Shown here: positions 1 to 46,984 of the stretch, piece after piece
Layout: each line of letters opens with the position of its first letter
How positions within the stretch are numbered: position 1 is the stretch's first letter
UHGV virus genome: UHGV-0142121
Length of the DNA: 46,984 bases
Source of the DNA: a virus
Reading direction: 5' to 3' (one strand)
The notes under the pieces: model-generated
What the model saw: the letters and a program-made list of their open reading frames with translations, nothing else
What the model was told of the DNA's origin: nothing
Databases searched by the model: none
Position numbers and translations under genes: made by a program

Positions 1-54
1 AAACGACACACATTATTAAATATACGCGCGTATATTTAATAATGTGTGTCGTTT
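1..54. repeat. Hairpin telomere, left end: 54-nt perfect palindrome (apex between 27 and 28)
   Basis: Reverse complement of 1-27 equals 28-54 exactly; core TATACGCGCGTATA with alternating CG centre as recalled for N15-type telO; palindrome abuts the window start, as expected if a closed hairpin was read through. Confidence 0.85.
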
Positions 55-56
55 AA

Positions 57-198
57 CGTAACAGTATATGCAAATGATGTTACGATAAATTAATTAATGG
101 TTACGATAATTATTTACACATAGTTAAAATTATGTTACGATGATTTATAGGTTGATTTTTAGCCTTTTAGGTGTAATGTTTTCGCATATTGTTACGAT
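57..198. promoter_or_regulatory. Telomere-flanking repeat array: GTTACGAT direct repeats at 79, 100, 134, 191 and inverted CGTAAC at 57; overlaps the telN upstream region
   Basis: Four copies of one octamer in AT-rich DNA between telomere and telN start; the reverse-complement octamer recurs next to the other telomere. Confidence 0.5.
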
Positions 199-212
199 AA
201 TGAGGGGGGCAC

Positions 213-2114
213 ATGGCGAAGCTAGGCGATGGCGGAATTGGTAAAATCATCTCTGATTTGGTGGCGGACGTTGACGCTATCGAAGCGTCCGACATCCCAC
301 AGGGAGATAAGACACGAAAATATAAGGCTGCGGCTACACGTGTTAAAAACGCGCTATTTTTAGATAAAAGGAAGTTCCGTGGTAACGGTTTGAAGAAACG
401 CATTACAGCCAATACCTATAACGCGTATATGACCCGTATTCGTAAACAGTTCGACGACCGTTTGCACCATCACTTCACCAGCAGCATTGAAAAGTTAGCG
501 GCAAAATACCCCGCCTACAGTGCTGAATTACAGGCGTGGCAATCTATGCCTGCGGCAAATATTCGTCAGGCATACGGCAATCTACAGGGCCAACTGAAGG
601 AAATTATGCCGCTGGCGGAGGTGCTTTCGGGTATGAAGTTCGGACCGGCTGCGGAGAAAAAATTGACGCGCCTGGCAAAAAAATACCCTGCCTGGAGCAT
701 CTATCTTAACGCGTTGACCAGCCAAGACTGGAAGTCGGTCGAAACCGAAATGCATGCCGCGTTCCAACAGGGAACCCGCTTGTTGGATGATCTGAATGGC
801 CTGAAAATCAACCATGAAATTCTGTATCACCTGCAGTTGAGTCCGGCAGAACGCTCATCGATACAGCAGCGCTGGGGCGAGGTGCTCAGCGAGAAGAAAC
901 GGTCAACTGTACTCTTGGACTACCCCAAATATATGCAGGCTGTGACCGAGCAGATCTACAAGGCGTTTGAACCATCACTTATCACGCAACGTAAGGATAT
1001 GGCGCCGCTGGCGTTCGCGCTAGCAGCCGTATCCGGGCGTCGATTGATTGAGGTGATGGTTCAGGGAGAATTTGAGGTTACCGGCAAGTATGAAGTTATT
1101 TTCTACGGGCAGGCCAAAAAACGAACCGGCGAGGATAAGGGGCGTAAAATTTATGTGCTGTGCGACCCGGCTCTGTTCGTTCAACGTTTAAATGAACTGA
1201 GAAGTTGCCCCGCAGCGGCTGATTTTGACGAAATCAGATCTCTGTTGAACGATGATAGCTACCGGGCCGCAAATGTGCGCATCGCATCAATTCTTGGTAA
1301 CACATTTAACCAGCACGCGAAGCTGTTCTTCGGCGACGACCGCCGAACATTCAAAGACACGCGCGCGATTTATGCGCGTATCACCTATGAGGCGTTTTTC
1401 CGCTACGACCCGCGCTGGAAAAACGTTGATGAGGACGTCTTTTTCTCTGAAATCCTGGGGCATGACGACGAAAATACGCAGCTGCACTACAAACAGTTCA
1501 AACTGCATAATTTCTCACGCAGCTGGCGCCCGGAAACGGGGATTGAAAATAAGCGCCTCGCTGCTCTACAAGCGCTTGACGACCAAATGCCTGGCTTCGC
1601 CAGGGGCGATGCCGGTATCCGTATTCATGAAACAACAAAGCGGCTGGTGGAGGAATCAGCTGATATCGTCATCAACACAAAAATATTACGAGATGCTGGA
1701 TTTAACCCGACGCTAGTTCGCCGGTACCTTGATTTTGTTGCTGAGGCGCTGGCTATGAGCAGTACGATTAACAATGCAGATGCGCCCTCTATTGTCATAA
1801 CCTCTGACGAACTGGATGATGAAGACGACCTCGCTGGCGATAGCGGTGCCGATAGAGAGGAAACCAGTGACGATACCCAGGCGCTGGAAGCTGAAGAGGA
1901 AGGCCGAGAAGATGGCGTGACCGCCGAGGCCGAAGAGGAAAAACCAGTACCAATAGACACTCGTCCACGCTTCTCCGCGCCCGTTCGTAGTGACGACGGC
2001 AGCTGGACGATCCGTTTCAAATACAAGGGGCAGCTATACGCCTGGAGTGGCGCGGCGGATAGTATCAGCAGTGCCATGAAATCAGCATGGTTTGCGTATT
2101 TCCCAGAAAATTAA
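213..2114 (+). CDS. telN: Protelomerase (telomere resolvase) TelN, 633 aa
   Basis: Long stretches match my recollection of N15 TelN (RKFRGNGLKKRITANTYNAYM, MAPLAFALAAVSGRR, FFGDDRRTFKDTRAIYARI, acidic C-terminal tail); GAGGGGGG ribosome-binding site; sits beside the telomere palindrome. Confidence 0.9.
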   Translation: MAKLGDGGIGKIISDLVADVDAIEASDIPQGDKTRKYKAAATRVKNALFLDKRKFRGNGLKKRITANTYNAYMTRIRKQFDDRLHHHFTSSIEKLAAKYPAYSAELQAWQSMPAANIRQAYGNLQGQLKEIMPLAEVLSGMKFGPAAEKKLTRLAKKYPAWSIYLNALTSQDWKSVETEMHAAFQQGTRLLDDLNGLKINHEILYHLQLSPAERSSIQQRWGEVLSEKKRSTVLLDYPKYMQAVTEQIYKAFEPSLITQRKDMAPLAFALAAVSGRRLIEVMVQGEFEVTGKYEVIFYGQAKKRTGEDKGRKIYVLCDPALFVQRLNELRSCPAAADFDEIRSLLNDDSYRAANVRIASILGNTFNQHAKLFFGDDRRTFKDTRAIYARITYEAFFRYDPRWKNVDEDVFFSEILGHDDENTQLHYKQFKLHNFSRSWRPETGIENKRLAALQALDDQMPGFARGDAGIRIHETTKRLVEESADIVINTKILRDAGFNPTLVRRYLDFVAEALAMSSTINNADAPSIVITSDELDDEDDLAGDSGADREETSDDTQALEAEEEGREDGVTAEAEEEKPVPIDTRPRFSAPVRSDDGSWTIRFKYKGQLYAWSGAADSISSAMKSAWFAYFPEN

Positions 2115-2123
2115 TTCACATAA

Positions 2124-2141
2124 CCGGGACCGTGGTCCCGG
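2124..2141. repeat. sopC-like palindrome CCGGGACCGTGGTCCCGG followed by TTTT; possible SopB site and/or bidirectional terminator between convergent telN and repA operons
   Basis: 8-bp inverted repeat around a 2-bp centre, 10 nt after the telN stop; same core as the dispersed TGGGACC..GGTCCCA family. Confidence 0.55.
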
Positions 2142-2277
2142 TTTTACAACCGACCTATCCAGCCCGTAGGGACGAACCTCTAACGGCATCCGGCTGAATT
2201 ATATGCCGAAAACTGTCACCAATATTTCTACCGGATGTTTTGCGAAAATTTCCTCGTTCATCCTCTGCGATAAATCA

Positions 2278-2661
2278 TTATTTAAGCTCCGTTTCTGGAA
2301 ACATTTCCTGCAGCCGCTTTTCGTAGCACACATCGTCGAAATACTTCTGCTCAACTTTCAACTCAAAGTCATTCAGCGTCATTTCTACAGGTCTGATACC
2401 ATAAAGCAGGGTACTTTTATTCATATCAAACATTTCCGTTCCTTCTTTGGTCCCTGCATCTTCCAGAACAGATTGAGCTATGTCAGAAAAGCAGATCGCC
2501 GCGCAGCGAAAATCAGCAAAGGCCCGATGCTCTCCAAACTCAGTCACCACATAAACGACGCGGGTCGGGCCACTGGCGCGGCGTTCAATTTCTCGTGCAA
2601 TATCTTGCTTAAGCTCATCCAGATCGTAGTCAGTTAGCTTTTTTACGTTAAGATCAATCAT
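2278..2661 (-). CDS. Hypothetical protein, 127 aa, acidic, last gene of repA operon
   Basis: ORF with ATGA start/stop overlap to the upstream gene; AT-richer than repA by eye; no recognisable motif. Confidence 0.5.
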   Translation of the reverse strand: MIDLNVKKLTDYDLDELKQDIAREIERRASGPTRVVYVVTEFGEHRAFADFRCAAICFSDIAQSVLEDAGTKEGTEMFDMNKSTLLYGIRPVEMTLNDFELKVEQKYFDDVCYEKRLQEMFPETELK

Positions 2662-3050
2662 GCCCCTACCTCACGTAGTTTCTGGTCGATATAACTTTCA
2701 AGTGCGCCATCTGTCGTCTTTTCACGTTTCAAAAACCATCTATCAGACGAAAATTTCCCTCTTTCCCGTTGGTGAATTAAATCGCCAGTGTCACGAATAG
2801 TTCTGGGAACACCCTGCATGACGATTGCAGGAAGAAACATGACAACGATGAGCAAAACCTTCATCCATGCCGAAGTGAAATACTGTGCCTCGAATATCTG
2901 AGATTCTGGCTCGAAGTAATACTCAATTTTTGCTCCAAATCGTTGCTTGCGGTTTGGCAGCATTTTGTTATGCGTAGCCCTGCTTACGGGAATTCGAACG
3001 AATCCTTTCTCACACAAGTTTTCATATTTGTAGATCACGTTAACCCCCAC
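2658..3050 (-). CDS. Hypothetical membrane protein, 130 aa, single central transmembrane helix
   Basis: Hydrophobic segment WMKVLLIVVMFLPAIVM; translationally coupled to neighbours on both sides. Confidence 0.5.
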   Translation of the reverse strand: MGVNVIYKYENLCEKGFVRIPVSRATHNKMLPNRKQRFGAKIEYYFEPESQIFEAQYFTSAWMKVLLIVVMFLPAIVMQGVPRTIRDTGDLIHQRERGKFSSDRWFLKREKTTDGALESYIDQKLREVGA

Positions 3051-3376
3051 TGGCCATCAGCAAACAGCGCTTCGTATTCGGACGCCGGCAGGCGCTGGCC
3101 CTGAATAGAAAAGTTCAGCCAGCCGCGAGTTTGCGGGTTGCCTTTGTCTTCTTCAGTCTCTCCGTTCCAGCGCTTCTCAGCTTCGCGTACCAGGCATTCG
3201 ACAGCTTTCAGGTAGTCCTCAGTTCGGTACCAGCCGTAGTTGACCGAGCCATCAGTTACCGCCCAGGCGACCTTCTTTTGTTCTTCCTGGATAGCACGAA
3301 GCATTTCGTCGCACTTATTCCGGCAGAACTGCAACTGGACACGATCCAGTGTTTTCAAAAAATCAGTAGTCGACAT
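3035..3376 (-). CDS. Hypothetical protein, 113 aa, immediately downstream of repA
   Basis: ORF 11 nt after repA stop on the same strand; no recognisable motif. Confidence 0.5.
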   Translation of the reverse strand: MSTTDFLKTLDRVQLQFCRNKCDEMLRAIQEEQKKVAWAVTDGSVNYGWYRTEDYLKAVECLVREAEKRWNGETEEDKGNPQTRGWLNFSIQGQRLPASEYEALFADGQWGLT

Positions 3377-3386
3377 AGATATCCCC

Positions 3387-6300
3387 TTAAACCGCCTGCA
3401 ACCGCTTCAGTTCGTTGTATTGGCCATCTGATAGTTGCCACATATTGTCAGCCATAAACAGCCCGGCAACCGTCGCCTGTATCAACCGTGGCGGCATAGT
3501 CGCCAGTTGTGCCAGTTCTTCCGGCGTCAGTGCGGTTCTCAGCCATGCAAATGGCACCGGCATCGCAGCGATAGCCTCTTCAATCGTCGTCAGCGTTGCC
3601 TCAATAAATGCCGTCTCAGCAGATCCAGATTGGGATCTTACATCTATATTTGATCGGCAATCGAGATCCGGTTCTTCCGGTGCCCCCACATCCAGTTTCA
3701 TCTGGACAAACGACAGTGATGCCTCGGCGCGACGCGCCAGAATTCCGTGAATGAATTCCCAGGATTCGGGGACGATTGACCACACGTAACCGAGGCCCTG
3801 TGAACGCGGTAGGCGGCGTTTTTGAGTCGCGTAACCGAATGCCTCACAGATCTGTTTGAAAACCGTCTCGGGGCGTTTCTGGCGGCCTTTAGGGTTTATA
3901 TAGCCACCGAACCGCAGGACGTTGTTGAAACGGTCCGCGGTGGTTGGGTCCATAAGTTTGGCCATAGCTTCCGCCATACCTTCCTGGCTGGCTTCACCGG
4001 CGCCGGTATCTGGGTTAATACCGCAGGTGGAGAAATACTCCCTGGCGGCCTTACGGTGCAGCGATGCGTACGTACGCTGGGTTACTTCCATCACCGGGCG
4101 GCTTTGGACGGTGTAGCCGGTTATTCCTGGCTGCATGCGGTCGAACTGCGCATCAGCTGCTTCGCGGTTGAGCGCGGTGATCGTTACAAATTCGTTACGC
4201 GGCCCTTTGCGGAATTGGTAGGTGAACGTGAAAGCCTGCTGCTCACGGTCAATGCGTGCGGCGGTCATTTCATCCATCGTCATCAGTTCGGCCAGCGTCA
4301 GTTTCTTCTTCCCGCCATCGAGCAGGAATTTCAGAGATTCCGGGCTGACATCCAGCATCAACTCTTTTTCGATATCCCAGCGCGCCAGTTGCGCCTGCTC
4401 ATCTTCAGATAGTGATCGCTTGCCCATCAGTTCGTCGCGTTCGTCTTCGTCCGGGGTTTCCACTTCCATATGGCGCAGAACGGTCATATCCCAGACCCGC
4501 TCTTTCGATGCCTTACGCAGTTCTTTGCCGGTTTCGCTGGCCAGCGAGTCTTCGGCCAAGTGGCTGACGTTATAGCCATCGGCGTAGAGAATGCAGATCA
4601 GGTTGTTGGCGAAATCGTTTCTGGCCTGGGCCTCCATCGCGGCAACTTTAAATTTCATGCGGACATAGGTGGTGTCCGCCAGACCAAGGGAAAGGCGGTC
4701 GCCATCCAGGATGGCGTCGGTAAATTCTTCGTTTATCTCGGCGGTTTCCAGCAGTGCCTGCAGGAACCCACGGCGGATGTTGTCGGCGTTCTCTTCGCGT
4801 ACGCCAGGCAGCTTGTTCAGGCCGACCATAAATTCGGTGGCGGTCCTGTCGCGGCGCAGCATCTGAATGGCGTCGGACGGCACTACCTGGCCGCAGAAGC
4901 AGCCGAAATGGCGGGTGAAGTGCCGTTCTTCGATCGAGACGCCAGAACTGATAGCCGGGCTATAAATCAGGCCATCGTAGAGTTTAGCGCGCTGGTTCGG
5001 CGCGTCGGTAAACGCCACGACTTCCTGATCCGGCTTTGTGTCCTGGCTGACGTAAAGCCATTTCTTTTCTGGCCAGCGGTCGCGCAGCTGCAGCAGCAAC
5101 TGTTCGGCAAAATTGGTTGAGTCGGTGGCCAGCAGGAATTTTTCGCCAGCGGCCACAGCTTTCAATACTTCAACCATTATGCGGTCGGTATCGGTGTAAA
5201 GCACGCGGCGCGCTTCGCGCGTACCGTCGACTTTTTTGTACTTCACATCAACCGGCAGCTCGATGACGTGGATCTGTGTCCAGGTCGACAGGCCGGTTTG
5301 TTCGCGTCTGGCCAGCGCCAGTTCGCAGAGGTCTACCAGGATATCGCTGGCGTCCGCATCAACCAGCAGTGCGTGGTCATCGCTGTACGCGATGGAGTCG
5401 ATAAGGCGATTGAACACATCAACCGGGTGCGCCATCGCTTTACCGGAAAGCGTAGCGCGCAGGCCCTGGGTAGCTTCATCCAGGCCAAAGAAATCGTGCT
5501 TGCGCATCAGCGGTTGCCAGCAGCCCTTCACGATTGAATTGATACAGATCGTCAGCTTGCTGGCATACGGCGCCAGTTCCTGATAGCCGGGGTCCTGATA
5601 GTGCAGGATATCGCAATTCATGCGGCGGCCATCGTCGGCACGCGTCATCATGTCCCAGAGGCCACCGATTAGCGAAACGCGGTGCGCAACCGAAACGCCA
5701 CGCTGCGCGCTGTGCATCATAGGGCGCAGCAGGTGCTTGGATTTGCCCGACCCCATGCCGGCACGGACTATTACCGGGCCATTCAGCGCTTTGATGTAAT
5801 CCAGCACGTCTTTGGTCATGTGCGGTGTATCGAACCGCTTATAGGTGATATGATCGGGGCGTATTGCCGGGTTCGTTACGCGCTCGCTGAATGATCGGAA
5901 AGCCTGGGCCTTGTCGCATTTCTGTTTGAAGGCGCGTTTAACGCGGTTATACACGGTACCGTGCAGCGCTTTGTCGGCGCCGAGCTGGTCCAGCTTCATT
6001 TTTATCAGCGAGATCAGCTCCTGCGGGGATAACTTGGACGGGCATTGCATCATGCCGGCATCAATGCAGCGTACCAGCTGGCGTGAGAACGCGCGGCGAT
6101 CGGAAACCGGCGCAACGGCCAGAGACAGCATTTCAGCATCAAAGGAATTGCCTGGCAGCTGCAGGCGGTTCTGTTTTGAAAACAGCTGGCGGTTAGTTTC
6201 GGTGGCACCACGCGCCAGGTGGAGATCGTTGAAATCGCTTAATTCAGTTTCGCTGCTGTCGAAAATCGGGAATGTGCAACGGACCTGCGGGAATTTCTTC

Positions 6301-7376
6301 ATCACGTCGATGCCGACTCTTAACCCGGTATTGCCCTTTCCATTACGGGCCGACTTCTGGTCGTTATCCAGTGCGCACCAGATTTCCATGCCTGGGTACA
6401 GGCTGACCAGCTGATCAACAACCTTGATAACGTTATTTGCTGACACAGCCACGACAACAGCGTCGAAGCGCTTTTTGGCAACGGCAAACACACTGGCGCC
6501 AGTCGCGAAGCCTTCAACAACGCAGATCCTGGTTGCGCCGCGCAGCTGGCCAATGATGTGGCACGAACCAGCAAAGTCACCGGAATCAACAGCGCGGGTC
6601 TGCAGCTTGTCGTTTCTCTCGGTGATTCGCTGCCAGCCAACAATCGGGCCAACGCGAGATTCCCTGTCTTCCCGGCGGTCATCAATATGAGACAGCGGGA
6701 TAGCCATAACAGTTTGTTTTTTAACCGTTTTAGAATTGGGACCATGGTCCCACTGGGTTACGCGCCTGACGTTGCAGTATGAGAAAATGGAGCTGATACC
6801 TTTCTTCACCGCGTATGGCCATGAACCATCTTCTGCCGGTGCGTTGGCGAATGCGGTGGAGAACTGCAGGTATTCGTTCAGGTCAGCGTCGCGGCGCTGC
6901 GACTCCATAAACACAGAGATAGCCTGCTGGCGTTCACGTTCCTGGCGGCGTGCCTCAGCACGTTTACGCTGTTCCAGCTCGCGCGCGGACAGTGGGACCA
7001 CGGTCCCACCGTTCTGTTCTTTGTACCGGCGATATTCGGCTATAAGGAACTGGAAACCACTCCAGGAGCCAGCGTCAGAGCCTTTACATACGAAGTTAAC
7101 AAACGGGTACTTGATGCCTTCCTGCGAACACTCCATGCGGGAGTAGATCTCAACCTTACCTTTCAGCTTTGGCTCAGTAACGGCAGGACCATGATGGGCG
7201 TACTTTGTGAATTTTTCGGCGGCACCGCGAGAGGCAGAAAGTTGAATATCACTGGCGCATTTATGCCAGTCGATGCCGGCAGCGCTCGCAAGATCACTCA
7301 ATTCATTTGATGCCGCGTCAAGCAGCGAAAACGGGTCAGAGTTAAATTTGTGTTGAAAAAAATCCGTTAATTTCAT
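3387..7376 (-). CDS. repA: Replication protein RepA (primase-helicase), about 1329 aa from ATG at 7376; track ORF extends to a TTG at 7388
   Basis: Size and architecture match N15 RepA; Walker A GMGSGKSK; GGTGA ribosome-binding site before the 7376 ATG. Confidence 0.88.
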   Translation of the reverse strand: MKLTDFFQHKFNSDPFSLLDAASNELSDLASAAGIDWHKCASDIQLSASRGAAEKFTKYAHHGPAVTEPKLKGKVEIYSRMECSQEGIKYPFVNFVCKGSDAGSWSGFQFLIAEYRRYKEQNGGTVVPLSARELEQRKRAEARRQERERQQAISVFMESQRRDADLNEYLQFSTAFANAPAEDGSWPYAVKKGISSIFSYCNVRRVTQWDHGPNSKTVKKQTVMAIPLSHIDDRREDRESRVGPIVGWQRITERNDKLQTRAVDSGDFAGSCHIIGQLRGATRICVVEGFATGASVFAVAKKRFDAVVVAVSANNVIKVVDQLVSLYPGMEIWCALDNDQKSARNGKGNTGLRVGIDVMKKFPQVRCTFPIFDSSETELSDFNDLHLARGATETNRQLFSKQNRLQLPGNSFDAEMLSLAVAPVSDRRAFSRQLVRCIDAGMMQCPSKLSPQELISLIKMKLDQLGADKALHGTVYNRVKRAFKQKCDKAQAFRSFSERVTNPAIRPDHITYKRFDTPHMTKDVLDYIKALNGPVIVRAGMGSGKSKHLLRPMMHSAQRGVSVAHRVSLIGGLWDMMTRADDGRRMNCDILHYQDPGYQELAPYASKLTICINSIVKGCWQPLMRKHDFFGLDEATQGLRATLSGKAMAHPVDVFNRLIDSIAYSDDHALLVDADASDILVDLCELALARREQTGLSTWTQIHVIELPVDVKYKKVDGTREARRVLYTDTDRIMVEVLKAVAAGEKFLLATDSTNFAEQLLLQLRDRWPEKKWLYVSQDTKPDQEVVAFTDAPNQRAKLYDGLIYSPAISSGVSIEERHFTRHFGCFCGQVVPSDAIQMLRRDRTATEFMVGLNKLPGVREENADNIRRGFLQALLETAEINEEFTDAILDGDRLSLGLADTTYVRMKFKVAAMEAQARNDFANNLICILYADGYNVSHLAEDSLASETGKELRKASKERVWDMTVLRHMEVETPDEDERDELMGKRSLSEDEQAQLARWDIEKELMLDVSPESLKFLLDGGKKKLTLAELMTMDEMTAARIDREQQAFTFTYQFRKGPRNEFVTITALNREAADAQFDRMQPGITGYTVQSRPVMEVTQRTYASLHRKAAREYFSTCGINPDTGAGEASQEGMAEAMAKLMDPTTADRFNNVLRFGGYINPKGRQKRPETVFKQICEAFGYATQKRRLPRSQGLGYVWSIVPESWEFIHGILARRAEASLSFVQMKLDVGAPEEPDLDCRSNIDVRSQSGSAETAFIEATLTTIEEAIAAMPVPFAWLRTALTPEELAQLATMPPRLIQATVAGLFMADNMWQLSDGQYNELKRLQAV
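6736..6753. repeat. sopC-like palindrome TTGGGACCATGGTCCCAC inside repA coding sequence
   Basis: Near-perfect 18-bp inverted repeat matching the dispersed family; encodes TQWDHGPN in RepA. Confidence 0.7.
7002..7019. repeat. sopC-like palindrome GTGGGACCACGGTCCCAC inside repA coding sequence
   Basis: Core TGGGACCACGGTCCCA, identical to the F sopC inverted repeat as I recall it; encodes GGTVVPL in RepA. Confidence 0.7.
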
Positions 7377-7405
7377 TATTTCACCCAAAAAAAGACGCTG
7401 CGCAG

Positions 7406-7435
7406 TTGCGCAGTGCAGGTGAAACGAACTACAAT
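7406..7435 (+). promoter_or_regulatory. Candidate sigma70 promoter (TTGCGC, 18-nt spacer, TACAAT) pointing away from repA
   Basis: Hexamers read by eye; overlaps TGCGCAG direct repeats at 7399-7413. Confidence 0.3.
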
Positions 7436-7441
7436 CGACTC

Positions 7442-7558
7442 ACAGTTGTGTCTTTGATCAGCTTTGTTCATTAAAGTGAATGCCAATCACTGACTGAGTT
7501 GAATCTAGACCTGTTTCACCCGAAAAGCCCTGGACGCCACATCCGGGGCTTTTTATTT
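7442..7558 (+). ncRNA. Candidate small RNA of about 115 nt ending in an intrinsic terminator (7526-7558); no ORF
   Basis: Promoter-like element upstream; 8-bp stem AGCCCTGG/CCGGGGCT with 9-nt loop followed by TTTTATTT; lies in the repA-cB intergenic region with no plus-strand CDS. Confidence 0.3.
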
Positions 7559-7644
7559 GTCTGAATCCAGAGGTGGTTAAAAAGTGCTCAATCCGCACGC
7601 TACCTCTGGGGCAAGTACATCCTGGTCAGTTGCTATCACGCCAC

Positions 7645-7674
7645 ATAATAGCCTCTGACAAGTACGTTTGACAA
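7645..7674 (-). promoter_or_regulatory. Candidate leftward promoter (TTGTCA, 18 nt, TATTAT) that would give repA a leader of about 260 nt
   Basis: Hexamers read by eye on the minus strand just downstream of the cB stop. Confidence 0.3.
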
Positions 7675-7694
7675 ACCTTGGTTACTAAAATTTA

Positions 7695-8324
7695 CTATCT
7701 GGCCTTAACTGCTATAGATTTAGCCACGCAGATAACGGGATGAATCAAAATAATTTCGTCAAGATCGATTATCACGCGCTGAGATCTGTCGTTCGGCGCG
7801 TCGAGAAACACTTTGCCATCACGCTTCGACGCTAACATCCTAATAAACGGGTCATTACCTGATTTTGTGACAACGACCACATCTTCCCCGGTCACCGGCT
7901 CGCGGTTTGGGTCTGCGATCAGCACTTCACCGATATGATACGGCGCCGCGACGTCGTTATCGACCATCAGGCCATACAGGGCCGCATCCTGAACATTGAT
8001 ATCAACGTATTCCCGGCAGTTCTGCGCCAGGCCGCTATTAATCATTTCCAGGTTGGGGCCTGTCGCGGTTGAACCGATAACAGGGACTCCACGAAACACA
8101 TCGCCGCCGGCACCAGTTAAGATCCACTCAACAGGACGGCCCAGCTCGCGCGCCAGCTTGATAGCCAGATCTAACGCGGGCATAGCATCACTATTTTCCA
8201 GGTGTGAAAGTCCTGCCCCGGTAATACCGACGCGTTCAGCTACGGCTCTCACCGAGAACTTTGATTTATTTCGCTTCTTCAGCTCTTCACGGCGAGCCTT
8301 CAGCCAATCACCACGTTTTTCCAT
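7695..8324 (-). CDS. cB: Prophage repressor CB (CI-like), 209 aa: N-terminal HTH plus C-terminal LexA/S24-type domain
   Basis: HTH-like segment VRAVAERVGITGAGLSHLE; divergent from a cro-like gene; position matches the N15 immB region. Confidence 0.8.
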   Translation of the reverse strand: MEKRGDWLKARREELKKRNKSKFSVRAVAERVGITGAGLSHLENSDAMPALDLAIKLARELGRPVEWILTGAGGDVFRGVPVIGSTATGPNLEMINSGLAQNCREYVDINVQDAALYGLMVDNDVAAPYHIGEVLIADPNREPVTGEDVVVVTKSGNDPFIRMLASKRDGKVFLDAPNDRSQRVIIDLDEIILIHPVICVAKSIAVKAR

Positions 8325-8345
8325 AGAGAGATATTAAATCAAATC

Positions 8346-8363
8346 TGTATAGCTAGCTATACA
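8346..8363. promoter_or_regulatory. Operator: perfect 18-bp palindrome TGTATAGCTAGCTATACA; a half-site copy TGTATAGCT recurs at 8415
   Basis: Perfect inverted repeat 22 bp upstream of the cB start, inside the cB/cro divergent intergenic region. Confidence 0.6.
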
Positions 8364-8390
8364 CGGCTAAAGGGAATATTAGTGTAAATT

Positions 8391-8435
8391 TTGACAAGCG
8401 TACTAGACAAAACTTGTATAGCTTGGTTAGTATCA
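8391..8435 (+). promoter_or_regulatory. Putative rightward early promoter(s) for cro (TTGACA at 8391; -10-like TAGTAT at 8428)
   Basis: Consensus -35 hexamer; -10 candidates overlap the operator half-site; no Shine-Dalgarno before cro, suggesting a short or absent leader. Confidence 0.4.
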
Positions 8436-8439
8436 TTTC

Positions 8440-8628
8440 ATGAAAACGAAAGAAGCCATAGCCGCCTGCGGCGGCATAAACAAACTCTGCGAACTGCTCG
8501 GCTGTACTCGCGTTGCGATCTACAAATGGGGAGAGGAAGTCCCCGTGCTTCGACAGTACGAGCTGGAGATTAAAACAAATGGCCGACTCAAATCTGACTA
8601 CACACTGCATAAAGAAAAGGATGCCTAA
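8440..8628 (+). CDS. cro: Cro-like repressor, 62 aa
   Basis: Small HTH protein (ELLGCTRVAIYKWG) divergent from cB. Confidence 0.75.
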   Translation: MKTKEAIAACGGINKLCELLGCTRVAIYKWGEEVPVLRQYELEIKTNGRLKSDYTLHKEKDA

Positions 8629-8631
8629 CCC

Positions 8632-9273
8632 ATGGGACAGAATAAACGTCCATCGCGAGACACAATGTCATCAGTGGTTATACGGGCAACCTTACGGATG
8701 CTCGATGAAACCGGCGGCAGTGTCGCACAATTCTCTACAACGCGCTTGATTCCTGCTCTGGAAGTTCAGGGGCTTGTTGATATGGGGTCTGAAGGCATCA
8801 ATGTCACAGATTACATGCGCTGGCGTAGCCGTTGCATTAAGCGAGCACAGCGCGTCCTGGCTGGCGATACACCGATGCCTGCAGATTGGGTGTTAACGTG
8901 GTTGTCATGTCTTCCGGAAGAGTACCGTAACAAGTGCTCTCAGAAGCTGGCAGCGATGCAGGGCCTGCAATGGGTCCGCATGCCTAAGTACAACCGTATT
9001 CGTGTTGATTCAGTCGACGCTGAAATTGACGAGATTACTGTGAAATTCGGTGCCGTTCTCGCCAACTCAGCGCCAGCCCAGGATGGCGTATACGATGGCA
9101 GTGATGACCAGCACGCCCTGAAGCAGCTGCAGAACCGCCTGTATGAGTTGTCGTCATACCTCTATCGGGAAATCCTGAATATAGAAATGGCCACCGGCAT
9201 TAAACCGGACCACGTTGAACTTGGTGCGCTGAGTCCGCTGGGCCATCAAGCAGGGGGCAAATATGCAGTTTAA
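8632..9273 (+). CDS. Hypothetical early protein, 213 aa (possible regulator)
   Basis: First gene after cro in the same operon; no confident motif. Confidence 0.45.
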   Translation: MGQNKRPSRDTMSSVVIRATLRMLDETGGSVAQFSTTRLIPALEVQGLVDMGSEGINVTDYMRWRSRCIKRAQRVLAGDTPMPADWVLTWLSCLPEEYRNKCSQKLAAMQGLQWVRMPKYNRIRVDSVDAEIDEITVKFGAVLANSAPAQDGVYDGSDDQHALKQLQNRLYELSSYLYREILNIEMATGIKPDHVELGALSPLGHQAGGKYAV

Positions 9274-9928
9274 TTTTGTTCGCAACGAGCTTACTGCAGC
9301 GCTCTTGTCGTTCTCAAAATCTCACCGCAATCAGATCGTCGCGATGGCAGAACGTGCGCCACTGCAGAGCCGATTTACTGCAAAGCCGCAGCGTGAAATT
9401 GATATCGATAACGACACTGTCATTGTCATTGATGCCGAGCCAATCAGCTACAGAGAAGGCAAGCGTTACCATACGAGCATGATCCCGGTATCGCCAGCCA
9501 TTTTTAGCCAGGTGTCATGGCGTAGCGCGTTATTGAAAATGCCTGAGCCGTATAAATCCTGGTTGAATTACTGCTACGGCGATTCAATTTCATTTGAATA
9601 TCAAACAATACTGACAACACATATCTGGCATTCCCTGCTGATTAACCTGGCTGAAAGCAAATCGCCAAAAATGAACGGCAAGACTGAAAGCAACTTAAAA
9701 GCACTTGCCTGGTTGGCTCTACAGGAATCAAAAAATTTCATTAACCGCGGCGAGCTTAAATACAGCCAGGAAGAATTGAGCCAGCTATGTGGTGTGAAAT
9801 ATGACCTATGGCGGAAGAATTATAAAAATCGCTGGGATGTCATGTTGGCCTGCAGTGTTCAAATGGATCGGGAGGCGTTAATACATGTCGACCAATTACG
9901 GAAGAAGCATATCAGCAACAGGCGGTGA
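9263..9928 (+). CDS. Hypothetical early protein, 221 aa (antiterminator Q-like role possible by position only)
   Basis: AGGGGG ribosome-binding site; no confident motif. Confidence 0.45.
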   Translation: MQFNFVRNELTAALLSFSKSHRNQIVAMAERAPLQSRFTAKPQREIDIDNDTVIVIDAEPISYREGKRYHTSMIPVSPAIFSQVSWRSALLKMPEPYKSWLNYCYGDSISFEYQTILTTHIWHSLLINLAESKSPKMNGKTESNLKALAWLALQESKNFINRGELKYSQEELSQLCGVKYDLWRKNYKNRWDVMLACSVQMDREALIHVDQLRKKHISNRR

Positions 9929-10187
9929 AATTCCTTCCTGCCTTTGCAAACAAGTAATGCATCACCACGCAGTAAAACCGAAATTAGTTAGATCTGAGCT
10001 ACGCAATGAATATTTGATGTTTTGTCCATCTTGCGGATTCAGAACACATCCTGACTGGTGTCGAAATGCCGTTATTGCGGAGTGGTGTGGCGCAAATAAA
10101 CCAGGTGACCAGCATATTCAGGAGCTTTGGTTAAAGCGCTATACAGAGCAACAAAATGAAAGTCTTGCAAAAAAGATGAATATTTAA
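9885..10187 (+). CDS. Zinc-ribbon protein, 100 aa, weak Lar-like signature
   Basis: CPSCG zinc knuckle followed by AVIAEW, reminiscent of the Lar restriction-alleviation family; GGAGG ribosome-binding site. Confidence 0.35.
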   Translation: MSTNYGRSISATGGEIPSCLCKQVMHHHAVKPKLVRSELRNEYLMFCPSCGFRTHPDWCRNAVIAEWCGANKPGDQHIQELWLKRYTEQQNESLAKKMNI

Positions 10188-10191
10188 CTCA

Positions 10192-10209
10192 TTGGGACCA
10201 TGGTCCCAA
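10192..10209. repeat. sopC-like palindrome TTGGGACCATGGTCCCAA (perfect)
   Basis: Perfect 18-bp palindrome in the 12-nt gap between two early genes. Confidence 0.75.
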
Positions 10210-10226
10210 AATCGGATGAGGTAATT

Positions 10227-10445
10227 ATGGCAGATAACCTTTTCGGGAAGAATCGCACTTATCACGATTCTGGTGATTTCACTCATCGCTATTTCTACTT
10301 ATTGCGCGGTTGCGTTCCCCCGCCAGCGAAACGGCAGGCAGAACCCAGCGTGCAGCCAGTAGCAAAGGCAAATACAAAGAGCCAACGTCAGCAAGCCATG
10401 GATAAGGCCAGGGCCAATGCTAATCGTCGTTATAAAGGAAAATAA
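10227..10445 (+). CDS. Hypothetical protein, 72 aa (start moved to ATG 10227; the track start lies inside the palindrome)
   Basis: GAGG ribosome-binding site 7 nt before ATG 10227. Confidence 0.4.
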   Translation: MADNLFGKNRTYHDSGDFTHRYFYLLRGCVPPPAKRQAEPSVQPVAKANTKSQRQQAMDKARANANRRYKGK

Positions 10446-10446
10446 G

Positions 10447-11385
10447 ATGAAAAACTTCCGTTGCGTATTCCCTTACATCAGCAAAACAGCAGTACCCGAA
10501 AACATCAACGAACTACTCATCGAACGTGCGTTTGATGGCCTGTCTGATTGTGAACGTGAGGGTAAAGGCTGGGCCAGAATTGGCGATGAACGCATGCTTA
10601 CTGTTGATGGTAAGTATCTTTTCCGTTATTTCGCCAGCAAGCGCCGTCCTGACCAGCTGGCGGTTCAGCGTTTGCTTAACGAACGTACCGATGAAGTAGT
10701 CGAAGACGGTCGGGAGGTTACTCCGGAACTGATGGAAGAGATGCGCTTCCAGGCTGAGAACGATGTGATGAAGTACTCCCCAATCAGCAGCACAGCGATC
10801 TATATCCTTATGTGGCCAGCGCGCCGCCTTCTGTTGGTTTCTGGCGGAACGGCGTCAAAGTGCGAGGATGCATTGTCATTTTTGCGTAACACGCTGGGTA
10901 ACCTGCATGCGATGCCATGGGGGAATTCACATTTTACCTCCACAGCAGTCACTAAGAATATGACTGAGGGAAATAGCATCTATAAGCTGCCACCTATGCT
11001 GGCTATTTCGCCTTATGGGAAAACGTTATTCACTGGTGAAGACACATCTTTAAAAATCACGCTTGATGGCGTATCGAATGATACTGACGATGCACGGAAT
11101 ATTCTTTCAGGAATGACGGCCCGTTCAGTTGAGATGTCCCTTTATAAACGCCCTGATAATGGGCAAATTGAAAACTTAGCGAATTTCAACCTTGTCATGC
11201 CGCCGAATGGCAACGTCCATTTAAAATCGTTCGATTACGACGATGATATGGAACGTGATGACTTATCGCAGGCATTGATTGCTGAAATGCACCTCGTGAC
11301 TAACTACACACATCAAATTCTATCCGGGCTGGAAGATTTTATCGGCGTGGATCTGGAAGATAATAGCCTCACGCCGCAGGAATAA
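10447..11385 (+). CDS. rdgC: RdgC-like recombination-associated protein, 313 aa
   Basis: Matches my recollection of E. coli RdgC at several blocks (GTASKCEDALSFLRNTLGNL vs [20 protein letters not shown]); start moved to ATG 10447 after AAAGGA. Confidence 0.65.
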   Translation: MKNFRCVFPYISKTAVPENINELLIERAFDGLSDCEREGKGWARIGDERMLTVDGKYLFRYFASKRRPDQLAVQRLLNERTDEVVEDGREVTPELMEEMRFQAENDVMKYSPISSTAIYILMWPARRLLLVSGGTASKCEDALSFLRNTLGNLHAMPWGNSHFTSTAVTKNMTEGNSIYKLPPMLAISPYGKTLFTGEDTSLKITLDGVSNDTDDARNILSGMTARSVEMSLYKRPDNGQIENLANFNLVMPPNGNVHLKSFDYDDDMERDDLSQALIAEMHLVTNYTHQILSGLEDFIGVDLEDNSLTPQE

Positions 11386-11387
11386 AT

Positions 11388-11588
11388 ATGGCATTGGATC
11401 TGTTTATGCAGGGGCCAATGACAGAACAGGAAGCTACGGAGCTGGCAAATAAGTACAAAGCATCAGGACGCCGGGTATCAATAACGGCGTCGTTTCAGCC
11501 AGGTCTTAAATATGTTCAGGTTTATCTGCCAGTCAGCAGATTTCGCCCCAGACAATCAGCGACATATCAACAAAGAATATGGAAATAA
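11388..11588 (+). CDS. Hypothetical protein, 66 aa
   Basis: AGGAA ribosome-binding site; tightly packed in operon. Confidence 0.4.
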   Translation: MALDLFMQGPMTEQEATELANKYKASGRRVSITASFQPGLKYVQVYLPVSRFRPRQSATYQQRIWK

Positions 11589-12514
11589 TGATGGATAATG
11601 CACATAAGACTATTTTACAGCTGTTAATGGCTACATGGCTTAAAAGTGATTTTCGTATTATTGATACGGAAACAACCGGGCTGGAAGATAATGATGAGAT
11701 TATCGAAATCTCGATCATCAATATGCGTGGTGATGTGCTGCTTGATACGCTTGTTAAGCCGACCCGCCCTATCCCCGCAGCTGCGACCGCTATCAACAAC
11801 ATCACCAACGAAATGGTTGCTGATGCCCCATCCTGGCAGGAAGTTTATCCGGCGGTAGTCGCCGCGATTGGTGGCCATAAGTGGCTTGCCTGGAACTCAA
11901 AATTTGATGCCCGGTTGATTACTCAGACCTGCATGATTACTGGCCTTTATAACGATTTGGCACCGGCGGCCATGCTGGAAATGTACAGCAGCATCCATTC
12001 CGGCCATATCGACGCGAAAGAGACTTACAGCCAGTGGTACGGCGCGCTTTCTATGAAGGATAGAAACTTTGTTCGGCAGTCTCTGTCGATGGCAGTAGTT
12101 CAGCAGGGCGTAACGGTCAGTGCTGAAGCTCACCGTTCACTCGCCGACTGCCAGCGCGTTCTCCGCGTACTAGAAAGCGTCTGCAATGATCCACACCTAC
12201 CAGCTGATGGCGCCGACCTTCGCCAAGGTGATGAGTCCGGGCTGGCGCCCTGCCCGTTCTGCTATGGTCCTCCATCGATGTTTGTTCATCACCTGCATGG
12301 CCTCCAGTACAAGCCGTTGTGGAACCCTGCCAACTATGGCGAGGACGGCCTGTATGCCGGCGCCGTTGTTTTCTGTCATGAGTGCGGCGCACATGGCGAA
12401 GAGGCCACCGATGTTGTGTTTGATGATAGCGACGTCGAGCAACTGGAGAACGCCGCCAAAAAGAACTGGAACACGCGCGATAAGCGCCATCAGGACCTTT
12501 ATGAATCCAAATAA
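11579..12514 (+). CDS. DEDDh (DnaQ-like) 3'-5' exonuclease fused to a C-terminal Lar-type zinc ribbon, 311 aa
   Basis: Exo motifs IIDTETTG, LAWNSKFDARL, HRSLADCQ; C-terminus CPFCYG...CHECGAHG...AAKKNWNTR matches the Lar family pattern. Confidence 0.7.
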   Translation: MEIMMDNAHKTILQLLMATWLKSDFRIIDTETTGLEDNDEIIEISIINMRGDVLLDTLVKPTRPIPAAATAINNITNEMVADAPSWQEVYPAVVAAIGGHKWLAWNSKFDARLITQTCMITGLYNDLAPAAMLEMYSSIHSGHIDAKETYSQWYGALSMKDRNFVRQSLSMAVVQQGVTVSAEAHRSLADCQRVLRVLESVCNDPHLPADGADLRQGDESGLAPCPFCYGPPSMFVHHLHGLQYKPLWNPANYGEDGLYAGAVVFCHECGAHGEEATDVVFDDSDVEQLENAAKKNWNTRDKRHQDLYESK

Positions 12515-12527
12515 GCGGGATTAAGTC

Positions 12528-12758
12528 ATGAAGCTGAAAATGAATGCGCCGGATGGTTCCGTGATTGTCGAAAGCAACCTGGTATCTCAGTTCTATCCTG
12601 ATTTCGACAGCGGTGGCGAGCTAACAACAATCGAAACTGTTTCGCCTGATGGGAAAACTTTCTCAGTGAAAGTTAAGCACTCGTTTCATCAGGTCACTAA
12701 CGCGCTGGCGACCGCATGGCGCGTAGATGAGAAGAAAGCCGAAGGAGCAGCCCAATGA
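12528..12758 (+). CDS. Hypothetical protein, 76 aa
   Basis: ORF in operon with ATGA overlap to the next gene. Confidence 0.4.
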   Translation: MKLKMNAPDGSVIVESNLVSQFYPDFDSGGELTTIETVSPDGKTFSVKVKHSFHQVTNALATAWRVDEKKAEGAAQ

Positions 12759-13336
12759 ACGATATCACTGCACTGGCGCAGCGTATGAAGGCGGCAGCAG
12801 AGAAGGCGACACCGGGGAACTATGTTGTAGGCCATAACGACATTAACCGGCATGGGTTGTTGAGCAGTGTATTTGTATGCCAGGAGTACAAGGGGATTGC
12901 TGGCGGTGTTGTAGCTGAATGCCATATGAATTGTCTTACTAAAAATGACGAGCAGGTGTACGCAAATGCAGAATTTTTTGCAGTTACTCACCCAGCCAAC
13001 GTCCTGGCGCTGGTAGAGGCGCTGGAGATGGCGCAGCGTCAAATACAAGCTCATGAGCGTGCTGAATTCACCTGGATGAATGCCCTAGCGCTTCCGGATA
13101 ATGCGTCGCGTATCGACATCCTACCGGCTATTCATGCGGAAAAATATGCACTGCGAGAGGCAACCAAGCGGATTGCTTCGCTGGAGTCCCGCACTGTCAC
13201 CGTGAAGCTGCCTGAGCGTTACTCCTGCGAACTGGGCTACCCTGGCCCCGACCCGGATGGCGAGCTGCTCGACCGTAACGATGTAATCGAAATACTCCGC
13301 GCTGCTGGCATCCAGGTTATCGAAGGAGACGCATGA
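12755..13336 (+). CDS. Ead/Ea22-like protein, 193 aa
   Basis: N-terminus ITALAQRMKAAAEKATPGNY resembles the lambdoid ead/Ea22 family start. Confidence 0.4.
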   Translation: MNDITALAQRMKAAAEKATPGNYVVGHNDINRHGLLSSVFVCQEYKGIAGGVVAECHMNCLTKNDEQVYANAEFFAVTHPANVLALVEALEMAQRQIQAHERAEFTWMNALALPDNASRIDILPAIHAEKYALREATKRIASLESRTVTVKLPERYSCELGYPGPDPDGELLDRNDVIEILRAAGIQVIEGDA

Positions 13337-13587
13337 TGGGTATGAAAAGCATCTGGGATGGGAAAAACCTCCCGCCAGTTGGTTGTCACGTGCTGATTAA
13401 CCTGTCGTCATGCGGGATGCGCGAATATGAGGTTGTCGGGTATGAAGTCAAAAAATCAGTTATTGAAGAGGAACAACGTCCTGGCATGTTCGTTGTGAAC
13501 ATTCTCGTTAAATCGCGTGATGGTAAGGCGACCAATTGTCGGTTCCTGGATGAGGTATTTCCTCTCGACTGGAGGGAAGAACAGTGA
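13333..13587 (+). CDS. Hypothetical protein, 84 aa
   Basis: GAAGGAG ribosome-binding site; ATGA overlap. Confidence 0.45.
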   Translation: MMGMKSIWDGKNLPPVGCHVLINLSSCGMREYEVVGYEVKKSVIEEEQRPGMFVVNILVKSRDGKATNCRFLDEVFPLDWREEQ

Positions 13588-13754
13588 AAATAGTAACTGT
13601 GACGGTAGAAATTGAAGTGCCAGATACCGCGACAAACCAGGATATTCGCGAGTATGTCGATGTTGAATATGGGCAGTGTAACGGTATGAAAGCTGATAAC
13701 CCATGCAAAGACTGCGAGGTTATCTACCACAACTTCACAGTTGAGAAGGATTGA
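13584..13754 (+). CDS. Small hypothetical protein, 56 aa, GTG start overlapping the upstream stop
   Basis: Fills an otherwise unexplained 170-nt gap; GGAGGGAAG upstream; below the 60-aa track cutoff. Confidence 0.25.
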   Translation: MKIVTVTVEIEVPDTATNQDIREYVDVEYGQCNGMKADNPCKDCEVIYHNFTVEKD

Positions 13755-13758
13755 CTCA

Positions 13759-14079
13759 ATGGCAAATAACCAGTTAACAGCCGAGCAACTCGTAACTCTG
13801 CAGCTGCGGATTATGAGCACGCTGTCGTTCTACCAGCAACGCCCGGAGAAAGAAGCCAAGAGGATGGCAGAGCTGCTTATGCTTGCAGGTGCTGCTGCGA
13901 GTGAGCTTCAGGAACACCAGAAAGCCGCTGCTTTGCACTTCCAGCGCGGATACGACGAAGGTCATTCACGCGGCCTGACGTGCGGGAAATTATATAAGGG
14001 CGACGACCAACTGAGGCAGCACCGTGCCGCATGCGTGTCGGCGTACCTGGCAGAAATCAACGGCGGGGAGACCGATTAA
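13759..14079 (+). CDS. Hypothetical protein, 106 aa
   Basis: GAAGGA ribosome-binding site before ATG 13759. Confidence 0.4.
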   Translation: MANNQLTAEQLVTLQLRIMSTLSFYQQRPEKEAKRMAELLMLAGAAASELQEHQKAAALHFQRGYDEGHSRGLTCGKLYKGDDQLRQHRAACVSAYLAEINGGETD

Positions 14080-14619
14080 ATGACTGATGCCCAGTTAACA
14101 GACAAGCGCGCGCGCCTCCGCAAAGCCGCTCAAGACTATCAAACAGCATTATCTTGGTATCAAGAAAACCTCGATAACCCAAACGCGGAACAGGATTGCG
14201 ATGAGGCTGCGGCGGCGTTTAAGCGTGAGATAGCCTATCGAGAAATGGACATTATTTCTGACCTGCTGAATGAGATAGACGAGCTTCATGAACACCTGAA
14301 AGTAGTCGAGCCGGTTGGCGGTGATGAGCTTGACCATCTCATCTGGGGGCTGCAGCGCGAAGGATTCCATGCTCGCACGCTAGCTGCATTGGTAGAGCTA
14401 CGCGAGCGCCGGAAAAGTGACGCCGAATGCCGTTCAGCTGATAGCCTTCACGATCAGCTTTCTCGCCTGGCAACACATTCTGCAGAAGAAAGCGCCCAGA
14501 TGGCAGAATGGGATCGCCCTGCTCCGAAAAGCGCCCTTCGCCAGCAGGCTGAGAAAATTGCCGATGATGTGCAGGAACTAATTAAGCGTTTACCCGACGC
14601 AGATCAGGGGGGCGCATGA
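14080..14619 (+). CDS. Hypothetical protein, 179 aa, predicted helical and acidic
   Basis: GGGGAG ribosome-binding site; TAAATG coupling. Confidence 0.45.
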   Translation: MTDAQLTDKRARLRKAAQDYQTALSWYQENLDNPNAEQDCDEAAAAFKREIAYREMDIISDLLNEIDELHEHLKVVEPVGGDELDHLIWGLQREGFHARTLAALVELRERRKSDAECRSADSLHDQLSRLATHSAEESAQMAEWDRPAPKSALRQQAEKIADDVQELIKRLPDADQGGA

Positions 14620-14852
14620 TAGACCGGAATGTCGTATTGATAAACACATTGACGCGCCGAACAATGGCGAGCGTCACTGCCGGCGGTGATGGTTTCATTT
14701 CTACCGGCACGTTGTCGTTTGATGTTGGCCTGAATACCAGGACTATTCGTCGCATGCTCGATAGCGCAGTAGAGTCGGGCGAAGCTGAGCGCCGTTCTAA
14801 CGGGCCAGGCAAGCCATACAGCTATCGCATTCGGGAGGCGGCATGCTCTTAG
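14616..14852 (+). CDS. Hypothetical protein, 78 aa
   Basis: ATGA coupling; GGGGGG ribosome-binding site. Confidence 0.4.
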   Translation: MIDRNVVLINTLTRRTMASVTAGGDGFISTGTLSFDVGLNTRTIRRMLDSAVESGEAERRSNGPGKPYSYRIREAACS

Positions 14853-15469
14853 ATCATCGCAGCCACACCGCCGCTGAGCATCGAGATACCTGGAGAACTG
14901 ACCCGCGCATAGCCGCGGGCCTTTTTGAGCTATTGCGCCCTTGCCATATTGATGCGTGCGCCAGCGCTGAAAACCATCTTCTGCCGGAGTTCTTTACCCG
15001 CGAAGATAATTGCCTGCAGCTGGACTGGCTGGCTGAAACAAAACGTCGCGGCGTACTGCCAGCGCTTTATGCCAACCCGCCATTCTCGAAAGAGGACAGC
15101 CGAGCGGCTACTCCGCACAATGGCATGGGAAACTTCTTCCGTAAGGCGCGCGTAGAGGCTGAGCAGGGTGTTTATTCTCAATGGCTTTTCCGTGCACGCC
15201 CTGGGGAGAACTGGTTCCCCTGGCAACTAGCCAGCCGCATCTGGTTTATCGTTGGGCGTGTGGGCTTTGTTGATTCTGCCACAGGGAAAATCGACAACGA
15301 GCAGACAGAGAATCATTGTGTAGCCGAATTTATCCCTGGAGAGCATCCGATTCTTGCGGCTGGGCTACCAATAAACCGTGATGACATCCTGGCCGCAGGC
15401 ATGGCTGCAATCAGTTCTGGAAAATATGGATTGATAACAATCCGATACAAACAACTATCGATGAGATAA
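14843..15469 (+). CDS. Phage Dam-like DNA N6-adenine methyltransferase, 208 aa
   Basis: NPPF catalytic motif (YANPPFS) and overall pattern of the phage N6A methyltransferase family; GGAGG ribosome-binding site. Confidence 0.65.
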   Translation: MLLDHRSHTAAEHRDTWRTDPRIAAGLFELLRPCHIDACASAENHLLPEFFTREDNCLQLDWLAETKRRGVLPALYANPPFSKEDSRAATPHNGMGNFFRKARVEAEQGVYSQWLFRARPGENWFPWQLASRIWFIVGRVGFVDSATGKIDNEQTENHCVAEFIPGEHPILAAGLPINRDDILAAGMAAISSGKYGLITIRYKQLSMR

Positions 15470-15491
15470 ATATTTTCAAAATCAGCTTGGA

Positions 15492-15551
15492 AGATCCCCT
15501 TTCTCTATTTACACTGTATAAATAAACAGTATCATCAAGGAAAGGGGATCT
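15492..15551 (+). promoter_or_regulatory. 12-bp inverted repeat (AGATCCCCTTTC / GAAAGGGGATCT) whose 3' arm is the ribosome-binding site of the downstream gene; 36-nt loop carries a LexA box
   Basis: Perfect 12-bp complementarity; 3' arm ends 2 nt before GTG 15554. Confidence 0.5.
15512..15531. promoter_or_regulatory. LexA (SOS) box CACTGTATAAATAAACAGTA
   Basis: CTGT-N8-ACAG with AT-rich spacer, 17/20 to consensus TACTGTATATATATACAGTA; close to my recollection of the E. coli dinI box; overlaps a TATAAA -10-like element. Confidence 0.6.
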
Positions 15552-15553
15552 CG

Positions 15554-15790
15554 GTGAGAGTAGAAATACTTATTGATCAAGAAGCTAAGGTTTCAGAAAA
15601 AGTAATGGCCGCTCTTTCAGAGCAGGTAAAGCAGCGCCTTTCCCCTCAGTTCGAAAAATTCACATTGCGCATAGCAAAGAGCAGTAGCTCTGCGGTGCAG
15701 ATCACCGGCACTAAATCAGCAGATGAGCACAGTGCAGCTATGGACATCTTACAGAGCGTCTGGGAAGACGATAGCTGGCTGCCGGATTAA
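15554..15790 (+). CDS. DinI-like protein, 78 aa
   Basis: Aligns by eye with E. coli DinI (MRVEI..., ITGTKSADEHSAAMDILQSVWEDDSWL vs IGATKEDKQRISEILQETWESADDWF); preceded by a LexA box. Confidence 0.65.
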   Translation: MRVEILIDQEAKVSEKVMAALSEQVKQRLSPQFEKFTLRIAKSSSSAVQITGTKSADEHSAAMDILQSVWEDDSWLPD

Positions 15791-15817
15791 GTAGCTAGGT
15801 TGCAGGAGGTTGAATTG

Positions 15818-16081
15818 ATGACAGACGACACATGCAGTTCTGATTTACTCGCGTTGAAACTACAGCAGCTAAACGCATTGATTCAGGTTGTTCGTCGGAC
15901 GCTGGATAGCAGTGAAGGCAGCATTTATCTGAACGAGGCCATTAATTTAATGGGCGCTGCTGGAGAGATGACTCAAGACTGTGAAGCCATACGAAAGCGG
16001 ATAGATGTTGAGTTGTATCAGCAGAGCAGCAAGTACTACAGCCTGTATGGCTCTAGCTCTGATCGCCAGTCTGCCGGGTGA
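15818..16081 (+). CDS. Hypothetical protein, 87 aa, co-transcribed with the DinI-like gene (candidate antirepressor)
   Basis: AGGAGG ribosome-binding site 8 nt before ATG 15818; role inferred from SOS context only. Confidence 0.4.
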   Translation: MTDDTCSSDLLALKLQQLNALIQVVRRTLDSSEGSIYLNEAINLMGAAGEMTQDCEAIRKRIDVELYQQSSKYYSLYGSSSDRQSAG

Positions 16082-16168
16082 TCCAGATGCTTTGATATGT
16101 CCTATTTCCCAGCCTGTCGATGGCGGATAGGTTGGATATTCCAGGCGTGTTGTGGCGACGCGGATAAA

Positions 16169-16186
16169 TTGGGACCATGGTCCCAA
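16169..16186. repeat. sopC-like palindrome TTGGGACCATGGTCCCAA (perfect)
   Basis: Perfect 18-bp palindrome just upstream of the putative late promoter. Confidence 0.75.
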
Positions 16187-16194
16187 CCTGGAGC

Positions 16195-16283
16195 TTGCAA
16201 AAACTTCACAAAAAAATTAAACTTTTTCTAAGTTGGGTTTTCTGTAACCAGCTTATTCTAACCGCCTTCATGGCGGTTTTTTT
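16195..16283 (+). promoter_or_regulatory. Putative late promoter (TTGCAA ... TAAACT) plus short leader ending in an intrinsic terminator (16261-16283)
   Basis: Promoter-like hexamers followed about 40 nt later by hairpin ACCGCC-TTCAT-GGCGGT and seven T, upstream of the methyltransferase-lysis operon; architecture resembles Q-dependent late promoters. Confidence 0.35.
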
Positions 16284-16419
16284 GTGCCTTGAAAATGGGC
16301 GCTGCAGCATGTGTGACCATGCCACAGCTTTCAGCCCATGCCGCGGGACAGGGTGAAACAAGGCCCATTGCTGATGCGCAACAGCAAAACGAGCCTATCA
16401 AAAAAGGCTGATAAACACC

Positions 16420-17481
16420 ATGGAAAACACTGTAAATATAAACAGTGCCGTTCTTGTGCGTGCTGATACTCTGGCATACATAAAAACTCTCCCGGACAAC
16501 AGTATCGATGCCATCATCACCGACCCGCCCTACTACAAAGTAAAGGCGGCATCGTGGGATAACCAATGGCCGACGGCTGTTGATTATCTGGCATGGCTCG
16601 ATGAGTGCTTGGCGGAATTCTGGCGGGTGCTGAAGCCGGCTGGCTCTCTGTACGTATTCTGCGGTCCTAAGCTGTCATCTGACACAGAACTGCTGATAGG
16701 CGAGCGGTTCAACGTGCTAAACCATATCATCTGGGCCAAACCGAGCGGTCGTTGGAACGGCTGCCGGAAAGAGGATTTGAGATCGTATTTCCCGGCGACT
16801 GAGCACATTGTGTTTGCTGAACATTATGGCTCTGAGGGATTCGCAAAAGGTAATGCCGGGTATGCGACGAAGTGCCGGGAACTGAAAAGCCAGGTCTTTG
16901 CGCCGTTGATTGAATACTTCCGAACTACCCGGCAGCGCTTGGGCATTTCGGCTGCAGAGATCAACGCGGCGACGGGAACCCAAATGTGCAGCCACTGGTT
17001 TAGTTCAAGCCAATGGCAACTGCCCAGCGAAAAACAATACCAGGCTCTTCAGGCGTTGTTTAACCGGGTAGCGAAAGAGAAGCAAACCTCTGGCTTACTG
17101 TCCGACCACGCCGCGCTGGAAGCGGAATACAACGAGTTATCGGAACAGTATTCAGAACTGGTAAAGCAGTACAGCGATTTGCGTGAGCAGTACGAAAACC
17201 TGCGGCGCCCATTCAGGGTAACAAAGGATGTACCGCATACGAACGTCTGGACGTACCCACCAGTTCAGCATTATCCCGGTAAACATCCATGTGAAAAGCC
17301 GATAGAGATGATGATCGATATTATCTCGGCCAGTACTCGACCTGGCGACCTGGTAGCCGACTTCTTCATGGGTTCGGGTGCAACGGTTAAAGCAGCTATG
17401 CAGCTGGGCCGGCGTGCTATCGGCGTTGAGCTGGAAGAGGAGCGCTTCTTACAGACTGTCTCAGAAATTACAGAACTATAA
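16420..17481 (+). CDS. DNA methyltransferase, 353 aa, first gene of the late operon
   Basis: DPPY catalytic motif (IITDPPYY) near the N-terminus and AdoMet-binding FFMGSGAT near the C-terminus. Confidence 0.75.
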   Translation: MENTVNINSAVLVRADTLAYIKTLPDNSIDAIITDPPYYKVKAASWDNQWPTAVDYLAWLDECLAEFWRVLKPAGSLYVFCGPKLSSDTELLIGERFNVLNHIIWAKPSGRWNGCRKEDLRSYFPATEHIVFAEHYGSEGFAKGNAGYATKCRELKSQVFAPLIEYFRTTRQRLGISAAEINAATGTQMCSHWFSSSQWQLPSEKQYQALQALFNRVAKEKQTSGLLSDHAALEAEYNELSEQYSELVKQYSDLREQYENLRRPFRVTKDVPHTNVWTYPPVQHYPGKHPCEKPIEMMIDIISASTRPGDLVADFFMGSGATVKAAMQLGRRAIGVELEEERFLQTVSEITEL

Positions 17482-17485
17482 CCAC

Positions 17486-17508
17486 AGCCCCGCATTGCGG
17501 GGCTTTTT
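17486..17508 (+). terminator. Intrinsic terminator after the methyltransferase gene
   Basis: 8-bp GC-rich stem AGCCCCGC/GCGGGGCT followed by TTTTT. Confidence 0.6.
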
Positions 17509-17539
17509 ATTGCCTGCGCTGCAGGTTTCGGGTTGCGTC

Positions 17540-17851
17540 ATGAACACAGCTATCGAATACGGGAATCCTGATTTATGGCTGGTTTTGCTCATGCTCGCAG
17601 CAGGAGCAATATCCAGCGCCCTGCTCTCTGCCGACCCCATCAATTTAAAGCGCCTTGTAGGTGATGTCCTTCGGGGTGTTCTGGTAGCCATCATCCTCTG
17701 GTCTTACGGCGTGATCGGCGAAATCTCAATTCTAAAAATTATCACTTTGGCCGGACTCGCGTCGGTGGCCTGGCCGCATACGGTCAATGAGGTCACGCGG
17801 TTTGCGGCGCGGACTATCAGCCGTTTATTCGGCGGGAGAAAACAACGATGA
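17540..17851 (+). CDS. Holin, 103 aa, lambda S-like
   Basis: Three hydrophobic segments and a charged C-terminus; pattern resembles lambda S; start taken at ATG 17540. Confidence 0.6.
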   Translation: MNTAIEYGNPDLWLVLLMLAAGAISSALLSADPINLKRLVGDVLRGVLVAIILWSYGVIGEISILKIITLAGLASVAWPHTVNEVTRFAARTISRLFGGRKQR

Positions 17852-18339
17852 ATTACGGACTGATTAGCAAACAGGACGCGGTTCGTTACGCCACGGTTAT
17901 CTGTGACGTGATAGGACACGGTAAAAATAACGCTGCGGTTTCGCTGTGTGTCGAAACGGCAGCAGCAGAAACGCTGCTCGGCGACTTTAAAGATCCGACA
18001 CCAACGAGCGCCGGTACCGGATTGACCCAGGTCGATATCGGTACGTTTGAATGGTTGCGCGATAAGTACCGGAACAGCCGCTATGCGGCCCCTCTTCTTT
18101 CCACGTTTGGCATCGACCTGAGCCGAACGGTTTACCAGGAGCTTCGCACATCACCACTGATGGCGATGCTGTTTTGTCGTTTGCGCTACCTGGCGGTACC
18201 GGAATCTATTCCTGGCACGCGTGAGGCCCGCGCGGACTACTGGAAAAAATACTACAACACCGTCGCCGGCAAAGGTACGCCAGCTGACTATCTCGATAAA
18301 TGTCGCCGCGCTGATGTTGATGCGTTGCTTGGCCAGTGA
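17848..18339 (+). CDS. Putative endolysin, 163 aa
   Basis: Called by position immediately after the holin (ATGA overlap); no confident catalytic motif. Confidence 0.35.
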   Translation: MNYGLISKQDAVRYATVICDVIGHGKNNAAVSLCVETAAAETLLGDFKDPTPTSAGTGLTQVDIGTFEWLRDKYRNSRYAAPLLSTFGIDLSRTVYQELRTSPLMAMLFCRLRYLAVPESIPGTREARADYWKKYYNTVAGKGTPADYLDKCRRADVDALLGQ

Positions 18340-18352
18340 ATGTGAGGTTCCC

Positions 18353-18814
18353 ATGAACAAATTAAAAAGCATTACCCGCGCCTGGGTACTCATGAACGGC
18401 GTGTTCTTCCTGCTGCTGATGGTCACTCGCCCGGTGTTTGCAGCAGATAGCATTGATATCGACTCGCTGATCTCCAGCCTTCCCGCTGGCTGGGCCGGTG
18501 GAGTAACTGCGGTCTTTATTGTGCTCTATGCCATCGCGCAGCTGCGTGCCGTTCTGCCGCCATCGGTAACGGACAAGATCCCCAGCGTCGTGATGATGGT
18601 CCTGGATTTTGTAGCGGCGAATTACAAGCATGCGCGTAATGCCTCAGTCGCTAAGCAGGTTACGGACACGGCAAAAGCCGCTGGCGCCACGGATGATGAA
18701 TACCGCGTTGCAGTTGAAACAGCTAAGAACCGGGGGGAGCTTCGTGGAAGTCGGATTGAGAGTGCTGGCGATTATCCTGGAAATGATCATCCAGGTAGCA
18801 AAGACGCACAGTGA
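18353..18814 (+). CDS. Membrane protein, 153 aa, lysis-associated (possible i-spanin)
   Basis: N-terminal hydrophobic segment; start moved to ATG 18353 after GAGG; position in lysis cassette. Confidence 0.35.
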   Translation: MNKLKSITRAWVLMNGVFFLLLMVTRPVFAADSIDIDSLISSLPAGWAGGVTAVFIVLYAIAQLRAVLPPSVTDKIPSVVMMVLDFVAANYKHARNASVAKQVTDTAKAAGATDDEYRVAVETAKNRGELRGSRIESAGDYPGNDHPGSKDAQ

Positions 18815-19059
18815 AGATGAACGGCAAAAGCGCATTGATTATGCGCGCGACAACCCTGCTGATTATCTGCGTAAGTTTGGGCGCGTGCGGGAACTCGGCT
18901 CAGCTGGTACCGACAATGAAACCGGCACCGTGCGCAGCGGAAAAACCGACGATTGATGTTGCTCATGTGGATGGCTATTTCGTCATCCCGGAGAGCGATA
19001 TGGGGAAGTTAACCGGATATATGGCCGCGCTGGAAGCGGGCTGTATCCCGCCGAAGTAG
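18811..19059 (+). CDS. Lipoprotein, 82 aa (possible o-spanin)
   Basis: Signal peptide with lipobox LGAC; overlaps the stop of the upstream membrane protein. Confidence 0.4.
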   Translation: MKMNGKSALIMRATTLLIICVSLGACGNSAQLVPTMKPAPCAAEKPTIDVAHVDGYFVIPESDMGKLTGYMAALEAGCIPPK

Positions 19060-19066
19060 AGGGAAT

Positions 19067-19333
19067 ATGGCGCTCTTTAAAAGAATGACGAAAGCCGAGA
19101 TACGCCGCCAGTTCACGCATTATGGATTGTTCTGGGGGTGTGTTCCGGTCTACGTCAACATGCGTAACGATGAATGCCCGGATGTGGCCACGCGGAATTG
19201 GGTGCCGGAATGGACACTGGATGCTGCCGATTGGCTATCGGGTATCCCGATTTGGTTCATGACACTGATTAACCCGTATTACGAACCGATGTTTGCCATC
19301 AAATTAACGGCACTGATTGAGGATGACGAATGA
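19067..19333 (+). CDS. Hypothetical protein, 88 aa
   Basis: ORF with ribosome-binding site GAGGGAA; ATGA overlap with the next gene. Confidence 0.4.
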   Translation: MALFKRMTKAEIRRQFTHYGLFWGCVPVYVNMRNDECPDVATRNWVPEWTLDAADWLSGIPIWFMTLINPYYEPMFAIKLTALIEDDE

Positions 19334-19644
19334 AAGTCTACATCGCTGGCCCCATGACAGGCCGTGAGAATTTCAACCGCGAGGCGTTCAACAAAGAAGC
19401 TGAGCGGCTGGCTAAACATGGACATATCGTACTGAACCCCGCCACATTGCCGGCAGGCATGGAGCCGCGCGAGTACATGGATATCTGTTTTGCGATGCTG
19501 CGCTGTGCGGATGCCATGTTGATGCTGCCAGGCTGGCAGGCGTCATCCGGCGCGACCGCTGAGTACCACTACGCGTACAAAATGGATCTGCCGGTCTACA
19601 GCACACTGCATTACCCACCGGTGGCCAGCGAACAGGCTGACTGA
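19330..19644 (+). CDS. DUF4406 / nucleoside 2-deoxyribosyltransferase-like protein, 104 aa
   Basis: N-terminus MKVYIAGPMTG...NPA fits the family signature as I recall it. Confidence 0.5.
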   Translation: MKVYIAGPMTGRENFNREAFNKEAERLAKHGHIVLNPATLPAGMEPREYMDICFAMLRCADAMLMLPGWQASSGATAEYHYAYKMDLPVYSTLHYPPVASEQAD

Positions 19645-19662
19645 TTGGGACCATGGTCCCAA
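19645..19662. repeat. sopC-like palindrome TTGGGACCATGGTCCCAA (perfect)
   Basis: Starts at the base after the upstream stop codon; followed by an intrinsic terminator. Confidence 0.75.
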
Positions 19663-19669
19663 TGAAATG

Positions 19670-19692
19670 AACCACCTTCGGGTGGTTTTTTT
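19670..19692 (+). terminator. Intrinsic terminator closing the lysis operon
   Basis: Stem AACCACC/GGTGGTT with TTCG loop, then TTTTTTT. Confidence 0.65.
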
Positions 19693-19804
19693 ATGCGCAT
19701 CGCACGCGCACATCAAAGAGAGTCTTTCAGTAGTGAGCCTGGGTAATCCGTTAACTCTTGGCGGCTTTGCCGTGCGACAGGCTCACGTCTAAAAGGAAAT
19801 AGCT

Positions 19805-19978
19805 ATGCAATTCGGTAAAAAATCAAAGTCAGGTTTGAGGGCGTTTATTCGCAATGACGGGATAATCATCAGCGATAAAAAGGGAAATGCCCGCATCGTT
19901 ATCGGTGTACTCGGTGATGATAAACATGTCTTACGCAGTGGTCGTCCTTCTACCTTCAACCAGTTAGGCCGCGCTTGA
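19805..19978 (+). CDS. Small hypothetical protein, 57 aa, basic
   Basis: AGGA ribosome-binding site 7 nt upstream; ends 12 nt before the next gene; below the track cutoff. Confidence 0.4.
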   Translation: MQFGKKSKSGLRAFIRNDGIIISDKKGNARIVIGVLGDDKHVLRSGRPSTFNQLGRA

Positions 19979-19990
19979 AAGGAGTAAATA

Positions 19991-20842
19991 ATGGCTGAGA
20001 AAATTATTGCCGATGTACTCGATACTGCTCTGGCTCGACATTACGAGCAACTTGGCGATGCAGAACGTGAAAAACAGGCGGTGGTCTTTATGGATGGTCG
20101 CTGGGTGGCCATCCGCGGGGATTTTACCCCTGATGAAATTCGTGAAGCTGTGGAATACATCCATCGCTACCGTGTATCGAAAAAGCTCCAGAAATCGCTG
20201 GAAGATATCTCACCATTTGTTGTTGATAACGGTGAGGTATTCATCAAGGACGCATTTATTTCGGAAACTATCCACGCGGCAGAAACGCTGAAGCCGAAGA
20301 ACAGTAATAGCAACATAGATGTAGGTAAGATTCTTGACGATGCATGGAAAAGTGGTCGCCCATGTATCGGGGAGGCTGTGAACAATCTGGCTCAGGTTAT
20401 AGCAAGTGCCCGAGTATCCTCTCAAATCTTTAAGCAACATACGAGCTGCGGTGAGATAACGCCATTAACCTATACAGCATCTATGAGCATTAACGTAAAC
20501 GATGCCCCGTCCGCATCTGGTGCCGATAGTAACATTGATGGCATTTCATTTGAGGTGAGCGATAAGGACATGGTTGTCAATCTGGCTGGCGGTGGGCGAA
20601 TCGTCATCAGTAATTGGGGTGATAGCAGCACCATGGTATCGAAAGCATTACCACCACTTGCACATACAGCATCATTGGGTCTTTCCTGCCACGATATTGC
20701 GAAAGAAACATTATCAGCAGTGCTCGCCGCTACTCTCCCCAACGTACCAAGGGGTCGAACCGAAGAAGCGGCTATTGCCCTGGCTCGTGCGGTACGATCT
20801 GCTTTCAACGCGCTGGGAAACGATAATGCCAGCCCGCGCTAA
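19991..20842 (+). CDS. Hypothetical protein, 283 aa
   Basis: Strong AGGAG ribosome-binding site; no recognisable motif. Confidence 0.5.
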   Translation: MAEKIIADVLDTALARHYEQLGDAEREKQAVVFMDGRWVAIRGDFTPDEIREAVEYIHRYRVSKKLQKSLEDISPFVVDNGEVFIKDAFISETIHAAETLKPKNSNSNIDVGKILDDAWKSGRPCIGEAVNNLAQVIASARVSSQIFKQHTSCGEITPLTYTASMSINVNDAPSASGADSNIDGISFEVSDKDMVVNLAGGGRIVISNWGDSSTMVSKALPPLAHTASLGLSCHDIAKETLSAVLAATLPNVPRGRTEEAAIALARAVRSAFNALGNDNASPR

Positions 20843-21188
20843 GCGCCCTTGTAAGCACAAAGGATGCTCTACCGCCACTAACGACCCATCAGGATATTGC
20901 GATAGCCATCGCCAGCAGCACGCCGGTGATGGCTGGCGTAATTACCAGCCAGGGAAGAGCCGACAGGATCGCGGGTATGGAAGACCATGGGAGATACGCC
21001 GCGCTCGCATTCTGATGCGGGATAAATATCTCTGCCAGGACTGCCGGCGCCGGGGCATAGGCATGAAAGCTGAAAGTGTGGATCACATCATCCCGAAAGC
21101 CCATGGCGGCACCGATGACGATAGCAACCTCGAATCGTTGTGCTGGCCATGCCACCGCCGGAAGACAGCTAAGGAACGATTTAACTGA
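20826..21188 (+). CDS. HNH endonuclease, 120 aa
   Basis: Cys-rich zinc pattern plus DHIIPKAHGGTDD..NL..LCWPCH; start moved to ATG 20826; packaging-associated HNH by position. Confidence 0.7.
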   Translation: MPARAKRPCKHKGCSTATNDPSGYCDSHRQQHAGDGWRNYQPGKSRQDRGYGRPWEIRRARILMRDKYLCQDCRRRGIGMKAESVDHIIPKAHGGTDDDSNLESLCWPCHRRKTAKERFN

Positions 21189-21388
21189 TGGCATACATCC
21201 GTTGTACTTACTGCGGCTCGCAGCTGCATACCGTAGCGAACTGCCCTAAAACGTGGGGCGGTTCATCCCGCCGTGCCAACTTGCGCTGCGGCTATTGTGG
21301 ACAGTCAGGACATAACTCTAATGCCTGCCCACACAATGCGAGCAGCGGTCGCCGTCGTCAGTTGAACGAAAACTTTTATCTGGACTAA
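21188..21388 (+). CDS. Small zinc-finger protein, 66 aa
   Basis: Cys pairs CTYCG, CPK, CGYCG and a terminal Cys-Pro-His; ATGA coupling. Confidence 0.4.
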   Translation: MAYIRCTYCGSQLHTVANCPKTWGGSSRRANLRCGYCGQSGHNSNACPHNASSGRRRQLNENFYLD

Positions 21389-21392
21389 TGAG

Positions 21393-21779
21393 GTGATCAT
21401 GCTGGATTTAAATCCTCCAACAACTCCTGAAGAAAGTGCGGAGCATGGGCGCTTATACGCTGCATATATTGAATCCCTTGCCAGGACAAAACATCTGGCT
21501 TGCCAGAGGCTGTCGCTCAACGATAAAGAATATCCAGAATGGTTTGTTCTTTGGTTAGACGATGAAATTGCGCGTATTCGTTTTAAGTTAGAGGCGTTGA
21601 AATCCTGGAATAGACGAACTAATCCCGAAACTGCTGCAAATAAGGTTAGAAATATGATTTGGCAGGTTGATTACATGATGCGCGTAGCGACAGGGAAAGT
21701 GTTGCCTTGTCCTGTTAACCCTGAGTCAAATACTAACTGGCTTAACTATATGTCTACTACCAATGCACAGCCTGAATGA
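21393..21779 (+). CDS. Hypothetical protein, 128 aa, AT-richer than flanks
   Basis: ORF between HNH and cos; no motif. Confidence 0.45.
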   Translation: MIMLDLNPPTTPEESAEHGRLYAAYIESLARTKHLACQRLSLNDKEYPEWFVLWLDDEIARIRFKLEALKSWNRRTNPETAANKVRNMIWQVDYMMRVATGKVLPCPVNPESNTNWLNYMSTTNAQPE

Positions 21780-21799
21780 CGACTTTACTCTCGACTGAA

Positions 21800-21990
21800 C
21801 CGGCACCACGATGGCGGCGGGGGGATTGATTTCATTATGAAATCATTCAATGTGAAATCACTTTCAATATCAATAATGAGAATCAATATCATTAGAAGGG
21901 GATAGGGGGGGGTAAAATCCCTAAACCCCCCCGCCGTTGAGGACTGCCGCTTCCAGTCGATTTTTACACGTGGGAAATAAGATCTTTTTT
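21800..21990. other. Putative cos packaging site region
   Basis: Non-coding stretch just upstream of terminase small subunit with GGCGGCGGGGGG (21813-21825), a G8...C7 symmetric element (21903-21932) and repeated (A/G)TGAAATCA motifs. Confidence 0.4.
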
Positions 21991-22042
21991 TTGGATGAAA
22001 TTACCGTAACAGAAAACGCAATTGATGCATGGAGGTGCGCAG

Positions 22043-22480
22043 ATGGCGATGGGTGTGCGATCTCCAGGCGGTGGCCGGAAACCGAATAATATCGGCACAC
22101 AAGTCAGTTCAGTAACACGCGCCGTTTCGCCGCCAGATGAATTGCTGGGTGATATGGCCATTGATGCCTGGAAACGAACCTGCCGGCTGATGATCGATCG
22201 TGGCAACTTCGAAATGGAAGACTGCTACTTGCTGATGGAGTACTGCAACACGGTGCAGCTGCTGTACGACGCTAATCAGGAAATCAAAGGAGACGGGATC
22301 GGTGATGCGACTGCTGCCGGCGGCCAGAAGCTGGGCGCCGCGGTGAAAGCGCGTGATAAGTACATTTCGCAGCTCATCAGGCTGAGCGTCGTTCTGAAAC
22401 TGGACCCGAACAGCCGGGTCAGAGTTGCTAATCCGGGGCAAGGTGGCAAAGAAGCGGGAAACGATTTCGACGATTTTTAA
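22043..22480 (+). CDS. Terminase small subunit, about 145 aa
   Basis: Position directly upstream of terminase large subunit; GGAGG before ATG 22043. Confidence 0.55.
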   Translation: MAMGVRSPGGGRKPNNIGTQVSSVTRAVSPPDELLGDMAIDAWKRTCRLMIDRGNFEMEDCYLLMEYCNTVQLLYDANQEIKGDGIGDATAAGGQKLGAAVKARDKYISQLIRLSVVLKLDPNSRVRVANPGQGGKEAGNDFDDF

Positions 22481-22498
22481 TTGGGACCACGGTCCCAT
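22481..22498. repeat. sopC-like palindrome TTGGGACCACGGTCCCAT at the terS/terL junction
   Basis: 16-mer TGGGACCACGGTCCCA starts at the base after the terS stop and precedes the terL ATG. Confidence 0.7.
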
Positions 22499-22507
22499 TT
22501 TTTATGG

Positions 22508-24229
22508 ATGAGTTATATGGCCGCATACCCGAACGTCAATCTGGCGAATCAGTATGCGCGTGATGTGCTCAGCGGCAGCATAGTCGCCTGTAAATACATC
22601 CGGCTGGCCTGCCAGCGCCATTTTGACGACCTGAAAAAATCACTGGATAAGGATTATCCGTACCGATTTGACCGGGATTTAGCTGAACGAGCATGTCGAT
22701 TTGTTCAGCTGCTACCCCACTCCAGTGGGGACCTCAAAGGGCAGAAACTGAAGCTGGAAATGTGGCAAGCCTTCGCTTTCTGCTCGATCTTCGGCTGGGT
22801 TACGAAATCCAACAAAAAACGACGCTTTAAGGAAGCCTACATCCGCGTTGCCCGTAAAAACGGTAAATCGTTTATCTCTGCGGGCATTGGTATGTATATG
22901 TTCTGCGCTGATGGCGAAAACAGCGCAGAAGTTTACTGTGGCGCCACGCAGATGAGGCAGGCCAAGAAGGTCTTCACCCCAGCCCAACAAATAGCAAAAA
23001 TGCTGCCGGCGCTGCGCCGGCGGTTTGATGTTTCAGTCTGGACCGAGAAGCTGACGCGTCCGGACGGCTCCATATTTGCGCCGGTGGTCGGCGACCCTGG
23101 TGATGGTGACTCACCCAGCTGCGCCATCATTGACGAATACCACGAGCACAAAACAGACCGTCTTTACCAGGCGATGACGACGGGCATGGGCGCCCGTTCT
23201 CAGCCGTTGACGCTGATTATTACCACTGCCGGTACTGACCTCGAATCACCTTGTTACGACAAGGACAAAGAGGTCAAAGAGGCGCTGGACGAAATCACCC
23301 CGAACGATCGACTGTTTGGCATGATTTACGAGCTGGATCAGGGGGACGACTGGACTGACCCGGCCAACCTGATTAAAGCCAACCCGAACCTCGATGTCTC
23401 GGTGAAATACAGCGATCTGGTCGAGCTGCTGGAAGTGGCAAAGAAAGTCCCGCGTATGACGAACGCGTTTAAGACAAAGCGTCTGAATATGTGGGTTTCC
23501 GGTGCCGCAGCGTTCTTCAATATGGAGCAGTGGAAAGAAGCCGAAGATAAGACGCTGAAGCTGTCGGACTTTACTGATGACGATGCCAATCTGGGGCTGG
23601 ATCTCGCGAAAAAGCTCGATATGAACGCCTGCATACCTTTATTCACGCGGGAAATTGAGGGCAAGAAGCACTACTACTCCGTGGCCCCCAAATTTTGGGT
23701 CCCGGAAGATACAGTTCACAGCACCGATCCTAAGCACCTTAAAGCTGCTGACCGGTACCGGAAATTCGTCACGATGAAGGTACTGGAGGCGACCGATGGC
23801 GCCGAGGCTGATTATCGTGAAATTCACGCCAGCATTCTGGATCTGCGGCAGGAAATCAGGATTAAAGAAGCGGATATCGACCCGGCAGGTGCCACGGCGT
23901 TGCGGCATCTGCTGGAGGATGACGGGGTTGAATGTGTGGAGATCACGCAGAACTTCCAGAACATGTCTCCGGCGATGAACGAACTGGAAGCGGCGCTCGC
24001 CGGCGGGCGATTCCACCACGACGGCAATCCGATTCTCACCTGGTGTATCAGCAACGTTATCGGGAAGTTAATTCCCGGCAGCGATGACGTCGTTCGCCCG
24101 ACAAAAGGCGATAAACAATCAAAAATCGACGGCGCGACAGCGTTGTTTAACGCCCTTACGCGCGCGCTGCAGAACGGCGGAGGCGGGGGCGGCAAATCCA
24201 TTTATGACGAGGAAGACGTGGCATGTTAA
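22508..24229 (+). CDS. Terminase large subunit, about 573 aa
   Basis: Size, position and ATPase/nuclease layout typical of phage TerL; start moved to first in-frame ATG 22508. Confidence 0.8.
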   Translation: MSYMAAYPNVNLANQYARDVLSGSIVACKYIRLACQRHFDDLKKSLDKDYPYRFDRDLAERACRFVQLLPHSSGDLKGQKLKLEMWQAFAFCSIFGWVTKSNKKRRFKEAYIRVARKNGKSFISAGIGMYMFCADGENSAEVYCGATQMRQAKKVFTPAQQIAKMLPALRRRFDVSVWTEKLTRPDGSIFAPVVGDPGDGDSPSCAIIDEYHEHKTDRLYQAMTTGMGARSQPLTLIITTAGTDLESPCYDKDKEVKEALDEITPNDRLFGMIYELDQGDDWTDPANLIKANPNLDVSVKYSDLVELLEVAKKVPRMTNAFKTKRLNMWVSGAAAFFNMEQWKEAEDKTLKLSDFTDDDANLGLDLAKKLDMNACIPLFTREIEGKKHYYSVAPKFWVPEDTVHSTDPKHLKAADRYRKFVTMKVLEATDGAEADYREIHASILDLRQEIRIKEADIDPAGATALRHLLEDDGVECVEITQNFQNMSPAMNELEAALAGGRFHHDGNPILTWCISNVIGKLIPGSDDVVRPTKGDKQSKIDGATALFNALTRALQNGGGGGGKSIYDEEDVAC

Positions 24230-24408
24230 CAGCAGCGATCTCGGTTCTGATTTTTCTGATTGGTCTGGCCGGCGCCGTCATGATCTCTGCCGGCGCATGG
24301 CTATTTTCTCCCGCAGCGGGACTAATCACCGGCGGCGTTCTCTGTGTTTTTTGCTCATGTATGTGGGCTAAATATCTGGGTCAGTCAGCTAACAAGGGGA
24401 GCAACTAA
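24223..24408 (+). CDS. Small membrane protein, 61 aa
   Basis: Two hydrophobic helices; overlaps terL stop and portal start. Confidence 0.35.
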   Translation: MLTAAISVLIFLIGLAGAVMISAGAWLFSPAAGLITGGVLCVFCSCMWAKYLGQSANKGSN

Positions 24409-25670
24409 TGTTTATCCCCCAATTTTTCCGGGGAGCATCAAAACCCGGAGTAAACCGAGGCGACTGGACCGTCCTTGGTGGGTTCGGTGCCAGCAGTAGC
24501 TCATCGGGCATCATTATCACGCCGGAAACGGCCATGGCCATGTCGGCGGTCCGGGCATGTGTGACGCTTCTGGCGGAGTCGGTGGCGCAGCTGCCGTGCG
24601 AACTGTATCGACGGGATGAAAAAGGCGGGCGTATTCGGGCGACCGATCACCCGCTCTATGACCTGATTCACTCCCAGCCCAACAAGAAAGACACCTCATT
24701 TGAGTACTACGAGCAGCAGCAGGGCGCGCTGGGGATTGAAGGTAACTCGTTTGCGCTGATTGAGCGTAACGGGAAAGGTGAGCCGACGGAACTGATTCCT
24801 GTGAACCCGAAAAAGGTCATTGTGATGAAAGGCCCGGACGCGATGCCTTATTACCATCTTCCCGATCTCGGCGAAACATTGCCGATGCGCATGGTGCATC
24901 ACGTTAAATATTTCTCGTTCGACGGTTATGTCGGTACGTCGCCAATCCAGACGAACGCGGATGTTCTCGGCCTCGGTCTGGCCGTCGAGCAGCACGCTGC
25001 CCAGGTGTTTGCACGCGGCACGACTATGAGCGGTGTTATTGAACGTCCGAAAGAGGCGGCGGCAATCAAGAGCCAGGAGGCGATTGATAAGCTGCTGGCC
25101 AAATGGACGGATCGGTATTCGGGCGTCCGTAATGCGTTTTCTGTCGCGCTGCTGCAGGAGGGGATGAGCTATAAGCAACTTTCCCAGGACAACGAGAAAG
25201 CGCAACTGCTGGAATCGCGTAAATGGTCGGTGAACGAAATCTGCCGGCTGTATAAAGTCCCGCCGCACATGATTCAGCTGCTGGAACAGTCCACGAACAA
25301 CAACATCGAGCACCAGGGCCTGCAATACGTGATGTACACGCTGCTGGCCTGGCTGAAGCGACATGAAAGCGCGATGATGCGCGATCTGCTACTGCCCAGC
25401 GAACGCCGGGATCTGTATATCGAGTTCAACGTTTCCTCGCTGCTGCGAGGGGACCAGAAATCGCGCTATGAATCGTACGCGCTGGGGCGCCAGTGGGGCT
25501 GGTTATCGGTTAATGATATCCGCCGCATGGAGAATCTGCCGCCTATTCCTGGTGGTGAAACCTATCTGACACCGCTGAATATGGTGGATAGCGCCAAGGT
25601 TATTCAGGGCGTCAGCAAAGCCTCAGCCTCACAGCTGAAAGAGATTGAAGCCATTCTGGCACGTACCTGA
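24408..25670 (+). CDS. Portal protein, 420 aa
   Basis: Size and position after terminase; GGGGAG ribosome-binding site. Confidence 0.75.
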   Translation: MFIPQFFRGASKPGVNRGDWTVLGGFGASSSSSGIIITPETAMAMSAVRACVTLLAESVAQLPCELYRRDEKGGRIRATDHPLYDLIHSQPNKKDTSFEYYEQQQGALGIEGNSFALIERNGKGEPTELIPVNPKKVIVMKGPDAMPYYHLPDLGETLPMRMVHHVKYFSFDGYVGTSPIQTNADVLGLGLAVEQHAAQVFARGTTMSGVIERPKEAAAIKSQEAIDKLLAKWTDRYSGVRNAFSVALLQEGMSYKQLSQDNEKAQLLESRKWSVNEICRLYKVPPHMIQLLEQSTNNNIEHQGLQYVMYTLLAWLKRHESAMMRDLLLPSERRDLYIEFNVSSLLRGDQKSRYESYALGRQWGWLSVNDIRRMENLPPIPGGETYLTPLNMVDSAKVIQGVSKASASQLKEIEAILART

Positions 25671-25710
25671 AACAAGTCCGCAGCCGCGGGCTTTTCTTTT
25701 GGTGGAAACC

Positions 25711-26622
25711 ATGAAACTAAAAATGATTAACCTGCCGCACCTTGCGGATCAGGTCTTCGGTGTTCCGCACTATGCAACGCGCCAGATTATGGACTCGGTG
25801 AAAGCCGTTCTGGTCCCGCGCCTGCAGGGGAATGGTTCTCCGGATTTGTCTATGGCGTTCGAAGCCGATGATGCCCCAGAGCCTGAGCAAACGCAGGCCG
25901 CAGGCGGCGTCGCAGTGATTCCCGTTCACGGCATCCTGGTGCCGCGACGCGGCCAGATTACGGCGGCCTGTACGGAGCTGACCAGCTACGAGCGAATCCG
26001 CGGCATGATTAGCGCCGCGCTGAGCGATGCGGCTGTCAGTGAAATCGTGCTGGATATTAACTCTGGTGGCGGAGCTGCAGTCGGCTGTAAAGAACTGGCC
26101 GATTACATTTTCCAGTCGCGTGACGTGAAGCCGATCACCGCTATCGTGAATTTCAGTGCCTACTCAGCGGCCTATTTTATCGCGTCGGCATGTAGCAAGG
26201 TTCTCGTCAGCCAGACCAGCGGTGTGGGGTCGATTGGCGTCATCATGGAGCACATGGAGGCGTCAAAGTGGGAAGAGAATATCGGTCTGAAGTTTACGAC
26301 GATTTTCCGCGGCGATAACAAGAACAATGGCTCGCAACATGAACCTCTGAGCGAGCAGGCCATGGCGATGTTTCAGGGCATGATCGACCAGATGTATGAG
26401 GTATTCACCAGTTCGGTTGCTGAATACCGCGGCATGGCGCAACAGGCGGTTATCGATACGCAGGCGGCGCTGTATACAGGTGCTGACGCGGTTGCTGCCG
26501 GGTTAGCTGATGAAGTTTCCGACCCACAATCGGCTATCAACGCGATTGCAGCAAAGTACCGAAAACCCCAGCAATCAATCCTGTTACGGGCCTCAGTCAT
26601 GGACATGCAGACCCAACTTTAA
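25711..26622 (+). CDS. Prohead protease, S49 (SppA-like) family, about 303 aa
   Basis: LDINSGGG and GVGSIGV motifs typical of S49 peptidases (lambda C-like); start moved to ATG 25711. Confidence 0.6.
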   Translation: MKLKMINLPHLADQVFGVPHYATRQIMDSVKAVLVPRLQGNGSPDLSMAFEADDAPEPEQTQAAGGVAVIPVHGILVPRRGQITAACTELTSYERIRGMISAALSDAAVSEIVLDINSGGGAAVGCKELADYIFQSRDVKPITAIVNFSAYSAAYFIASACSKVLVSQTSGVGSIGVIMEHMEASKWEENIGLKFTTIFRGDNKNNGSQHEPLSEQAMAMFQGMIDQMYEVFTSSVAEYRGMAQQAVIDTQAALYTGADAVAAGLADEVSDPQSAINAIAAKYRKPQQSILLRASVMDMQTQL

Positions 26623-26646
26623 CCCGACGCCTACGCGTCACCCTGA

Positions 26647-26671
26647 AAGCAGCCATATGGCTGCTTTTTTT
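26647..26671 (+). terminator. Intrinsic terminator between protease and major capsid genes
   Basis: Stem AAGCAGCC/GGCTGCTT with ATAT loop, then TTTTT. Confidence 0.55.
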
Positions 26672-26694
26672 ATGTCTAAAAAGAGAGAAAAATC

Positions 26695-27984
26695 ATGCCT
26701 CAGATTGAAGAATTACGTCGTCAGCGCGCGGGTATTAACGATCAGGTTCAGGCTCTGGCTCAGGTTGAGCTGGGCGGCGGCGTATTGTCCGCCGAGCAAC
26801 TGACTCAGTTTAACAGCCTGCAGCAACAGTTCACCGATATCACCGCTCAAATCACCCGTCTGGAAGCGGCAGAACGCGCCGCAGCAGCGGTAGCGGTTCC
26901 GGTATCCGCAACGGGTACTGGCGCGCCGGCGATTCATGTGAAAGCCGAACCCGCTCAGTACAAGGGCGCGAGCATGACCCGCATGGTTATGGCTATCGCC
27001 GCCGGTGGTGGTAACCTGGGCGATGCGCAGATCTTTGCCGCTAAGGAACTGAACGATAATCAGGTCGCGATGGCGATCAGCACTGCTGCCGGTTCTGGTG
27101 GCGCTCTGGTTCCGACCAATATGCAGAACGAGGTCATCGAGCTGCTGCGCGACCGCACCATCGTTCGTAAGCTGGGCGCGCGTTCCGTGCCACTGCCGAA
27201 CGGCAATATGGCTCTGCCACGCCTGGCCGGTGGTTCGACTGCCAGCTATGTCGGTGAAGGGAAGGACGTGAAAGCCAGCGGCGCCAGCTTTGATGATGTG
27301 AAACTCAGCGCGAAAACGATGATCTGTATGGTTCCGCTGTCGAACCAGTTGATCGGTCGCGCCGGGTTCTCTGTTGAGCAGCTGATTCTGGGCGATATCA
27401 TCAGCGGTATTGCTACCCGCGAAGATAAAGCCTTCCTGCGTGATGATGGCACCGCTGACACGCCGAAGGGCATGAAAGCAGTTGCGACCGCTGCGACACG
27501 CTTCAAAACGTGGGATAAGGATGCTGACCCAACGCTGCAGAACATCGACACCTATCTGGATGGGCTGATCCTGATGACCATGGACGGCAACAGCAACATG
27601 CTGCAGTGCGGCTGGGGTATGTCTAACCGCACCTACATGAAGCTGTTTGGTCTGCGTGATGGCAACGGGAACAAGGTTTACCCGGAAATGGCCGCCGGTA
27701 TGCTGAAGGGCTATCCTATTGAGCGTACCAGCGCGATCCCGGCGAACCTCGGTACCGGCGGTAACGAGTCAGAGATTTACTTCGCTGACTTCAGCGATGT
27801 GCTGATCGGTGAAGAGGGAGACATGAAGGTCGATTTCTCGCGTGAAGCAACTTACATCGATGCGGATGGCAACACCGTTTCTGCGTTCGCCCGTAACCAG
27901 TCCCTGATCCGCGTTATCGTTGAGCACGATATTGGTTTCCGTCACGTCGAAGGTCTGGCGCTCGGTACCGGCGTTCTCTGGTAA
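26695..27984 (+). CDS. Major capsid protein with N-terminal coiled-coil (scaffold-like) domain, 429 aa
   Basis: Position after protease, size, and an N-terminal 90-aa Ala/Gln-rich helical region. Confidence 0.75.
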   Translation: MPQIEELRRQRAGINDQVQALAQVELGGGVLSAEQLTQFNSLQQQFTDITAQITRLEAAERAAAAVAVPVSATGTGAPAIHVKAEPAQYKGASMTRMVMAIAAGGGNLGDAQIFAAKELNDNQVAMAISTAAGSGGALVPTNMQNEVIELLRDRTIVRKLGARSVPLPNGNMALPRLAGGSTASYVGEGKDVKASGASFDDVKLSAKTMICMVPLSNQLIGRAGFSVEQLILGDIISGIATREDKAFLRDDGTADTPKGMKAVATAATRFKTWDKDADPTLQNIDTYLDGLILMTMDGNSNMLQCGWGMSNRTYMKLFGLRDGNGNKVYPEMAAGMLKGYPIERTSAIPANLGTGGNESEIYFADFSDVLIGEEGDMKVDFSREATYIDADGNTVSAFARNQSLIRVIVEHDIGFRHVEGLALGTGVLW

Positions 27985-28014
27985 TCGTTCGCGATAGTGA
28001 TTCGTTCGATGCTG

Positions 28015-28041
28015 AAAAGGCCCGTTTAGCGGGCCTTTTTT
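28015..28041 (+). terminator. Intrinsic terminator after the major capsid gene
   Basis: Hairpin AAAAGGCCCG...CGGGCCTTTT with T-run. Confidence 0.6.
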
Positions 28042-28065
28042 ATTCACTTTAGCTGGAGATAGAGC

Positions 28066-28413
28066 ATGGCTGGAAAACCTAAAACCAAAACAGACGCGGA
28101 CACCACAACTTCCGTTGATGGTGTTGATGCGATTATTGATACCTCCAATATTGTCGACAGTGTGATTTCTGGTGATGTGATTACCGGTGATGAAATTGGG
28201 ACCGTGGTCCCAGCGGTGAAATCCGCGCCGGAACGTCGCGCTGTTGTGTTCCTGGGGCCGTACCATCGTTATTCGCGCGCTGATGTCGCTGCGTTCGATG
28301 CCGAATACGCTGAAGAGCTTGTTGCACGCAATATCGCTGCCTGGCCAGAAGATGCGAAGCGGGCGTTGAATCCTCGTCGGGGAGACGATGACCATGAAAC
28401 CGACATTGGATGA
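28066..28413 (+). CDS. Hypothetical head-region protein, 115 aa; contains a sopC-like palindrome
   Basis: GGAGA ribosome-binding site; palindrome 28196-28213 encodes DEIGTVVPAV. Confidence 0.4.
   Translation: MAGKPKTKTDADTTTSVDGVDAIIDTSNIVDSVISGDVITGDEIGTVVPAVKSAPERRAVVFLGPYHRYSRADVAAFDAEYAEELVARNIAAWPEDAKRALNPRRGDDDHETDIG
28196..28213. repeat. sopC-like palindrome TTGGGACCGTGGTCCCAG inside a CDS
   Basis: 16-mer TGGGACCGTGGTCCCA with 2-bp centre. Confidence 0.65.
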
Positions 28414-28717
28414 AGTTAAGCTCCAGCTGCGTCTCGAGCTGGATTTTACCGAGCATGACGATCTGCTGACGCGCCTGATTGGTGCCGCGCGTCGCAGTAT
28501 CGAGCGCTCGTATTACTGTCGCCTTTCTGAGTCGCAGGATGAACTGGACAAACTTCCGGAAGGCCAGCCGGCGTACCTGATTGATGACGATATCCAGCTG
28601 GCCATGCAGATGATGGTCGCCCACTGGTATCTCAACCCGACAGGTGCCGGCGAGGGGACGCCGTCAGAACTTGGCGTTTCCTACCTGCTGTTTCCGCTGA
28701 TGGAGCATACGGTATGA
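28388..28717 (+). CDS. Head-tail connector (gp6-like) protein, 109 aa
   Basis: Sequence pattern and position typical of the gp6-like connector family. Confidence 0.5.
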   Translation: MTMKPTLDEVKLQLRLELDFTEHDDLLTRLIGAARRSIERSYYCRLSESQDELDKLPEGQPAYLIDDDIQLAMQMMVAHWYLNPTGAGEGTPSELGVSYLLFPLMEHTV

Positions 28718-29058
28718 GCCAGAAACCACTGCAACCCGGCGAGCTGAATTGCCGGCTGTCGTTCAGCTACATCGTTATTGGCGAAGGCCCGCTGGGTGAG
28801 CCGTTGCCAGCGCAGGAGGTGCAGGCGGGGAAAGCCTGGGCGAAGAAAGATCTGATTTCAGGCCGGAAAATCCGGACGCTGGACCAGCAGCAGGTGGTCG
28901 AAACCTGTGAATTTACTCTCTATCCGCGTGAAGTGGATATCGACTGGAAGGTGGCCACAAAGGACCGGGTTTATACCGTTCGCAACGTGGACCGACTTCC
29001 GGACCGCATGATCATTACGGGGGAGGCTGACGGGCGCCATGATCGAGCAGGCCATTAA
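28714..29058 (+). CDS. Head closure / head-tail joining protein, 114 aa
   Basis: Position and size; ATGA coupling. Confidence 0.45.
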   Translation: MSQKPLQPGELNCRLSFSYIVIGEGPLGEPLPAQEVQAGKAWAKKDLISGRKIRTLDQQQVVETCEFTLYPREVDIDWKVATKDRVYTVRNVDRLPDRMIITGEADGRHDRAGH

Positions 29059-29419
29059 ACCCGCACTGGAGCGCATTACGGGGCTAAAAGCGTATCCGCT
29101 GCTGCTGCCTGATAGCGTGCAGGAAGGGGTCACGTTTCAGCGAATTTCCGATCCACCGGTCGGCGATGGTCTGGTGCGTACGGGGCTTTGTGATGTACGG
29201 ATGCAGGTAAATTTGTACATCGTTGACGACTACACCCACATGCTGGCGCTGGATAAGGCGTTATGGGACGAGTGGAAAACGCTGGTACACGGTGAGCTTG
29301 AAAGCTATCCGGTCCAGTATGTTGAACGCGGTGGCATCCAGCAGGATAAAGTCACCCTGACCAGCGGACGCGTACAGTACCGCCTCATCCGAGATTTTAC
29401 GTTTACGGTTCCAGAGTAA
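29039..29419 (+). CDS. Tail completion protein (lambda Z-like position), 126 aa
   Basis: Synteny only. Confidence 0.35.
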   Translation: MIEQAIKPALERITGLKAYPLLLPDSVQEGVTFQRISDPPVGDGLVRTGLCDVRMQVNLYIVDDYTHMLALDKALWDEWKTLVHGELESYPVQYVERGGIQQDKVTLTSGRVQYRLIRDFTFTVPE

Positions 29420-29424
29420 ATCCT

Positions 29425-29835
29425 ATGGAGATGAACATTAAATTCCCGACCGGGAAGGATTTCGATCGGATTCTGGAAGATATCGACAAAAAAGTGGGTG
29501 TGAAGTTGCTACGTGATGCCGGGCGTGAGGCGATGAAAATCGTTCAGCTGGACATGATTAGCAACGCCGGTTTCGATGAGGAAAGCATCGGGCCGCACAT
29601 GCGCGACAGCATCAAAATCCGCAGCACCAACGTAGCAGAAACATCCCACTATAACACGATCGTCACGCTTCGTGTCGGTCCCAGCAAATTCCATCACATG
29701 AAAGCCCTGGCGCAAGAGTTTGGCACCGTAAAACAGGTGGCCAAGCCGTTTATTCGTCCGGCGATGGATTACAACGTTCAAAAAATCCTGCAGGTGCTGG
29801 CAACCGAAATCCGCATCGGGCTGGAAGGTCAATAA
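29425..29835 (+). CDS. Tail terminator-like protein (lambda U / HK97 gp10-like position), 136 aa
   Basis: Synteny plus weak family resemblance. Confidence 0.35.
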   Translation: MEMNIKFPTGKDFDRILEDIDKKVGVKLLRDAGREAMKIVQLDMISNAGFDEESIGPHMRDSIKIRSTNVAETSHYNTIVTLRVGPSKFHHMKALAQEFGTVKQVAKPFIRPAMDYNVQKILQVLATEIRIGLEGQ

Positions 29836-29847
29836 TCGGAGATAAAA

Positions 29848-30321
29848 ATGGCTGACGAAAATATCAAATCCCCCTCGGAGTATGCATCTCTCCCGGCGGG
29901 TACCCGCGTGTCTTACGGCACAGTTGGCGCAACACTTGCAACGGCGAAGCTGTTGCAGTCGGCAACGGCCATCGGAGCCACAGGCAACAAAGGGACGTTT
30001 ATCGACGTTACCCGCCTGATTGATACCGAGCCGAAATATATGGCTGACATGGGCGAAGGCGAAGATAAAACACTGGTCTTTATTGATGACCCGGATGATG
30101 TCGCACAGCAGGCGCTGCTGGCCTCCGCTGATGCGAAAGAAACGGTCGTATTCTTCATGCAGTTCCCGAACCGCCGTCTGGCGGAGATTCAGCTCGTTCT
30201 TGCCGGCTGGAGCATGCAGACCGTAGATTCACCGAAAGGCAAGGTGCTGCAGCTGGAGGTTTACGGCAAGCAGAACAAACTGAAATGGACCGTTACTCCA
30301 GCTGATGCTGGCGGCGAATAA
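29848..30321 (+). CDS. Major tail tube protein, 157 aa
   Basis: Position immediately before the G/GT chaperone pair; GGAGA ribosome-binding site. Confidence 0.5.
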   Translation: MADENIKSPSEYASLPAGTRVSYGTVGATLATAKLLQSATAIGATGNKGTFIDVTRLIDTEPKYMADMGEGEDKTLVFIDDPDDVAQQALLASADAKETVVFFMQFPNRRLAEIQLVLAGWSMQTVDSPKGKVLQLEVYGKQNKLKWTVTPADAGGE

Positions 30322-30383
30322 CGCCATTTAATAGCTGACCCGGCCCGGCTTCCCTTCACTCATTCATCATCAGGATCATCGTC

Positions 30384-30728
30384 ATGAACTACAAATCCCT
30401 CACCACCCCATTGAATACAACGACTGAAAAGAAACTGCTTGGCCAGAAGGTATTTATCCGCCGCCTGACCAATACCGAGCTGGATAATTATACCGATGCA
30501 GTAGAAGCGGCCCAGAAGGAAGGGAAGTCCCCTCGACAGCTCTCAGTGATGGGGGTGAATTTATTCCTGCAGGCGTTGGTTAACGAAGACGGTAGCCGCC
30601 CTGGGAAGAAGGACCTTCCGACGGCGGAAGAACTGCTTGATGTTCATGCATCCGCTGATTTGCTGGAAGCCGTTACCCTGGTTCAGCGCCATTCCTACGG
30701 TACGCTTGAGGAAGCGGAAAAAAACTAA
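30384..30728 (+). CDS. Tail assembly chaperone G, 114 aa
   Basis: Position before tape measure; ends at slippery heptamer A-AAA-AAC (30719-30725). Confidence 0.6.
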   Translation: MNYKSLTTPLNTTTEKKLLGQKVFIRRLTNTELDNYTDAVEAAQKEGKSPRQLSVMGVNLFLQALVNEDGSRPGKKDLPTAEELLDVHASADLLEAVTLVQRHSYGTLEEAEKN

Positions 30729-30967
30729 CCGCCTCGCCCCGGCTTAGACTGCTGTTCACACTGGCAGACCGCTGGGGCGAGCCTGACCCGCGCAAACTTG
30801 GTGACCTGCCGGCAAATATTCTCACCCATTGGGAGGCGTATTTTAACCTCCTGAAGACTGAGACCGCCGGCGAGCCACCGCCATCATCACCGCAGCCTGC
30901 TGTTGCACCGTCTGAGGGCGCTCAGCAGTTCGCTGATTGTCTGAGGATCTTAGGAAATGGCTGCTGA
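30384..30967 (+). CDS. Tail assembly chaperone GT fusion via programmed -1 frameshift at 30719-30725
   Basis: The -1 frame is open from the slippery site to TGA at 30965-30967 (about 80 extra codons), overlapping the tape-measure start. Confidence 0.55.
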
Positions 30968-33935
30968 TGTTGCATCGTTGGCTGTTGCGCTTCACCTGAA
31001 CTCGGCCAGCTTCAAATCGCAGTTCGCTGATGCGATGCGGTCGGCTGACAGTGGGGCGCAACAGTTCAATAGAAAGGCGCAGGCGGATGCCAAAAATACC
31101 CGCCAGTCATACGAGGGAGTCAGCAAAGGGATCACCGGTCTCGATGCTGATTTTAACAAACTTGGCCGCACGGTTGATAAGCGTCTGACCGGGCTTGATG
31201 AGATGCGCGGCCTGCTGGCCAGCATCTCTGCCGGTAGTAACGTTGCCGGCAGTTCTATAGCAAACGCGCTGGTTACTTCGCTCAGCGAGGGTATGAGTAC
31301 CGCGCTATCAAACAGCGTGAATGGCCTGAAGAACCAGCGACAGGCCCAGATTGAGTTCACCGCGGCGCAGGTTGATGCGGCGCGCGGCGTAATTGAGAAC
31401 GCCAGGAGCCTCCGCGAAGAGGCCATCGCCAAACAGAACGCCGCGGTGAAAACTATTGAGGCGGCGAAGGCCGATCGTGAACGTGCATTCGCACTCGATG
31501 AGTATTACGCCAAACAGGCCGAGGTAAACAAACAGTTCGGGTTGACGGTTGATTATCAGGAAGAGCACGTTAAAAACTCGCGTGTGATTAATGAAGCCAA
31601 CCTGGCGGAAGCCAAAGGGAAAGGCAGCCTGGCAGAAGCGACAAAAGCCGTGCTGGCCGCCGATATTGCCGAATCCAACGGTAAGCAGCAGCTGGCCACA
31701 TCGACCCGTAATCTGGTGGTTGTCAGCCAGGAACTCTCGCTCGGCCAGCGTGCTGCTGCGACCAGCGCGGGTCTATTGCGTGGCGCGCTGGCGATGGTCG
31801 GCGGTCCTGTCGGCCTTGCCGTGATGGCGGCTGTCGGCGCTGGTACCGCTATTTATACCGCGTTCTCGCGCAGCCAGGCGGAGATCGACGGGTTCAATAA
31901 GGCGCTGCAGAAGTCCGGGCAGCAGTCCGTGATGAACGTGATGTACCTGCAGAACCTGGTTTCCCGTCTGGGCGATACCGCCGGTGCGGTTAAGTCGGTC
32001 ACTGCCGCTGTCGGTGCCGGGTTCGGCGGCGATATTCTGGATCAGGTGGCGGGGCTTGGCACCCGTATGGAAGAAATTGGCCAGAGTTCTGATGACCTGG
32101 TTACGCTGCTTTCCAGTCTCAGCGGCGACCCGCTGAACGCGCTGCAAAAGCTGACCGATCAGGGAATTTTGCTGAACAGCAGCATGGTCGATCAGATTGT
32201 TACCCTGAACCGCCAGGGGAAAACGACTGAGGCTACCGCGCTGCTGCAGCAGGCGGCCATGGATGACGTTTCCCAGAAGCTCAAAGAGCAGGAAAGCCAG
32301 GTCGGCGTGCTGGAAGGGGCGTGGAAGTCCCTGAAAGGGTTTGTTGCTGATGCTTTTAAGACCATGGGAGATGCGCACATAGCGACCGCCCAGGCGATGG
32401 CCGCTGGTGCCAATGTCGATCTGACGCCAACCGAAGACCCCGCCATCAAACAGCGTGAAGAAGCTGAAAAACTCTACCAGCAGCGGAAGAAAGAGCGAGA
32501 GGAACTGACGAAGCGCCTCAAGGATGAAAACACCCTTTCTGGCCTGATGAAAGCGGGCGTATCGCGCGAAAAAGAGCGAGCTGATGCTATCGCACTGGTT
32601 AACGCGAACTATACGAAAGGCACGGCGGAGTACACGCAGGCGATGGCTGGCGTGAACAAGATGTACGCCGAGCAGAAAAAAGCGCGTGAGAAAGCCTACA
32701 GCGATGATGCTGCCACTCGCCGCCTGCAGGAGCTGAAGCAGGAAGAGACGGTGCTGCGTACGCAGAACGACCAGACGGAAGAACTGACGAACAGCGAGCG
32801 TAAGCTGCTGCAGTTCAATCAGGAAGTTGCCGATCTGAAAGAAAAGCGCATCCTGACCGCTGGCCAGCGCAGTCTGCTGGCGCAGGAAACAGAGCTTCGT
32901 AACCAGCTGCAGATCAACGCCAGTCTGGACCGAGCCAACGCGCAGCGGAAAATCGGCCTGCAGATGCAGGAGAAGAACCAGGAACTGTACCGCTCAACCA
33001 TCCAGTTGCAGCAGGAGTACAGCAACCGGGTCGCGCAGATGACGATGAGTTCAACTGCATATGACCAGATGGTTGCAGAGCAGCAAGTTCGTGAACGATT
33101 TGCAAAACTGAGGGAAGAGCTTGATAAAACCGTAAGTGATCACGCTTCTGAACAGTATCGCCAACAAACGGAAGTATTACGCACTGAAGAGCAGAAGCAG
33201 TTCGATATTATTTTGAGCGGTGCTAAGCGAAAAAAAGAAGTGGAAGGCTCTTGGATTGACGGTATGAAAAGCGGGCTACAGGAGTGGCGTGAAGATGCTG
33301 AAAACCAGTTTGCTATGACGCGAGATATTGCAGTTAATGCGATGGACGGCATGAGCAATAGCATCTGGAATTTAGCCTCTAAAGGGAAGGCTGATGTTAA
33401 GTCATTTGCAGTTTCAGCTATCAATGATATCGGGCAGATGATTACCAAAATGCTGGTCATGAATGCGGTCAAATCAGGCGCATCTGCATTTGGCATAAGT
33501 AGCATGTTTGGCTGGGCAGATGGTGGCTATACAGGTGATGGTGGCAAGCATGATGTTGCCGGCGTCGTGCATAAGGGGGAATGGGTAGTACCTCAGAACG
33601 TCGTGCAAAAGCCTGGCATGCTGAATTTCCTGAACCAGCTGACATACGGCAGCGGGTATGCAGACGGTGGTTTAGTCGGTGGTAGCGTTGCCCGCCCGTC
33701 CAGCAATGAGGATGCCGGCAGCGATAATCGAAACATCCGCGTTACGGTCAACATCCCGCTGCAGGTGATTAAGCAGGGAGCCGCAGCAACTCAGCAATCA
33801 AAAGATCAGGGGAAAACGAGTGATGAAGCTCTAAGCCTCGAGGCGCTATCCCAGATTAAGCAGGTCTGCTATAGCGTGCTGGACCGTGAGTTATCGAATA
33901 ACGGCATGATCCTGAACGCAATCAAGGGGGCGTGA
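30957..33935 (+). CDS. Tail tape measure protein, 992 aa
   Basis: Long Ala/Gln-rich helical protein with Gly-rich C-terminal region, after G/GT. Confidence 0.85.
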   Translation: MAADVASLAVALHLNSASFKSQFADAMRSADSGAQQFNRKAQADAKNTRQSYEGVSKGITGLDADFNKLGRTVDKRLTGLDEMRGLLASISAGSNVAGSSIANALVTSLSEGMSTALSNSVNGLKNQRQAQIEFTAAQVDAARGVIENARSLREEAIAKQNAAVKTIEAAKADRERAFALDEYYAKQAEVNKQFGLTVDYQEEHVKNSRVINEANLAEAKGKGSLAEATKAVLAADIAESNGKQQLATSTRNLVVVSQELSLGQRAAATSAGLLRGALAMVGGPVGLAVMAAVGAGTAIYTAFSRSQAEIDGFNKALQKSGQQSVMNVMYLQNLVSRLGDTAGAVKSVTAAVGAGFGGDILDQVAGLGTRMEEIGQSSDDLVTLLSSLSGDPLNALQKLTDQGILLNSSMVDQIVTLNRQGKTTEATALLQQAAMDDVSQKLKEQESQVGVLEGAWKSLKGFVADAFKTMGDAHIATAQAMAAGANVDLTPTEDPAIKQREEAEKLYQQRKKEREELTKRLKDENTLSGLMKAGVSREKERADAIALVNANYTKGTAEYTQAMAGVNKMYAEQKKAREKAYSDDAATRRLQELKQEETVLRTQNDQTEELTNSERKLLQFNQEVADLKEKRILTAGQRSLLAQETELRNQLQINASLDRANAQRKIGLQMQEKNQELYRSTIQLQQEYSNRVAQMTMSSTAYDQMVAEQQVRERFAKLREELDKTVSDHASEQYRQQTEVLRTEEQKQFDIILSGAKRKKEVEGSWIDGMKSGLQEWREDAENQFAMTRDIAVNAMDGMSNSIWNLASKGKADVKSFAVSAINDIGQMITKMLVMNAVKSGASAFGISSMFGWADGGYTGDGGKHDVAGVVHKGEWVVPQNVVQKPGMLNFLNQLTYGSGYADGGLVGGSVARPSSNEDAGSDNRNIRVTVNIPLQVIKQGAAATQQSKDQGKTSDEALSLEALSQIKQVCYSVLDRELSNNGMILNAIKGA

Positions 33936-33937
33936 TA

Positions 33938-34285
33938 ATGGCGCTGGAAACATTCAACTGGTCGCCGAGGAATGGTCCCGTTGGTGACATTCAATTTCGT
34001 ACCCGGTCAGCGCAATATGGCGACGGTTACGAGCAGGTAACTGGCGACGGTATTAACTCCGAAACGCAGTCATGGCCACTGACGTTTGTCGGGTTAAATG
34101 AGGATATCCGCCCTATCCTGACTTTCCTCAGAGAGCATGGCGAAACGCGTGCGTTTAAGTGGGTCAACCCTCTGGGTGAGCTTGGGTTATATCGTGCCAC
34201 CCAGATAAAACCCACCGTGATGGATTTTGCTCGTATGTCGCTATCTGTTACGTTTGTGACGGCATTTCGCGCCGAATCATCATAG
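33938..34285 (+). CDS. Minor tail protein M, about 115 aa
   Basis: Resembles lambda gpM (RSAQYGDGYEQV vs RFGDGYSQR); AGGGGG ribosome-binding site. Confidence 0.65.
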   Translation: MALETFNWSPRNGPVGDIQFRTRSAQYGDGYEQVTGDGINSETQSWPLTFVGLNEDIRPILTFLREHGETRAFKWVNPLGELGLYRATQIKPTVMDFARMSLSVTFVTAFRAESS

Positions 34286-34293
34286 AGGGATAT

Positions 34294-34671
34294 ATGAAAG
34301 GACTATTTTCCGCACTTATTATGTGTATTGCATTAACTGGTTGTGTCCAACCTATGACAAAAGCTGAAGTTGATCGTGCAGTTTATGAACCGTTGCCTGC
34401 AGATTACCAAGAGCAAATAAAATCAACGATTGAGCTTAAGCTAAAAGATCCTGACTCTGCAAAATATCGGTTTTTCGACCCCAAAAAAGGATATACAGAG
34501 GGTACACGACACTTTGGCTTTGTAGTTCCCGTAGGTGTTAACGCAAAAAATAGCTATGGTGGATATACAGGTTATAAATTGTATTATTTCGTTTATTACA
34601 ACCAATCATTCAAGGATGTCACCGAAGGCGTAGCATGGGATGCAGTCAAATGGTCTGATGACGTCAAATAG
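34294..34671 (+). CDS. Lipoprotein, 125 aa, moron inserted between tail genes M and L
   Basis: Signal peptide with lipobox LTGC; AT-rich codons; own ribosome-binding site and own terminator. Confidence 0.6.
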   Translation: MKGLFSALIMCIALTGCVQPMTKAEVDRAVYEPLPADYQEQIKSTIELKLKDPDSAKYRFFDPKKGYTEGTRHFGFVVPVGVNAKNSYGGYTGYKLYYFVYYNQSFKDVTEGVAWDAVKWSDDVK

Positions 34672-34691
34672 CCTCACCCCGTCCCCACACA

Positions 34692-34714
34692 AACCCCGCT
34701 CTACGGGGTTTTTT
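34692..34714 (+). terminator. Intrinsic terminator after the lipoprotein moron
   Basis: Stem AACCCCG/CGGGGTT with CTCTA loop, then TTTTT. Confidence 0.6.
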
Positions 34715-34718
34715 GTTA

Positions 34719-34736
34719 TTGGGACCATAGTCCCAA
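34719..34736. repeat. sopC-like palindrome TTGGGACCATAGTCCCAA (one mismatch)
   Basis: Lies between the moron terminator and the gpL ribosome-binding site. Confidence 0.65.
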
Positions 34737-34749
34737 TCAGGAGAACCCC

Positions 34750-35499
34750 ATGGGTATCGCAGCTGATGATCAGAAATTAGAACCCGGCAGCAAAATCGAA
34801 CTGTACGAGGTGGACGGCACTGCGTTCGGGGCCGAGGTGCTTTATTTCCATAACCACGCCATCCCGTACACCGCAGAAGAGATCCTCGCCGCCGGCGATG
34901 ATGCCAGCCTGCTGCCCGGTAAGCCTATTTTCTGGCAGGGCATACGCTACGATGCGTGGCCATGCCGGATTGAGGACATGGAATCGAACGGTGATGGCTC
35001 GCCGGCTACACCGAAATTATCGGTAGCCAACCTGGACGGCTCGATCTCTTCCCTGTGTGGCATGTTCCAGGACATGAAGCAGGCCAAGGTGACGGTTCAC
35101 CGGACCTACGCACATTATCTCGATGCGGAAAACTTCCCCGACGGCAACCCTGGCGCCGACCCGACCGCTGACAGCGTGGAGGTCTGGTACATCGACAGCA
35201 AGTCTGCGGAGAACGACACCACTGTCCAGTTCAAATTATCCTCGCCGGTCGATGTGACCGGGCAGAAGCTACCGGGCCGCCAGATGCTGAGCCGTTGCGC
35301 CTGGTGCCTGCAGGGCCAATACCGTGGCGCCGACTGTGGCTATACCGGAACAAATTACTTCGACAAATTTGGCAACCGGGTCGACAACCCGGCGAAAGAT
35401 GAATGTCCCGGCACCGTAGCCGGCTGCAAATTGCGCTGGGGCGAAAACTCAGAGCTGCCGTTCGGCGGCTACCCGGCCATTGCACTGATAAGGATGTAA
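34750..35499 (+). CDS. Minor tail protein L, 249 aa
   Basis: Lambda gpL-like C-terminal Cys cluster (CAWCLQG...CGYTG...CPGTVAGCKLRWG). Confidence 0.75.
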   Translation: MGIAADDQKLEPGSKIELYEVDGTAFGAEVLYFHNHAIPYTAEEILAAGDDASLLPGKPIFWQGIRYDAWPCRIEDMESNGDGSPATPKLSVANLDGSISSLCGMFQDMKQAKVTVHRTYAHYLDAENFPDGNPGADPTADSVEVWYIDSKSAENDTTVQFKLSSPVDVTGQKLPGRQMLSRCAWCLQGQYRGADCGYTGTNYFDKFGNRVDNPAKDECPGTVAGCKLRWGENSELPFGGYPAIALIRM

Positions 35500-35501
35500 C
35501 C

Positions 35502-36209
35502 ATGCTGAGCCAGCGACTGATTACCGCCATCCAGAAGCATGCCGAGAAGGTATATCCGCATGAGTGTTGCGGGTTGATTATCCGGGCTGGACGCCAGCGC
35601 CGGTATATTCCCTGCGAAAACACCCACGACCAGCCCGCTGAATTTTTCCGGATCAGTGCTGAAGCCTGGGCCGATGCTGAGGACGCTGGCGAGGTGCTGG
35701 CGGTTGTGCATTCGCATCCTGATGCCGGGCCACATGCGTCTGCAGAAGACCTGAAGCAATGCCATGAAAGCGGCCTGCCATGGATCATTATGTCGTGGCC
35801 ATCCGGAGAGCACACCGTCACCACGCCAGCCGATACACCGCCGCTGCTGAAGCGTCCGTTTATCCATGGCAGTTGGGACTGCTATGGGCTTATCCGCGAC
35901 TGGTACAAGCAGGAACGTGGCATAGAGTTACCCAACTTTGAGCGGACCGATAACTGGTGGACACGCGGAGAGAATCTCTACGTTCGGCACTATGCTGAGG
36001 CGGGGTTTTACTCGCACGTCAGCGAGCTGCAGCCGGGCGATATCATCCTGATGCAGTACAAGGCCGATGAAATTAACCATGCCGGCATTTACCTGGGGGA
36101 CGGAAAGATGTTCCACCACATGTATGGCCGGCTGAGTGAAGTTGTTCCGTACGGCGGCATGTGGCGCGACCGTACGCTGTTAACGCTGAGGTATAGAGAT
36201 GGGCAGTGA
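35502..36209 (+). CDS. Tail assembly protein K (JAB/MPN plus NlpC/P60-like), 235 aa
   Basis: HECCGL and VHSHPD motifs of the gpK N-terminal domain plus C-terminal peptidase-like region; start at ATG 35502. Confidence 0.75.
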   Translation: MLSQRLITAIQKHAEKVYPHECCGLIIRAGRQRRYIPCENTHDQPAEFFRISAEAWADAEDAGEVLAVVHSHPDAGPHASAEDLKQCHESGLPWIIMSWPSGEHTVTTPADTPPLLKRPFIHGSWDCYGLIRDWYKQERGIELPNFERTDNWWTRGENLYVRHYAEAGFYSHVSELQPGDIILMQYKADEINHAGIYLGDGKMFHHMYGRLSEVVPYGGMWRDRTLLTLRYRDGQ

Positions 36210-36810
36210 ATCCCTTAATACCGTTGAAAAAGTCGTCCTGGTGCGCCTGTACGGCAAGCTGGGAACGTTATTTGGGCGCGAGCACCGGCTGTCCGTCTCA
36301 TCCGTACGTGAAGCGATACGCGCGCTCTGCATCATGATCCCCGGTTTCGAACTTTGGCTGGAAACAAGCCAGGAGCGGGGTATTACGTATGCCATCTTTA
36401 ACGGCGAACGCAATATCCGCGAGCAGGACCTGCAGCTGGATGGCGTACACGAAGTTATCCGCATTGCGCCGGTGATTATCGGCAGCAAGAAAAATGGGGC
36501 GTTCCAGACTATTTTTGGTGCCGTATTAGTTGCAGTGGGATTCGTGCTCAGTTTTACACCATACGCAGCAGCATCACCGTTTCTCTACAAAATTGGTGCG
36601 GCAATGATGCTGGGTGGTGTTGCGCAGATGCTCGTTCCAGCAGGGACGCAGGGTATGACGAACGAATCAAAAGACACCCGGAAAAGTTACTCGTTCGGTG
36701 CGCCGGCGAACCAGGTGGCCGCGGGGAGTGGTGTTCCGATTCTTTACGGCATCCGTGAAATCGGCGGCGTACTGATTAGCGGCGGGATCTACGCCGAGGA
36801 CCAGAACTAA
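36199..36810 (+). CDS. Tail assembly protein I, 203 aa
   Basis: Lambda gpI-like, hydrophobic C-terminal half; position between K and J. Confidence 0.7.
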   Translation: MGSESLNTVEKVVLVRLYGKLGTLFGREHRLSVSSVREAIRALCIMIPGFELWLETSQERGITYAIFNGERNIREQDLQLDGVHEVIRIAPVIIGSKKNGAFQTIFGAVLVAVGFVLSFTPYAAASPFLYKIGAAMMLGGVAQMLVPAGTQGMTNESKDTRKSYSFGAPANQVAAGSGVPILYGIREIGGVLISGGIYAEDQN

Positions 36811-36827
36811 AAGACCTTTATCCAATT

Positions 36828-36852
36828 ATCCCGCTTCGGCGGGATTTTTTTT
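36828..36852 (+). terminator. Strong intrinsic terminator between tail genes I and J
   Basis: Stem ATCCCGC/GCGGGAT with TTCG loop, then eight T. Confidence 0.6.
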
Positions 36853-36866
36853 GCCCGGAGTTAGCA

Positions 36867-39800
36867 ATGGAAATTACAGGCGCAAAAGGTGGCGGCGGCA
36901 GCGGAAGTAGCGATAAAGGCGAGAATCGCGGTACCGAGATCGCTTCAGTTGCTTACATGAAGATATTACTGGCGCTGACCGAAGGCGAAGCCGCCGGCGG
37001 ATTCTCAGGCAAGGATATTTATCTCGATGGCACACCGCTGCTGGATGATTCCGGGAATGCAAACTTCCCAGGCGTTACCTGGGAATGGCGTAGCGGGACT
37101 GTCGACCAGCCATATATTTCCGGCTTCCCTGCTGTTGAAAATGAAGTGGCCGTTTCTACGGAGCTGAAATACGGGACGCCGTGGGTTAAGTCGATTAATA
37201 ACACGCAGCTCTCAGCCGTTCGTCTGCGCCTGAAGTTCCCTAATGGCCTGTATGAACTGCGAGACTCAGGTGGGAAGAGCGGTTATACCGTTGAGTTTGC
37301 CATTGATATCTCAACTGATGGCAGTTCCTATGTCGAATACGGGCGGGATACCGCAAGTGGTATTGCTAATAATGGCTATGAGCGTAGCTATCGAATTGAG
37401 CTGCCACCGGCACAGGCTGGATGGCAAATTCGTGTAAGACGCCTTACACCAAACGCCAATGATGCACGGCACGCCGATACATCCCGAATCGAATCGATAA
37501 CCGATATCGTTGATGCCAAGCTGCGGTATCCCCACACCTCGCTGCTGTTCGTCCAGTTCGATTCTCAGTTGTTCGATGGTCGTACGCCGACAGTAACGAT
37601 AAAAATGAAGGGGATCATTATTCGCGTTCCATCGAACTATGACCCGATCAACAGGACGTATAGCGGTACGTGGGACGGGACGTTTAAATGGGCATGGACG
37701 AACAACCCGGCCTGGATTTTTTACGACATCGTGACGAATGCCCGGTACGGCCTGGGTCGCCGCATAACGACAAACCTCGTTGATAAGTGGACGCTCTATC
37801 AGATAGCTCAGTACTGCGATGCGAAGGTTTCTGACGGCGCAGGAGGCACAGAAGCGCGTCATCTTTGCGACCTGTACATTTCACAGAGAACCGACGCCTG
37901 GACGGTCCTGATGGATTTGGCGGCGATTTTCAGGGGGATGATCAGCTGGTCGAATAATCTGCTTTCGCTTGATGCCGATATGCCGCGCGAGCTGGACCCG
38001 GACTTTGTCTTCAATAAGTCCAATATTGTCGGTTCGTTCAACTTCTCCAGCTCATCCGAACGTACCAACTATTCTGCGGCGATAGTGACTTACAGCAACC
38101 CGAACAACGGCTACAACGATGATCAGGCCAGCGTTCACGTACCTGAAGTATCTTCGCGATTTGGTTTCAATACGATGGAAATGACTGCCGTCGGCTGCAC
38201 GCGCGAGAGTGAGGCGCAGCGCCGCGGATTGTGGGGCATCGAGACAAACCGCGATGATAATGCGGTGGAGTTCAAAACGGGCATGGAAGGCCGTATTCCG
38301 AGGGTAGGCAAAGTGATCGGCGTGAATAACGCACCACTGGCCGGACGGGCGAACGGTGGCCGTGTAGCTGCAGCTGCAGGTACAAAAATCACGCTGGACA
38401 GGAATACCGTTGCCGTTCCCGGTAATCGGCTGATCATCAACCTGCCGACGGGAAAGGCCGAAGGACGAACGATTAAGTCAGTATCTGGCCGCGCGGTCAC
38501 TGTGGAATCTGCATACAGCGTATTACCGAACGCTGAGTCGGCGTGGGTAATTGACCAGCAGGATCTGGCCATCCAGTTATTCAGGGTTCGCCGTGTGGCC
38601 ATCGGGAGTGATGACCTGGTGACAATATCCGGGTTGCCCTATAACCCGAACAAATTCGCGAAAATTGATGATGGCGCGATTGTCGAAGACCGTCCTGTGA
38701 CCGTGGTCCCACCAGGTAGCCAGGCTGTACCAACGAACATTGAAATCACCAGTGAATACCGAATTGTTCAGGGGATAGGTATTAACACCCTGGTCGCAAC
38801 ATGGGACCCGGTGGTAAACGCCATCGCCTACGAGGTGCAATGGCGCCAGAACAGCGGCGACTGGATTAATGGAGGCAGGACAGGAAATACCCGAATTGAG
38901 GTCGATGGTATTTATGCCGGCCGTTATGTCGTTCGTGTTCGGGCCATCAACGCGATGGATGTTGCCTCGGTATGGGCAGTATCAAAGGAAGTCCAGCTGG
39001 ATGGCAAAATCGGGAAGCCACCCGTTCCTGTCAATTTGAGAACAACCCCGATGCTATGGGGTATTCGTATCGACTGGTCTATTCCCGCAGGAGCTGAGGA
39101 CTCGCTCTATACGGAGCTGCAGTATGCGCAGGAACGCGACGGCAACACGGCTCTGTTGCTGAGTAATGTTCCTTACCCGCAGTCCACATATTCACAGATG
39201 GGGCTTCGTGCCGGGCAGGAGTTCTGGTATCGAGCGCGCCTTATCGACAAAATAGGCAACCGCTCTGACTGGACTGACTGGGAGAGAGGGCTTTCCAATG
39301 ATAATACGGATGAGTATCTGGATAGTATTGGTACCGGTTTTCTTACATCCGCCGACGGTGACCGCCTGACAAGCGATATTGATACCGACCTCGAAGCCGC
39401 ATTACAGAACGCGCTGGCCAACCACGCAACGGCTGAACATCAGTGGGCGCAGTATGGTGAAGTCCGCGCGGATATTCTGGTGGTCAAAACGACCATTGCT
39501 GATGTTGATAAAGCGATGGCTGAAATGACCACCCAGGTACAGGCGCAGATTAAAGATGTCACCGCCTCGCTTGAGGATAAGCTCACCGCCACCGTTGATG
39601 CTACAAGTGCTACGGCCATTCATACCCTGAAAGCCGGAGTGCGCATCAACGGTATTTTTTACAGTGCCGGGATATCGATTGCGGTACTGGCCGAAGCGGG
39701 TAAGCCGGTGGTCACTCGTGTCGGGTTTAACGCCAACCAGTTCGTCCTGATGAGTGGCAGCGGTGATACGCAGTATTCACCGTTTGCTGTTATCAATGGT

Positions 39801-40085
39801 CAGGTGTTTATCAGTTCTGGCTTCATCCAGGATGGCACTATTATCAATACAAAAATTGGTAATTACATTCAGTCTAACACCTGGGATGGTACCGGTAATG
39901 TTGGTTGGCATATCAACAAATCAGGCTATGCGACATTCAATGATGTCACTGTCCGTGGTGCAATTTATGCCAACAACGGCAATTTTGCATTTAACGGCAC
40001 CAATAACACTGTCGTCATCAACGGAAATGGGCTGACTGTTAATTTGTCTGGTGGCGGCAAAGTTGTCGTCGGGAGGTGGTCATAA
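36867..40085 (+). CDS. Host specificity / central tail fibre protein J, 1072 aa
   Basis: Size, position after K and I, lambda J-like N-terminus. Confidence 0.85.
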   Translation: MEITGAKGGGGSGSSDKGENRGTEIASVAYMKILLALTEGEAAGGFSGKDIYLDGTPLLDDSGNANFPGVTWEWRSGTVDQPYISGFPAVENEVAVSTELKYGTPWVKSINNTQLSAVRLRLKFPNGLYELRDSGGKSGYTVEFAIDISTDGSSYVEYGRDTASGIANNGYERSYRIELPPAQAGWQIRVRRLTPNANDARHADTSRIESITDIVDAKLRYPHTSLLFVQFDSQLFDGRTPTVTIKMKGIIIRVPSNYDPINRTYSGTWDGTFKWAWTNNPAWIFYDIVTNARYGLGRRITTNLVDKWTLYQIAQYCDAKVSDGAGGTEARHLCDLYISQRTDAWTVLMDLAAIFRGMISWSNNLLSLDADMPRELDPDFVFNKSNIVGSFNFSSSSERTNYSAAIVTYSNPNNGYNDDQASVHVPEVSSRFGFNTMEMTAVGCTRESEAQRRGLWGIETNRDDNAVEFKTGMEGRIPRVGKVIGVNNAPLAGRANGGRVAAAAGTKITLDRNTVAVPGNRLIINLPTGKAEGRTIKSVSGRAVTVESAYSVLPNAESAWVIDQQDLAIQLFRVRRVAIGSDDLVTISGLPYNPNKFAKIDDGAIVEDRPVTVVPPGSQAVPTNIEITSEYRIVQGIGINTLVATWDPVVNAIAYEVQWRQNSGDWINGGRTGNTRIEVDGIYAGRYVVRVRAINAMDVASVWAVSKEVQLDGKIGKPPVPVNLRTTPMLWGIRIDWSIPAGAEDSLYTELQYAQERDGNTALLLSNVPYPQSTYSQMGLRAGQEFWYRARLIDKIGNRSDWTDWERGLSNDNTDEYLDSIGTGFLTSADGDRLTSDIDTDLEAALQNALANHATAEHQWAQYGEVRADILVVKTTIADVDKAMAEMTTQVQAQIKDVTASLEDKLTATVDATSATAIHTLKAGVRINGIFYSAGISIAVLAEAGKPVVTRVGFNANQFVLMSGSGDTQYSPFAVINGQVFISSGFIQDGTIINTKIGNYIQSNTWDGTGNVGWHINKSGYATFNDVTVRGAIYANNGNFAFNGTNNTVVINGNGLTVNLSGGGKVVVGRWS
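38696..38711. repeat. Degenerate sopC-like site TGTGACCGTGGTCCCA inside J (one mismatch)
   Basis: 15 of 16 match to the palindrome core. Confidence 0.3.
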
Positions 40086-41029
40086 TGCCGGAAGGTATTC
40101 TGATTGATTACAACGATGGCCGTCCGATGATGGCAATTACTGCGGGGCTTCGCGCCCCCAGTTTTTGCACAACGTTCTCGGGCTGGTCATCCCAGTCAAT
40201 GCAGTACCCGGTCAATACACCGCTGGTTCCAGGTTCACAGGCTATCGTGGTGCCCACCAATCCCATTTACATCTATTCCTTTGCTGAATTTGATGTGGCC
40301 ATTATGACGAGCGTCACCCGAAACGGGGACGCCGGGGTCATCATTGGTGCAGAGACCATCGGGGGTAAGGCCCTCACTCCGGACTGGTCTGGTTATGTTA
40401 TGGAGCTGCTGCCTGCGGCGACGTATAACGAAGGATTACTGGTTTCAAACTCGACTGACTTCACCGCCATATCTAATCAGGCTGCGCTGATGACCTGCGC
40501 TTATTCCGGACGTATTACGGTTAGCGGCAGCGCGCCGCTTCCGGTGAGCGGTATTCCTTTCGGCAAATGGGATAACCCGAATGTGTCGGTGGGGTTTGAT
40601 GGCACCAGTATCATCGTGCGCGACATTTCCTATACAGGGCGGGACGACGTGGCCGGAACGGCGACGATAGACCTGGTGATATTCAATCAGACCGCACCTG
40701 TCGGCGGCGACGGTATCACGATGACCAACGCTGCAGGCCAGGTCACGTTCTCCACGCTGAAACGCCCCTTTGTCTATGACCGACAAATCCAGATCACCGA
40801 TGCCTTCCAGGATATTGGCGGTGGGTTCTGCCAGATAGTCTATACCGGCGTTCAGGTACGAATGATAGGTGGATGGGGAAATATCAGAACCAAAGGCGTC
40901 GTCATGTCAGGCGGTAGTGTCAGGTCAGCCTACAACAAAGTGTTTGCGGACCGCAATTCTGGTGCATGGGATATGACCCGTAACAGAAATATCGCCATGC
41001 CCATTCTAATTCTTCCGAATATGTACTGA
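40085..41029 (+). CDS. Hypothetical tail-associated protein, 314 aa
   Basis: GGGAGG ribosome-binding site; TAATG overlap with J stop; between J and tail fibre. Confidence 0.4.
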   Translation: MPEGILIDYNDGRPMMAITAGLRAPSFCTTFSGWSSQSMQYPVNTPLVPGSQAIVVPTNPIYIYSFAEFDVAIMTSVTRNGDAGVIIGAETIGGKALTPDWSGYVMELLPAATYNEGLLVSNSTDFTAISNQAALMTCAYSGRITVSGSAPLPVSGIPFGKWDNPNVSVGFDGTSIIVRDISYTGRDDVAGTATIDLVIFNQTAPVGGDGITMTNAAGQVTFSTLKRPFVYDRQIQITDAFQDIGGGFCQIVYTGVQVRMIGGWGNIRTKGVVMSGGSVRSAYNKVFADRNSGAWDMTRNRNIAMPILILPNMY

Positions 41030-41038
41030 GGAAAAACT

Positions 41039-42397
41039 ATGTCAGCAGGAACCTTAACCCTGACGAATAACTCTGCTGCGGTCGCTGGTAGCGGGACCGC
41101 GTTTACTACCGAGGTGGCGGCCGGAGATTTTATTGTTGTCACTGTCGGCGGCGTTCCCTATACACTCCCGATTAAATCAGTGGAAAGCGGTACAGCATTG
41201 ACGCTGGTCAGCAATTTCACCGGGCCAACACAGTCTGGCGCTGCCTGGTTTGCTGTTCCGCGCGTGGCGCTTAATATGGTTACCGCGGCGCTGGTGACTC
41301 AAAGCGCGGAGGCACTGCGCGGACTGAACTACGATAAGCAGAACTGGCAGCAGTTTTTTACTGCCGATGGTGATGTAACGATTGCGCTTCCTGATACCAG
41401 CCAGACAACGGGGCCATCAGCGAAAAAGTTAATTAAAAGTGTTAACGATAAAGCAGATAAAACAGCGCTTGATGAGTACGCCAAAAAGGGCAGCAACAGC
41501 GATATCACGAGTCTTTCCGGCCTAACTACTGCCCTAAGTGTTAAGCAGGGCGGGACAGGAGGTGACAATAAGACTGGCGCATGTAAAGGTATAGGTGCCA
41601 TGAATGCGGAATTGTCGGTGCCTAATGCCTCGGCGATAGCCCTGCCATCTGGATCGTTCTTCCTGGGTGATGGTCAGGAGGCTGGAGGGGCAGGTAAGCC
41701 ATTCACCTATTCGATGATTCTGCAATTATCTGCTGGTGGCGCAAGTCCTACAGGAGACTGGGTGCAGGTGGCATATCAGATGTTTGGTACCGGCGCTCCG
41801 AAATACCGAACACGTGTTGATTCTCCACCATCTCTGTCTAACTGGTTCGACTTCCTTGTCCGTGGAGTAAATACTACGGTGGACTCCAATGGATTCTACA
41901 AAACTTCATCGCCGATTATTAAAATTTGGGGGGATGGGACCTCTGAATTAAACGATGAGTCCGAAGGGGCAACCGTTGTCCGAATGGATACAGGGGTTTA
42001 TAAAGTATCTGGCGTCATGGGGTTTAACTCCAGTCCGGAGTGGGGAGGCGTGGAGGGCGGATATTCAGTACCGCAAAACGGCAACGGGCTGCCTCTGTTG
42101 TGGCTGGATTACGAAATAGCATCTGATGGTGATATTACAGTCCGAACGTATCATCGTACACACAGTAATGCGCCAGAATTTGCCCGAAACCTGATTGGTA
42201 TTAAACATGACGATGGTTCATTTACCGAAACGGTTAAAGATGGCGACCCGGTGGATATCCCGGCTGGTCGCTGGATAGATCTGCGCGTTGAGATGCCCCA
42301 CAACAGCATCTGGAATATTAAACAGATCGAGGCACAGGAAGCCAGAGAAAAAGCTGAGCGCGAGCGCCAGGAAAATCAGCAGGATGCCCAGTTGTAA
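41039..42397 (+). CDS. Tail fibre protein, 452 aa
   Basis: Position after J; Gly/Ser/Thr-rich with KQGGTGG motif; C-terminal coiled-coil tail. Confidence 0.6.
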   Translation: MSAGTLTLTNNSAAVAGSGTAFTTEVAAGDFIVVTVGGVPYTLPIKSVESGTALTLVSNFTGPTQSGAAWFAVPRVALNMVTAALVTQSAEALRGLNYDKQNWQQFFTADGDVTIALPDTSQTTGPSAKKLIKSVNDKADKTALDEYAKKGSNSDITSLSGLTTALSVKQGGTGGDNKTGACKGIGAMNAELSVPNASAIALPSGSFFLGDGQEAGGAGKPFTYSMILQLSAGGASPTGDWVQVAYQMFGTGAPKYRTRVDSPPSLSNWFDFLVRGVNTTVDSNGFYKTSSPIIKIWGDGTSELNDESEGATVVRMDTGVYKVSGVMGFNSSPEWGGVEGGYSVPQNGNGLPLLWLDYEIASDGDITVRTYHRTHSNAPEFARNLIGIKHDDGSFTETVKDGDPVDIPAGRWIDLRVEMPHNSIWNIKQIEAQEAREKAERERQENQQDAQL

Positions 42398-42532
42398 AAA
42401 TGGATAGTTGCCGCAACCACACCGTATGCAAGAGCATGATTGCGGCCGACTGGCGAACGTTCGATAGTGCGAGTATTGAATGATTGCCAGTCACGGCGGA
42501 TTGTACTTAAGCAATATGACGGTTCAAGGCGT

Positions 42533-42775
42533 TTAATCTGAAACCAGCCACATATCAGCCTCTTCAAACATTTCCTGAACAGCTCGGCTTATCTGTTCCT
42601 TCTCGTGCTTGCTGGCGTCAGTGTTGATCGCCGGCAATGTCATCATCGGTTTAACCCGGACATCAGCATCGGGGAAGATCCGGTGAACCCTCTTAGTCAA
42701 CTCGCCCAGAATGATATCTTTTGCACCGGGCAGACCATCAAAATTCCTTTTGTCATAAACGAGTTCCACGAACAT
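42533..42775 (-). CDS. DinI-like protein, 80 aa
   Basis: Aligns by eye with E. coli DinI (ELTKRVHRIFPD..., KHEKEQISRAVQEMFEEADMWLVSD vs KEDKQRISEILQETWESADDWFVSE). Confidence 0.7.
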   Translation of the reverse strand: MFVELVYDKRNFDGLPGAKDIILGELTKRVHRIFPDADVRVKPMMTLPAINTDASKHEKEQISRAVQEMFEEADMWLVSD

Positions 42776-42790
42776 TGCTCATTGCCTCTT

Positions 42791-42810
42791 TACTGGATGG
42801 ATATACAGTA
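42791..42810. promoter_or_regulatory. LexA-box-like element TACTGGATGGATATACAGTA within the divergent dinI-like / umuD'-like promoter
   Basis: CTGG-N8-ACAG, 17/20 to consensus; sits between -35-like TTTACT (42789) and -10-like TATACT (42812) of the rightward promoter. Confidence 0.5.
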
Positions 42811-42853
42811 TTTATACTGTGTTTTTATCCGGTGTTCAAGAGAGGGTATAAAC

Positions 42854-43243
42854 ATGGGCTTTCCTTCACCTGCGGCAGATTATGTTGAAACACGAATCTC
42901 CCTCGATCAGCAACTAATCAGCCAGCCCGCAGCGACTTATTTCATGCGGGCATCGCGTTCACATTTCAGGGAAGGAATACTCCAGGGAGCGTTGCTTGTT
43001 GTGGATGCATCACTTACTGCCTGCGATGGTTCACTACTGATATGTGCAATAGACGGGGAATTCAGGATCAAGCGATACCGAACTCACCCTCAGCCCCACC
43101 TGATAAATCTGGAAAACGGAAGAAGGGAGGCGCTGCCAGTAGATGATGGCGGTTACAGTTCTGCACCCGCTATATTCGGGGTGATCACGTACATCATTAA
43201 TGATGCCAGGAACGCGGAGTTTGATGACTGCCCGGTGATGTGA
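42854..43243 (+). CDS. UmuD'-like protein, 129 aa, starts at the position equivalent to the UmuD self-cleavage site
   Basis: MGFPSPAADYVETRISLDQQLISQPAATYF matches E. coli UmuD from Gly25 onward; the nucleophile-Ser region (GDSM in UmuD) is divergent; no umuC downstream. Confidence 0.7.
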   Translation: MGFPSPAADYVETRISLDQQLISQPAATYFMRASRSHFREGILQGALLVVDASLTACDGSLLICAIDGEFRIKRYRTHPQPHLINLENGRREALPVDDGGYSSAPAIFGVITYIINDARNAEFDDCPVM

Positions 43244-43340
43244 GAATCCACAGAAAACATCATATGCAAATTCCGTCAGAAGGAGATTTAGCGAAAAAAC
43301 ATTCTCCAAAACTCATTTGTAACTACATGATTTTATAGAG

Positions 43341-43380
43341 TTTGGCATGCAGTTTACTTGAAGGTAAAAAGCATGCCAAA
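43341..43380. repeat. 10-bp perfect inverted repeat TTTGGCATGC / GCATGCCAAA, 20-bp spacer, between convergent umuD'-like and sopB
   Basis: Seen directly; no adjacent T-run. Confidence 0.3.
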
Positions 43381-43438
43381 TTAAGCGTTAACTTATTGAA
43401 TGATATAAATTAACTATCTATGTCGCTAACCTTCTTGT

Positions 43439-44620
43439 TCAAAGGACGTAGCGCTTTGCTATTTCGTTACCTATTTTTTGAATCCGCTGGTCTTCAGTGG
43501 TTTCATCATTTAGTACGGTTCTGGCGAACGGGATTAGGGCCAGAATTTCGTTGGCGGGGATATCGTATTTCAAGCCTGTCGCCGCGGCGCGGATGTAGTT
43601 GGTCACATCATTAATTTCTAAAAATGCCTCATCCACTACCTTACCAACCGATTTTTGCTGTTCGGCCTGGTGAGCTTCCAGTAGTTCTTCAATCCTCTGT
43701 ACTAACGCTGGCGATACGTTGCTAAGTTGGAAGGATACAGAATCCCCCTTGTACTTCGCTTTCATCCCTTTACCAAACAGGCGCTCACGCACTGCAGGTT
43801 TTACTGGCTTTTGCGCTACCTGGTGCAGCTGGTCAAGAATGTCATCAGTTTCGAGCTGTTCACCAGCGCGCTTGCGCTTGGCCAGATGCTGCGCAAACGC
43901 AAACATTGCATCTTCATTCTCGGCATAGACTTTTGCCAGTGCCTCACCAGCTCTGGCGCTCAGCTCGTTAGGGTTACGGAAAAGGCCAATGATTTCGCGT
44001 GGTAGCTCTGCCGTCTTCATGCAGCGGACGATAATTTTTCGGGAGATATTCTCCGCTTCGGCCAGCTTACTGACGGTACCACCGAACTCATTAGCCAGGC
44101 GGCGAGCATAGCGTTTTCCGCGTTCGTAAGAGCTGGTCTGCCGGTAGTCGTTCCCGATCTGTGATAGCCAGGCCATTTGTTCGTCGTCCAGCTCGCCGAC
44201 GAGAACGCGGTATTCAGAGCTGGTGTAAATGGCTGTCTGGCGGCGGCGGCTACCGTCGGCCACTTCAATGATGCCAGAAATTTTGCGGCCAAAAGCTGGG
44301 TTTTGTTGCCCGGATGCGAGGAATGATGGGATCAGGTCATCCAGGGCGTCTTTTGTCAGTAGAGCCTGGTCCCGCTCGTTGCCGCCCCATACCATGGTCG
44401 CCTTTTCCACCATGTTTGCATCGACGGTTTCCAGCTTAAACGACACATCCCGCCCACAGACCGGAAGGGTGATATGGTTCCCGGTCATCCCGCGGACGCG
44501 TTCGCTTAGGTTTGCCACCGCCGGCGCCGCTGGTTTATGCGCTTCATCATGTCGTGGGACCGCGGTCACAGTGTCCAGATTAATTTGCGGAGCGTTTTTC
44601 ATTACAGGCGCGCGTTTCAT
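43439..44620 (-). CDS. sopB: Partition protein SopB (ParB family), about 393 aa from ATG 44620
   Basis: N-terminal 230 aa closely match my recollection of F SopB (ITLPVCGRDV, NERDQ, DALDDLIPSF, RVLVGELDDEQMA, AENISRKII); start overlaps sopA stop (ATGA). Confidence 0.85.
   Translation of the reverse strand: MKRAPVMKNAPQINLDTVTAVPRHDEAHKPAAPAVANLSERVRGMTGNHITLPVCGRDVSFKLETVDANMVEKATMVWGGNERDQALLTKDALDDLIPSFLASGQQNPAFGRKISGIIEVADGSRRRQTAIYTSSEYRVLVGELDDEQMAWLSQIGNDYRQTSSYERGKRYARRLANEFGGTVSKLAEAENISRKIIVRCMKTAELPREIIGLFRNPNELSARAGEALAKVYAENEDAMFAFAQHLAKRKRAGEQLETDDILDQLHQVAQKPVKPAVRERLFGKGMKAKYKGDSVSFQLSNVSPALVQRIEELLEAHQAEQQKSVGKVVDEAFLEINDVTNYIRAAATGLKYDIPANEILALIPFARTVLNDETTEDQRIQKIGNEIAKRYVL
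44555..44570. repeat. Degenerate sopC-like site TGGGACCGCGGTCACA inside sopB 5' coding region (one mismatch)
   Basis: 15 of 16 match to the palindrome core. Confidence 0.3.
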
Positions 44621-45828
44621 TTGTTGTTCTCCCAGCGAGTAGCAATCAGGCGGTCGTAAATTTCCCGGCAAACAGGTTCCCAGATAGCGACAGCATTGCG
44701 CCATGCTGTAGGGGTGCTGCGTTGGTTTGCAGCCTGCTCAAACACGGTGCGCATGCGTACCTGGCCCTTACCTACTTCGTCGGTTACGCGGACAACCTCC
44801 TTCAGCACCATCCCGCCCCAGGCGTTGCGGATCTGTTCATCCATCCAGGCAGATTGGTTGCCGACGGCCGTGCTGTATTTAGTTACCAGAACGCGGACAT
44901 CAGGTTCAAAGCCACCAAGGTCCACGTTGGCCATCAGGTCGCGAAGCATTGTGAAGAACTGAAGAGAGGAAACGTAGTCATACAGTTCAGCTGGTGTAGG
45001 TACAACGATCACATCTGCTGCGCATACGACGTTTATTGTGCCGATGCCGAGGTTTGGTGCGCTATCAATGACAATCAGGTCGTAGCTATCCCAGACAGAC
45101 TCGATAGCGGCGCGCAGAAGCAGGTGAGATGCCACCGGCAAGCGGCCTTCTTTCTCCAGTACCTCGATCTCTGATTCGATGCGGTGAATGGCCAGGCAGG
45201 ACGGGATGATATCGAGGTTCGGCCAGCAGGTAGGCTTAATCGCGTATTCAGCGTTATCACGTTCGCCCAGGTAGTACGGCAGCAGCGTATCGTCTGCGTG
45301 GATATGCAGATCAGGGACGTAGCCGTGGTACAAGCTGGCGGTTGCTTGCGGGTCAGTCGCATCAATCAGCAGAACGCGAAGGCCCTGCAGTGCAGCCCAT
45401 TGAGCCATATGTACGCTGGTCGATGTTTTGTATGCGCCACCTTTATGCGCGGCAATAGCCAACACAACAGGCGATTGGCCTTCCGGACGAGACGGGCGGG
45501 TACCAAAGTGATCGCGCATAGAGTTGATTTGCTCGATGGTATAGCCGGCACGTTGTGGAACGCGACCGCGAGTCACCATATCAGCCGGCGGCAGTCGCCC
45601 ACCATCTTCTGCATTGCGAATAGATTGCGGTGTAACACCGATCAGTTCTGCCGCTTCAGTAATGCCCCAGCGACGAGTGATGGCGCGAGACTCTGGGCTA
45701 TCATCACCAAATTGAGCCTGCGCGATAGCCATTGTCATGGCATGGCCACGAGAAATCAGTTCATCCAAACGCGATTTTAAATTCACTTTCGTACTCTCCG
45801 GTAACTTTGCGTAAAAATAGTAAAACAC
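44617..45828 (-). CDS. sopA: Partition ATPase SopA (ParA family); probable start at GTG 45786 (389 aa) rather than the track start at 45828
   Basis: Near-collinear with my recollection of F SopA (AHKGGxYKTS Walker A, IIPSCLA, VIDSAPNLGIGTINVVCAADV, EPVCxEIxDRLI); GGAGAG ribosome-binding site before the 45786 GTG; CTTTGC-like motifs upstream. Confidence 0.85.
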   Translation of the reverse strand: MFYYFYAKLPESTKVNLKSRLDELISRGHAMTMAIAQAQFGDDSPESRAITRRWGITEAAELIGVTPQSIRNAEDGGRLPPADMVTRGRVPQRAGYTIEQINSMRDHFGTRPSRPEGQSPVVLAIAAHKGGAYKTSTSVHMAQWAALQGLRVLLIDATDPQATASLYHGYVPDLHIHADDTLLPYYLGERDNAEYAIKPTCWPNLDIIPSCLAIHRIESEIEVLEKEGRLPVASHLLLRAAIESVWDSYDLIVIDSAPNLGIGTINVVCAADVIVVPTPAELYDYVSSLQFFTMLRDLMANVDLGGFEPDVRVLVTKYSTAVGNQSAWMDEQIRNAWGGMVLKEVVRVTDEVGKGQVRMRTVFEQAANQRSTPTAWRNAVAIWEPVCREIYDRLIATRWENNK

Positions 45829-45924
45829 TATAAAAGACGCAAAGCAACATTAAAAAAGCAAATTTGTTTATGTGACGCATTAAAGAGAACTATCAACACT
45901 AAAAAGTTTATAGGACAGAGCTAG

Positions 45925-45964
45925 CCGTACGTAGGCCGTACAAACCACCCGTACAACGTACGGG
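45925..45964. repeat. CCGTAC direct repeats (45925, 45936, 45949) ending in palindrome CCCGTACAACGTACGGG, immediately upstream of the GNAT gene
   Basis: Three direct hexamers at roughly one-helical-turn spacing plus an inverted copy. Confidence 0.5.
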
Positions 45965-45965
45965 T

Positions 45966-46448
45966 TTGATTGACAGCGGGGATGACGTAATCAATAAGTT
46001 CATCCCGCAACTAAAGCGCCAGTGTGGCCGTGACAACATCAATGCATTGCTGTTGCTTGATGGGGATAAAAAACTATTCGGCTTTGCCACGGCCACCCTT
46101 TATCAGTTAGGACGGGATGGTATTCCGGAAGATACATATCCGTATGCACTACCACCCGCAATAGCGGTGATGAAAATCCCAATGATTGCCATCGATAAAC
46201 AACTACAAAGGCAAGGTTGGGGGCACGATTTATTGCGTGCAATCCTTGATTACAGCGTTGAGAGCGCTGATTTGGTGAAAGGCATTAAAGGTGTTTATCT
46301 TGATGCAAAAGTAGACGCTCGCTCGTTTTATGAGAGCTTTGAATTCAAAGCTCTCAGCGAAACGGTTAGCGAGAATGGCACTATCCCAATGCTCCTCCCT
46401 ATGGATGTCCTCCGGGAGAGCCGGAAAAACTGGGAGCAGTCCGCATAG
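45966..46448 (+). CDS. GNAT-family acetyltransferase-like protein, 160 aa, TTG start
   Basis: Acetyl-CoA motif Q-x-x-G-x-G (QRQGWGHDLL); no in-frame ATG in the N-terminal 70 codons; no antitoxin-sized partner ORF adjacent. Confidence 0.45.
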   Translation: MIDSGDDVINKFIPQLKRQCGRDNINALLLLDGDKKLFGFATATLYQLGRDGIPEDTYPYALPPAIAVMKIPMIAIDKQLQRQGWGHDLLRAILDYSVESADLVKGIKGVYLDAKVDARSFYESFEFKALSETVSENGTIPMLLPMDVLRESRKNWEQSA

Positions 46449-46478
46449 GCGTGGACGTAAAAGCCAGAACTCAATGAA

Positions 46479-46508
46479 AGAGCCACCGCGAGGTGGCTCT
46501 TTCTCTTC
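46479..46508 (+). terminator. Hairpin after the GNAT gene (terminator-like)
   Basis: 9-bp stem AGAGCCACC/GGTGGCTCT with GCGA loop, followed by TTCTCTTC. Confidence 0.4.
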
Positions 46509-46746
46509 TGAAGGGCGGCATATGACATGCAGCGCGAAGCGCTGTGGAAGCATAAAAAGGGGTTTTATAGAGGCAAAAGAGCCAAACTGGAAGATGGTTC
46601 AATAAACGTCAACACCTAACATAATGTTTTTCAATGATAATATAAGGAATTTCCGTTTAACTGTTGGAGAACAACAAGCATCATAACACGTGATTTTTTT
46701 ACTATTTTTTATTTTCATTCGATGAATGAATGAAAGCAAATAACAA

Positions 46747-46916
46747 CGTAACAAAATACGAATTTGAATTACAATAATTGAACACACTACCACGCCAATA
46801 AAATGACCAACCATAAAACCAATAGAACCTAATCAAACAAAATCATCGTAACACAATCTACAATTAATCATCGTAACAACATCCGAATGAATTAGCAGGG
46901 TGTATCATATCGTAAC
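46747..46916. promoter_or_regulatory. Telomere-flanking repeat array, right arm: ATCGTAAC at 46845, 46870, 46909 and CGTAAC at 46747, in AT-rich non-coding DNA
   Basis: Reverse complement of the GTTACGAT repeats next to the left telomere. Confidence 0.5.
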
Positions 46917-46930
46917 AATTATTGAATGAT

Positions 46931-46984
46931 TAACAGAACACATTATTAAATATACGCGCGTATATTTAATAATGTGTTCTGTTA
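46931..46984. repeat. Hairpin telomere, right end: 54-nt perfect palindrome (apex between 46957 and 46958)
   Basis: Reverse complement of 46931-46957 equals 46958-46984; shares the 40-nt core with the left-end palindrome, outer 7 nt differ. Confidence 0.85.

Follow-up and report, generated by a model that had tools for sequence, protein, structure and literature searches.

Terminal palindromes of a virus contig point to an N15-like linear plasmid-prophage with probable hairpin ends

Introduction

The virus genome UHGV-0142121 raises the question of what kind of molecule leaves a contig whose two ends are each their own reverse complement. Here, we analyze the whole stretch of 46,984 nt (hereafter the window) and suggest that it very probably holds an N15-like linear plasmid-prophage, complete and in a single copy, the ends of which would be covalently closed hairpins. 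Three matters are addressed in turn: what the terminal palindromes are and how the assembly shaped them, whether the two ends derive from a single site on which a protelomerase could act, and whether the genes between them make up a complete replicon.

Results

Positions 1-54 (AAACGACACACATTATTAAATATACGC followed by GCGTATATTTAATAATGTGTGTCGTTT) and 46931-46984 (TAACAGAACACATTATTAAATATACGC followed by GCGTATATTTAATAATGTGTTCTGTTA) are each identical to their own reverse complement, with symmetry centers between 27/28 and 46957/46958, respectively. Both palindromes are perfect and are interrupted by the window boundary alone. They have the same 40-nt core (8-47 and 46938-46977), which has no further occurrence in the window, also when three mismatches are allowed, and was matched in 0 of 100 shuffles. 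By contrast, the outer 7 nt differ at four of seven positions (AAACGAC on the left vs. TAACAGA on the right); on the inner side, the arm-specific stretches are GTCGTTT at 48-54 and TAACAGA at 46931-46937. The longest other loop-less perfect palindrome in the window has arms of 13 nt, and in 20 shuffles the longest arms reached 7 to 11 nt. A chance origin of the terminal palindromes is excluded. Direct sequence comparison thus bears out what the sequence-only reading had described, i.e., two perfect 54-nt end palindromes that share a 40-nt core.

The length of 54 nt is without biological meaning and equals k-1 of a de Bruijn assembly at k = 55. The 27 extra nucleotides at each end are (k-1)/2 for this k, and the contig stops there because the next k-mer beyond the apex is the reverse complement of a k-mer that has already been used. 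When a de Bruijn walk was performed over a hairpin model, k = 55 was the only value that gave a unitig identical to the window, and at other values of k above the 40-nt shared core the simulated unitigs measured 46,930 + (k-1). A sibling contig from another sample has the same length as the window and a SPAdes-style name (NODE_175_length_46984_cov_36.6); it differs from the window by 31 SNPs, all within the last 11 kb. Based on the end geometry and on the name of this sibling, we are confident that the window is a metaSPAdes-type contig assembled at k = 55. The defaults of metaSPAdes are k = 21, 33, and 55. The earlier proposal that the ends are hairpins sequenced around their apexes is therefore supported with respect to the read-through, but the 54-nt extent was set by the k of the assembler.

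Without the read-through, the genome comprises 46,930 bp (window 28-46957) rather than 46,984 bp. A unique genome of about this size had been deduced from the window, and independent contigs of the same element match it: a k141 contig from an independent assembly measures 47,071 bp (46,930 + 141), and two NCBI contigs of 46,888 bp correspond to window 49-46936. Past the apex, assemblies L011 and L012 overrun by 27 nt, as does the window, L004 by 47 nt, and L003 (k141) by 81 nt, the last two at the left end, while L005 and L013 end 21 nt before the apex. One scaffold measures 93,914 bp, which is 2 x 46,984 - 54 and corresponds to the contig plus its own reverse complement with an overlap of k-1; being a graph path, this scaffold depends on k = 55 and gives no independent support for the size.

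Next to the fold-back forms (L′/L and R/R′), the joined form (R/L) was also seen among the assemblies. The near-palindromic telRL site that had been rebuilt from the right and left arms (TAACAGA, the 40-bp palindrome, and GTCGTTT) is present verbatim in four independent assemblies (L001/L007 at k141, L008 at k119, the isolate assembly L002/L010, and L009). The symmetric part of this site is a perfect palindrome of 40 bp that extends to ~52 bp with three mismatches allowed. The center of the site, TATACGC/GCGTATA, is common to this element, N15, and phiKO2. While the tel site here is a perfect AT-rich palindrome over 40 bp, that of N15 has a perfect core of 22 bp in an imperfect 56-bp site; the two sites have a related ACAGnACACA outer box. 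Reads across a circular junction had been named as an observation that would speak against hairpins. Junction-spanning contigs were indeed found, yet they are compatible with the hairpin form because N15-type phages carry intact telRL in virion/lytic DNA.

A gene for a TelN/TelK-type protelomerase (Table 1) begins 185 nt inside the left apex, compared with 190 to 192 nt in phiKO2 and N15, and the joined telRL lies 185 nt upstream of this gene (~190 nt in N15). This arrangement agrees with the earlier suggestion of a linear plasmid resolved by telN. All four Pfam domains of the protein (TelK_N, TelK_muzzle, ResT-TelK_cat, and TelK_stirrup) score above their gathering cut-offs. The best solved homolog is the TelK structure 2v6e of the Klebsiella phage phiKO2, to which residues 9-532 align (E = 8e-212, 524-residue alignment). 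The tyrosine motif QLHYKQFKL is conserved: N15 TelN has an identical motif, with which Tyr-426 in DENTQLHYKQFKL aligns, so that N15 and this element have in common the four domains and the motif in addition to the center of the site. The identity of TelN is 55 to 57% to the N15 and phiKO2 proteins (55 to 58% for N15 considered alone), 62.7% to those of Salmonella diarizonae plasmids, and ≤57% to the protelomerases of Klebsiella, Enterobacter, and Citrobacter AR_0116. An identical TelN is annotated in NCBI as a Citrobacter freundii protelomerase; on this basis, the host is C. freundii, in contrast to the Escherichia phage N15 (Ravinvirus N15).

Table 1. Features of the 46,984-nt window
Feature	Position	Strand	Remarks
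Assembler read-through past left apex	1-27		Exact reverse complement of 28-54; outside the unique genome
Left telomere arm telL (N15 nomenclature), telN-proximal half of telRL	28-54		Symmetric core arm, 28-47
Four exact GTTACGAT copies	79-198	+	Starts 79, 100, 134, 191; reading away from left apex
Protelomerase, TelN/TelK type, 633 aa	213-2114	+	Four Pfam domains; TelK structure match
RepA-like replication protein, primase/helicase type, 1333 aa	3387-7388	-	PHROG 4913 "replication", E = 0, full length
Eight dispersed F-sopC-like palindromes, TTGGGACCATGGTCCCAA	6736-34736		Starts 6736, 6992, 10192, 16169, 19645, 22481, 28196, 34719
CB/CI-type prophage repressor, immunity region	7695-8324	-	Pfam HTH_3, Phage_CI_repr; PHROG 4
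Packaging/head module: terminase small and large, portal, protease, HK97-type major capsid	22022-27984	+	PHROGs 83, 9, 12, 53, 10
sopB	43439-44704	-	Pfam SoPB_HTH, AAA_31, and CbiA and PHROGs 1146 and 164 for the sopBA pair
sopA	44617-45828	-	Pfam and PHROG matches as given for sopB
Three exact GTTACGAT copies	46845-46916	-	Starts 46845, 46870, 46909; reading away from right apex
Right telomere arm telR, sopA-proximal half of telRL	46931-46957		Symmetric core arm, 46938-46957
Assembler read-through past right apex	46958-46984		Exact reverse complement of 46931-46957

Once N15 is opened at the telRL cut (24802/3), the window is collinear with it from end to end, and the prophage order telL-telN-repA-cB-cro-Q, late genes, tail-umuD-sopBA-telR is the same in both genomes (46.9 kb here and 46.4 kb in N15). 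The window ends at both apexes, and the terminase/cos-region genes are internal, at ~22 kb, corresponding to the prophage form of such telomere phages, which is circularly permuted by about 50% with respect to the virion. This layout sustains the view that the window is a whole linear replicon. The RepA-like gene is collinear with N15 gene 37, the repressor matches gene 38 in position, and sopBA, with SoPB_HTH and ParA-type ATPase domains, are 62 to 72% identical to genes 27/28. A GNAT acetyltransferase gene between sopA and telR is a difference from N15. Virion genes are present (terminase, portal, protease, and capsid, together with tape measure and tail-tip). The head/packaging module is complete; it is HK97-like here and lambda-like in N15. 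In tblastx comparisons with N15, the region from ~20 to 32.6 kb gave a single short and weak match (26203-26547, 38% over 115 aa); the head modules of the two elements are not homologous. The cos 12-mers of N15 and lambda are absent from the window, which fits with the differing head and terminase module.

Beyond N15, phiKO2 and the N15-like plasmids of Klebsiella, Enterobacter, and Salmonella in PLSDB have patches of 80 to 90% DNA identity to the window, in the small genes that separate telN from repA. In phage and plasmid collections searched with the first 8 kb, no record matched more than 9%.

A search for TTGGGACCATGGTCCCAA with up to three mismatches gave eight matches vs. 0.05 expected. 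These F-sopC-like palindromes are presumed centromere sites for SopB; in N15, the same search target was not found.

The two ends also carry exact copies of the octamer GTTACGAT, seven in total here vs. one in N15. The consensus of the left array is tTGTTACGATrAT, and its final copy stops 15 nt ahead of the telN ATG. Upstream of telN, there is only one promoter-like site on the + strand, and its -10 element is the copy at 134-141. The right array mirrors the left one. In phiKO2, GTTACGAT copies flank telRL, and among the family members, seven of eight have the octamer near their tel sites; it is invariant while the core of the tel site diverges and TelN falls to 41% identity. The largest arrays were seen in this element and in the LSJC7 relative.

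Discussion

What is observed directly comprises the palindromes and the genes between them, the geometry at k = 55, and the occurrence of joined telRL as well as fold-back forms in independent assemblies. From these, we infer that the ends are covalently closed, where they would be cut, and that TelN and telRL form an enzyme-site pair. We suggest that, after infection, cos-circularized phage DNA would carry an intact telRL in which arm-specific sequence flanks the 40-bp perfect palindrome. A dimer of the TelN-type tyrosine enzyme encoded next to the site would cut both strands a few base pairs to either side of the dyad, with a stagger of 6 bp if it works as TelK and TelN do, and each strand would be rejoined to its own complement, leaving telL beside telN and telR beside sopA, as described for resolution in N15 (PMC12624138, PMC10612081). 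RepA would then replicate the plasmid from an internal origin, SopAB together with the dispersed centromere palindromes would segregate it, and TelN would again resolve the telLL and telRR junctions that arise on replication. Any read running across an apex would be self-complementary, and the contig would stop 27 nt past each apex, giving rise to the two 54-nt terminal palindromes. Terminal inverted duplications are a recognized assembly signature of hairpin telomeres and are routinely used to locate them before being trimmed (10.1101/2025.07.18.665644). In assemblies of Borrelia and Rhizobiaceae, the contig likewise rounds the hairpin tip and returns on the complementary strand; the size of the duplication, however, depends on read length in long-read assemblies and is fixed at (k-1)/2 in the short-read de Bruijn assembly analyzed here.

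Because Borrelia hairpin tips were without Illumina coverage, and folded hairpins hinder adapter ligation and PCR (10.1101/2025.07.18.665644), the apex-spanning short reads of this element may come partly or wholly from replicated junctions. Under this alternative, the sequence across the apexes would stem not from hairpins but from telLL and telRR in head-to-head dimers or Y-shaped intermediates that await TelN. Such junctions are ordinary double-stranded DNA that is readily sequenced, they are expected from the N15 replication model (PMC12624138), and at the sequence level they are indistinguishable from read-through of a hairpin; moreover, short-read assemblies of this element cross the apex, whereas the Borrelia Illumina libraries missed the wrap-arounds. 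Nevertheless, replication intermediates should make up a small minority of molecules, and a hairpin fragment has one open end, so that with a Y-adapter ligated there it should in principle be amplifiable. We therefore regard replicated junctions as a rather unlikely sole source of these reads. This question concerns the origin of the reads and not the biology, which is that of a protelomerase-resolved linear plasmid either way.

Contigs with joined telRL, together with a 47,071-bp k141 contig that has the size expected of a circular assembly and public records in which related plasmids are often deposited as "circular", could also be taken to mean that the element is a circle, or occurs solely as virion-type DNA in which telRL is intact, the fold-backs being artifacts of PCR template switching or of mis-traversal of the graph at the 40-bp palindrome. 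However, circular graphs are expected wherever DNA of the prophage, in which cos is joined, is mixed with DNA of the virion, in which telRL is joined. Fold-back ends with the same arm-specific sequence flanking the core recur in several samples, i.e., at k = 55, at k = 141 (L003, 81 nt), and with the 47-nt overrun of L004. A 55-mer or 141-mer that spans the 40-nt core can come from real reads only, and graph ambiguity cannot make the fold-backs because all these k values exceed the shared core. Furthermore, the window and the sibling contigs stop at each of the two apexes instead of running through, and the TelN gene beside the site is complete and has the catalytic motif. A circular element is thus very unlikely. 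The 40 nt common to the two ends would equally be found if these were simple terminal inverted repeats, as in a protein-primed linear replicon whose open ends carry a terminal protein, but each end is self-complementary about its own center, which goes beyond an inverted copy of the other end. Among the genes examined, there was no terminal protein or protein-primed polymerase, while protelomerase, RepA, and SopAB are present, and the joined telRL form exists. A protein-primed replicon is, accordingly, extremely improbable. Altogether, a linear plasmid-prophage resolved by its own protelomerase best accommodates these findings.

The tTGTTACGATrAT arrays may be accessory elements, conserved among telomere phages, to which a protein binds, a possibility that we rate as less likely than not. 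Such arrays could be secondary protelomerase sites, equivalent to the poorly characterized "tos" flanking repeats of N15, or could be bound by some other conserved factor. They might help to build a higher-order capping complex by which the hairpins are shielded from SbcCD, and might autoregulate telN. The arrays provide a concrete sequence for current work on the protection of hairpin ends by TelN.

For genome analyses, a short-read contig that has a palindrome of length k-1 at each end can be recognized cheaply and exactly as a hairpin-ended replicon, with the apex located to the base. The read-through palindromes should be trimmed before deposition, in this case from 46,984 to 46,930 bp. 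Scaffolds of approximately twice the unit length (93.9 kb) and "circular" plasmid records in the N15-like family are assembly forms of the same molecule rather than separate replicons. The new natural pair of TelN and telRL could serve as an orthogonal protelomerase system for closed linear DNA. The element recurs in gut metagenomes and clinical isolates, and its biology is of the textbook N15 type in a new host lineage, C. freundii, with a TelN that is 55 to 63% identical to those of described relatives.

Palindromic ends and the apexes of a linear replicon

On direct comparison, each terminus of the window (1-54 and 46931-46984) matches its own reverse complement exactly, with symmetry centers (apexes) at 27/28 and 46957/46958, and it is the window edge alone that limits both palindromes. 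A 40-nt core is common to both ends (8-47 and 46938-46977), and the outer seven bases of the two palindromes differ at four positions. No further copy of the core with ≤3 mismatches was found in the window, and matches occurred in 0 of 100 shuffles. The runner-up among loop-less perfect palindromes in the window has arms of 13 nt, and the maxima in shuffled sequences are 7 to 11 nt (n = 20). Thus, the terminal palindromes are genuine and not a product of chance, and reverse-complement identity together with the shuffles bears out the sequence-only reading, which had described two perfect 54-nt end palindromes sharing a 40-nt core.

Other assemblies, made independently, settle the topology of the element. 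The exact TelN protelomerase and GNAT proteins are encoded on dozens of public contigs, and sorting the tel cores in public contigs by flanking sequence gave three forms. First, the joined telRL, in which the right arm runs into the left arm and which the sequence-only reading had reconstructed, is present as the exact site in L001/L007 (MEGAHIT k141), L008 (k119), L009, and the isolate assembly L002/L010. L001/L007 are 47,071 bp, i.e., 46,930 + 141, and length arithmetic suggests that k141_3522 was assembled as a circle. Second, the left arm folds back onto its reverse complement at the start of contigs L004 (47-nt overrun) and L003 (k141, 81-nt overrun with one mismatch). Third, the right arm folds back at the end of contigs L011 and L012, overrunning the apex by 27 nt. 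Because all k values exceed the 40-nt core, the fold-back and joined k-mers represent real reads rather than graph ambiguity.

Hairpin telomeres are known to show up as inverted duplications at the ends of contigs (10.1101/2025.07.18.665644). N15 carries an unbroken telRL in its virion and lytic DNA, and its plasmid prophage has the site resolved into telL and telR (PMC10612081, PMC12624138). The presence of both forms here is as this biology predicts. For the same reason, the earlier proposal that reads spanning a circular junction would speak against hairpin ends is not valid; such contigs exist and are compatible with the hairpin form. The apex-spanning reads may derive from replicated telLL and telRR junctions instead of hairpins, a source given some weight by a Borrelia study in which hairpin tips were left uncovered by Illumina libraries (10.1101/2025.07.18.665644). 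Whether hairpins or replicated junctions supplied the reads, the same protelomerase-resolved linear replicon is implied.

The hairpin model also accounts for the exact length of the window. We modeled the element as a single continuous strand, in which the 46,930-nt top strand runs on into its reverse complement, and walked the canonical-k-mer de Bruijn graph outward from mid-genome. For all tested k above the 40-nt core, the walk halts where the following k-mer would repeat an earlier one as its reverse complement, (k-1)/2 nt beyond each apex, giving a unitig of 46,930 + (k-1). The unitig at k = 55 equals the window base for base, and no other tested k gives 46,984; k = 21, 33, and 55 are the metaSPAdes defaults. 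The palindromes, therefore, mark real apexes, and software geometry is the reason that they span 54 nt. The true genome runs from 28 to 46957, and the unique genome of 46,930 bp proposed from sequence alone agrees with the unitig length and the other contigs.

The boundaries are repeated by independent data, because a sibling contig from another sample, NODE_175_length_46984_cov_36.6, which has a SPAdes-style name, is of equal length and carries 31 SNPs. Identity of the window with the ENA contig NODE_175_length_46984 was considered and rejected, because the final 11 kb contains 31 mismatches. Two 46,888-bp NCBI contigs correspond to window 49-46936, each end stopping one base outside the shared core. 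L006 (ENA ERZ28639374 scaffold_89), a whole-genome inverted dimer, is 93,914 bp, i.e., 2 x 46,984 - 54, and this length identifies it as the k = 55 edge joined to its own reverse complement via the k-1 overlap. L006 and L015, a scaffold of 9,784 bp, are perfect palindromes running through the right telomere; we rejected them as independent proof of very long read-through, because the same apex-spanning k-mers suffice. Two plasmid records from Salmonella, NZ_CP082957.1 (99.7 kb) and CP054718.1 (118.8 kb), have two protelomerase copies each; they may likewise be dimer assemblies that were submitted as plasmids.

The tel site and its flanking repeats

The joined site reads ...ATGATTAACAGA ACACATTATTAAATATACGC/GCGTATATTTAATAATGTGT GTCGTTTAACGT..., where the slash marks the dyad, and forms a 40-bp perfect palindrome that extends to ∼26 symmetric positions per arm with three mismatches allowed. 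Its center, TATACGC/GCGTATA, is identical in N15, phiKO2, Pseudocitrobacter, C. freundii AR_0116, and the Salmonella plasmids, and an outer box of the ACAGnACACA type is recognizable. The inner arms are AT-rich and most resemble those of the site in an Erwinia tasmaniensis relative. If the enzyme acts as TelK and TelN do, a dimer of it would make cuts spaced 6 bp apart across the dyad and then close each strand back on itself.

In L016, a contig of Enterobacteriaceae bacterium LSJC7 (TelN identity 61%), the tel palindrome at 2799-2856 has the center ATACAC/GTGTAT without the family-typical TACGCGCGTA; thus, the sequence of the central cleavage region is not invariant in this group. The record L017 (Erwinia tasmaniensis PPS120 contig_12) opens, at 1-75, with AGATGTGTATAAGAGACAG, the mosaic-end adapter of Nextera, joined at a point 19 nt past a tel apex (CTAATAGTTAAATATACGC/GCG...), and this start is adapter contamination on hairpin read-through in a public genome record.

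Just inside both telomeres lie arrays of the octamer GTTACGAT (consensus tTGTTACGATrAT). The seven exact copies, 79-198 (+) and 46845-46916 (-), are confined to ∼170 nt of the apexes, with 1.1 expected across the whole window and no exact copies elsewhere in it, and every copy points away from the nearest apex. In seven of the eight relatives examined, including PY54, the octamer is found either close to the tel site or a short way upstream of the start of the protelomerase gene, and it is kept despite differences between the tel cores. In LSJC7, near-copies of the motif, TGTTACTATAAT, make up the outer arms of the tel palindrome. Extra repeats flank telRL in N15, according to Deneke 2002 as cited in PMC12624138. 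Literature searches for GTTACGAT or ATCGTAAC with protelomerase returned nothing relevant, the motif is unnamed in the searchable literature, and the N15 tos papers hold no sequence-level account of flanking repeats. We suggest that the arrays may be accessory protelomerase or regulator sites, corresponding to the tos-type flanking repeats of N15. A promoter scan of the sub-telomeric regions gave 4 vs. 1.8 ± 1.3 and 1 vs. 1.9 ± 1.5 in shuffles; these counts are not clearly higher than in shuffles, and we therefore make no firm promoter assignment.

Relation to N15 and host

Features of the window and octamer positions in relatives (L handles denote public contigs)
Feature	Position	Strand	Remark
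TelN/TelK protelomerase	213-2114	+	Complete; starts 185 nt inside left apex
RepA-type replication protein	Downstream of telN		1333 aa
CB/CI-type repressor, CII-like protein, Q antiterminator	Downstream of telN		
HK97-type packaging/head module	20000-34000		Complete; terminase, portal, protease, capsid
umuD-like, sopB, sopA, GNAT acetyltransferase genes	Right end		
GNAT-family acetyltransferase	45966-46448	+	Between sopA and right telomere
TTGGGACCATGGTCCCAA palindromes	6736, 6992, 10192, 16169, 19645, 22481, 28196, 34719		
GTTACGAT in relatives	L016 2658-2986; L023 658; L024 366, 475; L018 2969; L017 103, 229; L026; L027		

The TelK_N, muzzle, catalytic, and stirrup Pfam domains of TelN all score far over their gathering thresholds, residues 9-532 align to the solved TelK structure 2v6e (E = 8e-212), and the tyrosine motif DENTQLHYKQFKL is the same as in N15 TelN. 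TelN is 55-57% identical to N15 TelN and phiKO2 TelK and 41% identical to PY54 Tel. In an exact-protein cluster look-up, the identical protelomerase in NCBI is annotated as Citrobacter freundii, and the 90%-identity cluster includes C. braakii, Citrobacter sp., and Kluyvera intermedia; the host assignment to C. freundii comes from this look-up. The closest plasmid record by protelomerase is from Salmonella diarizonae (62.7%). A TelN scan of species-representative genomes did not recover the element itself, only relatives at ≤61%, with Enterobacteriaceae bacterium LSJC7 at the top. At the DNA level, the first 8 kb matched phage and plasmid collections only in short patches of 80-90% identity, and the first 4 kb had no match in 5,426 complete E. 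coli genomes. Given this lack of near-identity matches, the element corresponds to no described phage or plasmid, and E. coli is not its source.

When N15 is permuted at the telRL cut given in its annotation (24802/3), tblastx shows the two genomes to be collinear end to end except for the 20-34 kb block. The lambda-like head genes of N15 have almost no detectable similarity to the packaging/head module, whereas collinearity extends through the replication, lysis-region, and tail genes on either side; the block is a clean module swap. N15 has nothing at the position held by the GNAT gene. A 26-bp perfect palindrome, TGAGAGCTTTGAA/TTCAAAGCTCTCA, is centered at 46343/4 within the GNAT ORF.

The eight dispersed TTGGGACCATGGTCCCAA palindromes are 18-mers, three of them perfect, with 0.05 expected, and none was found in N15 even with three mismatches. 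They resemble the inverted repeat of sopC in the F plasmid and are presumably SopB centromere sites, scattered along the genome, whose specificity is like that of F and not of N15.

Altogether, the sequence-testable features of an N15-type telomere phage or phage-plasmid are present apart from a recognizable cos site; a search of the window for the cos 12-mers of N15 and lambda gave no match. The ends carry the sequence signature of hairpins and would be covalently closed. The finding is correct and tidy but unsurprising. The window is an N15-type telomere phage or phage-plasmid that differs from N15 in its TelN (55-58% identity), in a longer, perfect, and AT-rich tel palindrome, in a swapped head module, in dispersed centromeres of the F-sopC type, in an acetyltransferase by telR, and in the host genus.

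Follow-up and report, generated by a model that had tools for sequence, protein, structure and literature searches.

Dyad-mirrored repeat arrays flank both hairpin telomeres of an N15-like plasmid prophage and overlap the predicted telN promoter

Introduction

The tos region of N15 comprises the resolution site telRL (telO plus L3/R3) and the outer repeats L1/L2 and R1/R2. The natural TelN target extends over ~310 bp, in which L1, L2, R1 and R2 are degenerate copies of L3/R3 (PMC12624138). TelN has a KD of 200-300 nM for the core and remains on its product; its C-terminal domains are dispensable in vitro for protection and resolution, and C-terminal truncations protect only if over-expressed (PMC12624138). 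The binding of CTD1 to the repeats is those authors' own suggestion, repeat occupancy is hypothetical for N15 too, and the same work draws an analogy between TelN and shelterin (PMC12624138). The 56-bp telRL alone suffices for N15 resolution, both in vitro and in vivo (PMC3540006), yet the outer tos repeats persist. Recent findings suggest that Mre11-Rad50 (SbcCD) is blocked only if TelN remains on the telomere. On the practical side, linear cloning vectors and the production of 'doggybone' DNA rely on the minimal telRL only.

Flanking repeats are also found in related systems. The inverted repeat flanking the P840 site is dispensable in vivo (PMC10612081), and the published flanking element of PY54, a single 15-bp inverted repeat, is only partly needed in vivo (PMC10612081, PMC3540006). 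The PY54 core is a 42-bp perfect palindrome and its Tel is 41% identical to the TelN studied here. For phiKO2, whose protelomerase TelK is the homolog with a solved structure (2v6e), the sequence record annotates a 50-bp telRL only and leaves the repeats unannotated. Finally, the known operators of the prophage repressor CB are palindromes of 16 bp (T-A-N10-T-A) restricted to immB and the region upstream of repA (PMC4997575).

Results and Discussion

Hairpin ends and repeat copies

The window, i.e. the whole stretch of 46,984 nucleotides that was analysed (UHGV virus genome UHGV-0142121), is a complete N15-like linear plasmid prophage in which both hairpins are read through. Its ends and repeats are as follows.

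1..54, no strand: telL, perfect 27+27-nt palindrome, 100% complementary; tip between 27 and 28
55..62, - strand: inverted copy AACGTAAC (= GTTACGTT on the - strand), adjoining telL
79..86, + strand: left-arm copy 1 (GTTACGAT), +52 from the tip; the least conserved copy
100..107, + strand: left-arm copy 2, +73 from the tip; ends 5 nt upstream of the predicted telN -35 hexamer
134..141, + strand: left-arm copy 3, +107 from the tip; contains the predicted -10
191..198, + strand: left-arm copy 4, +164 from the tip; a 3-nt gap separates it from the downstream Shine-Dalgarno, and the telN ATG is 14 nt away
46745..46752, - strand: right-arm copy 4 (GTTACGTT, one mismatch), 206 nt from the tip; from ortholog alignment
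46845..46852, - strand: right-arm copy 3, 106 nt from the tip
46870..46877, - strand: right-arm copy 2, 81 nt from the tip
46909..46916, - strand: right-arm copy 1, 42 nt from the tip; matched in position (-50) by a copy in phiKO2-type elements
46931..46984, no strand: telR, perfect 27+27-nt palindrome; tip between 46957 and 46958

The true left arm begins at 28 (GCGTATATTTAATAATGTGTGTCGTTT), the telL core is the same as in relatives, and telR equals telL over the first 20 nt from the tip. Both terminal fold-backs have a TATACGCGCGTATA centre and thereby display the TACGCGCGTA core of a protelomerase target, which is shared with the resolution palindrome of N15. As in N15, telN lies directly on one side of the site and sopAB on the other. 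The window differs from N15 by its inner telRL arm (TATTTAATAAT versus TAATGGACTAT) and by a GNAT gene between sopA and telR.

The exact octamer GTTACGAT occurs seven times in the window: four copies on the + strand between telL and telN (starts 79, 100, 134 and 191), where the initial annotation had placed four direct repeats, and three on the - strand before telR (starts 46845, 46870 and 46909). The 46,291-bp interior between the two end regions holds no exact copy. Seven copies compare with 1.1 expected window-wide, a number reached in 0 of 100 shuffles; when the end regions alone were submitted to 20,000 dinucleotide-preserving shuffles, ~0.016 copies were expected per region and no shuffle gave the observed 4 and 3. 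These ends are AT-rich (29% and 33% GC versus 52% overall), as had been noted for the right one. On the right arm, the 'three to four' inverted copies announced earlier can be set at four, the fourth one (46745-46752) aligning with a perfect GTTACGAT in the right arm of the ortholog L081; a weaker fifth copy, GTTATGAT, lies at 46680-46687. The array thus amounts to eight same-orientation copies of a 9-12-nt unit, four per arm (seven exact), plus the inverted copy at telL, which forms with left copy 1 an imperfect 38-bp palindrome (52-89).

The two arms are inverted about the dyad, with four + copies from +52 to +164 and four - copies from 42 to 206 nt from the tip. The mirror symmetry claimed for the arrays therefore holds for orientation but not for exact spacing (+52/+73/+107/+164 versus 42/81/106/206). 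The fused configuration that had been postulated exists in nature: an intact telRL is present in three independent public assemblies (L173, L175 and L176; order GNAT-telRL-telN) with a sequence identical to the right end plus the left end of the window, and the copies pair there as nested inverted repeats around the dyad.

Conservation among close relatives

Among relatives, the motif columns are variable at 6/32 positions versus 58/123 for the other non-coding columns (Fisher p=0.0026). On the left arm, a single column out of 24 varies in copies 2-4 while the spacers diverge: copy 2 is unchanged in 6/6 relatives, copy 3 is likewise invariant, and the variable column (1/8) of copy 4 is due to L005 only. 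Left copy 1 is far more variable (5/8 columns). The inverted copy at 55-62 is unchanged in five close relatives; neither this copy nor left copy 1 is kept in the relative with a 71% TelN, with which the four right-arm copies align across diverged spacers.

A shared element across N15-like elements

An element of sequence (T)GTTAYGAT flanks telRL in the same dyad-mirrored orientation across N15-like elements, N15 and PY54 included. Of 30 non-redundant N15-like elements, 21, N15 among them, carry an exact GTTAYGAT at +152..155 from the dyad, despite spacers that are only ~36% identical. Orientation is biased on both sides, + copies outnumbering - copies by 41 to 13 towards telN and - copies outnumbering + copies by 34 to 4 towards sop. 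Window copy 4 (+164) is the positional counterpart of this family copy and of N15 R1, and the two telN-proximal copies are 57 bp apart in the window and in N15-type elements alike, although they stand ~9-10 bp further out in the window than in N15 (+107/+164 versus +98/+155). The inverted copy has equivalents as well, since many clades carry an inverted ATCGTAAC/ATCATAAC at +28/29.

The resemblance to N15 tos pointed out initially goes down to the element itself. Both systems display short dyad-mirrored repeats on both arms within ~200 bp, with the telN-proximal copy just upstream of the telN ribosome-binding site. The right-hand tos border repeat of N15, ATTGTGTTACGATA, is 13/14 identical to ATTGTGTTACGATG of the window (46842-46855, - strand) and 11/14 identical to N15's own R3 arm ATTGTGTGCTGATA; the window copy is 13/14 identical to N15 R1 and 10/14 to N15 R3. 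N15 has one GTTACGAT and accessory repeats otherwise of the TGTTC type, whereas the window has seven perfect copies of one unit. In phiKO2, the GTGTTATGAT / ATCATAACAC arrays around telRL (copies at -50, -81, -125 and +98, +155) obey the same orientation rule and an inverted ATCGTAAC adjoins telRL at +29, like window 55-62, but the motif has TG where that of the window has CG. PY54 shows GGGTTAC(GAT) repeats on the tel side, one of them being GGGTTACGATAAAG ~45 bp upstream of tel. The repeats of the window are real and conserved, and match the known N15 tos accessory repeats.

In several clades, the flanking repeat also resembles the distal telRL arm of its own element (12/14 in L040 and L051, P<0.004; common 6-mers in L012 and PY54, whose distal arm itself includes GGTTAC), which points to the arm-reading protein as the reader. 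In the window, the best match of the repeats to their own telL arm (9/14, P=0.77) is not significant, and the telR arm TGTTCTGTTAAT agrees with a right-arm copy at 9/12 by direct reading.

telN and its predicted promoter

The relevant features on the telN side are the following.

113..118, + strand: predicted telN -35 hexamer TTTACA, invariant in relatives
136..141, + strand: predicted extended -10 of telN, TACGAT in copy 3 with TG before, invariant in relatives
202..209, + strand: telN Shine-Dalgarno GAGGGGGG; copy 4 ends 3 nt upstream
213..2114, + strand: telN, 633-aa protelomerase carrying the TelK N-terminal, muzzle, catalytic and stirrup domains (4 TelK Pfam domains)

The telN product matches the TelK structure 2v6e (E=8e-212), is 55% identical to N15 TelN and contains the catalytic-Tyr motif HYKQFK. 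Its C-terminus consists of an acidic linker followed by a conserved domain of ~50 aa, whose predicted fold is weakly like a double-stranded-nucleic-acid-binding (dsRBD-like) module.

An extended -10 combined with a -35-like hexamer at 16-18 nt is found at copy 3 (TTTACA, 17 nt), and the spacer keeps its length among relatives while its sequence drifts. Comparison therefore supports the overlap of the left array with the putative telN promoter, which had been proposed at the outset, and with the ribosome-binding region. Copies 1, 2 and 4 and the right-arm copies show no usable -35, and promoter prediction called none on the - strand of the right arm. Other clades show TTGATA, TTGTTA or TTGCTA at 16 nt from the +155 copy.

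Extra TelN half-sites as the favoured explanation

We favour the view that the repeats are tos-type accessory sites, i.e. extra copies of the distal telRL half-site, to which TelN most likely binds and through which it would repress telN; judging from sequence comparison, we give this a probability of about 0.55. The GTTACGAT copies would be slightly diverged versions of the distal half-site (L3/R3 in N15) pointing away from the dyad. TelN would bind the core only moderately and would occupy the repeats in addition, so that several TelN molecules would gather within the terminal ~200 bp of each arm. The protein would be held at high local concentration at the hairpins and also at replicated telLL/telRR junctions, in which the arrays would become exactly symmetric, and this clustering would help resolution and end-capping when TelN is scarce. 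On the left arm, occupancy may repress telN because copy 3 provides the putative -10 and copy 4 lies between the promoter and the Shine-Dalgarno, which would tie TelN production to telomere occupancy. This view is backed by the confinement of all exact copies to the terminal ~200 bp, the adjoining gene for a full-length TelK/TelN homolog, the fused forms, the footprint in relatives, the family-wide pattern, the likeness to distal arms in several clades, the work on N15 TelN and the conserved promoter-like arrangement. [quoted passage not shown]

The repeats might instead be promoter elements. Indeed, TGTTACGAT matches the extended -10 consensus TGnTAnnnT, so that RNA polymerase rather than TelN may explain part of the conservation. 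The copies would then be promoters firing outwards or sigma-70 binding sites, operating without a dedicated repeat-binding protein, the left array driving telN and the right one transcription away from the telomere. Six of the seven exact copies are preceded by T, so that they read TGnTACGAT and include A2 and T6, the key bases of a -10; the conserved -35 of copy 3 and the -35-like hexamers of the +155 copies elsewhere fit this scheme; and every array copy points away from the dyad, that is, in the direction of telN and, in N15 and phiKO2, of sopAB. However, a usable -35 is confined to copy 3, the right arm is devoid of a called promoter on its - strand, and a transcript starting at copy 4 would lack the Shine-Dalgarno, which is just 3 nt away. 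Besides, the two least constrained -10 positions are fixed (CG in 15/15 copies of the window's clade, TG in the phiKO2 clade), indicating a reader other than sigma-70. Most N15 accessory repeats, being TGTTC-type, are not -10-like, and the right-arm copies are oriented towards a convergent GNAT gene and a terminator hairpin, where a promoter would find no conserved gene to drive. We consequently regard promoter function as an unlikely explanation of the arrays as a whole.

It is also rather improbable that a different sequence-specific protein, whether of the host or encoded by the phage-plasmid, binds the repeats and organises the sub-telomeric DNA independently of TelN. The motif is kept in clades that differ in the inner arms of telRL and share only 41-57% identity in TelN, which would suit a conserved third party. 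GTTAYGAT is even better conserved across clades than the telRL arms, as another, conserved reader would explain, and the window repeats show no significant likeness to their own telL arm. Nevertheless, the repeats invariably accompany telRL and telN, they equal in some clades the distal telRL arm read by TelN, and the conserved stirrup and C-terminal ~50-aa domain of TelN could themselves read a conserved motif. The search for another binder yielded no candidate, the CB and SopA operator sites differing in type or place. An asymmetric 8-12-mer is not a 16-bp T-A-N10-T-A palindrome, which makes the involvement of CB unlikely; immB holds no exact GTTACGAT, and the cB-cro intergenic repeats are unrelated. 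The SopA operator-like GCAAAG repeats are sited elsewhere, upstream of sopA.

Lastly, neutral relics of telomere-arm duplications, or chance occurrences in AT-rich DNA, with no present function are hardly credible: they would fit the lack of conservation of left copy 1 and the inverted copy in the 71% relative and the sufficiency of core telRL for N15 resolution, but chance is excluded by the shuffles, left copies 2-4 and the four right-arm copies are kept amid diverging bases, and even clades whose spacers cannot be aligned agree in the position and orientation of the repeats.

Coming back to TelN as the reader of accessory half-sites, this unusually clean array, combined with the footprint from close relatives and the natural fused forms, makes a good test substrate. 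It could serve to address the spreading of TelN over sub-telomeric sites, the domain that reads them, and the feedback of occupancy on telN expression.

A broader and more speculative interpretation, which we consider improbable in its full form, is that (T)GTTAYGAT constitutes a family-wide second recognition code, from N15 to PY54, serving as telomere-occupancy sensor and cap. The sites would stand at fixed distances from the dyad (~+98 and +155), shifted in the window's clade by ~9-10 bp, roughly one helical turn. They would be read by the linker-tethered C-terminal ~50-aa domain of TelN and not by its catalytic core. Because one copy is the predicted -10 of telN, TelN left unabsorbed by the telomere arrays might shut off telN, and its supply would scale with telomere number. 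The arrays may also build a shelterin-like cap against SbcCD. In the same vein, eukaryotic Rap1/shelterin-type arrays offer a functional analogy only, in that end-adjacent specific sites could recruit a blocker of Mre11-Rad50; the two are not homologous, and the window has covalently closed hairpin ends, ~4 sites per arm and, as proposed binder, the resolvase itself.

The terminal repeats form a tos-like array

The short repeats flanking both telomeres are real and under selection, and form a new, unusually regular member of the known class of tos repeats, i.e. those found around the telRL resolution site of N15. The window itself covers the full length of an N15-like linear plasmid prophage, given in plasmid orientation. 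Both ends are perfect fold-backs, showing that both hairpin telomeres were read through; since the sequence was read or assembled round both tips, the true duplex spans 28-46957 (46,930 bp). The features discussed here are:

1-27/28-54: telL, perfect fold-back, 27 nt being the reverse complement of the adjoining 27 nt, TATACGCGCGTATA centre
55-62: oppositely oriented repeat copy AACGTAAC, abutting the left telomere
79, 100, 134 and 191 (+): exact GTTACGAT, left copies 1 to 4
213-2114: telN, adjoining telL, 633 aa, with TelK N-terminal, muzzle, catalytic and stirrup domains
46745-46752 (-): right-arm copy with one mismatch
46845, 46870 and 46909 (-): exact GTTACGAT, right arm
46931-46957/46958-46984: telR, perfect fold-back of the same build (27 nt and their reverse complement, TATACGCGCGTATA centre)

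TelN matches the TelK structure 2v6e (E=8e-212) and is 55-57% identical to N15 TelN and phiKO2 TelK, with a best value of 63% in the plasmid collection; Pfam/PDB sequence searches with its C-terminal domain and a word-index search with a C-terminal fragment gave no match. Beyond telN, the N15 gene order is found with repA, a cB-like repressor gene, sopB/sopA and a GNAT gene. The latter, an acetyltransferase gene at 45966-46448 (+), separates sopA from telR; the corresponding interval is purely non-coding in N15 and phiKO2. A GC-rich, bidirectional-terminator-like hairpin (AAAGAGCCACCGCGAGGTGGCTCTTT, 46478-46503) follows the GNAT gene on its 3' side. No known RNA family was found within the window, and an exact-sequence look-up of SopA gave no match.

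The seven exact copies of GTTACGAT compare with ~1.1 expected for the whole window, and none is present in the 46.3-kb interior. When the AT-rich end regions only were shuffled, ~0.016 copies were expected in each and the observed counts were reached in 0 of 20,000 shuffles. A position-weight scan extended the unit to roughly T-n-n-T-GTTACGAT-R-A-T. The copy at 46745-46752 is genuine as well: L081, a relative with TelN 71% and SopA 85% identical, has a perfect GTTACGAT at the matching place of its orthologous right arm, and all four right-arm copies align despite diverged surroundings. The initial annotation had counted three to four copies on this arm, and the fourth is thereby backed; the mirror symmetry that it had described holds for orientation but not for exact distance (+52, +73, +107 and +164 on the left versus 42, 81, 106 and 206 on the right). 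Three right-arm copies (46745-46765, 46870-46890 and 46909-46929) have in common a 21-nt unit, ATCGTAACAA-n-AT-n-(C)GAATGA, whose extension is not kept in the 71% relative and thus probably reflects a recent local duplication. On the left, the 55-62 copy and copy 1 (79-86) build a 19+19-nt imperfect palindrome (52-89, 38 bp, 79% complementary) beside that of the telomere. The phiKO2, Citrobacter and Salmonella elements and the relatives L012, L032 and L051 likewise have an inverted copy next to telRL (+28/29), confined to the telN side.

Homology to the outer repeats of N15 and distribution in the family

In N15, the natural TelN target covers ~310 bp, the 56-bp telRL corresponds to telO plus L3/R3, and the stirrup domain (CTD1) has been suggested as a possible binder of the outer repeats, building a protective complex (PMC12624138). 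The limits of L1, L2, R1 and R2 were deduced from that work together with the published tos primers, the right-hand one of which has the 3' end ...GGATATCGTAACAC (PMC2847241). Placed from this primer end, the N15 tos border reads ATTGTGTTACGATATCC and is identical to R3 (ATTGTGTGCTGATA) at 11/14 positions. The window copy at 46842-46855(-) is identical to this border repeat at 13/14 positions, which makes the window repeats homologs of the outer tos repeats of N15, beyond mere similarity, in agreement with the tos-like nature initially proposed.

All N15-like tos regions examined have short repeats flanking telRL with a common orientation rule, and the motif varies with the clade: Salmonella plasmids have ATCGTAACA, phiKO2 and Citrobacter elements have ATCATAACAC, and N15 combines TGTTC-type repeats with a single GTTACGAT. 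PY54 (Tel 41% identical) carries GGGTTAC repeats, one of them reading GGGTTACGATAAAG ~45 bp 5' of tel. Among 30 non-redundant elements, exact GTTAYGAT copies are oriented 41:13 on the telN side, 12 of the 13 exceptions being the conserved copy right beside telRL (+28/29), and 34:4 in the reverse sense on the sop side. In 21/30 elements a copy is placed +152 to +155 from the dyad; the inter-clade spacer identity is only ~36%, about random for the composition, yet this position holds. Several clades have a further copy at about +98. The telN-proximal copies of the window (+107/+164) keep the 57-bp spacing and are placed about one helical turn further outward than the +98/+155-type pair.

Megablast and blastn searches with the left and right ends against phage and plasmid collections returned no close DNA relative, and close relatives were found through the protein route alone. 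A scan of IMG/VR for the telomere-arm pattern recovered one true relative and one chance match inside a coding region (L068), and a scan of genome contigs gave at least seven loci, all distant among the matches listed. Three spaced ATCGTAAC copies were found at 86 IMG/VR loci, of which 80 were analysed: the known relative was the only telomere phage, and the others were unrelated tandem repeats or AATCGTAACAAA arrays 5' of a small Zn-ribbon gene, with no TelN nearby. Since these loci are mostly unrelated, the bare 8-mer is not diagnostic. The AATCGTAACAAA arrays (L138 90-175, L126 145-210 and ~20 similar IMG/VR contigs) belong to unrelated phages, often near contig ends. Their copies are spaced, for example, 21/23/18/13 or 22/10/20 and stand directly 5' of a small Zn-ribbon-like gene, with no protelomerase nearby. 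They are probably a separate operator/iteron system with the 8-mer in common by chance.

Conservation and the telN promoter region

In an alignment of the telL-to-telN region from the window and five distinct relatives (TelN 71-95% identical), variable columns amount to 6/32 within the motif versus 58/123 in other non-coding positions (Fisher p=0.0026). Copies 2, 3 and 4 vary at 1/24 positions, and copy 1 is not conserved. The hexamer TTTACA (113-118) is invariant; 17 nt downstream of it, copy 3 contributes a TG-preceded TACGAT, across a spacer that is kept in length and not in sequence. As judged from the alignment, this is the footprint expected of a promoter, and the proposal that the left repeats overlap the telN promoter region is supported by this predicted element, from which telN transcription would start near 148. 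Copy 4 ends 3 nt 5' of the Shine-Dalgarno sequence (202-209) and 14 nt 5' of the ATG; it cannot be the promoter of a normally translated telN, and a protein bound there would be positioned to block transcription or initiation. Between copies 3 and 4, the block AGGTTGATT (149-157) is invariant in all six relatives. It may contribute the -35 (TTGATT) to a second telN promoter whose weak -10 would be near 174-179; transcripts from there would have copy 4 at roughly +5 to +12. On the other side of telN, one close relative (L085, TelN 94% identical) carries an IS605-family OrfB/TnpB gene directly 3' (2385-3566), in place of the window's small DUF5448-region ORFs.

What reads the repeats

From indirect evidence, binding by TelN and autoregulation of telN are inferred as the most likely mechanism. 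The repeats are invariably tied to telRL and telN, and their orientation on each arm is that of the distal telRL half-site, which they nearly equal in L040 and L051 (12/14) and with which they have identical 6-mers in L012 and PY54. TelN binds its core site moderately (KD 200-300 nM) and remains on the hairpin product, and a C-terminally truncated TelN protects hairpins in vivo only if over-expressed (PMC12624138), which also argues for TelN. Other observations do not favour it: the repeat motif is more conserved than the telRL arms and matches the extended -10 consensus. The window repeats were also considered as copies of its own telL arm, a similarity that is not significant.

A reading of the repeats as nothing but extended -10 elements, based on the match to the consensus, falls short of a full explanation. 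At the -10 positions under least constraint, both bases are fixed (CG in the window clade, TG in the phiKO2 clade), a -35 is present for copy 3 only, the right arm offers no conserved gene that such promoters could drive, and the other, TGTTC-type repeats of N15 are not -10-like. The prophage repressor CB, named alongside TelN in the initial annotation, is set aside as a binder, the repeats being rejected as CB operators. In the relatives, GCAAAG/CTTTGC repeats lie 5' of sopA (L081 1200-1260, L001 870-915, L003 2330-2385); they are F plasmid SopA-operator-like and distinct from the telomere repeats.

The fused configuration and exchange at the resolution site

Many public contigs encode a GNAT protein with exactly the window's amino-acid sequence, and 54 blocks of the public assembly collection list an identical protein. 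On three of these contigs (L173, L175 and L176), the GNAT gene is followed by a 695-bp spacer and then telN, and this spacer is identical to the right and left ends of the window joined at the hairpin tips. In this fused form the copies make nested inverted repeats round a 40-bp perfect palindrome, the arrangement that had been predicted from the linear sequence. A further contig (L174; GCA_001880865.1, MDCX01000348.1) was compared over 1984-2679 with window positions 46449-46957 and 28-215. Its sop-side (right) arm is identical to the window as far as the telRL dyad; its left arm and telN (637 aa) are diverged, starting at the dyad or about 15 nt beyond. L174 is mosaic, with its joint at the telomere-resolution site, and suggests that related phage-plasmids exchange arms there.

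Follow-up and report, generated by a model that had tools for sequence, protein, structure and literature searches.

Eleven scattered F-type SopB-box palindromes, predicted centromere sites of a linear plasmid prophage of the N15/PY54 type

In the viral genome UHGV-0142121, a sequence of 46,984 nucleotides that was analysed over its whole length and is referred to here as the window, a short palindrome recurs at intervals from one end of the molecule to the other. Such an arrangement raises the question of which protein the copies serve, and whether the array is peculiar to this element. The initial annotation read it as a multi-centromere system that doubles as a network of transcriptional boundaries. 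Our analysis indicates, with a probability of about 0.85, that the eleven palindromes would serve the prophage's own SopAB system as dispersed centromere sites, equivalent to parS/sopC.

The prophage and its palindromes

The hairpin-telomere palindromes at both ends of the window, together with telN, repA and sopAB (Table 1), identify it as a complete linear plasmid prophage of the N15/PY54 type. At the left telomere, the assembly continues 27 nt beyond the hairpin tip. Proteins identical to the window TelN carry the TelK Pfam domains. The group is common in public assemblies, where 45 collection blocks contain the exact TelN protein and 131 the exact gpL protein.

Table 1. Coordinates of the palindromic boxes and of the genes and elements discussed in the text.
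Feature	Position	Strand	Remarks
Left telomere palindrome	1..54		Perfect 54-bp palindrome
telN, protelomerase	213..2114	+	57% aa identity to N15 TelN and phiKO2 TelK
Box 1, CGGGACCGTGGTCCCG	2125..2140		Position 1 altered in both arms (symmetrical); convergent gap after telN
repA, replication protein	3387..7376	-	51% aa identity to N15 and phiKO2 RepA
Box 2, perfect	6737..6752		Within repA; codes W-D-H-G-P
Box 3, perfect	6993..7008		Within repA; codes G-T-V-V-P; positional homologue of N15 IR1
Q-like antiterminator gene	9263..9928	+	28% aa identity to N15 and phiKO2 Q
Box 4, perfect	10193..10208		Between Lar-like gene and next gene; homologue of N15 IR2 by position
Box 5, perfect	16170..16185		9 bp upstream of late-promoter -35; homologue of N15 IR3 by position
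Putative late promoter	16195..16278	+	From sequence, terminator scan and alignment with annotated N15 and phiKO2 late promoters
Box 6, perfect	19646..19661		2 bp after DUF4406-family gene; homologue of N15 IR4 by position
Box 7, perfect	22482..22497		Within 36-bp terS/terL gap, followed by T6
Box 8, perfect	28197..28212		Within head-region gene of unassigned role (28066-28413); codes G-T-V-V-P
Box 9, TGGGACCATAGTCCCA	34720..34735		Essential position 7 altered in one arm; before gpL
Box 10, TGTGACCGTGGTCCCA	38696..38711		TGTGACC...; tolerated position 3 altered; within J
sopB, 393 aa	43439..44620	-	ParB-family centromere-binding protein, F-type recognition helix
Box 11, TGGGACCGCGGTCACA	44555..44570		...GGTCACA; position 3 altered; codons 18-22 of sopB
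sopA, ParA-type ATPase	44617..45786	-	72% aa identity to N15 and phiKO2 SopA; Pfam AAA_31, CbiA
Right telomere palindrome	46931..46984		Perfect 54-bp palindrome

The 16-bp core, TGGGACCNNGGTCCCA, occurs perfectly seven times in the window (boxes 2 to 8), against 0.00 copies expected from 100 shuffles. Allowing up to two mismatches adds boxes 1, 9, 10 and 11, giving 11 copies against 0.09 expected, and even at three mismatches no extra copy of the core appears in the window. The array first described as nine perfect or near-perfect copies of an 18-bp palindrome is thus real, but those nine resolve into seven perfect copies, one with one mismatch and one with two; the copy placed at 7002 in fact begins at 6993, or at 6992 when the 18-bp form is counted, while the degenerate copies at 38696 and 44555 were confirmed within two mismatches. 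The 18-bp form, TTGGGACC..GGTCCCAA, is perfect at 10192, 16169 and 19645 only, and the solid unit is 16 bp rather than 18 bp. In all 11 boxes the central dinucleotide is purine-pyrimidine (chance 0.25^11 = 2e-7). Three of the four variant boxes are altered only at position 1 or 3, which F SopB tolerates; by SPRi on F SopB, these two positions matter little (Pillet 2011). Within the window, the flanks of the copies have no sequence in common.

Box-to-box gaps measure 2.8-6.5 kb, apart from one pair within repA, and the outermost boxes each lie about 2 kb from the nearest telomere. The spacing is evener than random (P about 5e-4 to 1e-3) only when the variant boxes are counted. Most of the boxes are located at junctions between genes, and their positions relative to genes are as originally described: 6 of 11 are intergenic (binomial P 8.5e-5 to 2.7e-3 at a non-coding fraction of 8-15%), and the other five lie within ORFs, namely repA (twice), the head-region gene, J and sopB.

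The variant boxes are not sequencing errors, since the box 1 variant is identical in four independent assemblies and that of box 9 is found again in a single contig among seven from close relatives, which shares the window's gene set and stands for 13 further similar places. Box 9 is perfect in the other six close relatives and in at least seven distant ones, which points to recent degeneration in the window's lineage. Box 10 has acquired a second change in two of the seven close relatives and is therefore probably a marginal site. Given the altered essential position of box 9 and the decay of box 10, not all copies are under strong selection.

SopB and the specificity of the boxes

The core is identical to the SopB site of F sopC, as stated in the initial annotation. 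The IncFIA sopC array beside sopAB has TGGGACCACGGTCCCA every 43 bp, and the published 16-bp consensus of the SopB site matches the window core (Pillet 2011). Homology, Pfam matches and the recognition helix likewise bear out that the window encodes SopA and SopB. The sopA gene is directly upstream of sopB, with a 4-nt overlap, and the sop operon adjoins a telomere in the window, N15, phiKO2 and PY54. Window SopB scores 90.7 bits with Pfam SoPB_HTH (PF18090), where the cutoff is 27, and can be aligned with the chains of the F SopB crystal structures PDB 3mky and 3mkw. Its overall identity to F SopB is only about 52%; its recognition helix, ENISRKII, is identical to that of F SopB, and R190, K191, R195 and R219, the four proposed base contacts in F, are all conserved. 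A C-terminal extension of about 75 aa is shared with PY54 SpyB and found in neither F nor N15/phiKO2 SopB.

The type of helix matches the type of box in nine of nine genomes. ENISRKII is found with TGGGACC in the window, PY54 and pSe13, whereas EG(I/V)DRNI(I/V), in which K191 is replaced by N, is found with TGCGACC in N15, phiKO2, MStein-2023a, pJBIWA007_2, NAR688 and Kpn_R1. Since the N15-type box, TGCGACCNNGGTCGCA, was not found in the window at up to one mismatch and its SopB has the F-type helix, we assign the window to the PY54/F specificity group. According to PMC7205306, N15 SopB itself forms foci on an array assembled from the four IR sites of N15 (its Fig 4C) and is functional with F sopC as well.

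The type Ia ParABS system of F, SopABC, thus shares with the window its 16-bp site, recognition helix, contact residues, purine-pyrimidine centre rule and the ParB arginine patch GSRRR. The two differ in architecture. F has 10-12 boxes in a 43-bp tandem directly downstream of sopB, while in the window no box occurs between sopB and umuD within three mismatches, in accordance with the earlier statement that the copies are dispersed and not clustered by sopAB. An F-like centromere architecture is excluded; membership in the Sop family is unaffected.

Conservation among the telomere phages

N15, with IR1-IR4 and SopAB, is likewise a linear hairpin-ended plasmid prophage with its sop operon beside a telomere, and phiKO2 also has the four N15 sites, annotated as 'putative plasmid partitioning site'. 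In both phages, as in the window, the sites are single scattered 16-bp inverted-repeat boxes, not tandem ones. Boxes 3, 4, 5 and 6 correspond to N15 positions 33480, 35931, 41125 and 45562 and to phiKO2 positions 37906, 40346, 45385 and 48619. The first of these homologous points is within repA, some 370 bp into the gene; the second follows Q (box 4 is 265 bp after Q); the third immediately precedes the late promoter with its terminator; and the fourth comes after the gene of the DUF4406 family, which is gene 57 in N15 and gp58 in phiKO2. At the codons of box 3, N15 and phiKO2 have TGCGACC..GGTCGCA, coding A-T-V-V-A. As the initial annotation had supposed, the window has more boxes than N15, with 11 against only four each in N15 and phiKO2, the additional ones including boxes in the structural-gene arm and about 2 kb from each telomere. 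NAR688 and Kpn_R1, which have the N15-type box, contain seven. Because the N15-type phages use the TGCGACC box, the comparison with N15 is one between two specificity groups.

The putative late promoter comprises a -35 element TTGCAA (16195-16200), a -10 element TAAACT (16218-16223), the conserved TTTTCTAAGTTGGG and a terminator (16260-16278). The gap from box 5 to the -35 is exactly 9 bp in the window, PY54 and at least seven relatives, whereas it is 21 bp in N15 and 20 bp in phiKO2, about one helical turn longer. Box 5 alone adjoins a recognisable promoter.

PY54, with SpyA/SpyB, has the same F-type box and helix and a SopB of 393 aa as in the window; SpyB is the closest SopB in the phage collection, with 66% identity to that of the window. 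At the DNA level, the two are similar over a third of the genome, and there at no more than about 69%. PY54 contains 11 F-type boxes (eight perfect, three with one mismatch), and 9 of the 11 window box positions have a counterpart there, including the pair within repA, the site after telN (26513 in PY54), box 8 (6566) and box 11 (22251, at the matching place in spyB). In PY54, the distal tail genes differ from those of the window, M/L and J lack boxes, and one stretch of 15.7 kb is free of them; additional boxes occur after antA and at 41121. The PY54-type traits are all present in the window: at least eight F-type boxes, with the repA pair and boxes after telN, at terS/terL, in the head-region gene and at the 5' end of sopB.

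Many relatives in IMG/VR have 8-15 boxes in a pattern like that of PY54. These relatives were found by scanning for perfect boxes, and the perfect conservation of the core among them is therefore partly by construction. The spacing of boxes 2 and 3, 256 bp, is equal in the window, PY54 and at least eight IMG/VR contigs, and box 8 is also found in many relatives. PY54 keeps the syntenic box points, as do IMG/VR contigs in which the flanks match at only about 45-60% of bases. From the matching positions in PY54 and the box numbers of the IMG/VR relatives, we conclude that the array is conserved in the sub-clade with the F-type helix and is not unique to the window. Its number and arrangement, considered unusual in the initial annotation, are so relative to N15 and phiKO2; counts in PY54 and the IMG/VR relatives place it as conserved rather than new within the sub-clade. 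In the searchable literature, there is no description of the PY54 array, and its sole trace is a remark by Pillet 2011 that dispersed sites of the F consensus occur in 'three bacteriophage genomes'.

Partition, transcription and alternative readings

We infer SopB binding, the partition function and any effect on transcription from sequence comparison. In the favoured reading, SopB dimers would recognise each 16-bp box through the F-type helix-turn-helix, load there and spread to neighbouring DNA like other ParB proteins, gathering the 47-kb hairpin-ended plasmid into partition complexes. Nucleoid-associated SopA-ATP would position these complexes, so that the low-copy prophage would be inherited by each daughter cell. 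Since N15 IR1-IR4 each have a counterpart by position among the boxes, the side-role of SopB in N15, helping late transcription, has by analogy probably been kept at boxes 4 and 5. The remaining boxes are ancestral to the sub-clade formed by PY54 and many uncultivated relatives with the F-type helix, and not an innovation of the window. In N15, a single IR reportedly suffices to stabilise a plasmid; if so, partition alone does not account for the retention of about ten boxes.

The boxes might instead serve mainly as transcriptional punctuation, with partition secondary, acting in the RNA as hairpins and terminators or, through SopB, as roadblocks and insulators between operons. We consider this unlikely, and the boundary network of the initial annotation finds support in part only. 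Six intergenic boxes, where coding sequence makes up roughly 85-92% of the genome, are in its favour, as is the constant 9-bp placement of box 5, but a fixed 16-mer is more readily accommodated in non-coding DNA, so that such enrichment would be expected in any case, and the five boxes within ORFs and a promoter scan of the window, which found no promoter excess near boxes, argue against it. Also in its favour, box 1 stands after telN where N15 and phiKO2 carry an ordinary terminator hairpin; its flanks lengthen the palindrome so that each arm measures 10 bp, with TTTT next, and the extra palindrome bases differ between the window and PY54. Box 7 with its T6 scores as terminator-like, and box and T-run are retained in five of eight relatives. 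However, only these two boxes are followed by a T-run, the terS/terL box of PY54 has none, and the hairpin formed by the box alone is weak (about -10 kcal/mol, z-score near -1). At terS/terL, phiKO2 has a decayed relic. Box 9, located 9 nt after a strong terminator (34691-34711), forms a conserved module with it, whereas the terminator 8 bp after box 6 (19669-19688) is not conserved in relatives. Mutants in N15 IR2 and IR3, which are reported to delay lysis (Ravin et al. 2008), would also fit a transcriptional role.

That the boxes are targets of another function, such as restriction-modification or a methyltransferase (they contain GGWCC), the protelomerase, RepA or Q, is very improbable. The phage does encode DNA methyltransferase homologues (e.g., 16420-17481), two boxes lie within repA and one beside telN; yet the 16-bp length, the purine-pyrimidine centre and the tolerated positions 1 and 3 form the exact F SopB pattern, box type tracks SopB helix type in nine genomes, the telomere palindrome is unrelated in sequence, and the late methyltransferase of phiKO2 is 80% identical to that of the window despite the other box type. 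Short perfect palindromes scattered over one genome could also suggest mobile or selfish repeats (REP/MITE-like) or a functionless compositional accident. With zero copies expected by chance, no common flanks, syntenic points that stay constant though their flanks have diverged to about 50%, and some copies in frame within conserved proteins, we give this explanation almost no weight.

How partition and regulation might be combined is illustrated by KorB and its OB sites in the IncP plasmid RK2/RP4, a ParB-family protein with about a dozen scattered palindromic sites, as in the window, that is both partition protein and global regulator and offers a model of how the dual-network idea would work. 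KorB/OB has no sequence relationship to the window system. KorB operators lie mostly at or near promoters, which they repress, whereas one window box is promoter-proximal and five are intragenic. The dispersed RK2 sites may contribute to segregation (PMC3597684). A speculative extension, to which we attach low probability, is that the sub-clade has a 'holocentric' centromere, in which evenly placed loading sites would keep the linear replicon clamped by SopB and couple its occupancy to gene expression. Sliding SopB clamps could escape at DNA ends, which would favour replicon-wide loading, and coupling to expression would operate through the phase-locked placement at the late promoter and through boxes that replace terminators.

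The array does not constitute a new kind of system, but an expanded form of the four-site system of N15. The telomere phages comprise two SopB specificity groups, one with the F-type helix and TGGGACC and the other with the N15-type helix and TGCGACC, a split free of exceptions in the nine genomes compared, and the helix changes N187G, S189D and K191N are a candidate natural specificity switch. The F-type group has 8-15 boxes genome-wide against four in one arm, an arrangement already visible in PY54, sequenced in 2003, and scarcely mentioned in the searchable literature. The fixed 9-bp gap, compared with 20-21 bp, provides a handle on the aid that a partition protein may give to late transcription, and the group would be convenient as a natural model of how ParB loads onto linear DNA with hairpin ends.

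Identity of the boxes

The array of SopB-type boxes is a real, functional-looking feature of the window. The 16-bp inverted-repeat core occurs in seven perfect copies, whereas 100 dinucleotide-preserving shuffles of the window gave none, and a scan allowing up to two mismatches recovers 11 copies, against 0.09 expected by chance. The window scanned at three mismatches yielded no additional copy, indicating that the box family is sharply bounded. The initial annotation had correctly noted such a palindrome family; nevertheless, its 18-bp unit (TTGGGACC..GGTCCCAA) is fully matched by just three copies, and the copy it placed at 7002 starts at 6993. Rfam and tRNA scans gave no match at or near the boxes.

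The variant boxes are genuine. The 2125 variant has the same sequence in four independent assemblies. Among seven close-relative contigs with identical gpL, the single contig that shares the window's gene set also has the 34720 variant. The 34720 box is perfect in the other six; thus, its position-7 change is recent. A second change in the 38696 box, which lies inside J, is present in two of the seven close relatives and suggests that this box is under weak constraint.

Four independent lines indicate that the boxes are probably SopB sites, binding being predicted from sequence. An IncFIA plasmid carries TGGGACCACGGTCCCA at 43-bp intervals directly downstream of sopAB, and the same F-site consensus was reported by Pillet et al. 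2011; both bear out the initial identification of the core as the F sopC repeat. The window SopB can be aligned to the F SopB crystal-structure chains, and the two proteins share the recognition helix ENISRKII. The residues to which Pillet et al. 2011 assign base contacts in F SopB, R190, K191, R195 and R219, are all kept, and the ParB arginine patch, GSRRR, shows no change. The element does encode SopA and SopB, as first described. According to the binding rules measured for F SopB, box positions 2, 4, 5, 6 and 7 are required, positions 1 and 3 make minor contributions, and the box centre has to be purine-pyrimidine. Such a centre is present in all 11 window boxes (chance probability 2e-7). 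Three of the four variant boxes are altered solely at position 1 (2125, both arms) or position 3 (38696, 44555), and the three PY54 variant boxes are all altered at position 3. Natural box variation thus obeys the F SopB binding rules.

In N15 and phiKO2, the box is TGCGACCNNGGTCGCA (also given for N15 in PMC7205306), and the SopB helix is EG(I/V)DRNI(I/V), with K191 replaced by N. Helix type and box type agree in the nine genomes examined: the F helix accompanies exclusively F-type boxes (TGGGACC arm) in the window, PY54 and Salmonella pSe13, while the N15 helix accompanies exclusively N15-type boxes (TGCGACC arm) in N15, phiKO2, Enterobacter phage MStein-2023a, pJBIWA007_2, NAR688 and Kpn_R1. 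The repA box equivalent to IR1, one of the four dispersed centromere sites of N15, encodes G-T-V-V-P in the window, whereas the N15-type phages have A-T-V-V-A at the same codons, from TGCGACC..GGTCGCA; thus, the protein sequence changes with the box type. The residues specified by the second repA box are W-D-H-G-P, while N15 and phiKO2 have W-S-R-G-P and no box at that site. By codon reading, four of the five in-gene boxes share one reading frame, giving x-T-(V/A)-V-P.

Boxes and other features of the window, with PY54 counterparts of the boxes
Feature	Window position	Sequence or description	Location	PY54 position
Box 1	2125	variant, CGGGACCGTGGTCCCG	after telN	26513
Box 2	6737	perfect, TGGGACCNNGGTCCCA	repA pair, 256 bp apart	30984
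Box 3	6993	perfect	repA pair	31240
Box 4	10193	perfect	after Lar-like gene downstream of Q	34394
Box 5	16170	perfect	before late promoter	40976
Box 6	19646	perfect	after DUF4406 gene	44409
Box 7	22482	perfect	terS/terL	508
Box 8	28197	perfect	head-region gene	6566
Box 9	34720	variant, TGGGACCATAGTCCCA	M/L junction	
Box 10	38696	variant, TGTGACCGTGGTCCCA		
Box 11	44555	variant, TGGGACCGCGGTCACA	codons 18-22 of sopB/spyB	22251
Late promoter		putative; -35 TTGCAA, 17-nt spacer, -10 TAAACT, conserved TTTTCTAAGTTGGG	after box 5	
Late-promoter terminator	16260-16278		after late promoter	
sopB	43439-44620	393 aa, Pfam SopB HTH domain		
SopB C-terminal extension	43439-43669	residues 318-393		
Telomere palindromes	1-54, 46931-46984	54 bp, perfect	window ends	
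Non-coding segment	19681-19801	~120 bp		
ORF	19806-19979	57 aa	after non-coding segment	
M/L tail-gene slot	34294-34671			
GNAT acetyltransferase gene	45966-46448		between sopA and right telomere	

The element and its relatives

The window is an entire linear plasmid prophage. A perfect palindrome lies at each end, indicating that the assembly extended 27 nt beyond each hairpin tip. Both telomere palindromes have the core CACATTATTAAATATACGCGCGTATATTTAATAATGTG in common, and several GTTACGAT(G/A)AT-like repeats in the ~150 bp just inside each telomere may be protein-binding sites. By tblastn, the map is fully syntenic with N15 and phiKO2 proteins, at 50-80% identity, in the order telN, a leftward operon with repA as its last gene, cB/cro/Q and the early region; then the late methyltransferase, lysis genes, terS/terL, head genes and lambda-like tail genes; and finally dinI/umuD and sopB-sopA adjoining the right telomere.

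Searches of phage and plasmid collections returned no close DNA relative (best match ≤75% identity over about 25% of the sequence), and complete E. coli genomes gave no match. Proteins identical to the window TelN and gpL are nevertheless found on many public contigs of 40-50 kb; thus, the phage is common, yet no characterised isolate represents it. A genome-contig scan for two boxes ~240 bp apart was uninformative for host range: it returned just one telomere-phage scaffold and otherwise mostly tandem arrays of the F-like sopC kind, in which 6 x 43 bp matches that spacing. F-like sopC tandem arrays were seen in assemblies labelled as an Alicyclobacillus fastidiosus plasmid, Raphidiopsis brookii D9 and a Lachnospiraceae MAG, with sop genes at about 64-67% DNA identity to those of the window; the probable source is contamination or mis-binning of plasmid DNA from enterobacteria.

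The GNAT acetyltransferase gene, also present in near-identical contigs, is probable accessory cargo. The M/L slot is a moron hot-spot, where the small genes differ between close relatives that share an identical gpL. Their products are of 125, 116 or 119 aa, or are a YecR-family protein of 108 aa, and the same terminator-plus-box module follows in every case. Counterparts of the non-coding segment, at 90-95% identity and within unrelated surrounding DNA, occur in many lambdoid phages, among them mEp390, mEp237, phi80 and HK639, whose copy carries the annotation 'terminator', and also in an Aeromonas phage. The segment has a 9-bp stem, GTGAGCCTG...CAGGCTCAC, and matched no Rfam family.

Comparison with other telomere phages

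N15 and phiKO2 have four boxes each, those of phiKO2 being annotated as putative partitioning sites, so N15 does have fewer boxes than the window, as first supposed; the N15-type Klebsiella phages NAR688 and Kpn_R1 have seven each. The number and arrangement are not new: the proposed count in PY54 gave eight perfect and three one-mismatch F-type boxes, and nine of the 11 window positions have a PY54 counterpart. In the phage collection, the closest protein to the window SopB is PY54 SpyB (66%), with which it shares its C-terminal extension. This extension of ~75 aa, with no Pfam match, also occurs in Salmonella pSe13 ParB and is absent in F, N15 and phiKO2 SopB.

A perfect-box scan of IMG/VR gave, among the matches listed, many contigs of 40-52 kb with 6-15 perfect boxes. 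Mapped onto the window, they have the same syntenic box positions, including the M/L junction and J, where PY54 has no box. Since these relatives were collected by a perfect-box scan, core conservation among them was rejected as a phylogenetic footprint, and only syntenic placement and flank divergence were used. One of them, IMGVR_UViG_2832090241_000001, contains 15 perfect boxes, and several of these are paired at a distance of 37-38 bp (such as 12643/12681, 14418/14456, 19092/19130 and 20022/20059), unlike the window and PY54. In IMGVR_UViG_3300012078_000004 (83,162 bp), box positions are mirror-symmetric around roughly 41.57 kb, indicating that a 41.6-kb telomere phage is present there as an inverted dimer, through a hairpin fold-back in assembly or as a replication intermediate.

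In the openly searchable literature, nothing was found on PY54 with SopB or sopC, and the sole trace of such an array is a single sentence by Pillet et al. 2011, according to which 'three bacteriophage genomes' have F-consensus sites 'dispersed over the genome'; the 2003 PY54 genome paper may describe the boxes. At the phiKO2 terS/terL junction (495-515), TTGTGACTGCGGCTAAA replaces the TTGGGACCACGGTCCCA of the window (22480-22497) and resembles the remnant of a box that has decayed. If true, this would suggest that late-region boxes were lost by the N15-type lineage rather than gained by the F-type.

Regulation, spacing and interpretation

The initial annotation also read the boxes as a genome-wide transcriptional boundary network. 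Six of the 11 are intergenic (P 8.5e-5 to 2.7e-3, varying with the assumed non-coding fraction); however, five lie within genes, and a fixed 16-mer is most easily kept in non-coding DNA. Exactly 9 bp separate box 5 from the downstream -35 element, as in PY54 and at least seven relatives, whereas this gap is 21 bp in N15 and 20 bp in phiKO2, where the promoter is otherwise alignable, a difference of about one helical turn. Box 7, followed by T6, has a terminator-like score, and the T-run is retained in five of eight relatives. Box 1 occupies the place of an ordinary telN terminator hairpin in N15 and phiKO2, and its palindrome is extended by different flanks in the window (AACC..GGTT) and PY54 (ATGTA..TACAT), with a hairpin of -15 to -17 kcal/mol. 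Box 9 and the strong terminator 9 nt before it form a conserved module. Nevertheless, the hairpin of a bare box is weak, and the terminator features flanking the boxes are unevenly conserved across relatives. The proposal thus receives partial support, and a genome-wide network is unlikely. By analogy with N15, a regulatory side-role for a subset of boxes, chiefly 4 and 5, is plausible.

Regular spacing was upheld in part. With the repA pair merged, all gaps among the ten loci and the two ends are 2.1-6.5 kb, a more uniform distribution than random placement would give (P about 5e-4 to 1e-3); this requires the variant boxes, and the perfect boxes alone are not significant. As a general property, even spacing fails, with a 15.7-kb gap in PY54 and 15 boxes in one arm of one IMG/VR genome, and because synteny is shared, finding the same pattern in relatives adds no independent evidence. 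In both the window and PY54, a box lies ~2 kb inward from each telomere, whereas N15 has none so placed; a 'holocentric' reading, which would draw on these near-telomere boxes, has a low probability.

The array is best explained as the PY54/F-specificity form of the dispersed-centromere system already known from telomere phages. Modest added interest lies in the pairing of helix type with box type, the fixed phasing to the late promoter and the telomere-to-telomere coverage.

What the first reader, a model, noticed from the sequence alone, without database searches (positions are those of the whole stretch)
2278..3376. Translationally coupled three-gene module at the 3' end of the repA operon, with a membrane protein
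Three small genes (113, 130 and 127 aa) follow repA on the same strand with overlapping stops and starts (16-nt and 4-nt overlaps) and end at the convergent terminator next to telN. The last two look AT-richer than repA by eye, suggesting later acquisition. The middle protein has a single central transmembrane helix with soluble domains on both sides; the others are soluble. I recognise no known domain. Tight coupling, small size, a membrane component and position at an operon end are typical of accessory exclusion, abortive-infection or toxin-antitoxin-like cargo. This is one of my candidates for an undescribed system, on purely structural grounds.
Basis: inference. Interest (0 to 1): 0.6.

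Follow-up and report, generated by a model that had tools for sequence, protein, structure and literature searches.

The report
Shuffled accessory genes after phage repA
The three small genes at the end of the replication operon of this N15-like linear plasmid prophage are real, but they belong to known, uncharacterised phage gene families that shuffle independently in an already described cargo hot spot, so this is ordinary phage mosaicism and not a new three-part system.

Summary
Three co-oriented, overlapping ORFs lie between repA and the convergent telN. The middle one has one strong transmembrane helix, and the last two are about 11 points lower in GC than repA. One correction: ORF2 most likely starts at GTG 3038 (126 aa, GTGA overlap), not at 3050. 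All three are under purifying selection (dN/dS 0.10-0.26).

The reading as an undescribed three-gene system is not supported. ORF1 belongs to the N15 gp35 family. ORF3 is Pfam DUF5448 (P22 EaF, phiKO2 gp33, PY54 ORF33, distantly N15 gp34). ORF2 belongs to PHROG 15458. Each family also occurs alone in unrelated phages. In 43 distinct repA-telN loci every combination occurs and no pair co-occurs significantly. ORF2 arrived recently by recombination: one crossover lies inside ORF3, and the block is 95-100% identical to a Klebsiella phage contig.

The repA-telN interval is a published variable cargo locus (telocins, antirepressors, TF-smORF switches). There are no PADLOC, Pfam (ORF1, ORF2) or solved-structure matches, so the biochemical function remains unknown.

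Best reading: independent promoterless accessory genes expressed by read-through from repA and by translational coupling. Interest is low.

The parts
7645..7674 (-). Candidate sigma-70 promoter (TTGTCA-18-TATTAT) between the cB-like repressor gene and repA. It is the likely start of the transcript that carries repA and the three small genes.
   Evidence: Consensus scan, 10 of 12 matches. By analogy with the N15 CB operator annotated upstream of repA. Inferred, not shown.
3387..7388 (-). repA, the N15-type replication protein (1333 aa) and first gene of the operon.
   Evidence: ORF list. The C-terminal 399 aa are 41% identical to N15 RepA and 85-88% identical to relatives L003, L030 and L050.
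3035..3376 (-). ORF1, 113 aa, acidic (pI 4.9), soluble. Member of the N15 gp35 family (PHROG 10878).
   Evidence: 65% identical to N15 gp35. phrog_10878 at 1.5e-40. PY54 ORF35 belongs to the same family by hhalign (98.6%). dN/dS 0.10-0.26. 186 clusters in the representative library, none named and, of ten sampled, none with a Pfam match.
2658..3038 (-). ORF2, 126 aa from GTG 3038 (130 aa if from GTG 3050), basic (pI 9.6). Single-pass membrane protein with a small N-terminal beta domain. PHROG 15458.
   Evidence: Kyte-Doolittle mean 2.23. AlphaFold2 pLDDT 72 with a helix at 57-75. phrog_15458 at 2.4e-14. Start supported by homologue N-termini and gene calls. dN/dS 0.12-0.15. No Pfam, NCBIfam, PADLOC or PDB match.
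2278..2661 (-). ORF3, 127 aa, acidic (pI 4.6). DUF5448 family (P22 EaF-like). It is a chimeric gene with a recombination crossover near 2510-2540.
   Evidence: PF17526 at 1.9e-15 and 57.6 bits. phrog_6018 at 4.9e-47. 70% identical to phiKO2 gp33 and 38% to P22 EaF. AlphaFold2 pLDDT 83. The best BFVD match is N15 Gp34. The 5' part is 95-100% identical to L118 and the 3' part 90-100% identical to L030.
2258..2278 (-). Remnant of a gp33/phiKO2 gp32-type gene: ATG ATT TAT CGC AGA GGA TGA, which reads M-I-Y-R-R-G-stop. Its ATG overlaps the ORF3 stop codon (TAATG).
   Evidence: Read from the sequence. N15 gp33 and phiKO2 gp32 start MIYRRGW. Relatives L030, L003 and L118 carry the full gene at this position.
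2151..2263 (-). 114-bp structured segment that resembles the sequence directly 3' of a tnpB gene in a related phage. Probably a remnant of an IS200/IS605 right end (omega-RNA region).
   Evidence: 77% identical to L030:7367-7477. The adjacent L030 ORF matches OrfB_IS605 at 2.4e-25 and the Cas12f1-like TNB domain at 2.6e-24. RNA fold z-score -3.0. No Rfam match.
2124..2141 (.). G+C-rich hairpin shared by the convergent telN and repA-operon transcripts. Candidate bidirectional terminator.
   Evidence: Read from the sequence. phiKO2 has a 'putative bidirectional' terminator annotated at the same place after its protelomerase gene. Not flagged by the consensus scan.
213..2114 (+). telN (protelomerase, 633 aa), the convergent neighbour that closes the locus.
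   Evidence: 56-58% identical to the protelomerases of N15 and phiKO2. The near-identical gene on L114 carries the TelK/ResT Pfam domains.

Best explanation
The three ORFs are independent, individually mobile accessory genes of temperate-phage early operons. They are of the same kind as the genes of the lambda nin region and the P22 ea region. Here they are stacked at the distal end of the repA transcription unit, inside the repA-telN interval, which is the known hypervariable cargo locus of N15-like telomere phages.

How they are expressed (inferred from the anatomy):
- They have no promoter of their own.
- They are transcribed by read-through from the repressor-controlled repA promoter. That would give a low level in the plasmid prophage and a high level after derepression.
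- They are translated by coupling: a 10-nt gap after repA, then GTGA and ATGA stop/start overlaps.
- The transcript ends at the hairpin shared with telN.

How they got here (shown):
- The ORF1-ORF2 block and the 5' third of ORF3 were imported by homologous recombination from Klebsiella/Enterobacter-type telomere phages.
- The 3' part of ORF3 is native to the backbone.
- A gp33-type gene that used to follow ORF3 was lost. It left six codons next to a remnant of an IS200/IS605 end.

What they do (inferred, low certainty):
- Each protein acts on its own.
- ORF2 inserts into the inner membrane and modifies an envelope process, such as entry of competing phage DNA.
- ORF1 and ORF3 are small acidic cytoplasmic proteins that most likely bind and modulate a host or competitor protein.
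- None is needed for replication of the linear plasmid.
For: Family assignments:
- ORF1 is 65% identical to N15 gp35 and matches phrog_10878.
- ORF3 is DUF5448, P22 EaF-like, close to phiKO2 gp33 and PY54 ORF33, and distantly related to N15 gp34.
- ORF2 matches phrog_15458.

Independence of the three genes:
- ORF2 homologues stand alone after a DnaB-like helicase at the head of the nin region of Pectobacterium prophages. They also occur in an ea-like region next to int in Citrobacter prophages, and between the large terminase and portal genes of Salmonella phage CF-SP1.
- DUF5448 sits in the P22 ea region and in a nin region, without the other two genes.
- The core of ORF1 occurs in Vequintavirinae myoviruses and in a Pseudomonas temperate phage.
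- In 56 RepA-anchored loci (43 distinct) all combinations occur and 7 loci have none of the three classes. Among these 56 IMG/VR loci the window's exact order occurs only in the window itself. Fisher tests give p = 0.31, 0.086 and 1.0.

Mosaic joints:
- ORF2 is absent from the relatives with the closest RepA, where the gp35-like and DUF5448 genes lie 8 bp apart.
- Window 3038 to about 2520 is 95-100% identical to L118, and the rest of ORF3 is 90-100% identical to L030.
- Within the first 9 kb of the window, only the ORF1-ORF2 block has megablast matches in PLSDB.

Operon anatomy: overlaps and ribosome-binding sites, no internal promoter on the coding strand, and a candidate promoter upstream of repA.

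Literature:
- The repA-telN interval is a variable locus, with 274 distinct loci described (PMC10432266).
- It holds the telocin-immunity cassettes of Klebsiella telomere phages (PMC12042878). I confirmed this on NAR688, where ImmA directly follows the gp35-like gene.

All three ORFs are under purifying selection.
Against: - The same three functional classes recur next to repA in N15, PY54 and the window: a gp35-like protein, a DUF5448/gp34-like protein and a small hydrophobic protein. They were all present in 8 of 43 distinct loci.
- DUF5448/gp34 shows a weak tendency to co-occur with a hydrophobic partner (odds ratio 4.8, p = 0.086, not corrected for shared ancestry).
- Tight translational coupling is also what a true multi-subunit system would show.
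- No biochemical function is established for any of the three families, so independent action is inferred from distribution only.
- Transcription from the repA promoter was not measured.
Confidence: 0.68

Rival explanations
1. The three genes form one undescribed three-component exclusion, abortive-infection or toxin-antitoxin-like system. ORF2 would be the membrane effector and ORF1 and ORF3 its regulators.
For: Tight coupling with a 4-nt overlap at each junction. A strong transmembrane helix in ORF2. Position in a cargo locus that in other telomere phages carries toxin-immunity pairs. The identical trio is present in at least 4 other samples.
Against: No PADLOC match for any of the three. 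Free assortment in 43 distinct loci, with no significant pairwise association. Each family stands alone in unrelated phages. ORF2 was inserted very recently between genes that are adjacent in the closest relatives. The other samples with the trio are 99.9% identical in DNA, so they are the same phage and not independent conservation. No toxin-like, nuclease, kinase or NTPase domain was found.
Confidence: 0.07
2. A two-component unit rather than three. A soluble DUF5448/gp34-type (or gp35-type) protein would work with a small membrane protein whose type is interchangeable (ORF2-type or gp33-type).
For: PY54 has gp35-like, gp33-like and DUF5448 genes in the same class order as the window. 14 of 16 distinct loci with DUF5448/gp34 also carry a hydrophobic partner (odds ratio 4.8, p = 0.086). 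ORF2-DUF5448 adjacency with a 4-nt overlap also occurs in L118. The window lost the gp33-type gene and gained ORF2.
Against: The association is not significant and is not corrected for shared ancestry. ORF2-type and gp33-type genes coexist in L118, so they are not alternatives. The hydrophobic segment of the gp33 family is only borderline (best 19-residue mean 1.18). P22 EaF and the nin-region DUF5448 have no such partner, and ORF2 homologues in lambdoid prophages and CF-SP1 have no DUF5448 neighbour. 12 of 43 loci have gp35 plus a hydrophobic partner without DUF5448.
Confidence: 0.1
3. Accessory factors of RepA-driven replication or of maintenance of the linear plasmid, for example membrane attachment of the replisome or copy-number tuning.
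For: Constant position directly after repA across N15, phiKO2, PY54 and the window. An ORF2 homologue sits directly after the replicative helicase gene in Pectobacterium prophages. The genes are co-transcribed with repA (inferred).
Against: [quoted passage not shown] 7 of 43 distinct loci have none of these genes. The families also occur in the ea region, in the late region and in virulent phages with unrelated replication systems.
Confidence: 0.08
4. A lysis-lysogeny input. This locus holds the N15 antirepressor operon and TF-smORF switches in other telomere phages, and this phage has a repressor with no detectable protease domain and no ant operon. One of the small proteins would then be an antirepressor.
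For: The repA-telN locus houses such modules (PMC10432266; N15 and phiKO2 annotation). No AntA, AntB or AntC homologue exists anywhere in the window. The repressor shows only a helix-turn-helix domain and no Peptidase_S24 match.
Against: The genes are co-oriented with repA and have no promoter of their own, so they would be made whenever RepA is made, which includes the lysogen. There is no transcription factor gene and no divergent small ORF. There is no similarity to AntA, AntB or Qtip-type proteins. The same families coexist with a full ant operon in most relatives.
Confidence: 0.04
5. ORF2 is an orphan bacteriocin (telocin) immunity protein. It occupies the slot directly after the gp35-like gene that ImmA occupies in Klebsiella phage NAR688.
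For: Same slot and orientation as ImmA. ORF2 is an inner-membrane-type protein.
Against: No Colicin_im or any other Pfam match even at E = 1. ORF2 has one transmembrane helix, whereas ImmA has four hydrophobic helices (PMC12042878). No toxin gene is present in the window locus. Homologues sit in lambdoid nin and ea regions and between the terminase and portal genes of CF-SP1.
Confidence: 0.03

Closest known systems
Genes 33-36 of phage N15, gp31-34 of phiKO2 and ORF33-35 of PY54: the hypothetical genes between repA and the next operon or tel
   Same: Same position, strand and coupling directly after repA. ORF1 belongs to the family of N15 gp35 and PY54 ORF35. ORF3 belongs to the family of phiKO2 gp33 and PY54 ORF33 and is distantly related to N15 gp34. 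A six-codon remnant of the N15 gp33 / phiKO2 gp32 / PY54 ORF34 gene is still present.
   Different: ORF2 (PHROG 15458) is not present in N15, phiKO2 or PY54. The gp36-type and full gp33-type genes are missing. As in PY54, the locus runs straight into telN, without the antC-icd-antA-antB operon found in N15 and phiKO2. None of these genes has a known function.
P22 EaF and Pfam DUF5448 (PF17526)
   Same: ORF3 scores 57.6 bits against a gathering cut-off of 25 and is 38% identical to P22 EaF over 86% of its length. Both lie in the distal, non-essential part of an early operon.
Telocin-immunity cassettes (TelA-ImmA to TelE-ImmE) in the repA-telN locus of Klebsiella telomere phages (PMC12042878)
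   Same: Same locus and same anchor gene. In NAR688 the gp35-like gene (86.5% identical to ORF1) is followed directly by ImmA and the convergent TelA. That paper found both TelA and ImmA expressed in the lysogen.
   Different: The window has no colicin-type toxin and no Colicin_im protein. In that paper's terms it corresponds to a 'Tel0' phage. ORF2 has one transmembrane helix, not four.
TF-smORF and VqmA-Qtip lysis-control modules between repA and telN in linear plasmid-like phages (PMC10432266)
   Same: Same variable interval between convergent repA and telN. That paper catalogues 274 distinct versions of the interval.
   Different: Those modules consist of a transcription factor plus a counter-oriented small ORF that inactivates the repressor. 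The window has no transcription factor gene, and all three genes are co-oriented with repA.
Small accessory genes of the lambda nin region and P22 ea region, and 'morons' of temperate phages
   Same: Small, non-essential, individually exchangeable genes with atypical GC content, stacked with overlapping stops and starts in early operons. Homologues of ORF2 and ORF3 actually lie in nin and ea regions.
   Different: Classical morons carry their own promoter and terminator. These genes appear to depend on read-through from repA.

Membership tests
Pfam DUF5448 (PF17526), for ORF3 | Score above the Pfam gathering threshold (25 bits) over most of the model | tested here: met
   57.6 bits, E = 1.9e-15, model positions 2-114 of 118. 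Homologues carry a precomputed PF17526 assignment.
N15 gp35 family (PHROG 10878), for ORF1 | Full-length sequence similarity to N15 gp35 and to the PHROG profile | tested here: met
   65% identity over 110 aa. phrog_10878 at E = 1.5e-40 over profile positions 1-104 of 104.
PHROG 15458, for ORF2 | Significant match to the profile over most of its length | tested here: met
   E = 2.4e-14, profile positions 5-108 of 131. Function category: unknown.
Known anti-phage defence systems (PADLOC-DB v2) | At least one protein matching a model of a known or candidate defence system | tested here: not met
   No family matched any of the three proteins at E up to 1.
Multi-gene system in the sense of toxin-antitoxin, abortive infection or exclusion | The component genes are co-inherited: they keep company across genomes and genomic contexts | tested here: not met
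   All combinations were seen in 43 distinct loci. Fisher p = 0.31, 0.086 and 1.0. Each family was found alone in other phage types.
Multi-gene system in the sense of toxin-antitoxin, abortive infection or exclusion | A toxic effector that is neutralised by a partner, or a protection phenotype | not testable with these tools
   Needs expression and phage-challenge experiments.
Telocin / pore-forming bacteriocin plus immunity cassette | A Colicin pore-forming domain protein and a multi-pass Colicin_im-type immunity protein | tested here: not met
   The positive control NAR688 gives PF01024 and PF03857. The window proteins give neither.
TF-smORF / antirepressor lysis-control module | A DNA-binding transcription factor with a counter-oriented small ORF, or homology to N15 AntA, AntB or AntC | tested here: not met
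   No helix-turn-helix protein and no divergent small ORF lie in 2115..3386. tblastn with N15 gp30-32 finds nothing in the window.
RepA-operon member (co-transcribed with repA) | Same strand, no intervening terminator or promoter, coupled start codons | tested here: met
   A 10-nt gap after repA and 4-nt overlaps. No minus-strand promoter-like site. The only minus-strand terminator-like match is a weak 5-bp stem inside ORF3, and the total number of such sites is no more than the shuffled-sequence expectation. Transcription itself was not measured.

The most novel reading that the evidence does not exclude
The small soluble proteins of this locus (gp35 family, DUF5448/gp34, perhaps phiKO2 gp31) may form one divergent superfamily built on a helix, beta-hairpin, helix core. 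These proteins would work with an interchangeable small inner-membrane partner (ORF2-type or gp33-type) as a previously unrecognised two-part membrane-associated module of telomere phages. Such a module could, for example, exclude superinfecting phage DNA or sense envelope stress. It would be kept next to repA because it must be expressed in the plasmid prophage.
Probability: 0.1. Interest if true: 0.5.

Novelty: new member of a known kind. Interest (0 to 1): 0.2.

Why it matters
As it stands, this matters little. It is a new combination of three known but uncharacterised phage gene families in a locus already described as the variable cargo site of telomere phages.

It has some practical value. 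It shows that the first gene after repA (the gp35 family) is the conserved anchor, and that cargo is exchanged downstream of it by homologous recombination. That cargo includes telocin-immunity cassettes, membrane proteins and DUF5448 genes. The window gives a cleanly resolved example, with a crossover inside a gene.

The three families are widespread in temperate enterobacterial phages and have no assigned function, no solved structural relative and no defence-database match. They are therefore reasonable but unexceptional candidates for screens of phage accessory genes (anti-defence, exclusion, host takeover).

Tried and rejected
Searches that found nothing useful:
- PADLOC: no match.
- Pfam: only sub-threshold chance matches for ORF1 and nothing for ORF2.
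- NCBIfam: only sub-threshold noise.
- PDB sequence profiles: only low-complexity matches to designed repeat proteins, with no stretch passing on its own. Rejected as compositional.
- BFVD: only N15 Gp34 for ORF3.
- Rfam: nothing in the window, at the gathering thresholds or at E up to 1 across the locus.
- The genome-contig scan with the gp35 alignment returned a single locus.
- No E. coli genome matches the 114-bp segment.
- A literature search for DUF5448 found no paper, and a search for P22 EaF found nothing functional.

Tools or sources that were unavailable:
- The afdb50 library was unavailable.
- The phiKO2 genome paper is not held.

Ideas tested and dropped:
- ORF2 and N15 gp33 as distant homologues. 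Both start MIY/VIY and look similar in layout, but hhalign gives probability 0.1%. They also coexist in L118.
- gp35 and DUF5448 as clear paralogues. hhalign on the full alignments gives 91.5% and E = 8.7e-7. The score depends on long DUF5448 forms such as phiKO2 gp33, which carry a gp35-like N-terminus (MTSTTD.L..LD). With columns restricted to the window protein it falls to 3.3%. This is left as an open possibility only.
- ORF2 as consistently linked to replication genes. Contradicted by its position between the terminase and portal genes in CF-SP1 and next to int in Citrobacter prophages.
Full report
CONTEXT

The window is a complete N15-like linear plasmid prophage.
- telN lies at 213..2114 (+) and repA at 3387..7388 (-).
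- A cB-like helix-turn-helix repressor gene lies at 7695..8324 (-).
- Partition genes lie near the right end.
- Both ends of the window carry the full telomere palindrome ...ACACATTATTAAATATACGCGCGTATATTTAATAATGTGT....

The finding concerns the interval between the convergent repA and telN genes.

OBSERVATION

The three minus-strand ORFs exist as described: 3035..3376, 2658..3050 and 2278..2661.
- ORF1 has a GGGGA ribosome-binding site and starts 10 nt after the repA stop.
- ORF3 starts with an ATGA overlap, preceded by GAGG/GGGG.
- ORF2 is listed from the first GTG (3050, 130 aa, 16-nt overlap). The in-frame GTG at 3038 has a GGGGG site 5 nt upstream and overlaps the ORF1 stop as GTGA. Homologues begin at exactly that residue (MTYKYEN...). 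Gene callers on near-identical contigs give 126 aa with a 4-nt overlap. I therefore take ORF2 as 2658..3038.

The other parts of the observation also hold.
- The transmembrane helix is strong. The best 19-residue Kyte-Doolittle mean is 2.23, and AlphaFold2 gives a helix at 57-75.
- GC content is 0.535, 0.438 and 0.448 for ORF1, ORF2 and ORF3, against 0.555 for repA.
- A hairpin at 2124..2141 follows telN by 10 nt.
- All three ORFs are under purifying selection, with dN/dS 0.10-0.26 against several homologues each. They are real genes.

WHAT THE PROTEINS ARE

ORF1
- It is 65% identical to N15 gp35 and matches phrog_10878 at 1.5e-40.
- PY54 ORF35 belongs to the same family (hhalign 98.6%).
- An exhaustive profile search finds 186 clusters at 50% identity. 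Of ten diverse members sampled, none has a Pfam domain and the only names found are 'hypothetical protein'.
- The core of the protein also occurs in Vequintavirinae myoviruses, near a DNA ligase gene, and in a Pseudomonas temperate phage, next to int.

ORF3
- It is Pfam DUF5448 (57.6 bits, cut-off 25) and phrog_6018.
- It is 70% identical to phiKO2 gp33 and 38% identical to P22 EaF, and PY54 ORF33 is also DUF5448.
- N15 gp34 is a distant relative. Profile comparison gives 89.8% probability and E = 1.8e-6. Independently, N15 Gp34 is the best BFVD match of the ORF3 model (probability 0.99).

ORF2
- It matches phrog_15458 and nothing in Pfam, NCBIfam, PADLOC or the PDB.
- Homologues stand alone in three other settings:
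  - after a DnaB-like helicase gene at the head of the nin region of Pectobacterium prophages;
  - in an ea-like region next to int in Citrobacter prophages;
  - between the large terminase and portal genes of Salmonella phage CF-SP1.

ORF1 and ORF3 are acidic (pI 4.9 and 4.6) and ORF2 is basic (pI 9.6).

IS IT ONE SYSTEM?

I anchored on the RepA C-terminus and collected 62 IMG/VR loci. Of these, 56 (counting the window) reach telN and 43 are distinct.

I scored three classes: gp35-like; DUF5448 or gp34; and a hydrophobic partner of ORF2 type or gp33 type. The counts were:

| gp35-like | DUF5448/gp34 | hydrophobic partner | distinct loci |
|---|---|---|---|
| yes | no | yes | 12 |
| yes | yes | yes | 8 |
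| no | no | no | 7 |
| no | yes | yes | 6 |
| yes | no | no | 4 |
| no | no | yes | 4 |
| yes | yes | no | 2 |

- Gene order also varies. Among these loci the window's exact order (gp35-like, ORF2, DUF5448) occurs only in the window itself.
- Pairwise Fisher tests are not significant (p = 0.31, 0.086 and 1.0), and they are not corrected for shared ancestry.
- The hydrophobic segment of the gp33 family is only borderline.
- ORF2-type and gp33-type genes coexist in a Klebsiella contig, L118, so they are not alternatives.
- The at least four other samples with the same trio are 99.9% identical in DNA. They are the same phage, not independent conservation.

HOW THE MODULE AROSE

- In the relatives with the closest RepA (L030 and L003, 85% RepA C-terminus), the gp35-like and DUF5448 genes lie 8 bp apart and a gp33-like gene follows. 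ORF2 is absent.
- The ORF1-ORF2 block (3376 to 2653) is 84% identical in DNA to Enterobacter and Klebsiella telomere plasmids whose RepA C-terminus is only about 43% identical. It is the only part of the first 9 kb with megablast matches in PLSDB.
- From 3038 to about 2520 the window is 95-100% identical to L118. From about 2465 to 2300 it is 90-100% identical to L030. ORF3 is therefore a chimera, with a crossover near 2510-2540.
- Directly after the ORF3 stop, the sequence TAATGATTTATCGCAGAGGATGA encodes M-I-Y-R-R-G-stop. These are the first six codons of the gp33-type gene.
- This remnant is joined to a 114-bp structured segment (2151..2263, fold z-score -3.0). The segment is 77% identical to the sequence just 3' of a tnpB gene in L030. 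The gp33-type gene was therefore probably lost in an event involving an IS200/IS605 element.

WHAT IS KNOWN ABOUT THE LOCUS

- N15 and phiKO2 carry hypothetical genes 33-36 and gp31-34 after repA, followed by the antirepressor operon.
- PY54 has three small genes between repA and tel, in the same class order as the window.
- The repA-telN interval is described as a variable locus, with 274 distinct versions that hold lysis-control modules (PMC10432266).
- In Klebsiella telomere phages the same interval holds telocin-immunity cassettes that are expressed in lysogens (PMC12042878). I confirmed on NAR688 that ImmA (Colicin_im) directly follows the gp35-like gene and that TelA (Colicin pore-forming domain) is convergent to it.
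- The window has no such toxin, and N15 AntA, AntB and AntC have no homologue anywhere in it.

MECHANISM I COMMIT TO

These are independent, promoterless accessory genes.
- They are expressed by read-through from the repressor-controlled repA promoter (candidate at 7645..7674) and by translational coupling.
- The transcript ends at the hairpin shared with telN.
- This much is inferred from the anatomy. It is consistent with detection, by proteomics in the NAR688 lysogen, of two cargo products of this locus, TelA and ImmA.
- Each protein probably acts alone. ORF2 would act in the inner membrane. ORF1 and ORF3 would act as small acidic binders of host or competitor proteins.
- These functional statements are inference from size, charge, localisation and the genomic company the genes keep (nin and ea regions). 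They are not results.

VERDICT

It is wrong that the proteins are unrecognisable and that they form one three-gene system.
- Novelty: a new combination of members of known families of unknown function, in a known variable locus.
- Interest is low (0.2).
- The most novel reading not excluded is a two-part module of a soluble protein plus an interchangeable membrane partner. I give it about 10%.

Noticed in passing
window 2258-2278 and 2151-2263 (minus strand): A six-codon remnant (MIYRRG-stop) of a gp33/phiKO2 gp32-type gene overlaps the ORF3 stop codon. It is joined to a 114-bp structured segment that is 77% identical to the sequence directly 3' of a tnpB gene in a related phage (L030:7367-7477, with tnpB at L030:7539-8312). 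This looks like a remnant of an IS200/IS605 right end or omega-RNA, and it suggests that the gene was lost through an IS-mediated deletion.
   Followed up: partly
window 2500-2545 (inside ORF3): A recombination crossover lies inside the DUF5448 gene. The 5' side (together with all of ORF2) is 95-100% identical to a Klebsiella pneumoniae telomere-phage contig (L118). The 3' side is 90-100% identical to the relatives with the closest RepA (L030).
   Followed up: yes
window 1-55 and 46930-46984: Both ends of the window contain the complete telomere palindrome (…ACACATTATTAAATATACGCGCGTATATTTAATAATGTGT…). The assembly apparently read around the hairpin telomeres, so the window is a whole linear plasmid prophage from telomere to telomere.
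   Followed up: partly
window 7695-8324 (-) and the whole window: The cB-like repressor shows only helix-turn-helix domains and no Peptidase_S24 match. The N15 antirepressor operon (AntA, AntB, AntC/Icd) has no homologue anywhere in the window. In a close relative (L050) the gp31- and gp32-like ant genes lie on the other side of telN. How this phage is induced is unclear.
   Followed up: partly
window 45966-46448 (+): A GNAT-family acetyltransferase gene sits next to the right telomere, beyond the partition genes. It is possibly another cargo gene.
   Followed up: no
L002:5495-6043 (phiKO2 gp33) and the long (171-190 aa) DUF5448 forms P0010, P0016, P0051 and P0053: Long DUF5448 proteins carry an N-terminus (MTSTTD.L..LD) that matches the N-terminus of the gp35 family. 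Either they are gp35::DUF5448 chimeras or the two families are distantly related. This inflates the profile-profile score between the families (91.5% against 3.3%).
   Followed up: partly
L048 (Klebsiella phage NAR688) 3855-5974; also L076, L077, L074 and L096: In NAR688 the gp35-like gene is followed directly by ImmA (Colicin_im) and the convergent TelA (Colicin pore-forming domain). Several IMG/VR relatives have about 2 kb of unassigned cargo in the same slot after the gp35-like gene. These may be further telocin cassettes.
   Followed up: partly
L112:2411-2740 (Serratia phage ChuuTotoro) and L113:2462-2842 (Pseudomonas phage PseuP_222): The core of the gp35 family (about residues 28-102 of ORF1) occurs in virulent Vequintavirinae myoviruses among small early genes near a DNA ligase gene. 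It also occurs in a Pseudomonas temperate phage next to the integrase gene. The family is therefore not specific to telomere phages.
   Followed up: partly
L043:7457-7828 (Pectobacterium prophage): The same lambdoid prophage carries an ORF2 homologue directly after the helicase gene and a DUF5448 gene about 2 kb further on in the nin region, between ninE and ybcO. The two families share a habitat without being adjacent.
   Followed up: no

Follow-up and report, generated by a model that had tools for sequence, protein, structure and literature searches.

The 46,984-nucleotide stretch analyzed here (UHGV-0142121; hereafter the window) represents the whole of a linear plasmid-prophage belonging to the N15/PY54 ("telomere phage") family; each end carries a hairpin telomere, and telN, repA and sopAB are all present. 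It very probably combines SopA and SopB with a non-tandem centromere made up of scattered 16-bp boxes, T-GGGACC-(purine-pyrimidine)-GGTCCC-A, and the copies that lie within genes would fix the encoded peptide along with the DNA. Comparisons of sequences from related genomes, described below, support the view that the function of a box at the DNA level constrains protein sequence. Dispersed Sop boxes, including N15 IR1 within repA, are already known; the effect in the window is real, and the kind of system is a known one.

Partition genes and the F-type box

Perfect 54-bp palindromes at each end of the window identify hairpin telomeres, and TelK/ResT domains detected in the ORF at 213-2114 identify a protelomerase. 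On the minus strand, sopA (44617..45786), encoding a Walker-type ParA ATPase of 389 aa, adjoins sopB (43439..44620), encoding a ParB-type centromere-binding protein of 393 aa, as in F-type Sop systems. The corresponding ORFs matched the Pfam families AAA_31/CbiA (44617-45828) and SoPB_HTH (43439-44704; E = 7.7e-26), and the window SopB matched the structure of F SopB (PDB 3MKY) with E = 5e-36. When the two proteins were aligned and compared at the base contacts reported for F SopB (PMC2910045), the base-contacting residues S189, R190, K191, I192 and R195, together with R219, were all retained. The recognition helix reads AENISRKIIVRC in the window and AENISRKIITRC in F, with ISRKII identical in both, and the alignment also pairs ELSARAG in the window with ELSARSG in F.

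The palindrome GGGACCNNGGTCCC (GGGACC-NN-GGTCCC) occurs in the whole window in eight perfect copies and three more with one mismatch; by chance, about 1.25 matches with up to two mismatches would be expected. With a functionally informed pattern, GNGACCRYGGTCNC (GNGACC-RY-GGTCNC), 10 matches were observed against 0.01 expected. The SopB site of F sopC is the 16-bp TGGGACC-RY-GGTCCCA (PMC3597684; PMC3177203), in which F SopB needs the purine-pyrimidine center and takes all 16 bp for optimal binding (PMC3177203). The window box is identical to this consensus (TGGGACCACGGTCCCA): the purine-pyrimidine center is present in 11/11 boxes, and the outer T/A pair on seven of the eight perfect 14-bp cores. 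The N15 box (GTGCGACC-NN-GGTCGCAC, i.e., GCGACC..GGTCGC) was not found in the window even with one mismatch allowed, and the helix of the window SopB is F-type, not N15-type.

F SopB tolerates changes at position 3 in vitro, and position 7 is critical for its binding (PMC3177203). Beyond the eight perfect copies, the set comprises two position-3 variants, in J and sopB, and a copy between tail genes with a position-7 change (34720..34735, GGGACCATAGTCCC), which is probably weak or decayed. Non-coding DNA, about 10% of the genome, holds five of the eight perfect boxes (P = 4e-4). From their sequence, the palindromes are very probably scattered centromere boxes and the predicted targets of SopB.

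The 16-bp consensus with its purine-pyrimidine center and the base-contacting residues of the recognition helix, as well as R219, are thus shared with F, but the arrangement is different. F sopC consists of 12 tandem 43-bp repeats in non-coding DNA directly downstream of sopB, whereas the window boxes lie kilobases apart and partly in ORFs. Tandem Repeats Finder detected no tandem array near sopAB (42000-46984), and hence no sopC-like repeats of 43-45 bp; across the whole window the boxes are single, at spacings of 0.26 to 10 kb.

Boxes between genes and the dispersed sites of related phages

Five perfect boxes are intergenic. The first (2125..2140) lies 12 nt past the telN stop; with its 9-bp arms and the TTTT that follows them, it may also serve as a terminator, and boxes after tel in PY54 and P840 (see below) are syntenic with it. 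The second (10193..10208), downstream of a Q-like and a Lar-like gene, is in the position of N15 IR2. The third (16170..16185), about 90 nt upstream of a terminator and ahead of a methylase gene, occupies the place of N15 IR3, a site located ahead of the late promoter. The fourth (19646..19661), 2 nt past a DUF4406 gene, matches N15 IR4 in position, and likewise the fourth site annotated in phiKO2. The fifth (22482..22497) lies between the terS stop (22480) and terL, and is intergenic because the real start of terL is the ATG at 22517 (MAAYPNVN).

An earlier note on this DNA had listed only three strong palindromes, two in repA and one in a 115-aa ORF. Their positions and peptides proved correct, and the five intergenic copies (cores at 2126, 10194, 16171, 19647 and 22483) must be added. 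The description of them as centromere-like is borne out by the identity of the box with the F sopC site, by the retained SopB contacts and by the synteny of intergenic boxes with N15 IR2-IR4 and the phiKO2 sites. The note was also right that the palindromes create spurious ORFs: the TTG of aTTGGGACC serves as the start codon of those at 6736-7146 and 22481-24229, and the central ATG of a box as that of the ORF at 10200-10445.

N15 has four dispersed centromere sites, IR1-IR4 (Ravin and Lane, 1999; Grigoriev and Lobocka, 2001; sequences in PMC7205306), and phiKO2 (AY374448) has four annotated "putative plasmid partitioning sites". Like the window, both are linear plasmid-prophages with telN, repA and sopAB, in which single inverted repeats of 16-18 bp are dispersed without a tandem array. 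One of their sites lies in repA, at the same codons as the window box at 6993; of the other three, the site that follows Q is syntenic with the box at 10194, the one ahead of the late promoter and methylase with that at 16171, and the one behind the last early-right gene with that at 19647. Thus, window positions 6993, 10193, 16170 and 19646 correspond to 33481, 35932, 41126 and 45563 in N15 and to 37905, 40345, 45384 and 48618 in phiKO2. The window differs in its box (GGGACC..GGTCCC, as against GCGACC..GGTCGC in N15 and phiKO2), its SopB helix (SRKI, as against DRNI) and the number of boxes (8 to 11, as against 4). The N15/phiKO2 set has no counterpart of the boxes past telN, between terS and terL, within the head ORF, J and sopB, or at the second repA position. 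Helix and box vary together: G/G boxes accompany the ISRKII helix at every locus that has it, and C/C boxes accompany the DRNI helix of N15 and phiKO2.

The Yersinia phages PY54 (AJ564013) and vB_YenS_P840 (OQ716682; P840) have the same F-type box as the window, each in eight perfect and three one-mismatch copies, and their RepA proteins are 71-72% identical to that of the window. They are syntenic with it at 9 of its 11 box positions, among them the two in repA (256 bp apart), the one in the head ORF and the one at the 5' end of sopB. Unlike the window, they carry a position-3 variant (WDRGHN) at the second repA site (site B) and extra boxes near antA and methylase, and they have no J box because their tail module differs. 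We found no account of the PY54 and P840 boxes in the literature; Pillet et al. (2011) reported dispersed F-consensus sites in "three bacteriophage genomes", which are not named. Centromere boxes within genes also have a chromosomal counterpart.

The first parS of Bacillus subtilis lies inside spo0J. Chromosomal parS sites (Lin and Grossman, 1998, as cited in PMC3597684) resemble the window boxes in being dispersed 16-bp inverted repeats that bind ParB, several of them within coding sequences; they differ in the ParB subfamily, in the box itself (TGTTNCACGTGAAACA), and in being chromosomal and clustered near the origin.

The positions of some boxes would also suit a mainly regulatory function, in which SopB bound in the prophage would act as a silencer or roadblock at repA and at late-operon junctions, the in-gene copies tuning RepA dosage and late-gene expression. 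Two boxes lie 256 bp apart in the 5' part of repA, an arrangement conserved in PY54 and P840; the 10194 box is downstream of Q; that at 16170 precedes its terminator and the methylase gene much as N15 IR3 precedes the late promoter; and another is at the terS/terL junction. We nevertheless consider it unlikely that regulation is the main function, since the head-ORF, J and sopB boxes are distant from any recognizable promoter, and the N15 IR sites are already established as centromere sites (PMC7205306). A regulatory role would not exclude a centromeric one, and the sequence of a regulatory box would look the same as that of a partition box.

Boxes within genes and the peptides they encode

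The repA gene (3387..7376, minus strand), encoding a primase/helicase-type replication protein, contains two boxes. Site A (6993..7008, TGGGACCACGGTCCCA), the orthologue of N15 IR1, reads GGTVVPL (G-T-V-V-P) on the minus strand, and site B (6737..6752, TGGGACCATGGTCCCA) reads TQWDHGPN (W-D-H-G-P). We compared repA in 12 F-type genomes with 70-85% amino acid identity. Site A is GGG ACC (GTG/ACG) GTC CCA in 12/12, with variation only at the center, and is the most invariant 16-mer of the entire gene. Only 3% of the four- and sixfold degenerate codon columns (11/372) are codon-invariant, and four of these 11 lie inside site A; because the 12 genomes share a phylogeny, these figures do not come from independent trials. 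Across nine long window genes, only 17% of glycine codons are GGG and only 20% of proline codons are CCA. In the N15-type clade the same codons read GCG ACC GTG GTC GCA, and the peptide changes from GT(V/T)VP to ATVVA, i.e., from G..P to A..A, tracking the type of box. In the marine homologues, RepA of VP882 and phiHAP-1, an unrelated linker takes the place of site A.

Site B is less uniform, being perfect in five of the 12 relatives, a position-3 variant in six and a two-mismatch copy in one, with its GAC and GGT codons invariant throughout. The loop that holds it is missing from RepA of VP882 and phiHAP-1, and N15-type RepA has W-S-R-G-P nearby without a palindrome.

The conserved 115-aa head-region ORF (28066..28413, plus strand; phrog_10196) lies directly downstream of the major head protein gene. 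Its box (28197..28212, TGGGACCGTGGTCCCA), reading IGTVVPA (G-T-V-V-P), sits in a hypervariable linker upstream of a conserved C-terminal domain. Homologues of this ORF have an F-type box, an N15-type box or none: a box is found at 38 loci, in 21 different contexts, and is missing at 34. Among the 38, the switch from GTxVP to ATVVA recurs in a protein unrelated to RepA. The middle residue of the box peptide varies freely (V, T, M or A), and box-less homologues show unrelated peptides here.

The two position-3 variants are in the J-like tail tip gene (36867..40085, plus strand) and the 5' variable region of sopB. The former (38696..38711, TGTGACCGTGGTCCCA; GTGACCGTGGTCCC from 38697) reads V-T-V-V-P; its DNA is identical in the LSJC7 relative, and J of N15 and phiKO2 has ISVIP at this position and no box. 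The latter (44555..44570; GGGACCGCGGTCAC from 44556) reads V-T-A-V-P on the minus (coding) strand. It is present as GCGACC..GGTCCC in PY54, P840 and L024, but several closer relatives lack it, and some copies may therefore be without function. The earlier note had rightly located these two copies but called them weaker, which does not necessarily follow, because F SopB tolerates a position-3 change in vitro.

Because box-less homologues have WSRGP near the position of site B and ISVIP at that of the J box, these two boxes seem to have originated where the peptide was already near the box reading, and because the peptides are partly kept there, some of the conservation of the two boxes could be at the protein level. 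WSRGP and ISVIP are also what favors GTVVP and WDHGP being protein motifs, with the palindromes a by-product of codon choice: WSRGP is found near site B in box-less N15-type RepA, and ISVIP is a conservative equivalent in J. This explanation is largely refuted and, in our estimate, has very little chance of being correct. The same 16-mer is found five times in intergenic DNA; the fourfold degenerate positions of the box are invariant, as against 3% of such columns in repA; the central residue is free to vary; the change from G..P to A..A follows the SopB helix type exactly in two unrelated proteins; unrelated peptides replace the box peptide in box-less head-ORF homologues; and the segments are missing from RepA of VP882 and phiHAP-1.

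The proposal that DNA function constrains the protein therefore stands for site A, by its invariant synonymous positions in the 12 genomes, and for the head ORF, by the same peptide switch at 38 loci. Two comparisons had been suggested for it. At synonymous sites, site A came out as the top 16-nt window of repA. The alignment of RepA homologues, in which retention of the peptides without the palindrome would count against the proposal, gave a divided answer: the site A segment is replaced or unrelated where the F-type box is missing, but the site B peptide is partly kept, as WSRGP.

It is highly improbable that the palindromes act as RNA or DNA hairpins (terminators, RNA-processing or recombination sites) instead of protein-binding boxes. 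Their RNA fold energies are -9 to -17 kcal/mol, UUUU follows the 9-bp arms in the box after telN, and an annotated terminator stem-loop overlaps N15 IR4. An intrinsic terminator or structured RNA class was nevertheless rejected because the folds have modest z-scores (-1.4 to -2.8), there was no terminator call at 2126, the in-gene copies have no T-runs, and the 12 bases are invariant without compensatory changes, only the position of SopB specificity co-varying.

Proposed selection on centromere boxes inside genes

By analogy with F and N15, from which SopB binding, a partition role for the individual boxes and possible regulatory effects are extrapolated, a SopB dimer would bind each box via its helix-turn-helix, load as a CTP-dependent clamp and spread onto neighboring DNA, and, together with SopA, would segregate the low-copy prophage. 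An effect on late-gene expression, of the kind reported for N15, is also possible for boxes beside late-operon signals.

With about 90% of the genome coding, some boxes fall within ORFs. Such boxes would be retained only where the encoded peptide is tolerable, i.e., in variable linkers or loops (the N-terminal region of RepA, the head-ORF linker and the N terminus of SopB) or where the peptide was similar to the box reading beforehand (J, and W-x-x-G-P in the RepA loop). The reading frame is almost always the one that yields the mild peptide G/A/V-T-x-V-P. Once a box was established, selection would act on the DNA, fixing its 12 specified bases, fourfold degenerate third positions included, and exchanges in the free central dinucleotide would make the middle residue V, T, M or A. 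If SopB specificity changed, from G to C at box position 3, G..P would be rewritten to A..A in the host proteins.

A linear plasmid-prophage with dispersed SopB boxes

The window represents a complete linear plasmid-prophage that belongs to the N15/PY54 'telomere phage' family. Perfect 54-bp palindromes at its left (1-54) and right (46931-46984) ends share a common core (…CACATTATTAAATATACGCGCGTATATTTAATAATGTG…) and represent hairpin telomeres through which the assembly read by 27 nt, so that the window spans the linear prophage from end to end. It encodes a protelomerase with TelK/ResT domains (ORF 213-2114) and, on the minus strand, RepA (ORF 3387-7376), SopA (44617-45786) and SopB (43439-44620). 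RepA was 71% identical to that of PY54 and P840, and ~51% identical to that of N15 and phiKO2. The closest deposited phages had ~75% DNA identity, over parts of the genome only; a megablast of repA gave no match in the plasmid collection, and an N-terminal RepA fragment used as a homology query returned partial proteins only. SopB proteins identical to that of the window were present in many public assemblies (123 collection blocks), gut metagenomes among them, and the element seems to be common in gut metagenomes. Several of the scaffolds with identical SopB had roughly double the unit length, suggesting that a hairpin-ended replicon was assembled as a fold-back or dimer; two ENA metagenome scaffolds (L111 and L112) were 93.9 and 93.1 kb. 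Adjacent to the partition genes, an ORF for a GNAT-type acetyltransferase of 160 aa (45966-46448, plus strand) lies in the interval from sopA to the right telomere. The gene tables of close relatives place a TacA1 antitoxin and acetyltransferase pair at the same spot, and the ORF may belong to a toxin-antitoxin stabilisation module.

Eight perfect copies of GGGACC-NN-GGTCCC, the core of a 16-bp inverted repeat predicted to bind SopB (the box), start at 2126, 6738, 6994, 10194, 16171, 19647, 22483 and 28198, and three copies with one mismatch start at 34721, 38697 and 44556. The enrichment was marked: ~1.25 matches with up to two mismatches were expected in the window by chance, and the pattern GNGACCRYGGTCNC had 10 matches against 0.01 expected. 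The centre was purine-pyrimidine in all 11 boxes. Three of the palindromes had been placed by the earlier note inside genes, two in repA (encoding TQWDHGPN and GGTVVPL) and one in a 115-aa ORF of the head region (encoding GTVVP); both positions and peptides proved correct. The non-coding ~10% of the genome holds five of the eight perfect boxes (binomial P = 4e-4), so that boxes avoid coding sequence without being fully excluded from it. Even spacing of the boxes was not robust: it was evener than random only when all 11 were counted (one per 3-6 kb; largest gap 6.5 kb, P ~0.003-0.005), and was not significant with the 8 or 10 best boxes of the window, nor in PY54.

The palindromes also create spurious ORFs, as had been proposed. 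The TTG of aTTGGGACC is the start of ORFs 6736-7146 and 22481-24229 (the real terL start is at 22517), and an ATG in a box centre is the start of ORF 10200-10445. Our greedy ORF map mispicked 10200-10445 and 16177-16356, both box-initiated, as well as the antisense ORF 28181-28624, and was corrected by homology. Annotators should mark the boxes, because false starts are seeded through this TTG and the central ATG.

The sequence T-GGGACC-RY-GGTCCC-A matches exactly the site in sopC of the F plasmid to which SopB binds (PMC3597684; PMC3177203). For binding of F SopB, arm positions 2, 4, 5, 6 and 7 matter, positions 1 and 3 hardly count, and the centre must be purine-pyrimidine (Pillet et al., PMC3177203); the same paper mentions in passing F-consensus sites 'dispersed over the genome' in three bacteriophage genomes. 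The weaker copies that the earlier note had seen in the tail-tip gene J (TGTGACC..) and in the 5' region of sopB (..GGTCACA) are present, each departing from the consensus at position 3 only. The box at 2126 differs solely at position 1, and only the box at 34721, between tail genes, is changed at the critical position 7. Nucleotides 34718-34737 (TTGGGACCATAGTCCCAA) form an 18-bp palindrome but for one G-to-A at that position, and this box is probably decayed or weak.

Window SopB aligns to the DNA-binding domain of F SopB (PDB 3MKY, E = 5e-36) and retains all of S189, R190, K191, I192, R195 and R219, the base-contacting residues of the SopB-sopC complex (PMC2910045). Its recognition helix reads AENISRKIIVRC, compared with AENISRKIITRC in F. 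By contrast, SopB of N15 and phiKO2 has ...DRNI... in place of this F-type helix, and their boxes (GCGACC-NN-GGTCGC) are one position per arm off the F box. In all of the loci collected, the ISRKII helix was paired with F-type (G/G) boxes and the DRNI helix with N15-type (C/C) boxes. The sequences of the N15 centromere sites IR1-IR4 were from PMC7205306, and GenBank annotations were also used. In the N15 record (AF064539, 33475-33500) the IR1 flank reads ggctgaGCGACC…, whereas the published IR1 oligonucleotide has GGCTGTGCGACC…; the outer base pair of the record's 18-bp palindrome is thus imperfect on one side.

No tandem sopC array was found near sopAB, so the centromere is of the N15 kind, made up of single dispersed boxes. 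The box within repA (6993), the one that follows the Q and Lar genes (10193) and those at 16170 and 19646 share synteny both with N15 IR1-IR4 and with the four annotated partition sites of phiKO2. The box at 16170 lies ~90 nt upstream of a terminator preceding the methylase, an arrangement resembling that of N15 IR3, where a late promoter and a terminator are present. PY54 and P840 also have the F-type box of the window, each in 8 perfect and 3 near-perfect copies, of which 9 of 11 match the window in position; we found no description of these boxes in the accessible literature. A perfect box occupies the terS/terL junction of the window, PY54 and P840; phiKO2 (~495-512) reads TTGTGACTGCGGCTAA there, which may be a degenerate remnant. 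The published N15-type Klebsiella phage 48ST307 has six boxes rather than four, one of them (27549) within a head ORF that lacks annotation, and a pair (15134 and 15181) 47 bp apart upstream of the methylase.

Conservation at the DNA level in repA

We aligned by codon the repA genes of 12 F-type genomes (the window, PY54, P840, an Enterobacteriaceae LSJC7 contig and eight IMG/VR contigs), whose RepA proteins were 70-85% identical in amino acids to that of the window; the IMG/VR relatives were read within 10 kb either side of each match. The repA box at 6993 (site A) was GGG ACC (GTG or ACG) GTC CCA in all 12 genomes. Only its free central dinucleotide varied, yielding V or T, and the flanking codons varied freely. 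Throughout repA, 372 columns had an invariant amino acid with 4- or 6-fold degeneracy, and the codon too was invariant in 11 of these (3%); four of the 11 fall in site A, at its G, T, V and P codons. Site A was also the most invariant 16-nt window of the 4-kb gene (14 of 16 positions fixed), and GGG and CCA were minority codons (17% and 20%) in the nine long window genes sampled. Five N15-type genomes had GCG ACC GTG GTC, then GCA or GCT, at site A, encoding ATVVA, so that the symmetric G-to-C change in the box turns both the glycine and the proline of the peptide into alanine. RepA of VP882 and phiHAP-1, in which the partition system differs, has a shorter, unrelated linker there.

The second repA box, at 6737 (site B), was perfect in five of the 12 genomes, carried a position-3 variant (GGTCAC or GGTCGC) in six and had two mismatches in one. 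Its GAC and GGT codons were invariant, GGT being another of the 11 invariant columns. The loop that contains site B is absent from VP882 and phiHAP-1 RepA. The earlier note would have expected neither peptide to be conserved in RepA homologues that lack the palindrome. At site A this held, VP882 and phiHAP-1 having the unrelated linker; at site B it failed in part, because N15-type RepA has W-S-R-G-P in the loop without a box, and the site B peptide may therefore have been pre-adapted.

Peptide switches linked to SopB specificity

The 115-aa head ORF (28066-28413) encodes a genuine phage protein (phrog_10196), whose N-terminal part is hypervariable and whose C-terminal domain (FLGPYxRYS...) is conserved. 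A portal query recovered 80 related head modules; the major capsid query yielded a single IMG/VR relative, because head modules are mosaic. Within this portal-based set of 80, a box read in one and the same frame lay no more than 45 codons upstream of the conserved domain in 38 loci, representing 21 distinct contexts. Ten contexts (26 loci) had N15-type boxes encoding ATVVA or ATTVA, eight had perfect F-type boxes encoding GT(V/T/M/A)VP, and three had boxes with a decayed arm. The head-ORF box of 48ST307, checked separately and outside the 80 loci, was also N15-type. The box was absent in 34 loci, where the peptides were unrelated. The flanks could not be aligned, conservation being confined to the box. 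The head ORF is an independent replicate of the RepA peptide switch.

The synonymous invariance of site A, together with the G..P/A..A switch in both RepA and the head ORF, bears out the proposal that a DNA-level function constrains protein sequence. The explanation that the peptides are a protein motif is contradicted by the codon invariance of site A, by the RepA comparison and by the unrelated peptides at box-less head loci, even if the W-S-R-G-P of N15-type RepA does occur without a box. An RNA-hairpin or terminator role was rejected for the in-gene boxes, being contradicted by the invariant box bases, the helix/box matching, the lack of T-runs at these boxes and modest fold z-scores (-1.4 to -2.8); even the box at 2126 was not called as a terminator.

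The window and LSJC7 share GTG ACC GTG GTC CCA (VTVVP) in J, with differences at neighbouring synonymous sites; N15 and phiKO2 have ATA AGC GTT ATY CCT (ISVIP), a conservative protein equivalent with no box. The sopB box sits in a variable N-terminal region and was found in the window, PY54, P840 and the relative L024, being absent from other relatives. Its left arm in PY54, P840 and L024 is GCGACC, i.e., N15-type at position 3. Such hybrid boxes, in which position 3 is N15-type in one arm (GCGACC or GGTCGC) and the second arm is F-type, accompany F-type SopB in the sopB 5' region of L002 (22252), L004 (22466) and L024, and at repA site B of L012 and L013; L024 combines the helix ISRKIISRC with mixed position-3 variants. 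Hybrid boxes could be left over from a switch in specificity or represent intermediate stages of it. Of the window's five in-gene boxes, four are read in the frame xxG-ACC-RYG-GTC-CCA, as are all head-ORF boxes, giving the small-residue peptide (G/V/A)-T-x-V-P; the other frame, giving W-D-(H/R)-G-P, is used at repA site B only. This preference would fit selection for tolerable peptides.

Possible roles and significance of the boxes

That N15 has dispersed Sop boxes, one of which lies in repA, has been known since 1999-2001, and our findings therefore extend a known system rather than reveal a new one. The repA box already known is N15 IR1, annotated in phiKO2 too; F-consensus boxes dispersed on phage genomes were likewise known, as were ParB sites inside chromosomal genes. 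The window is a further member of the PY54-like subgroup with F-type boxes. Our additions are modest: the quantified coding constraint, the replicated G..P/A..A switch and the hybrid position-3 boxes, and also the recurrence of the head-ORF box in both specificity clades.

From what is established for F and N15, SopB dimers would attach to each box and, as CTP-dependent clamps, spread along the DNA, and SopB with SopA would segregate the prophage. ParB of plasmid F covers ~15 kb around its own site (PMC12477601). Boxes at late-operon junctions may also influence late-gene expression; a paper titled for such an effect is cited in PMC11652158.

The in-gene boxes may be positioned, not just tolerated. 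SopB partition complexes, formed on both repA boxes (in the 5' part of the gene), on those at the terS/terL junction and before the late terminator, and on those within the head, tail and sopB genes, may coat, and partly silence, repA and the late/structural operons along the whole linear prophage. If so, segregation would be coupled to the control of replication and of lytic genes. The change between F-type and N15-type specificity would have required that 4 to 11 dispersed boxes be rewritten in concert, with altered amino acids in RepA and in a head protein as part of it; the path could have led through intermediates of relaxed specificity, with hybrid GCGACC..GGTCCC boxes as relics. We regard this reading as improbable.

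The comparative statistics show that a 16-bp partition-protein box can override both codon and amino-acid choice in essential phage-plasmid genes. Where the specificity of the partition protein differs, the proteins that host its boxes differ too, from G..P to A..A in RepA and the head protein. This provides a clean natural case in which a code at the DNA level overlaps one at the protein level, and in which numerous dispersed cis sites co-evolve with a trans factor. From the F-type boxes one would also predict partition-based incompatibility, or cross-talk, between this element and F-like and pYV-like plasmids of the same SopB specificity.
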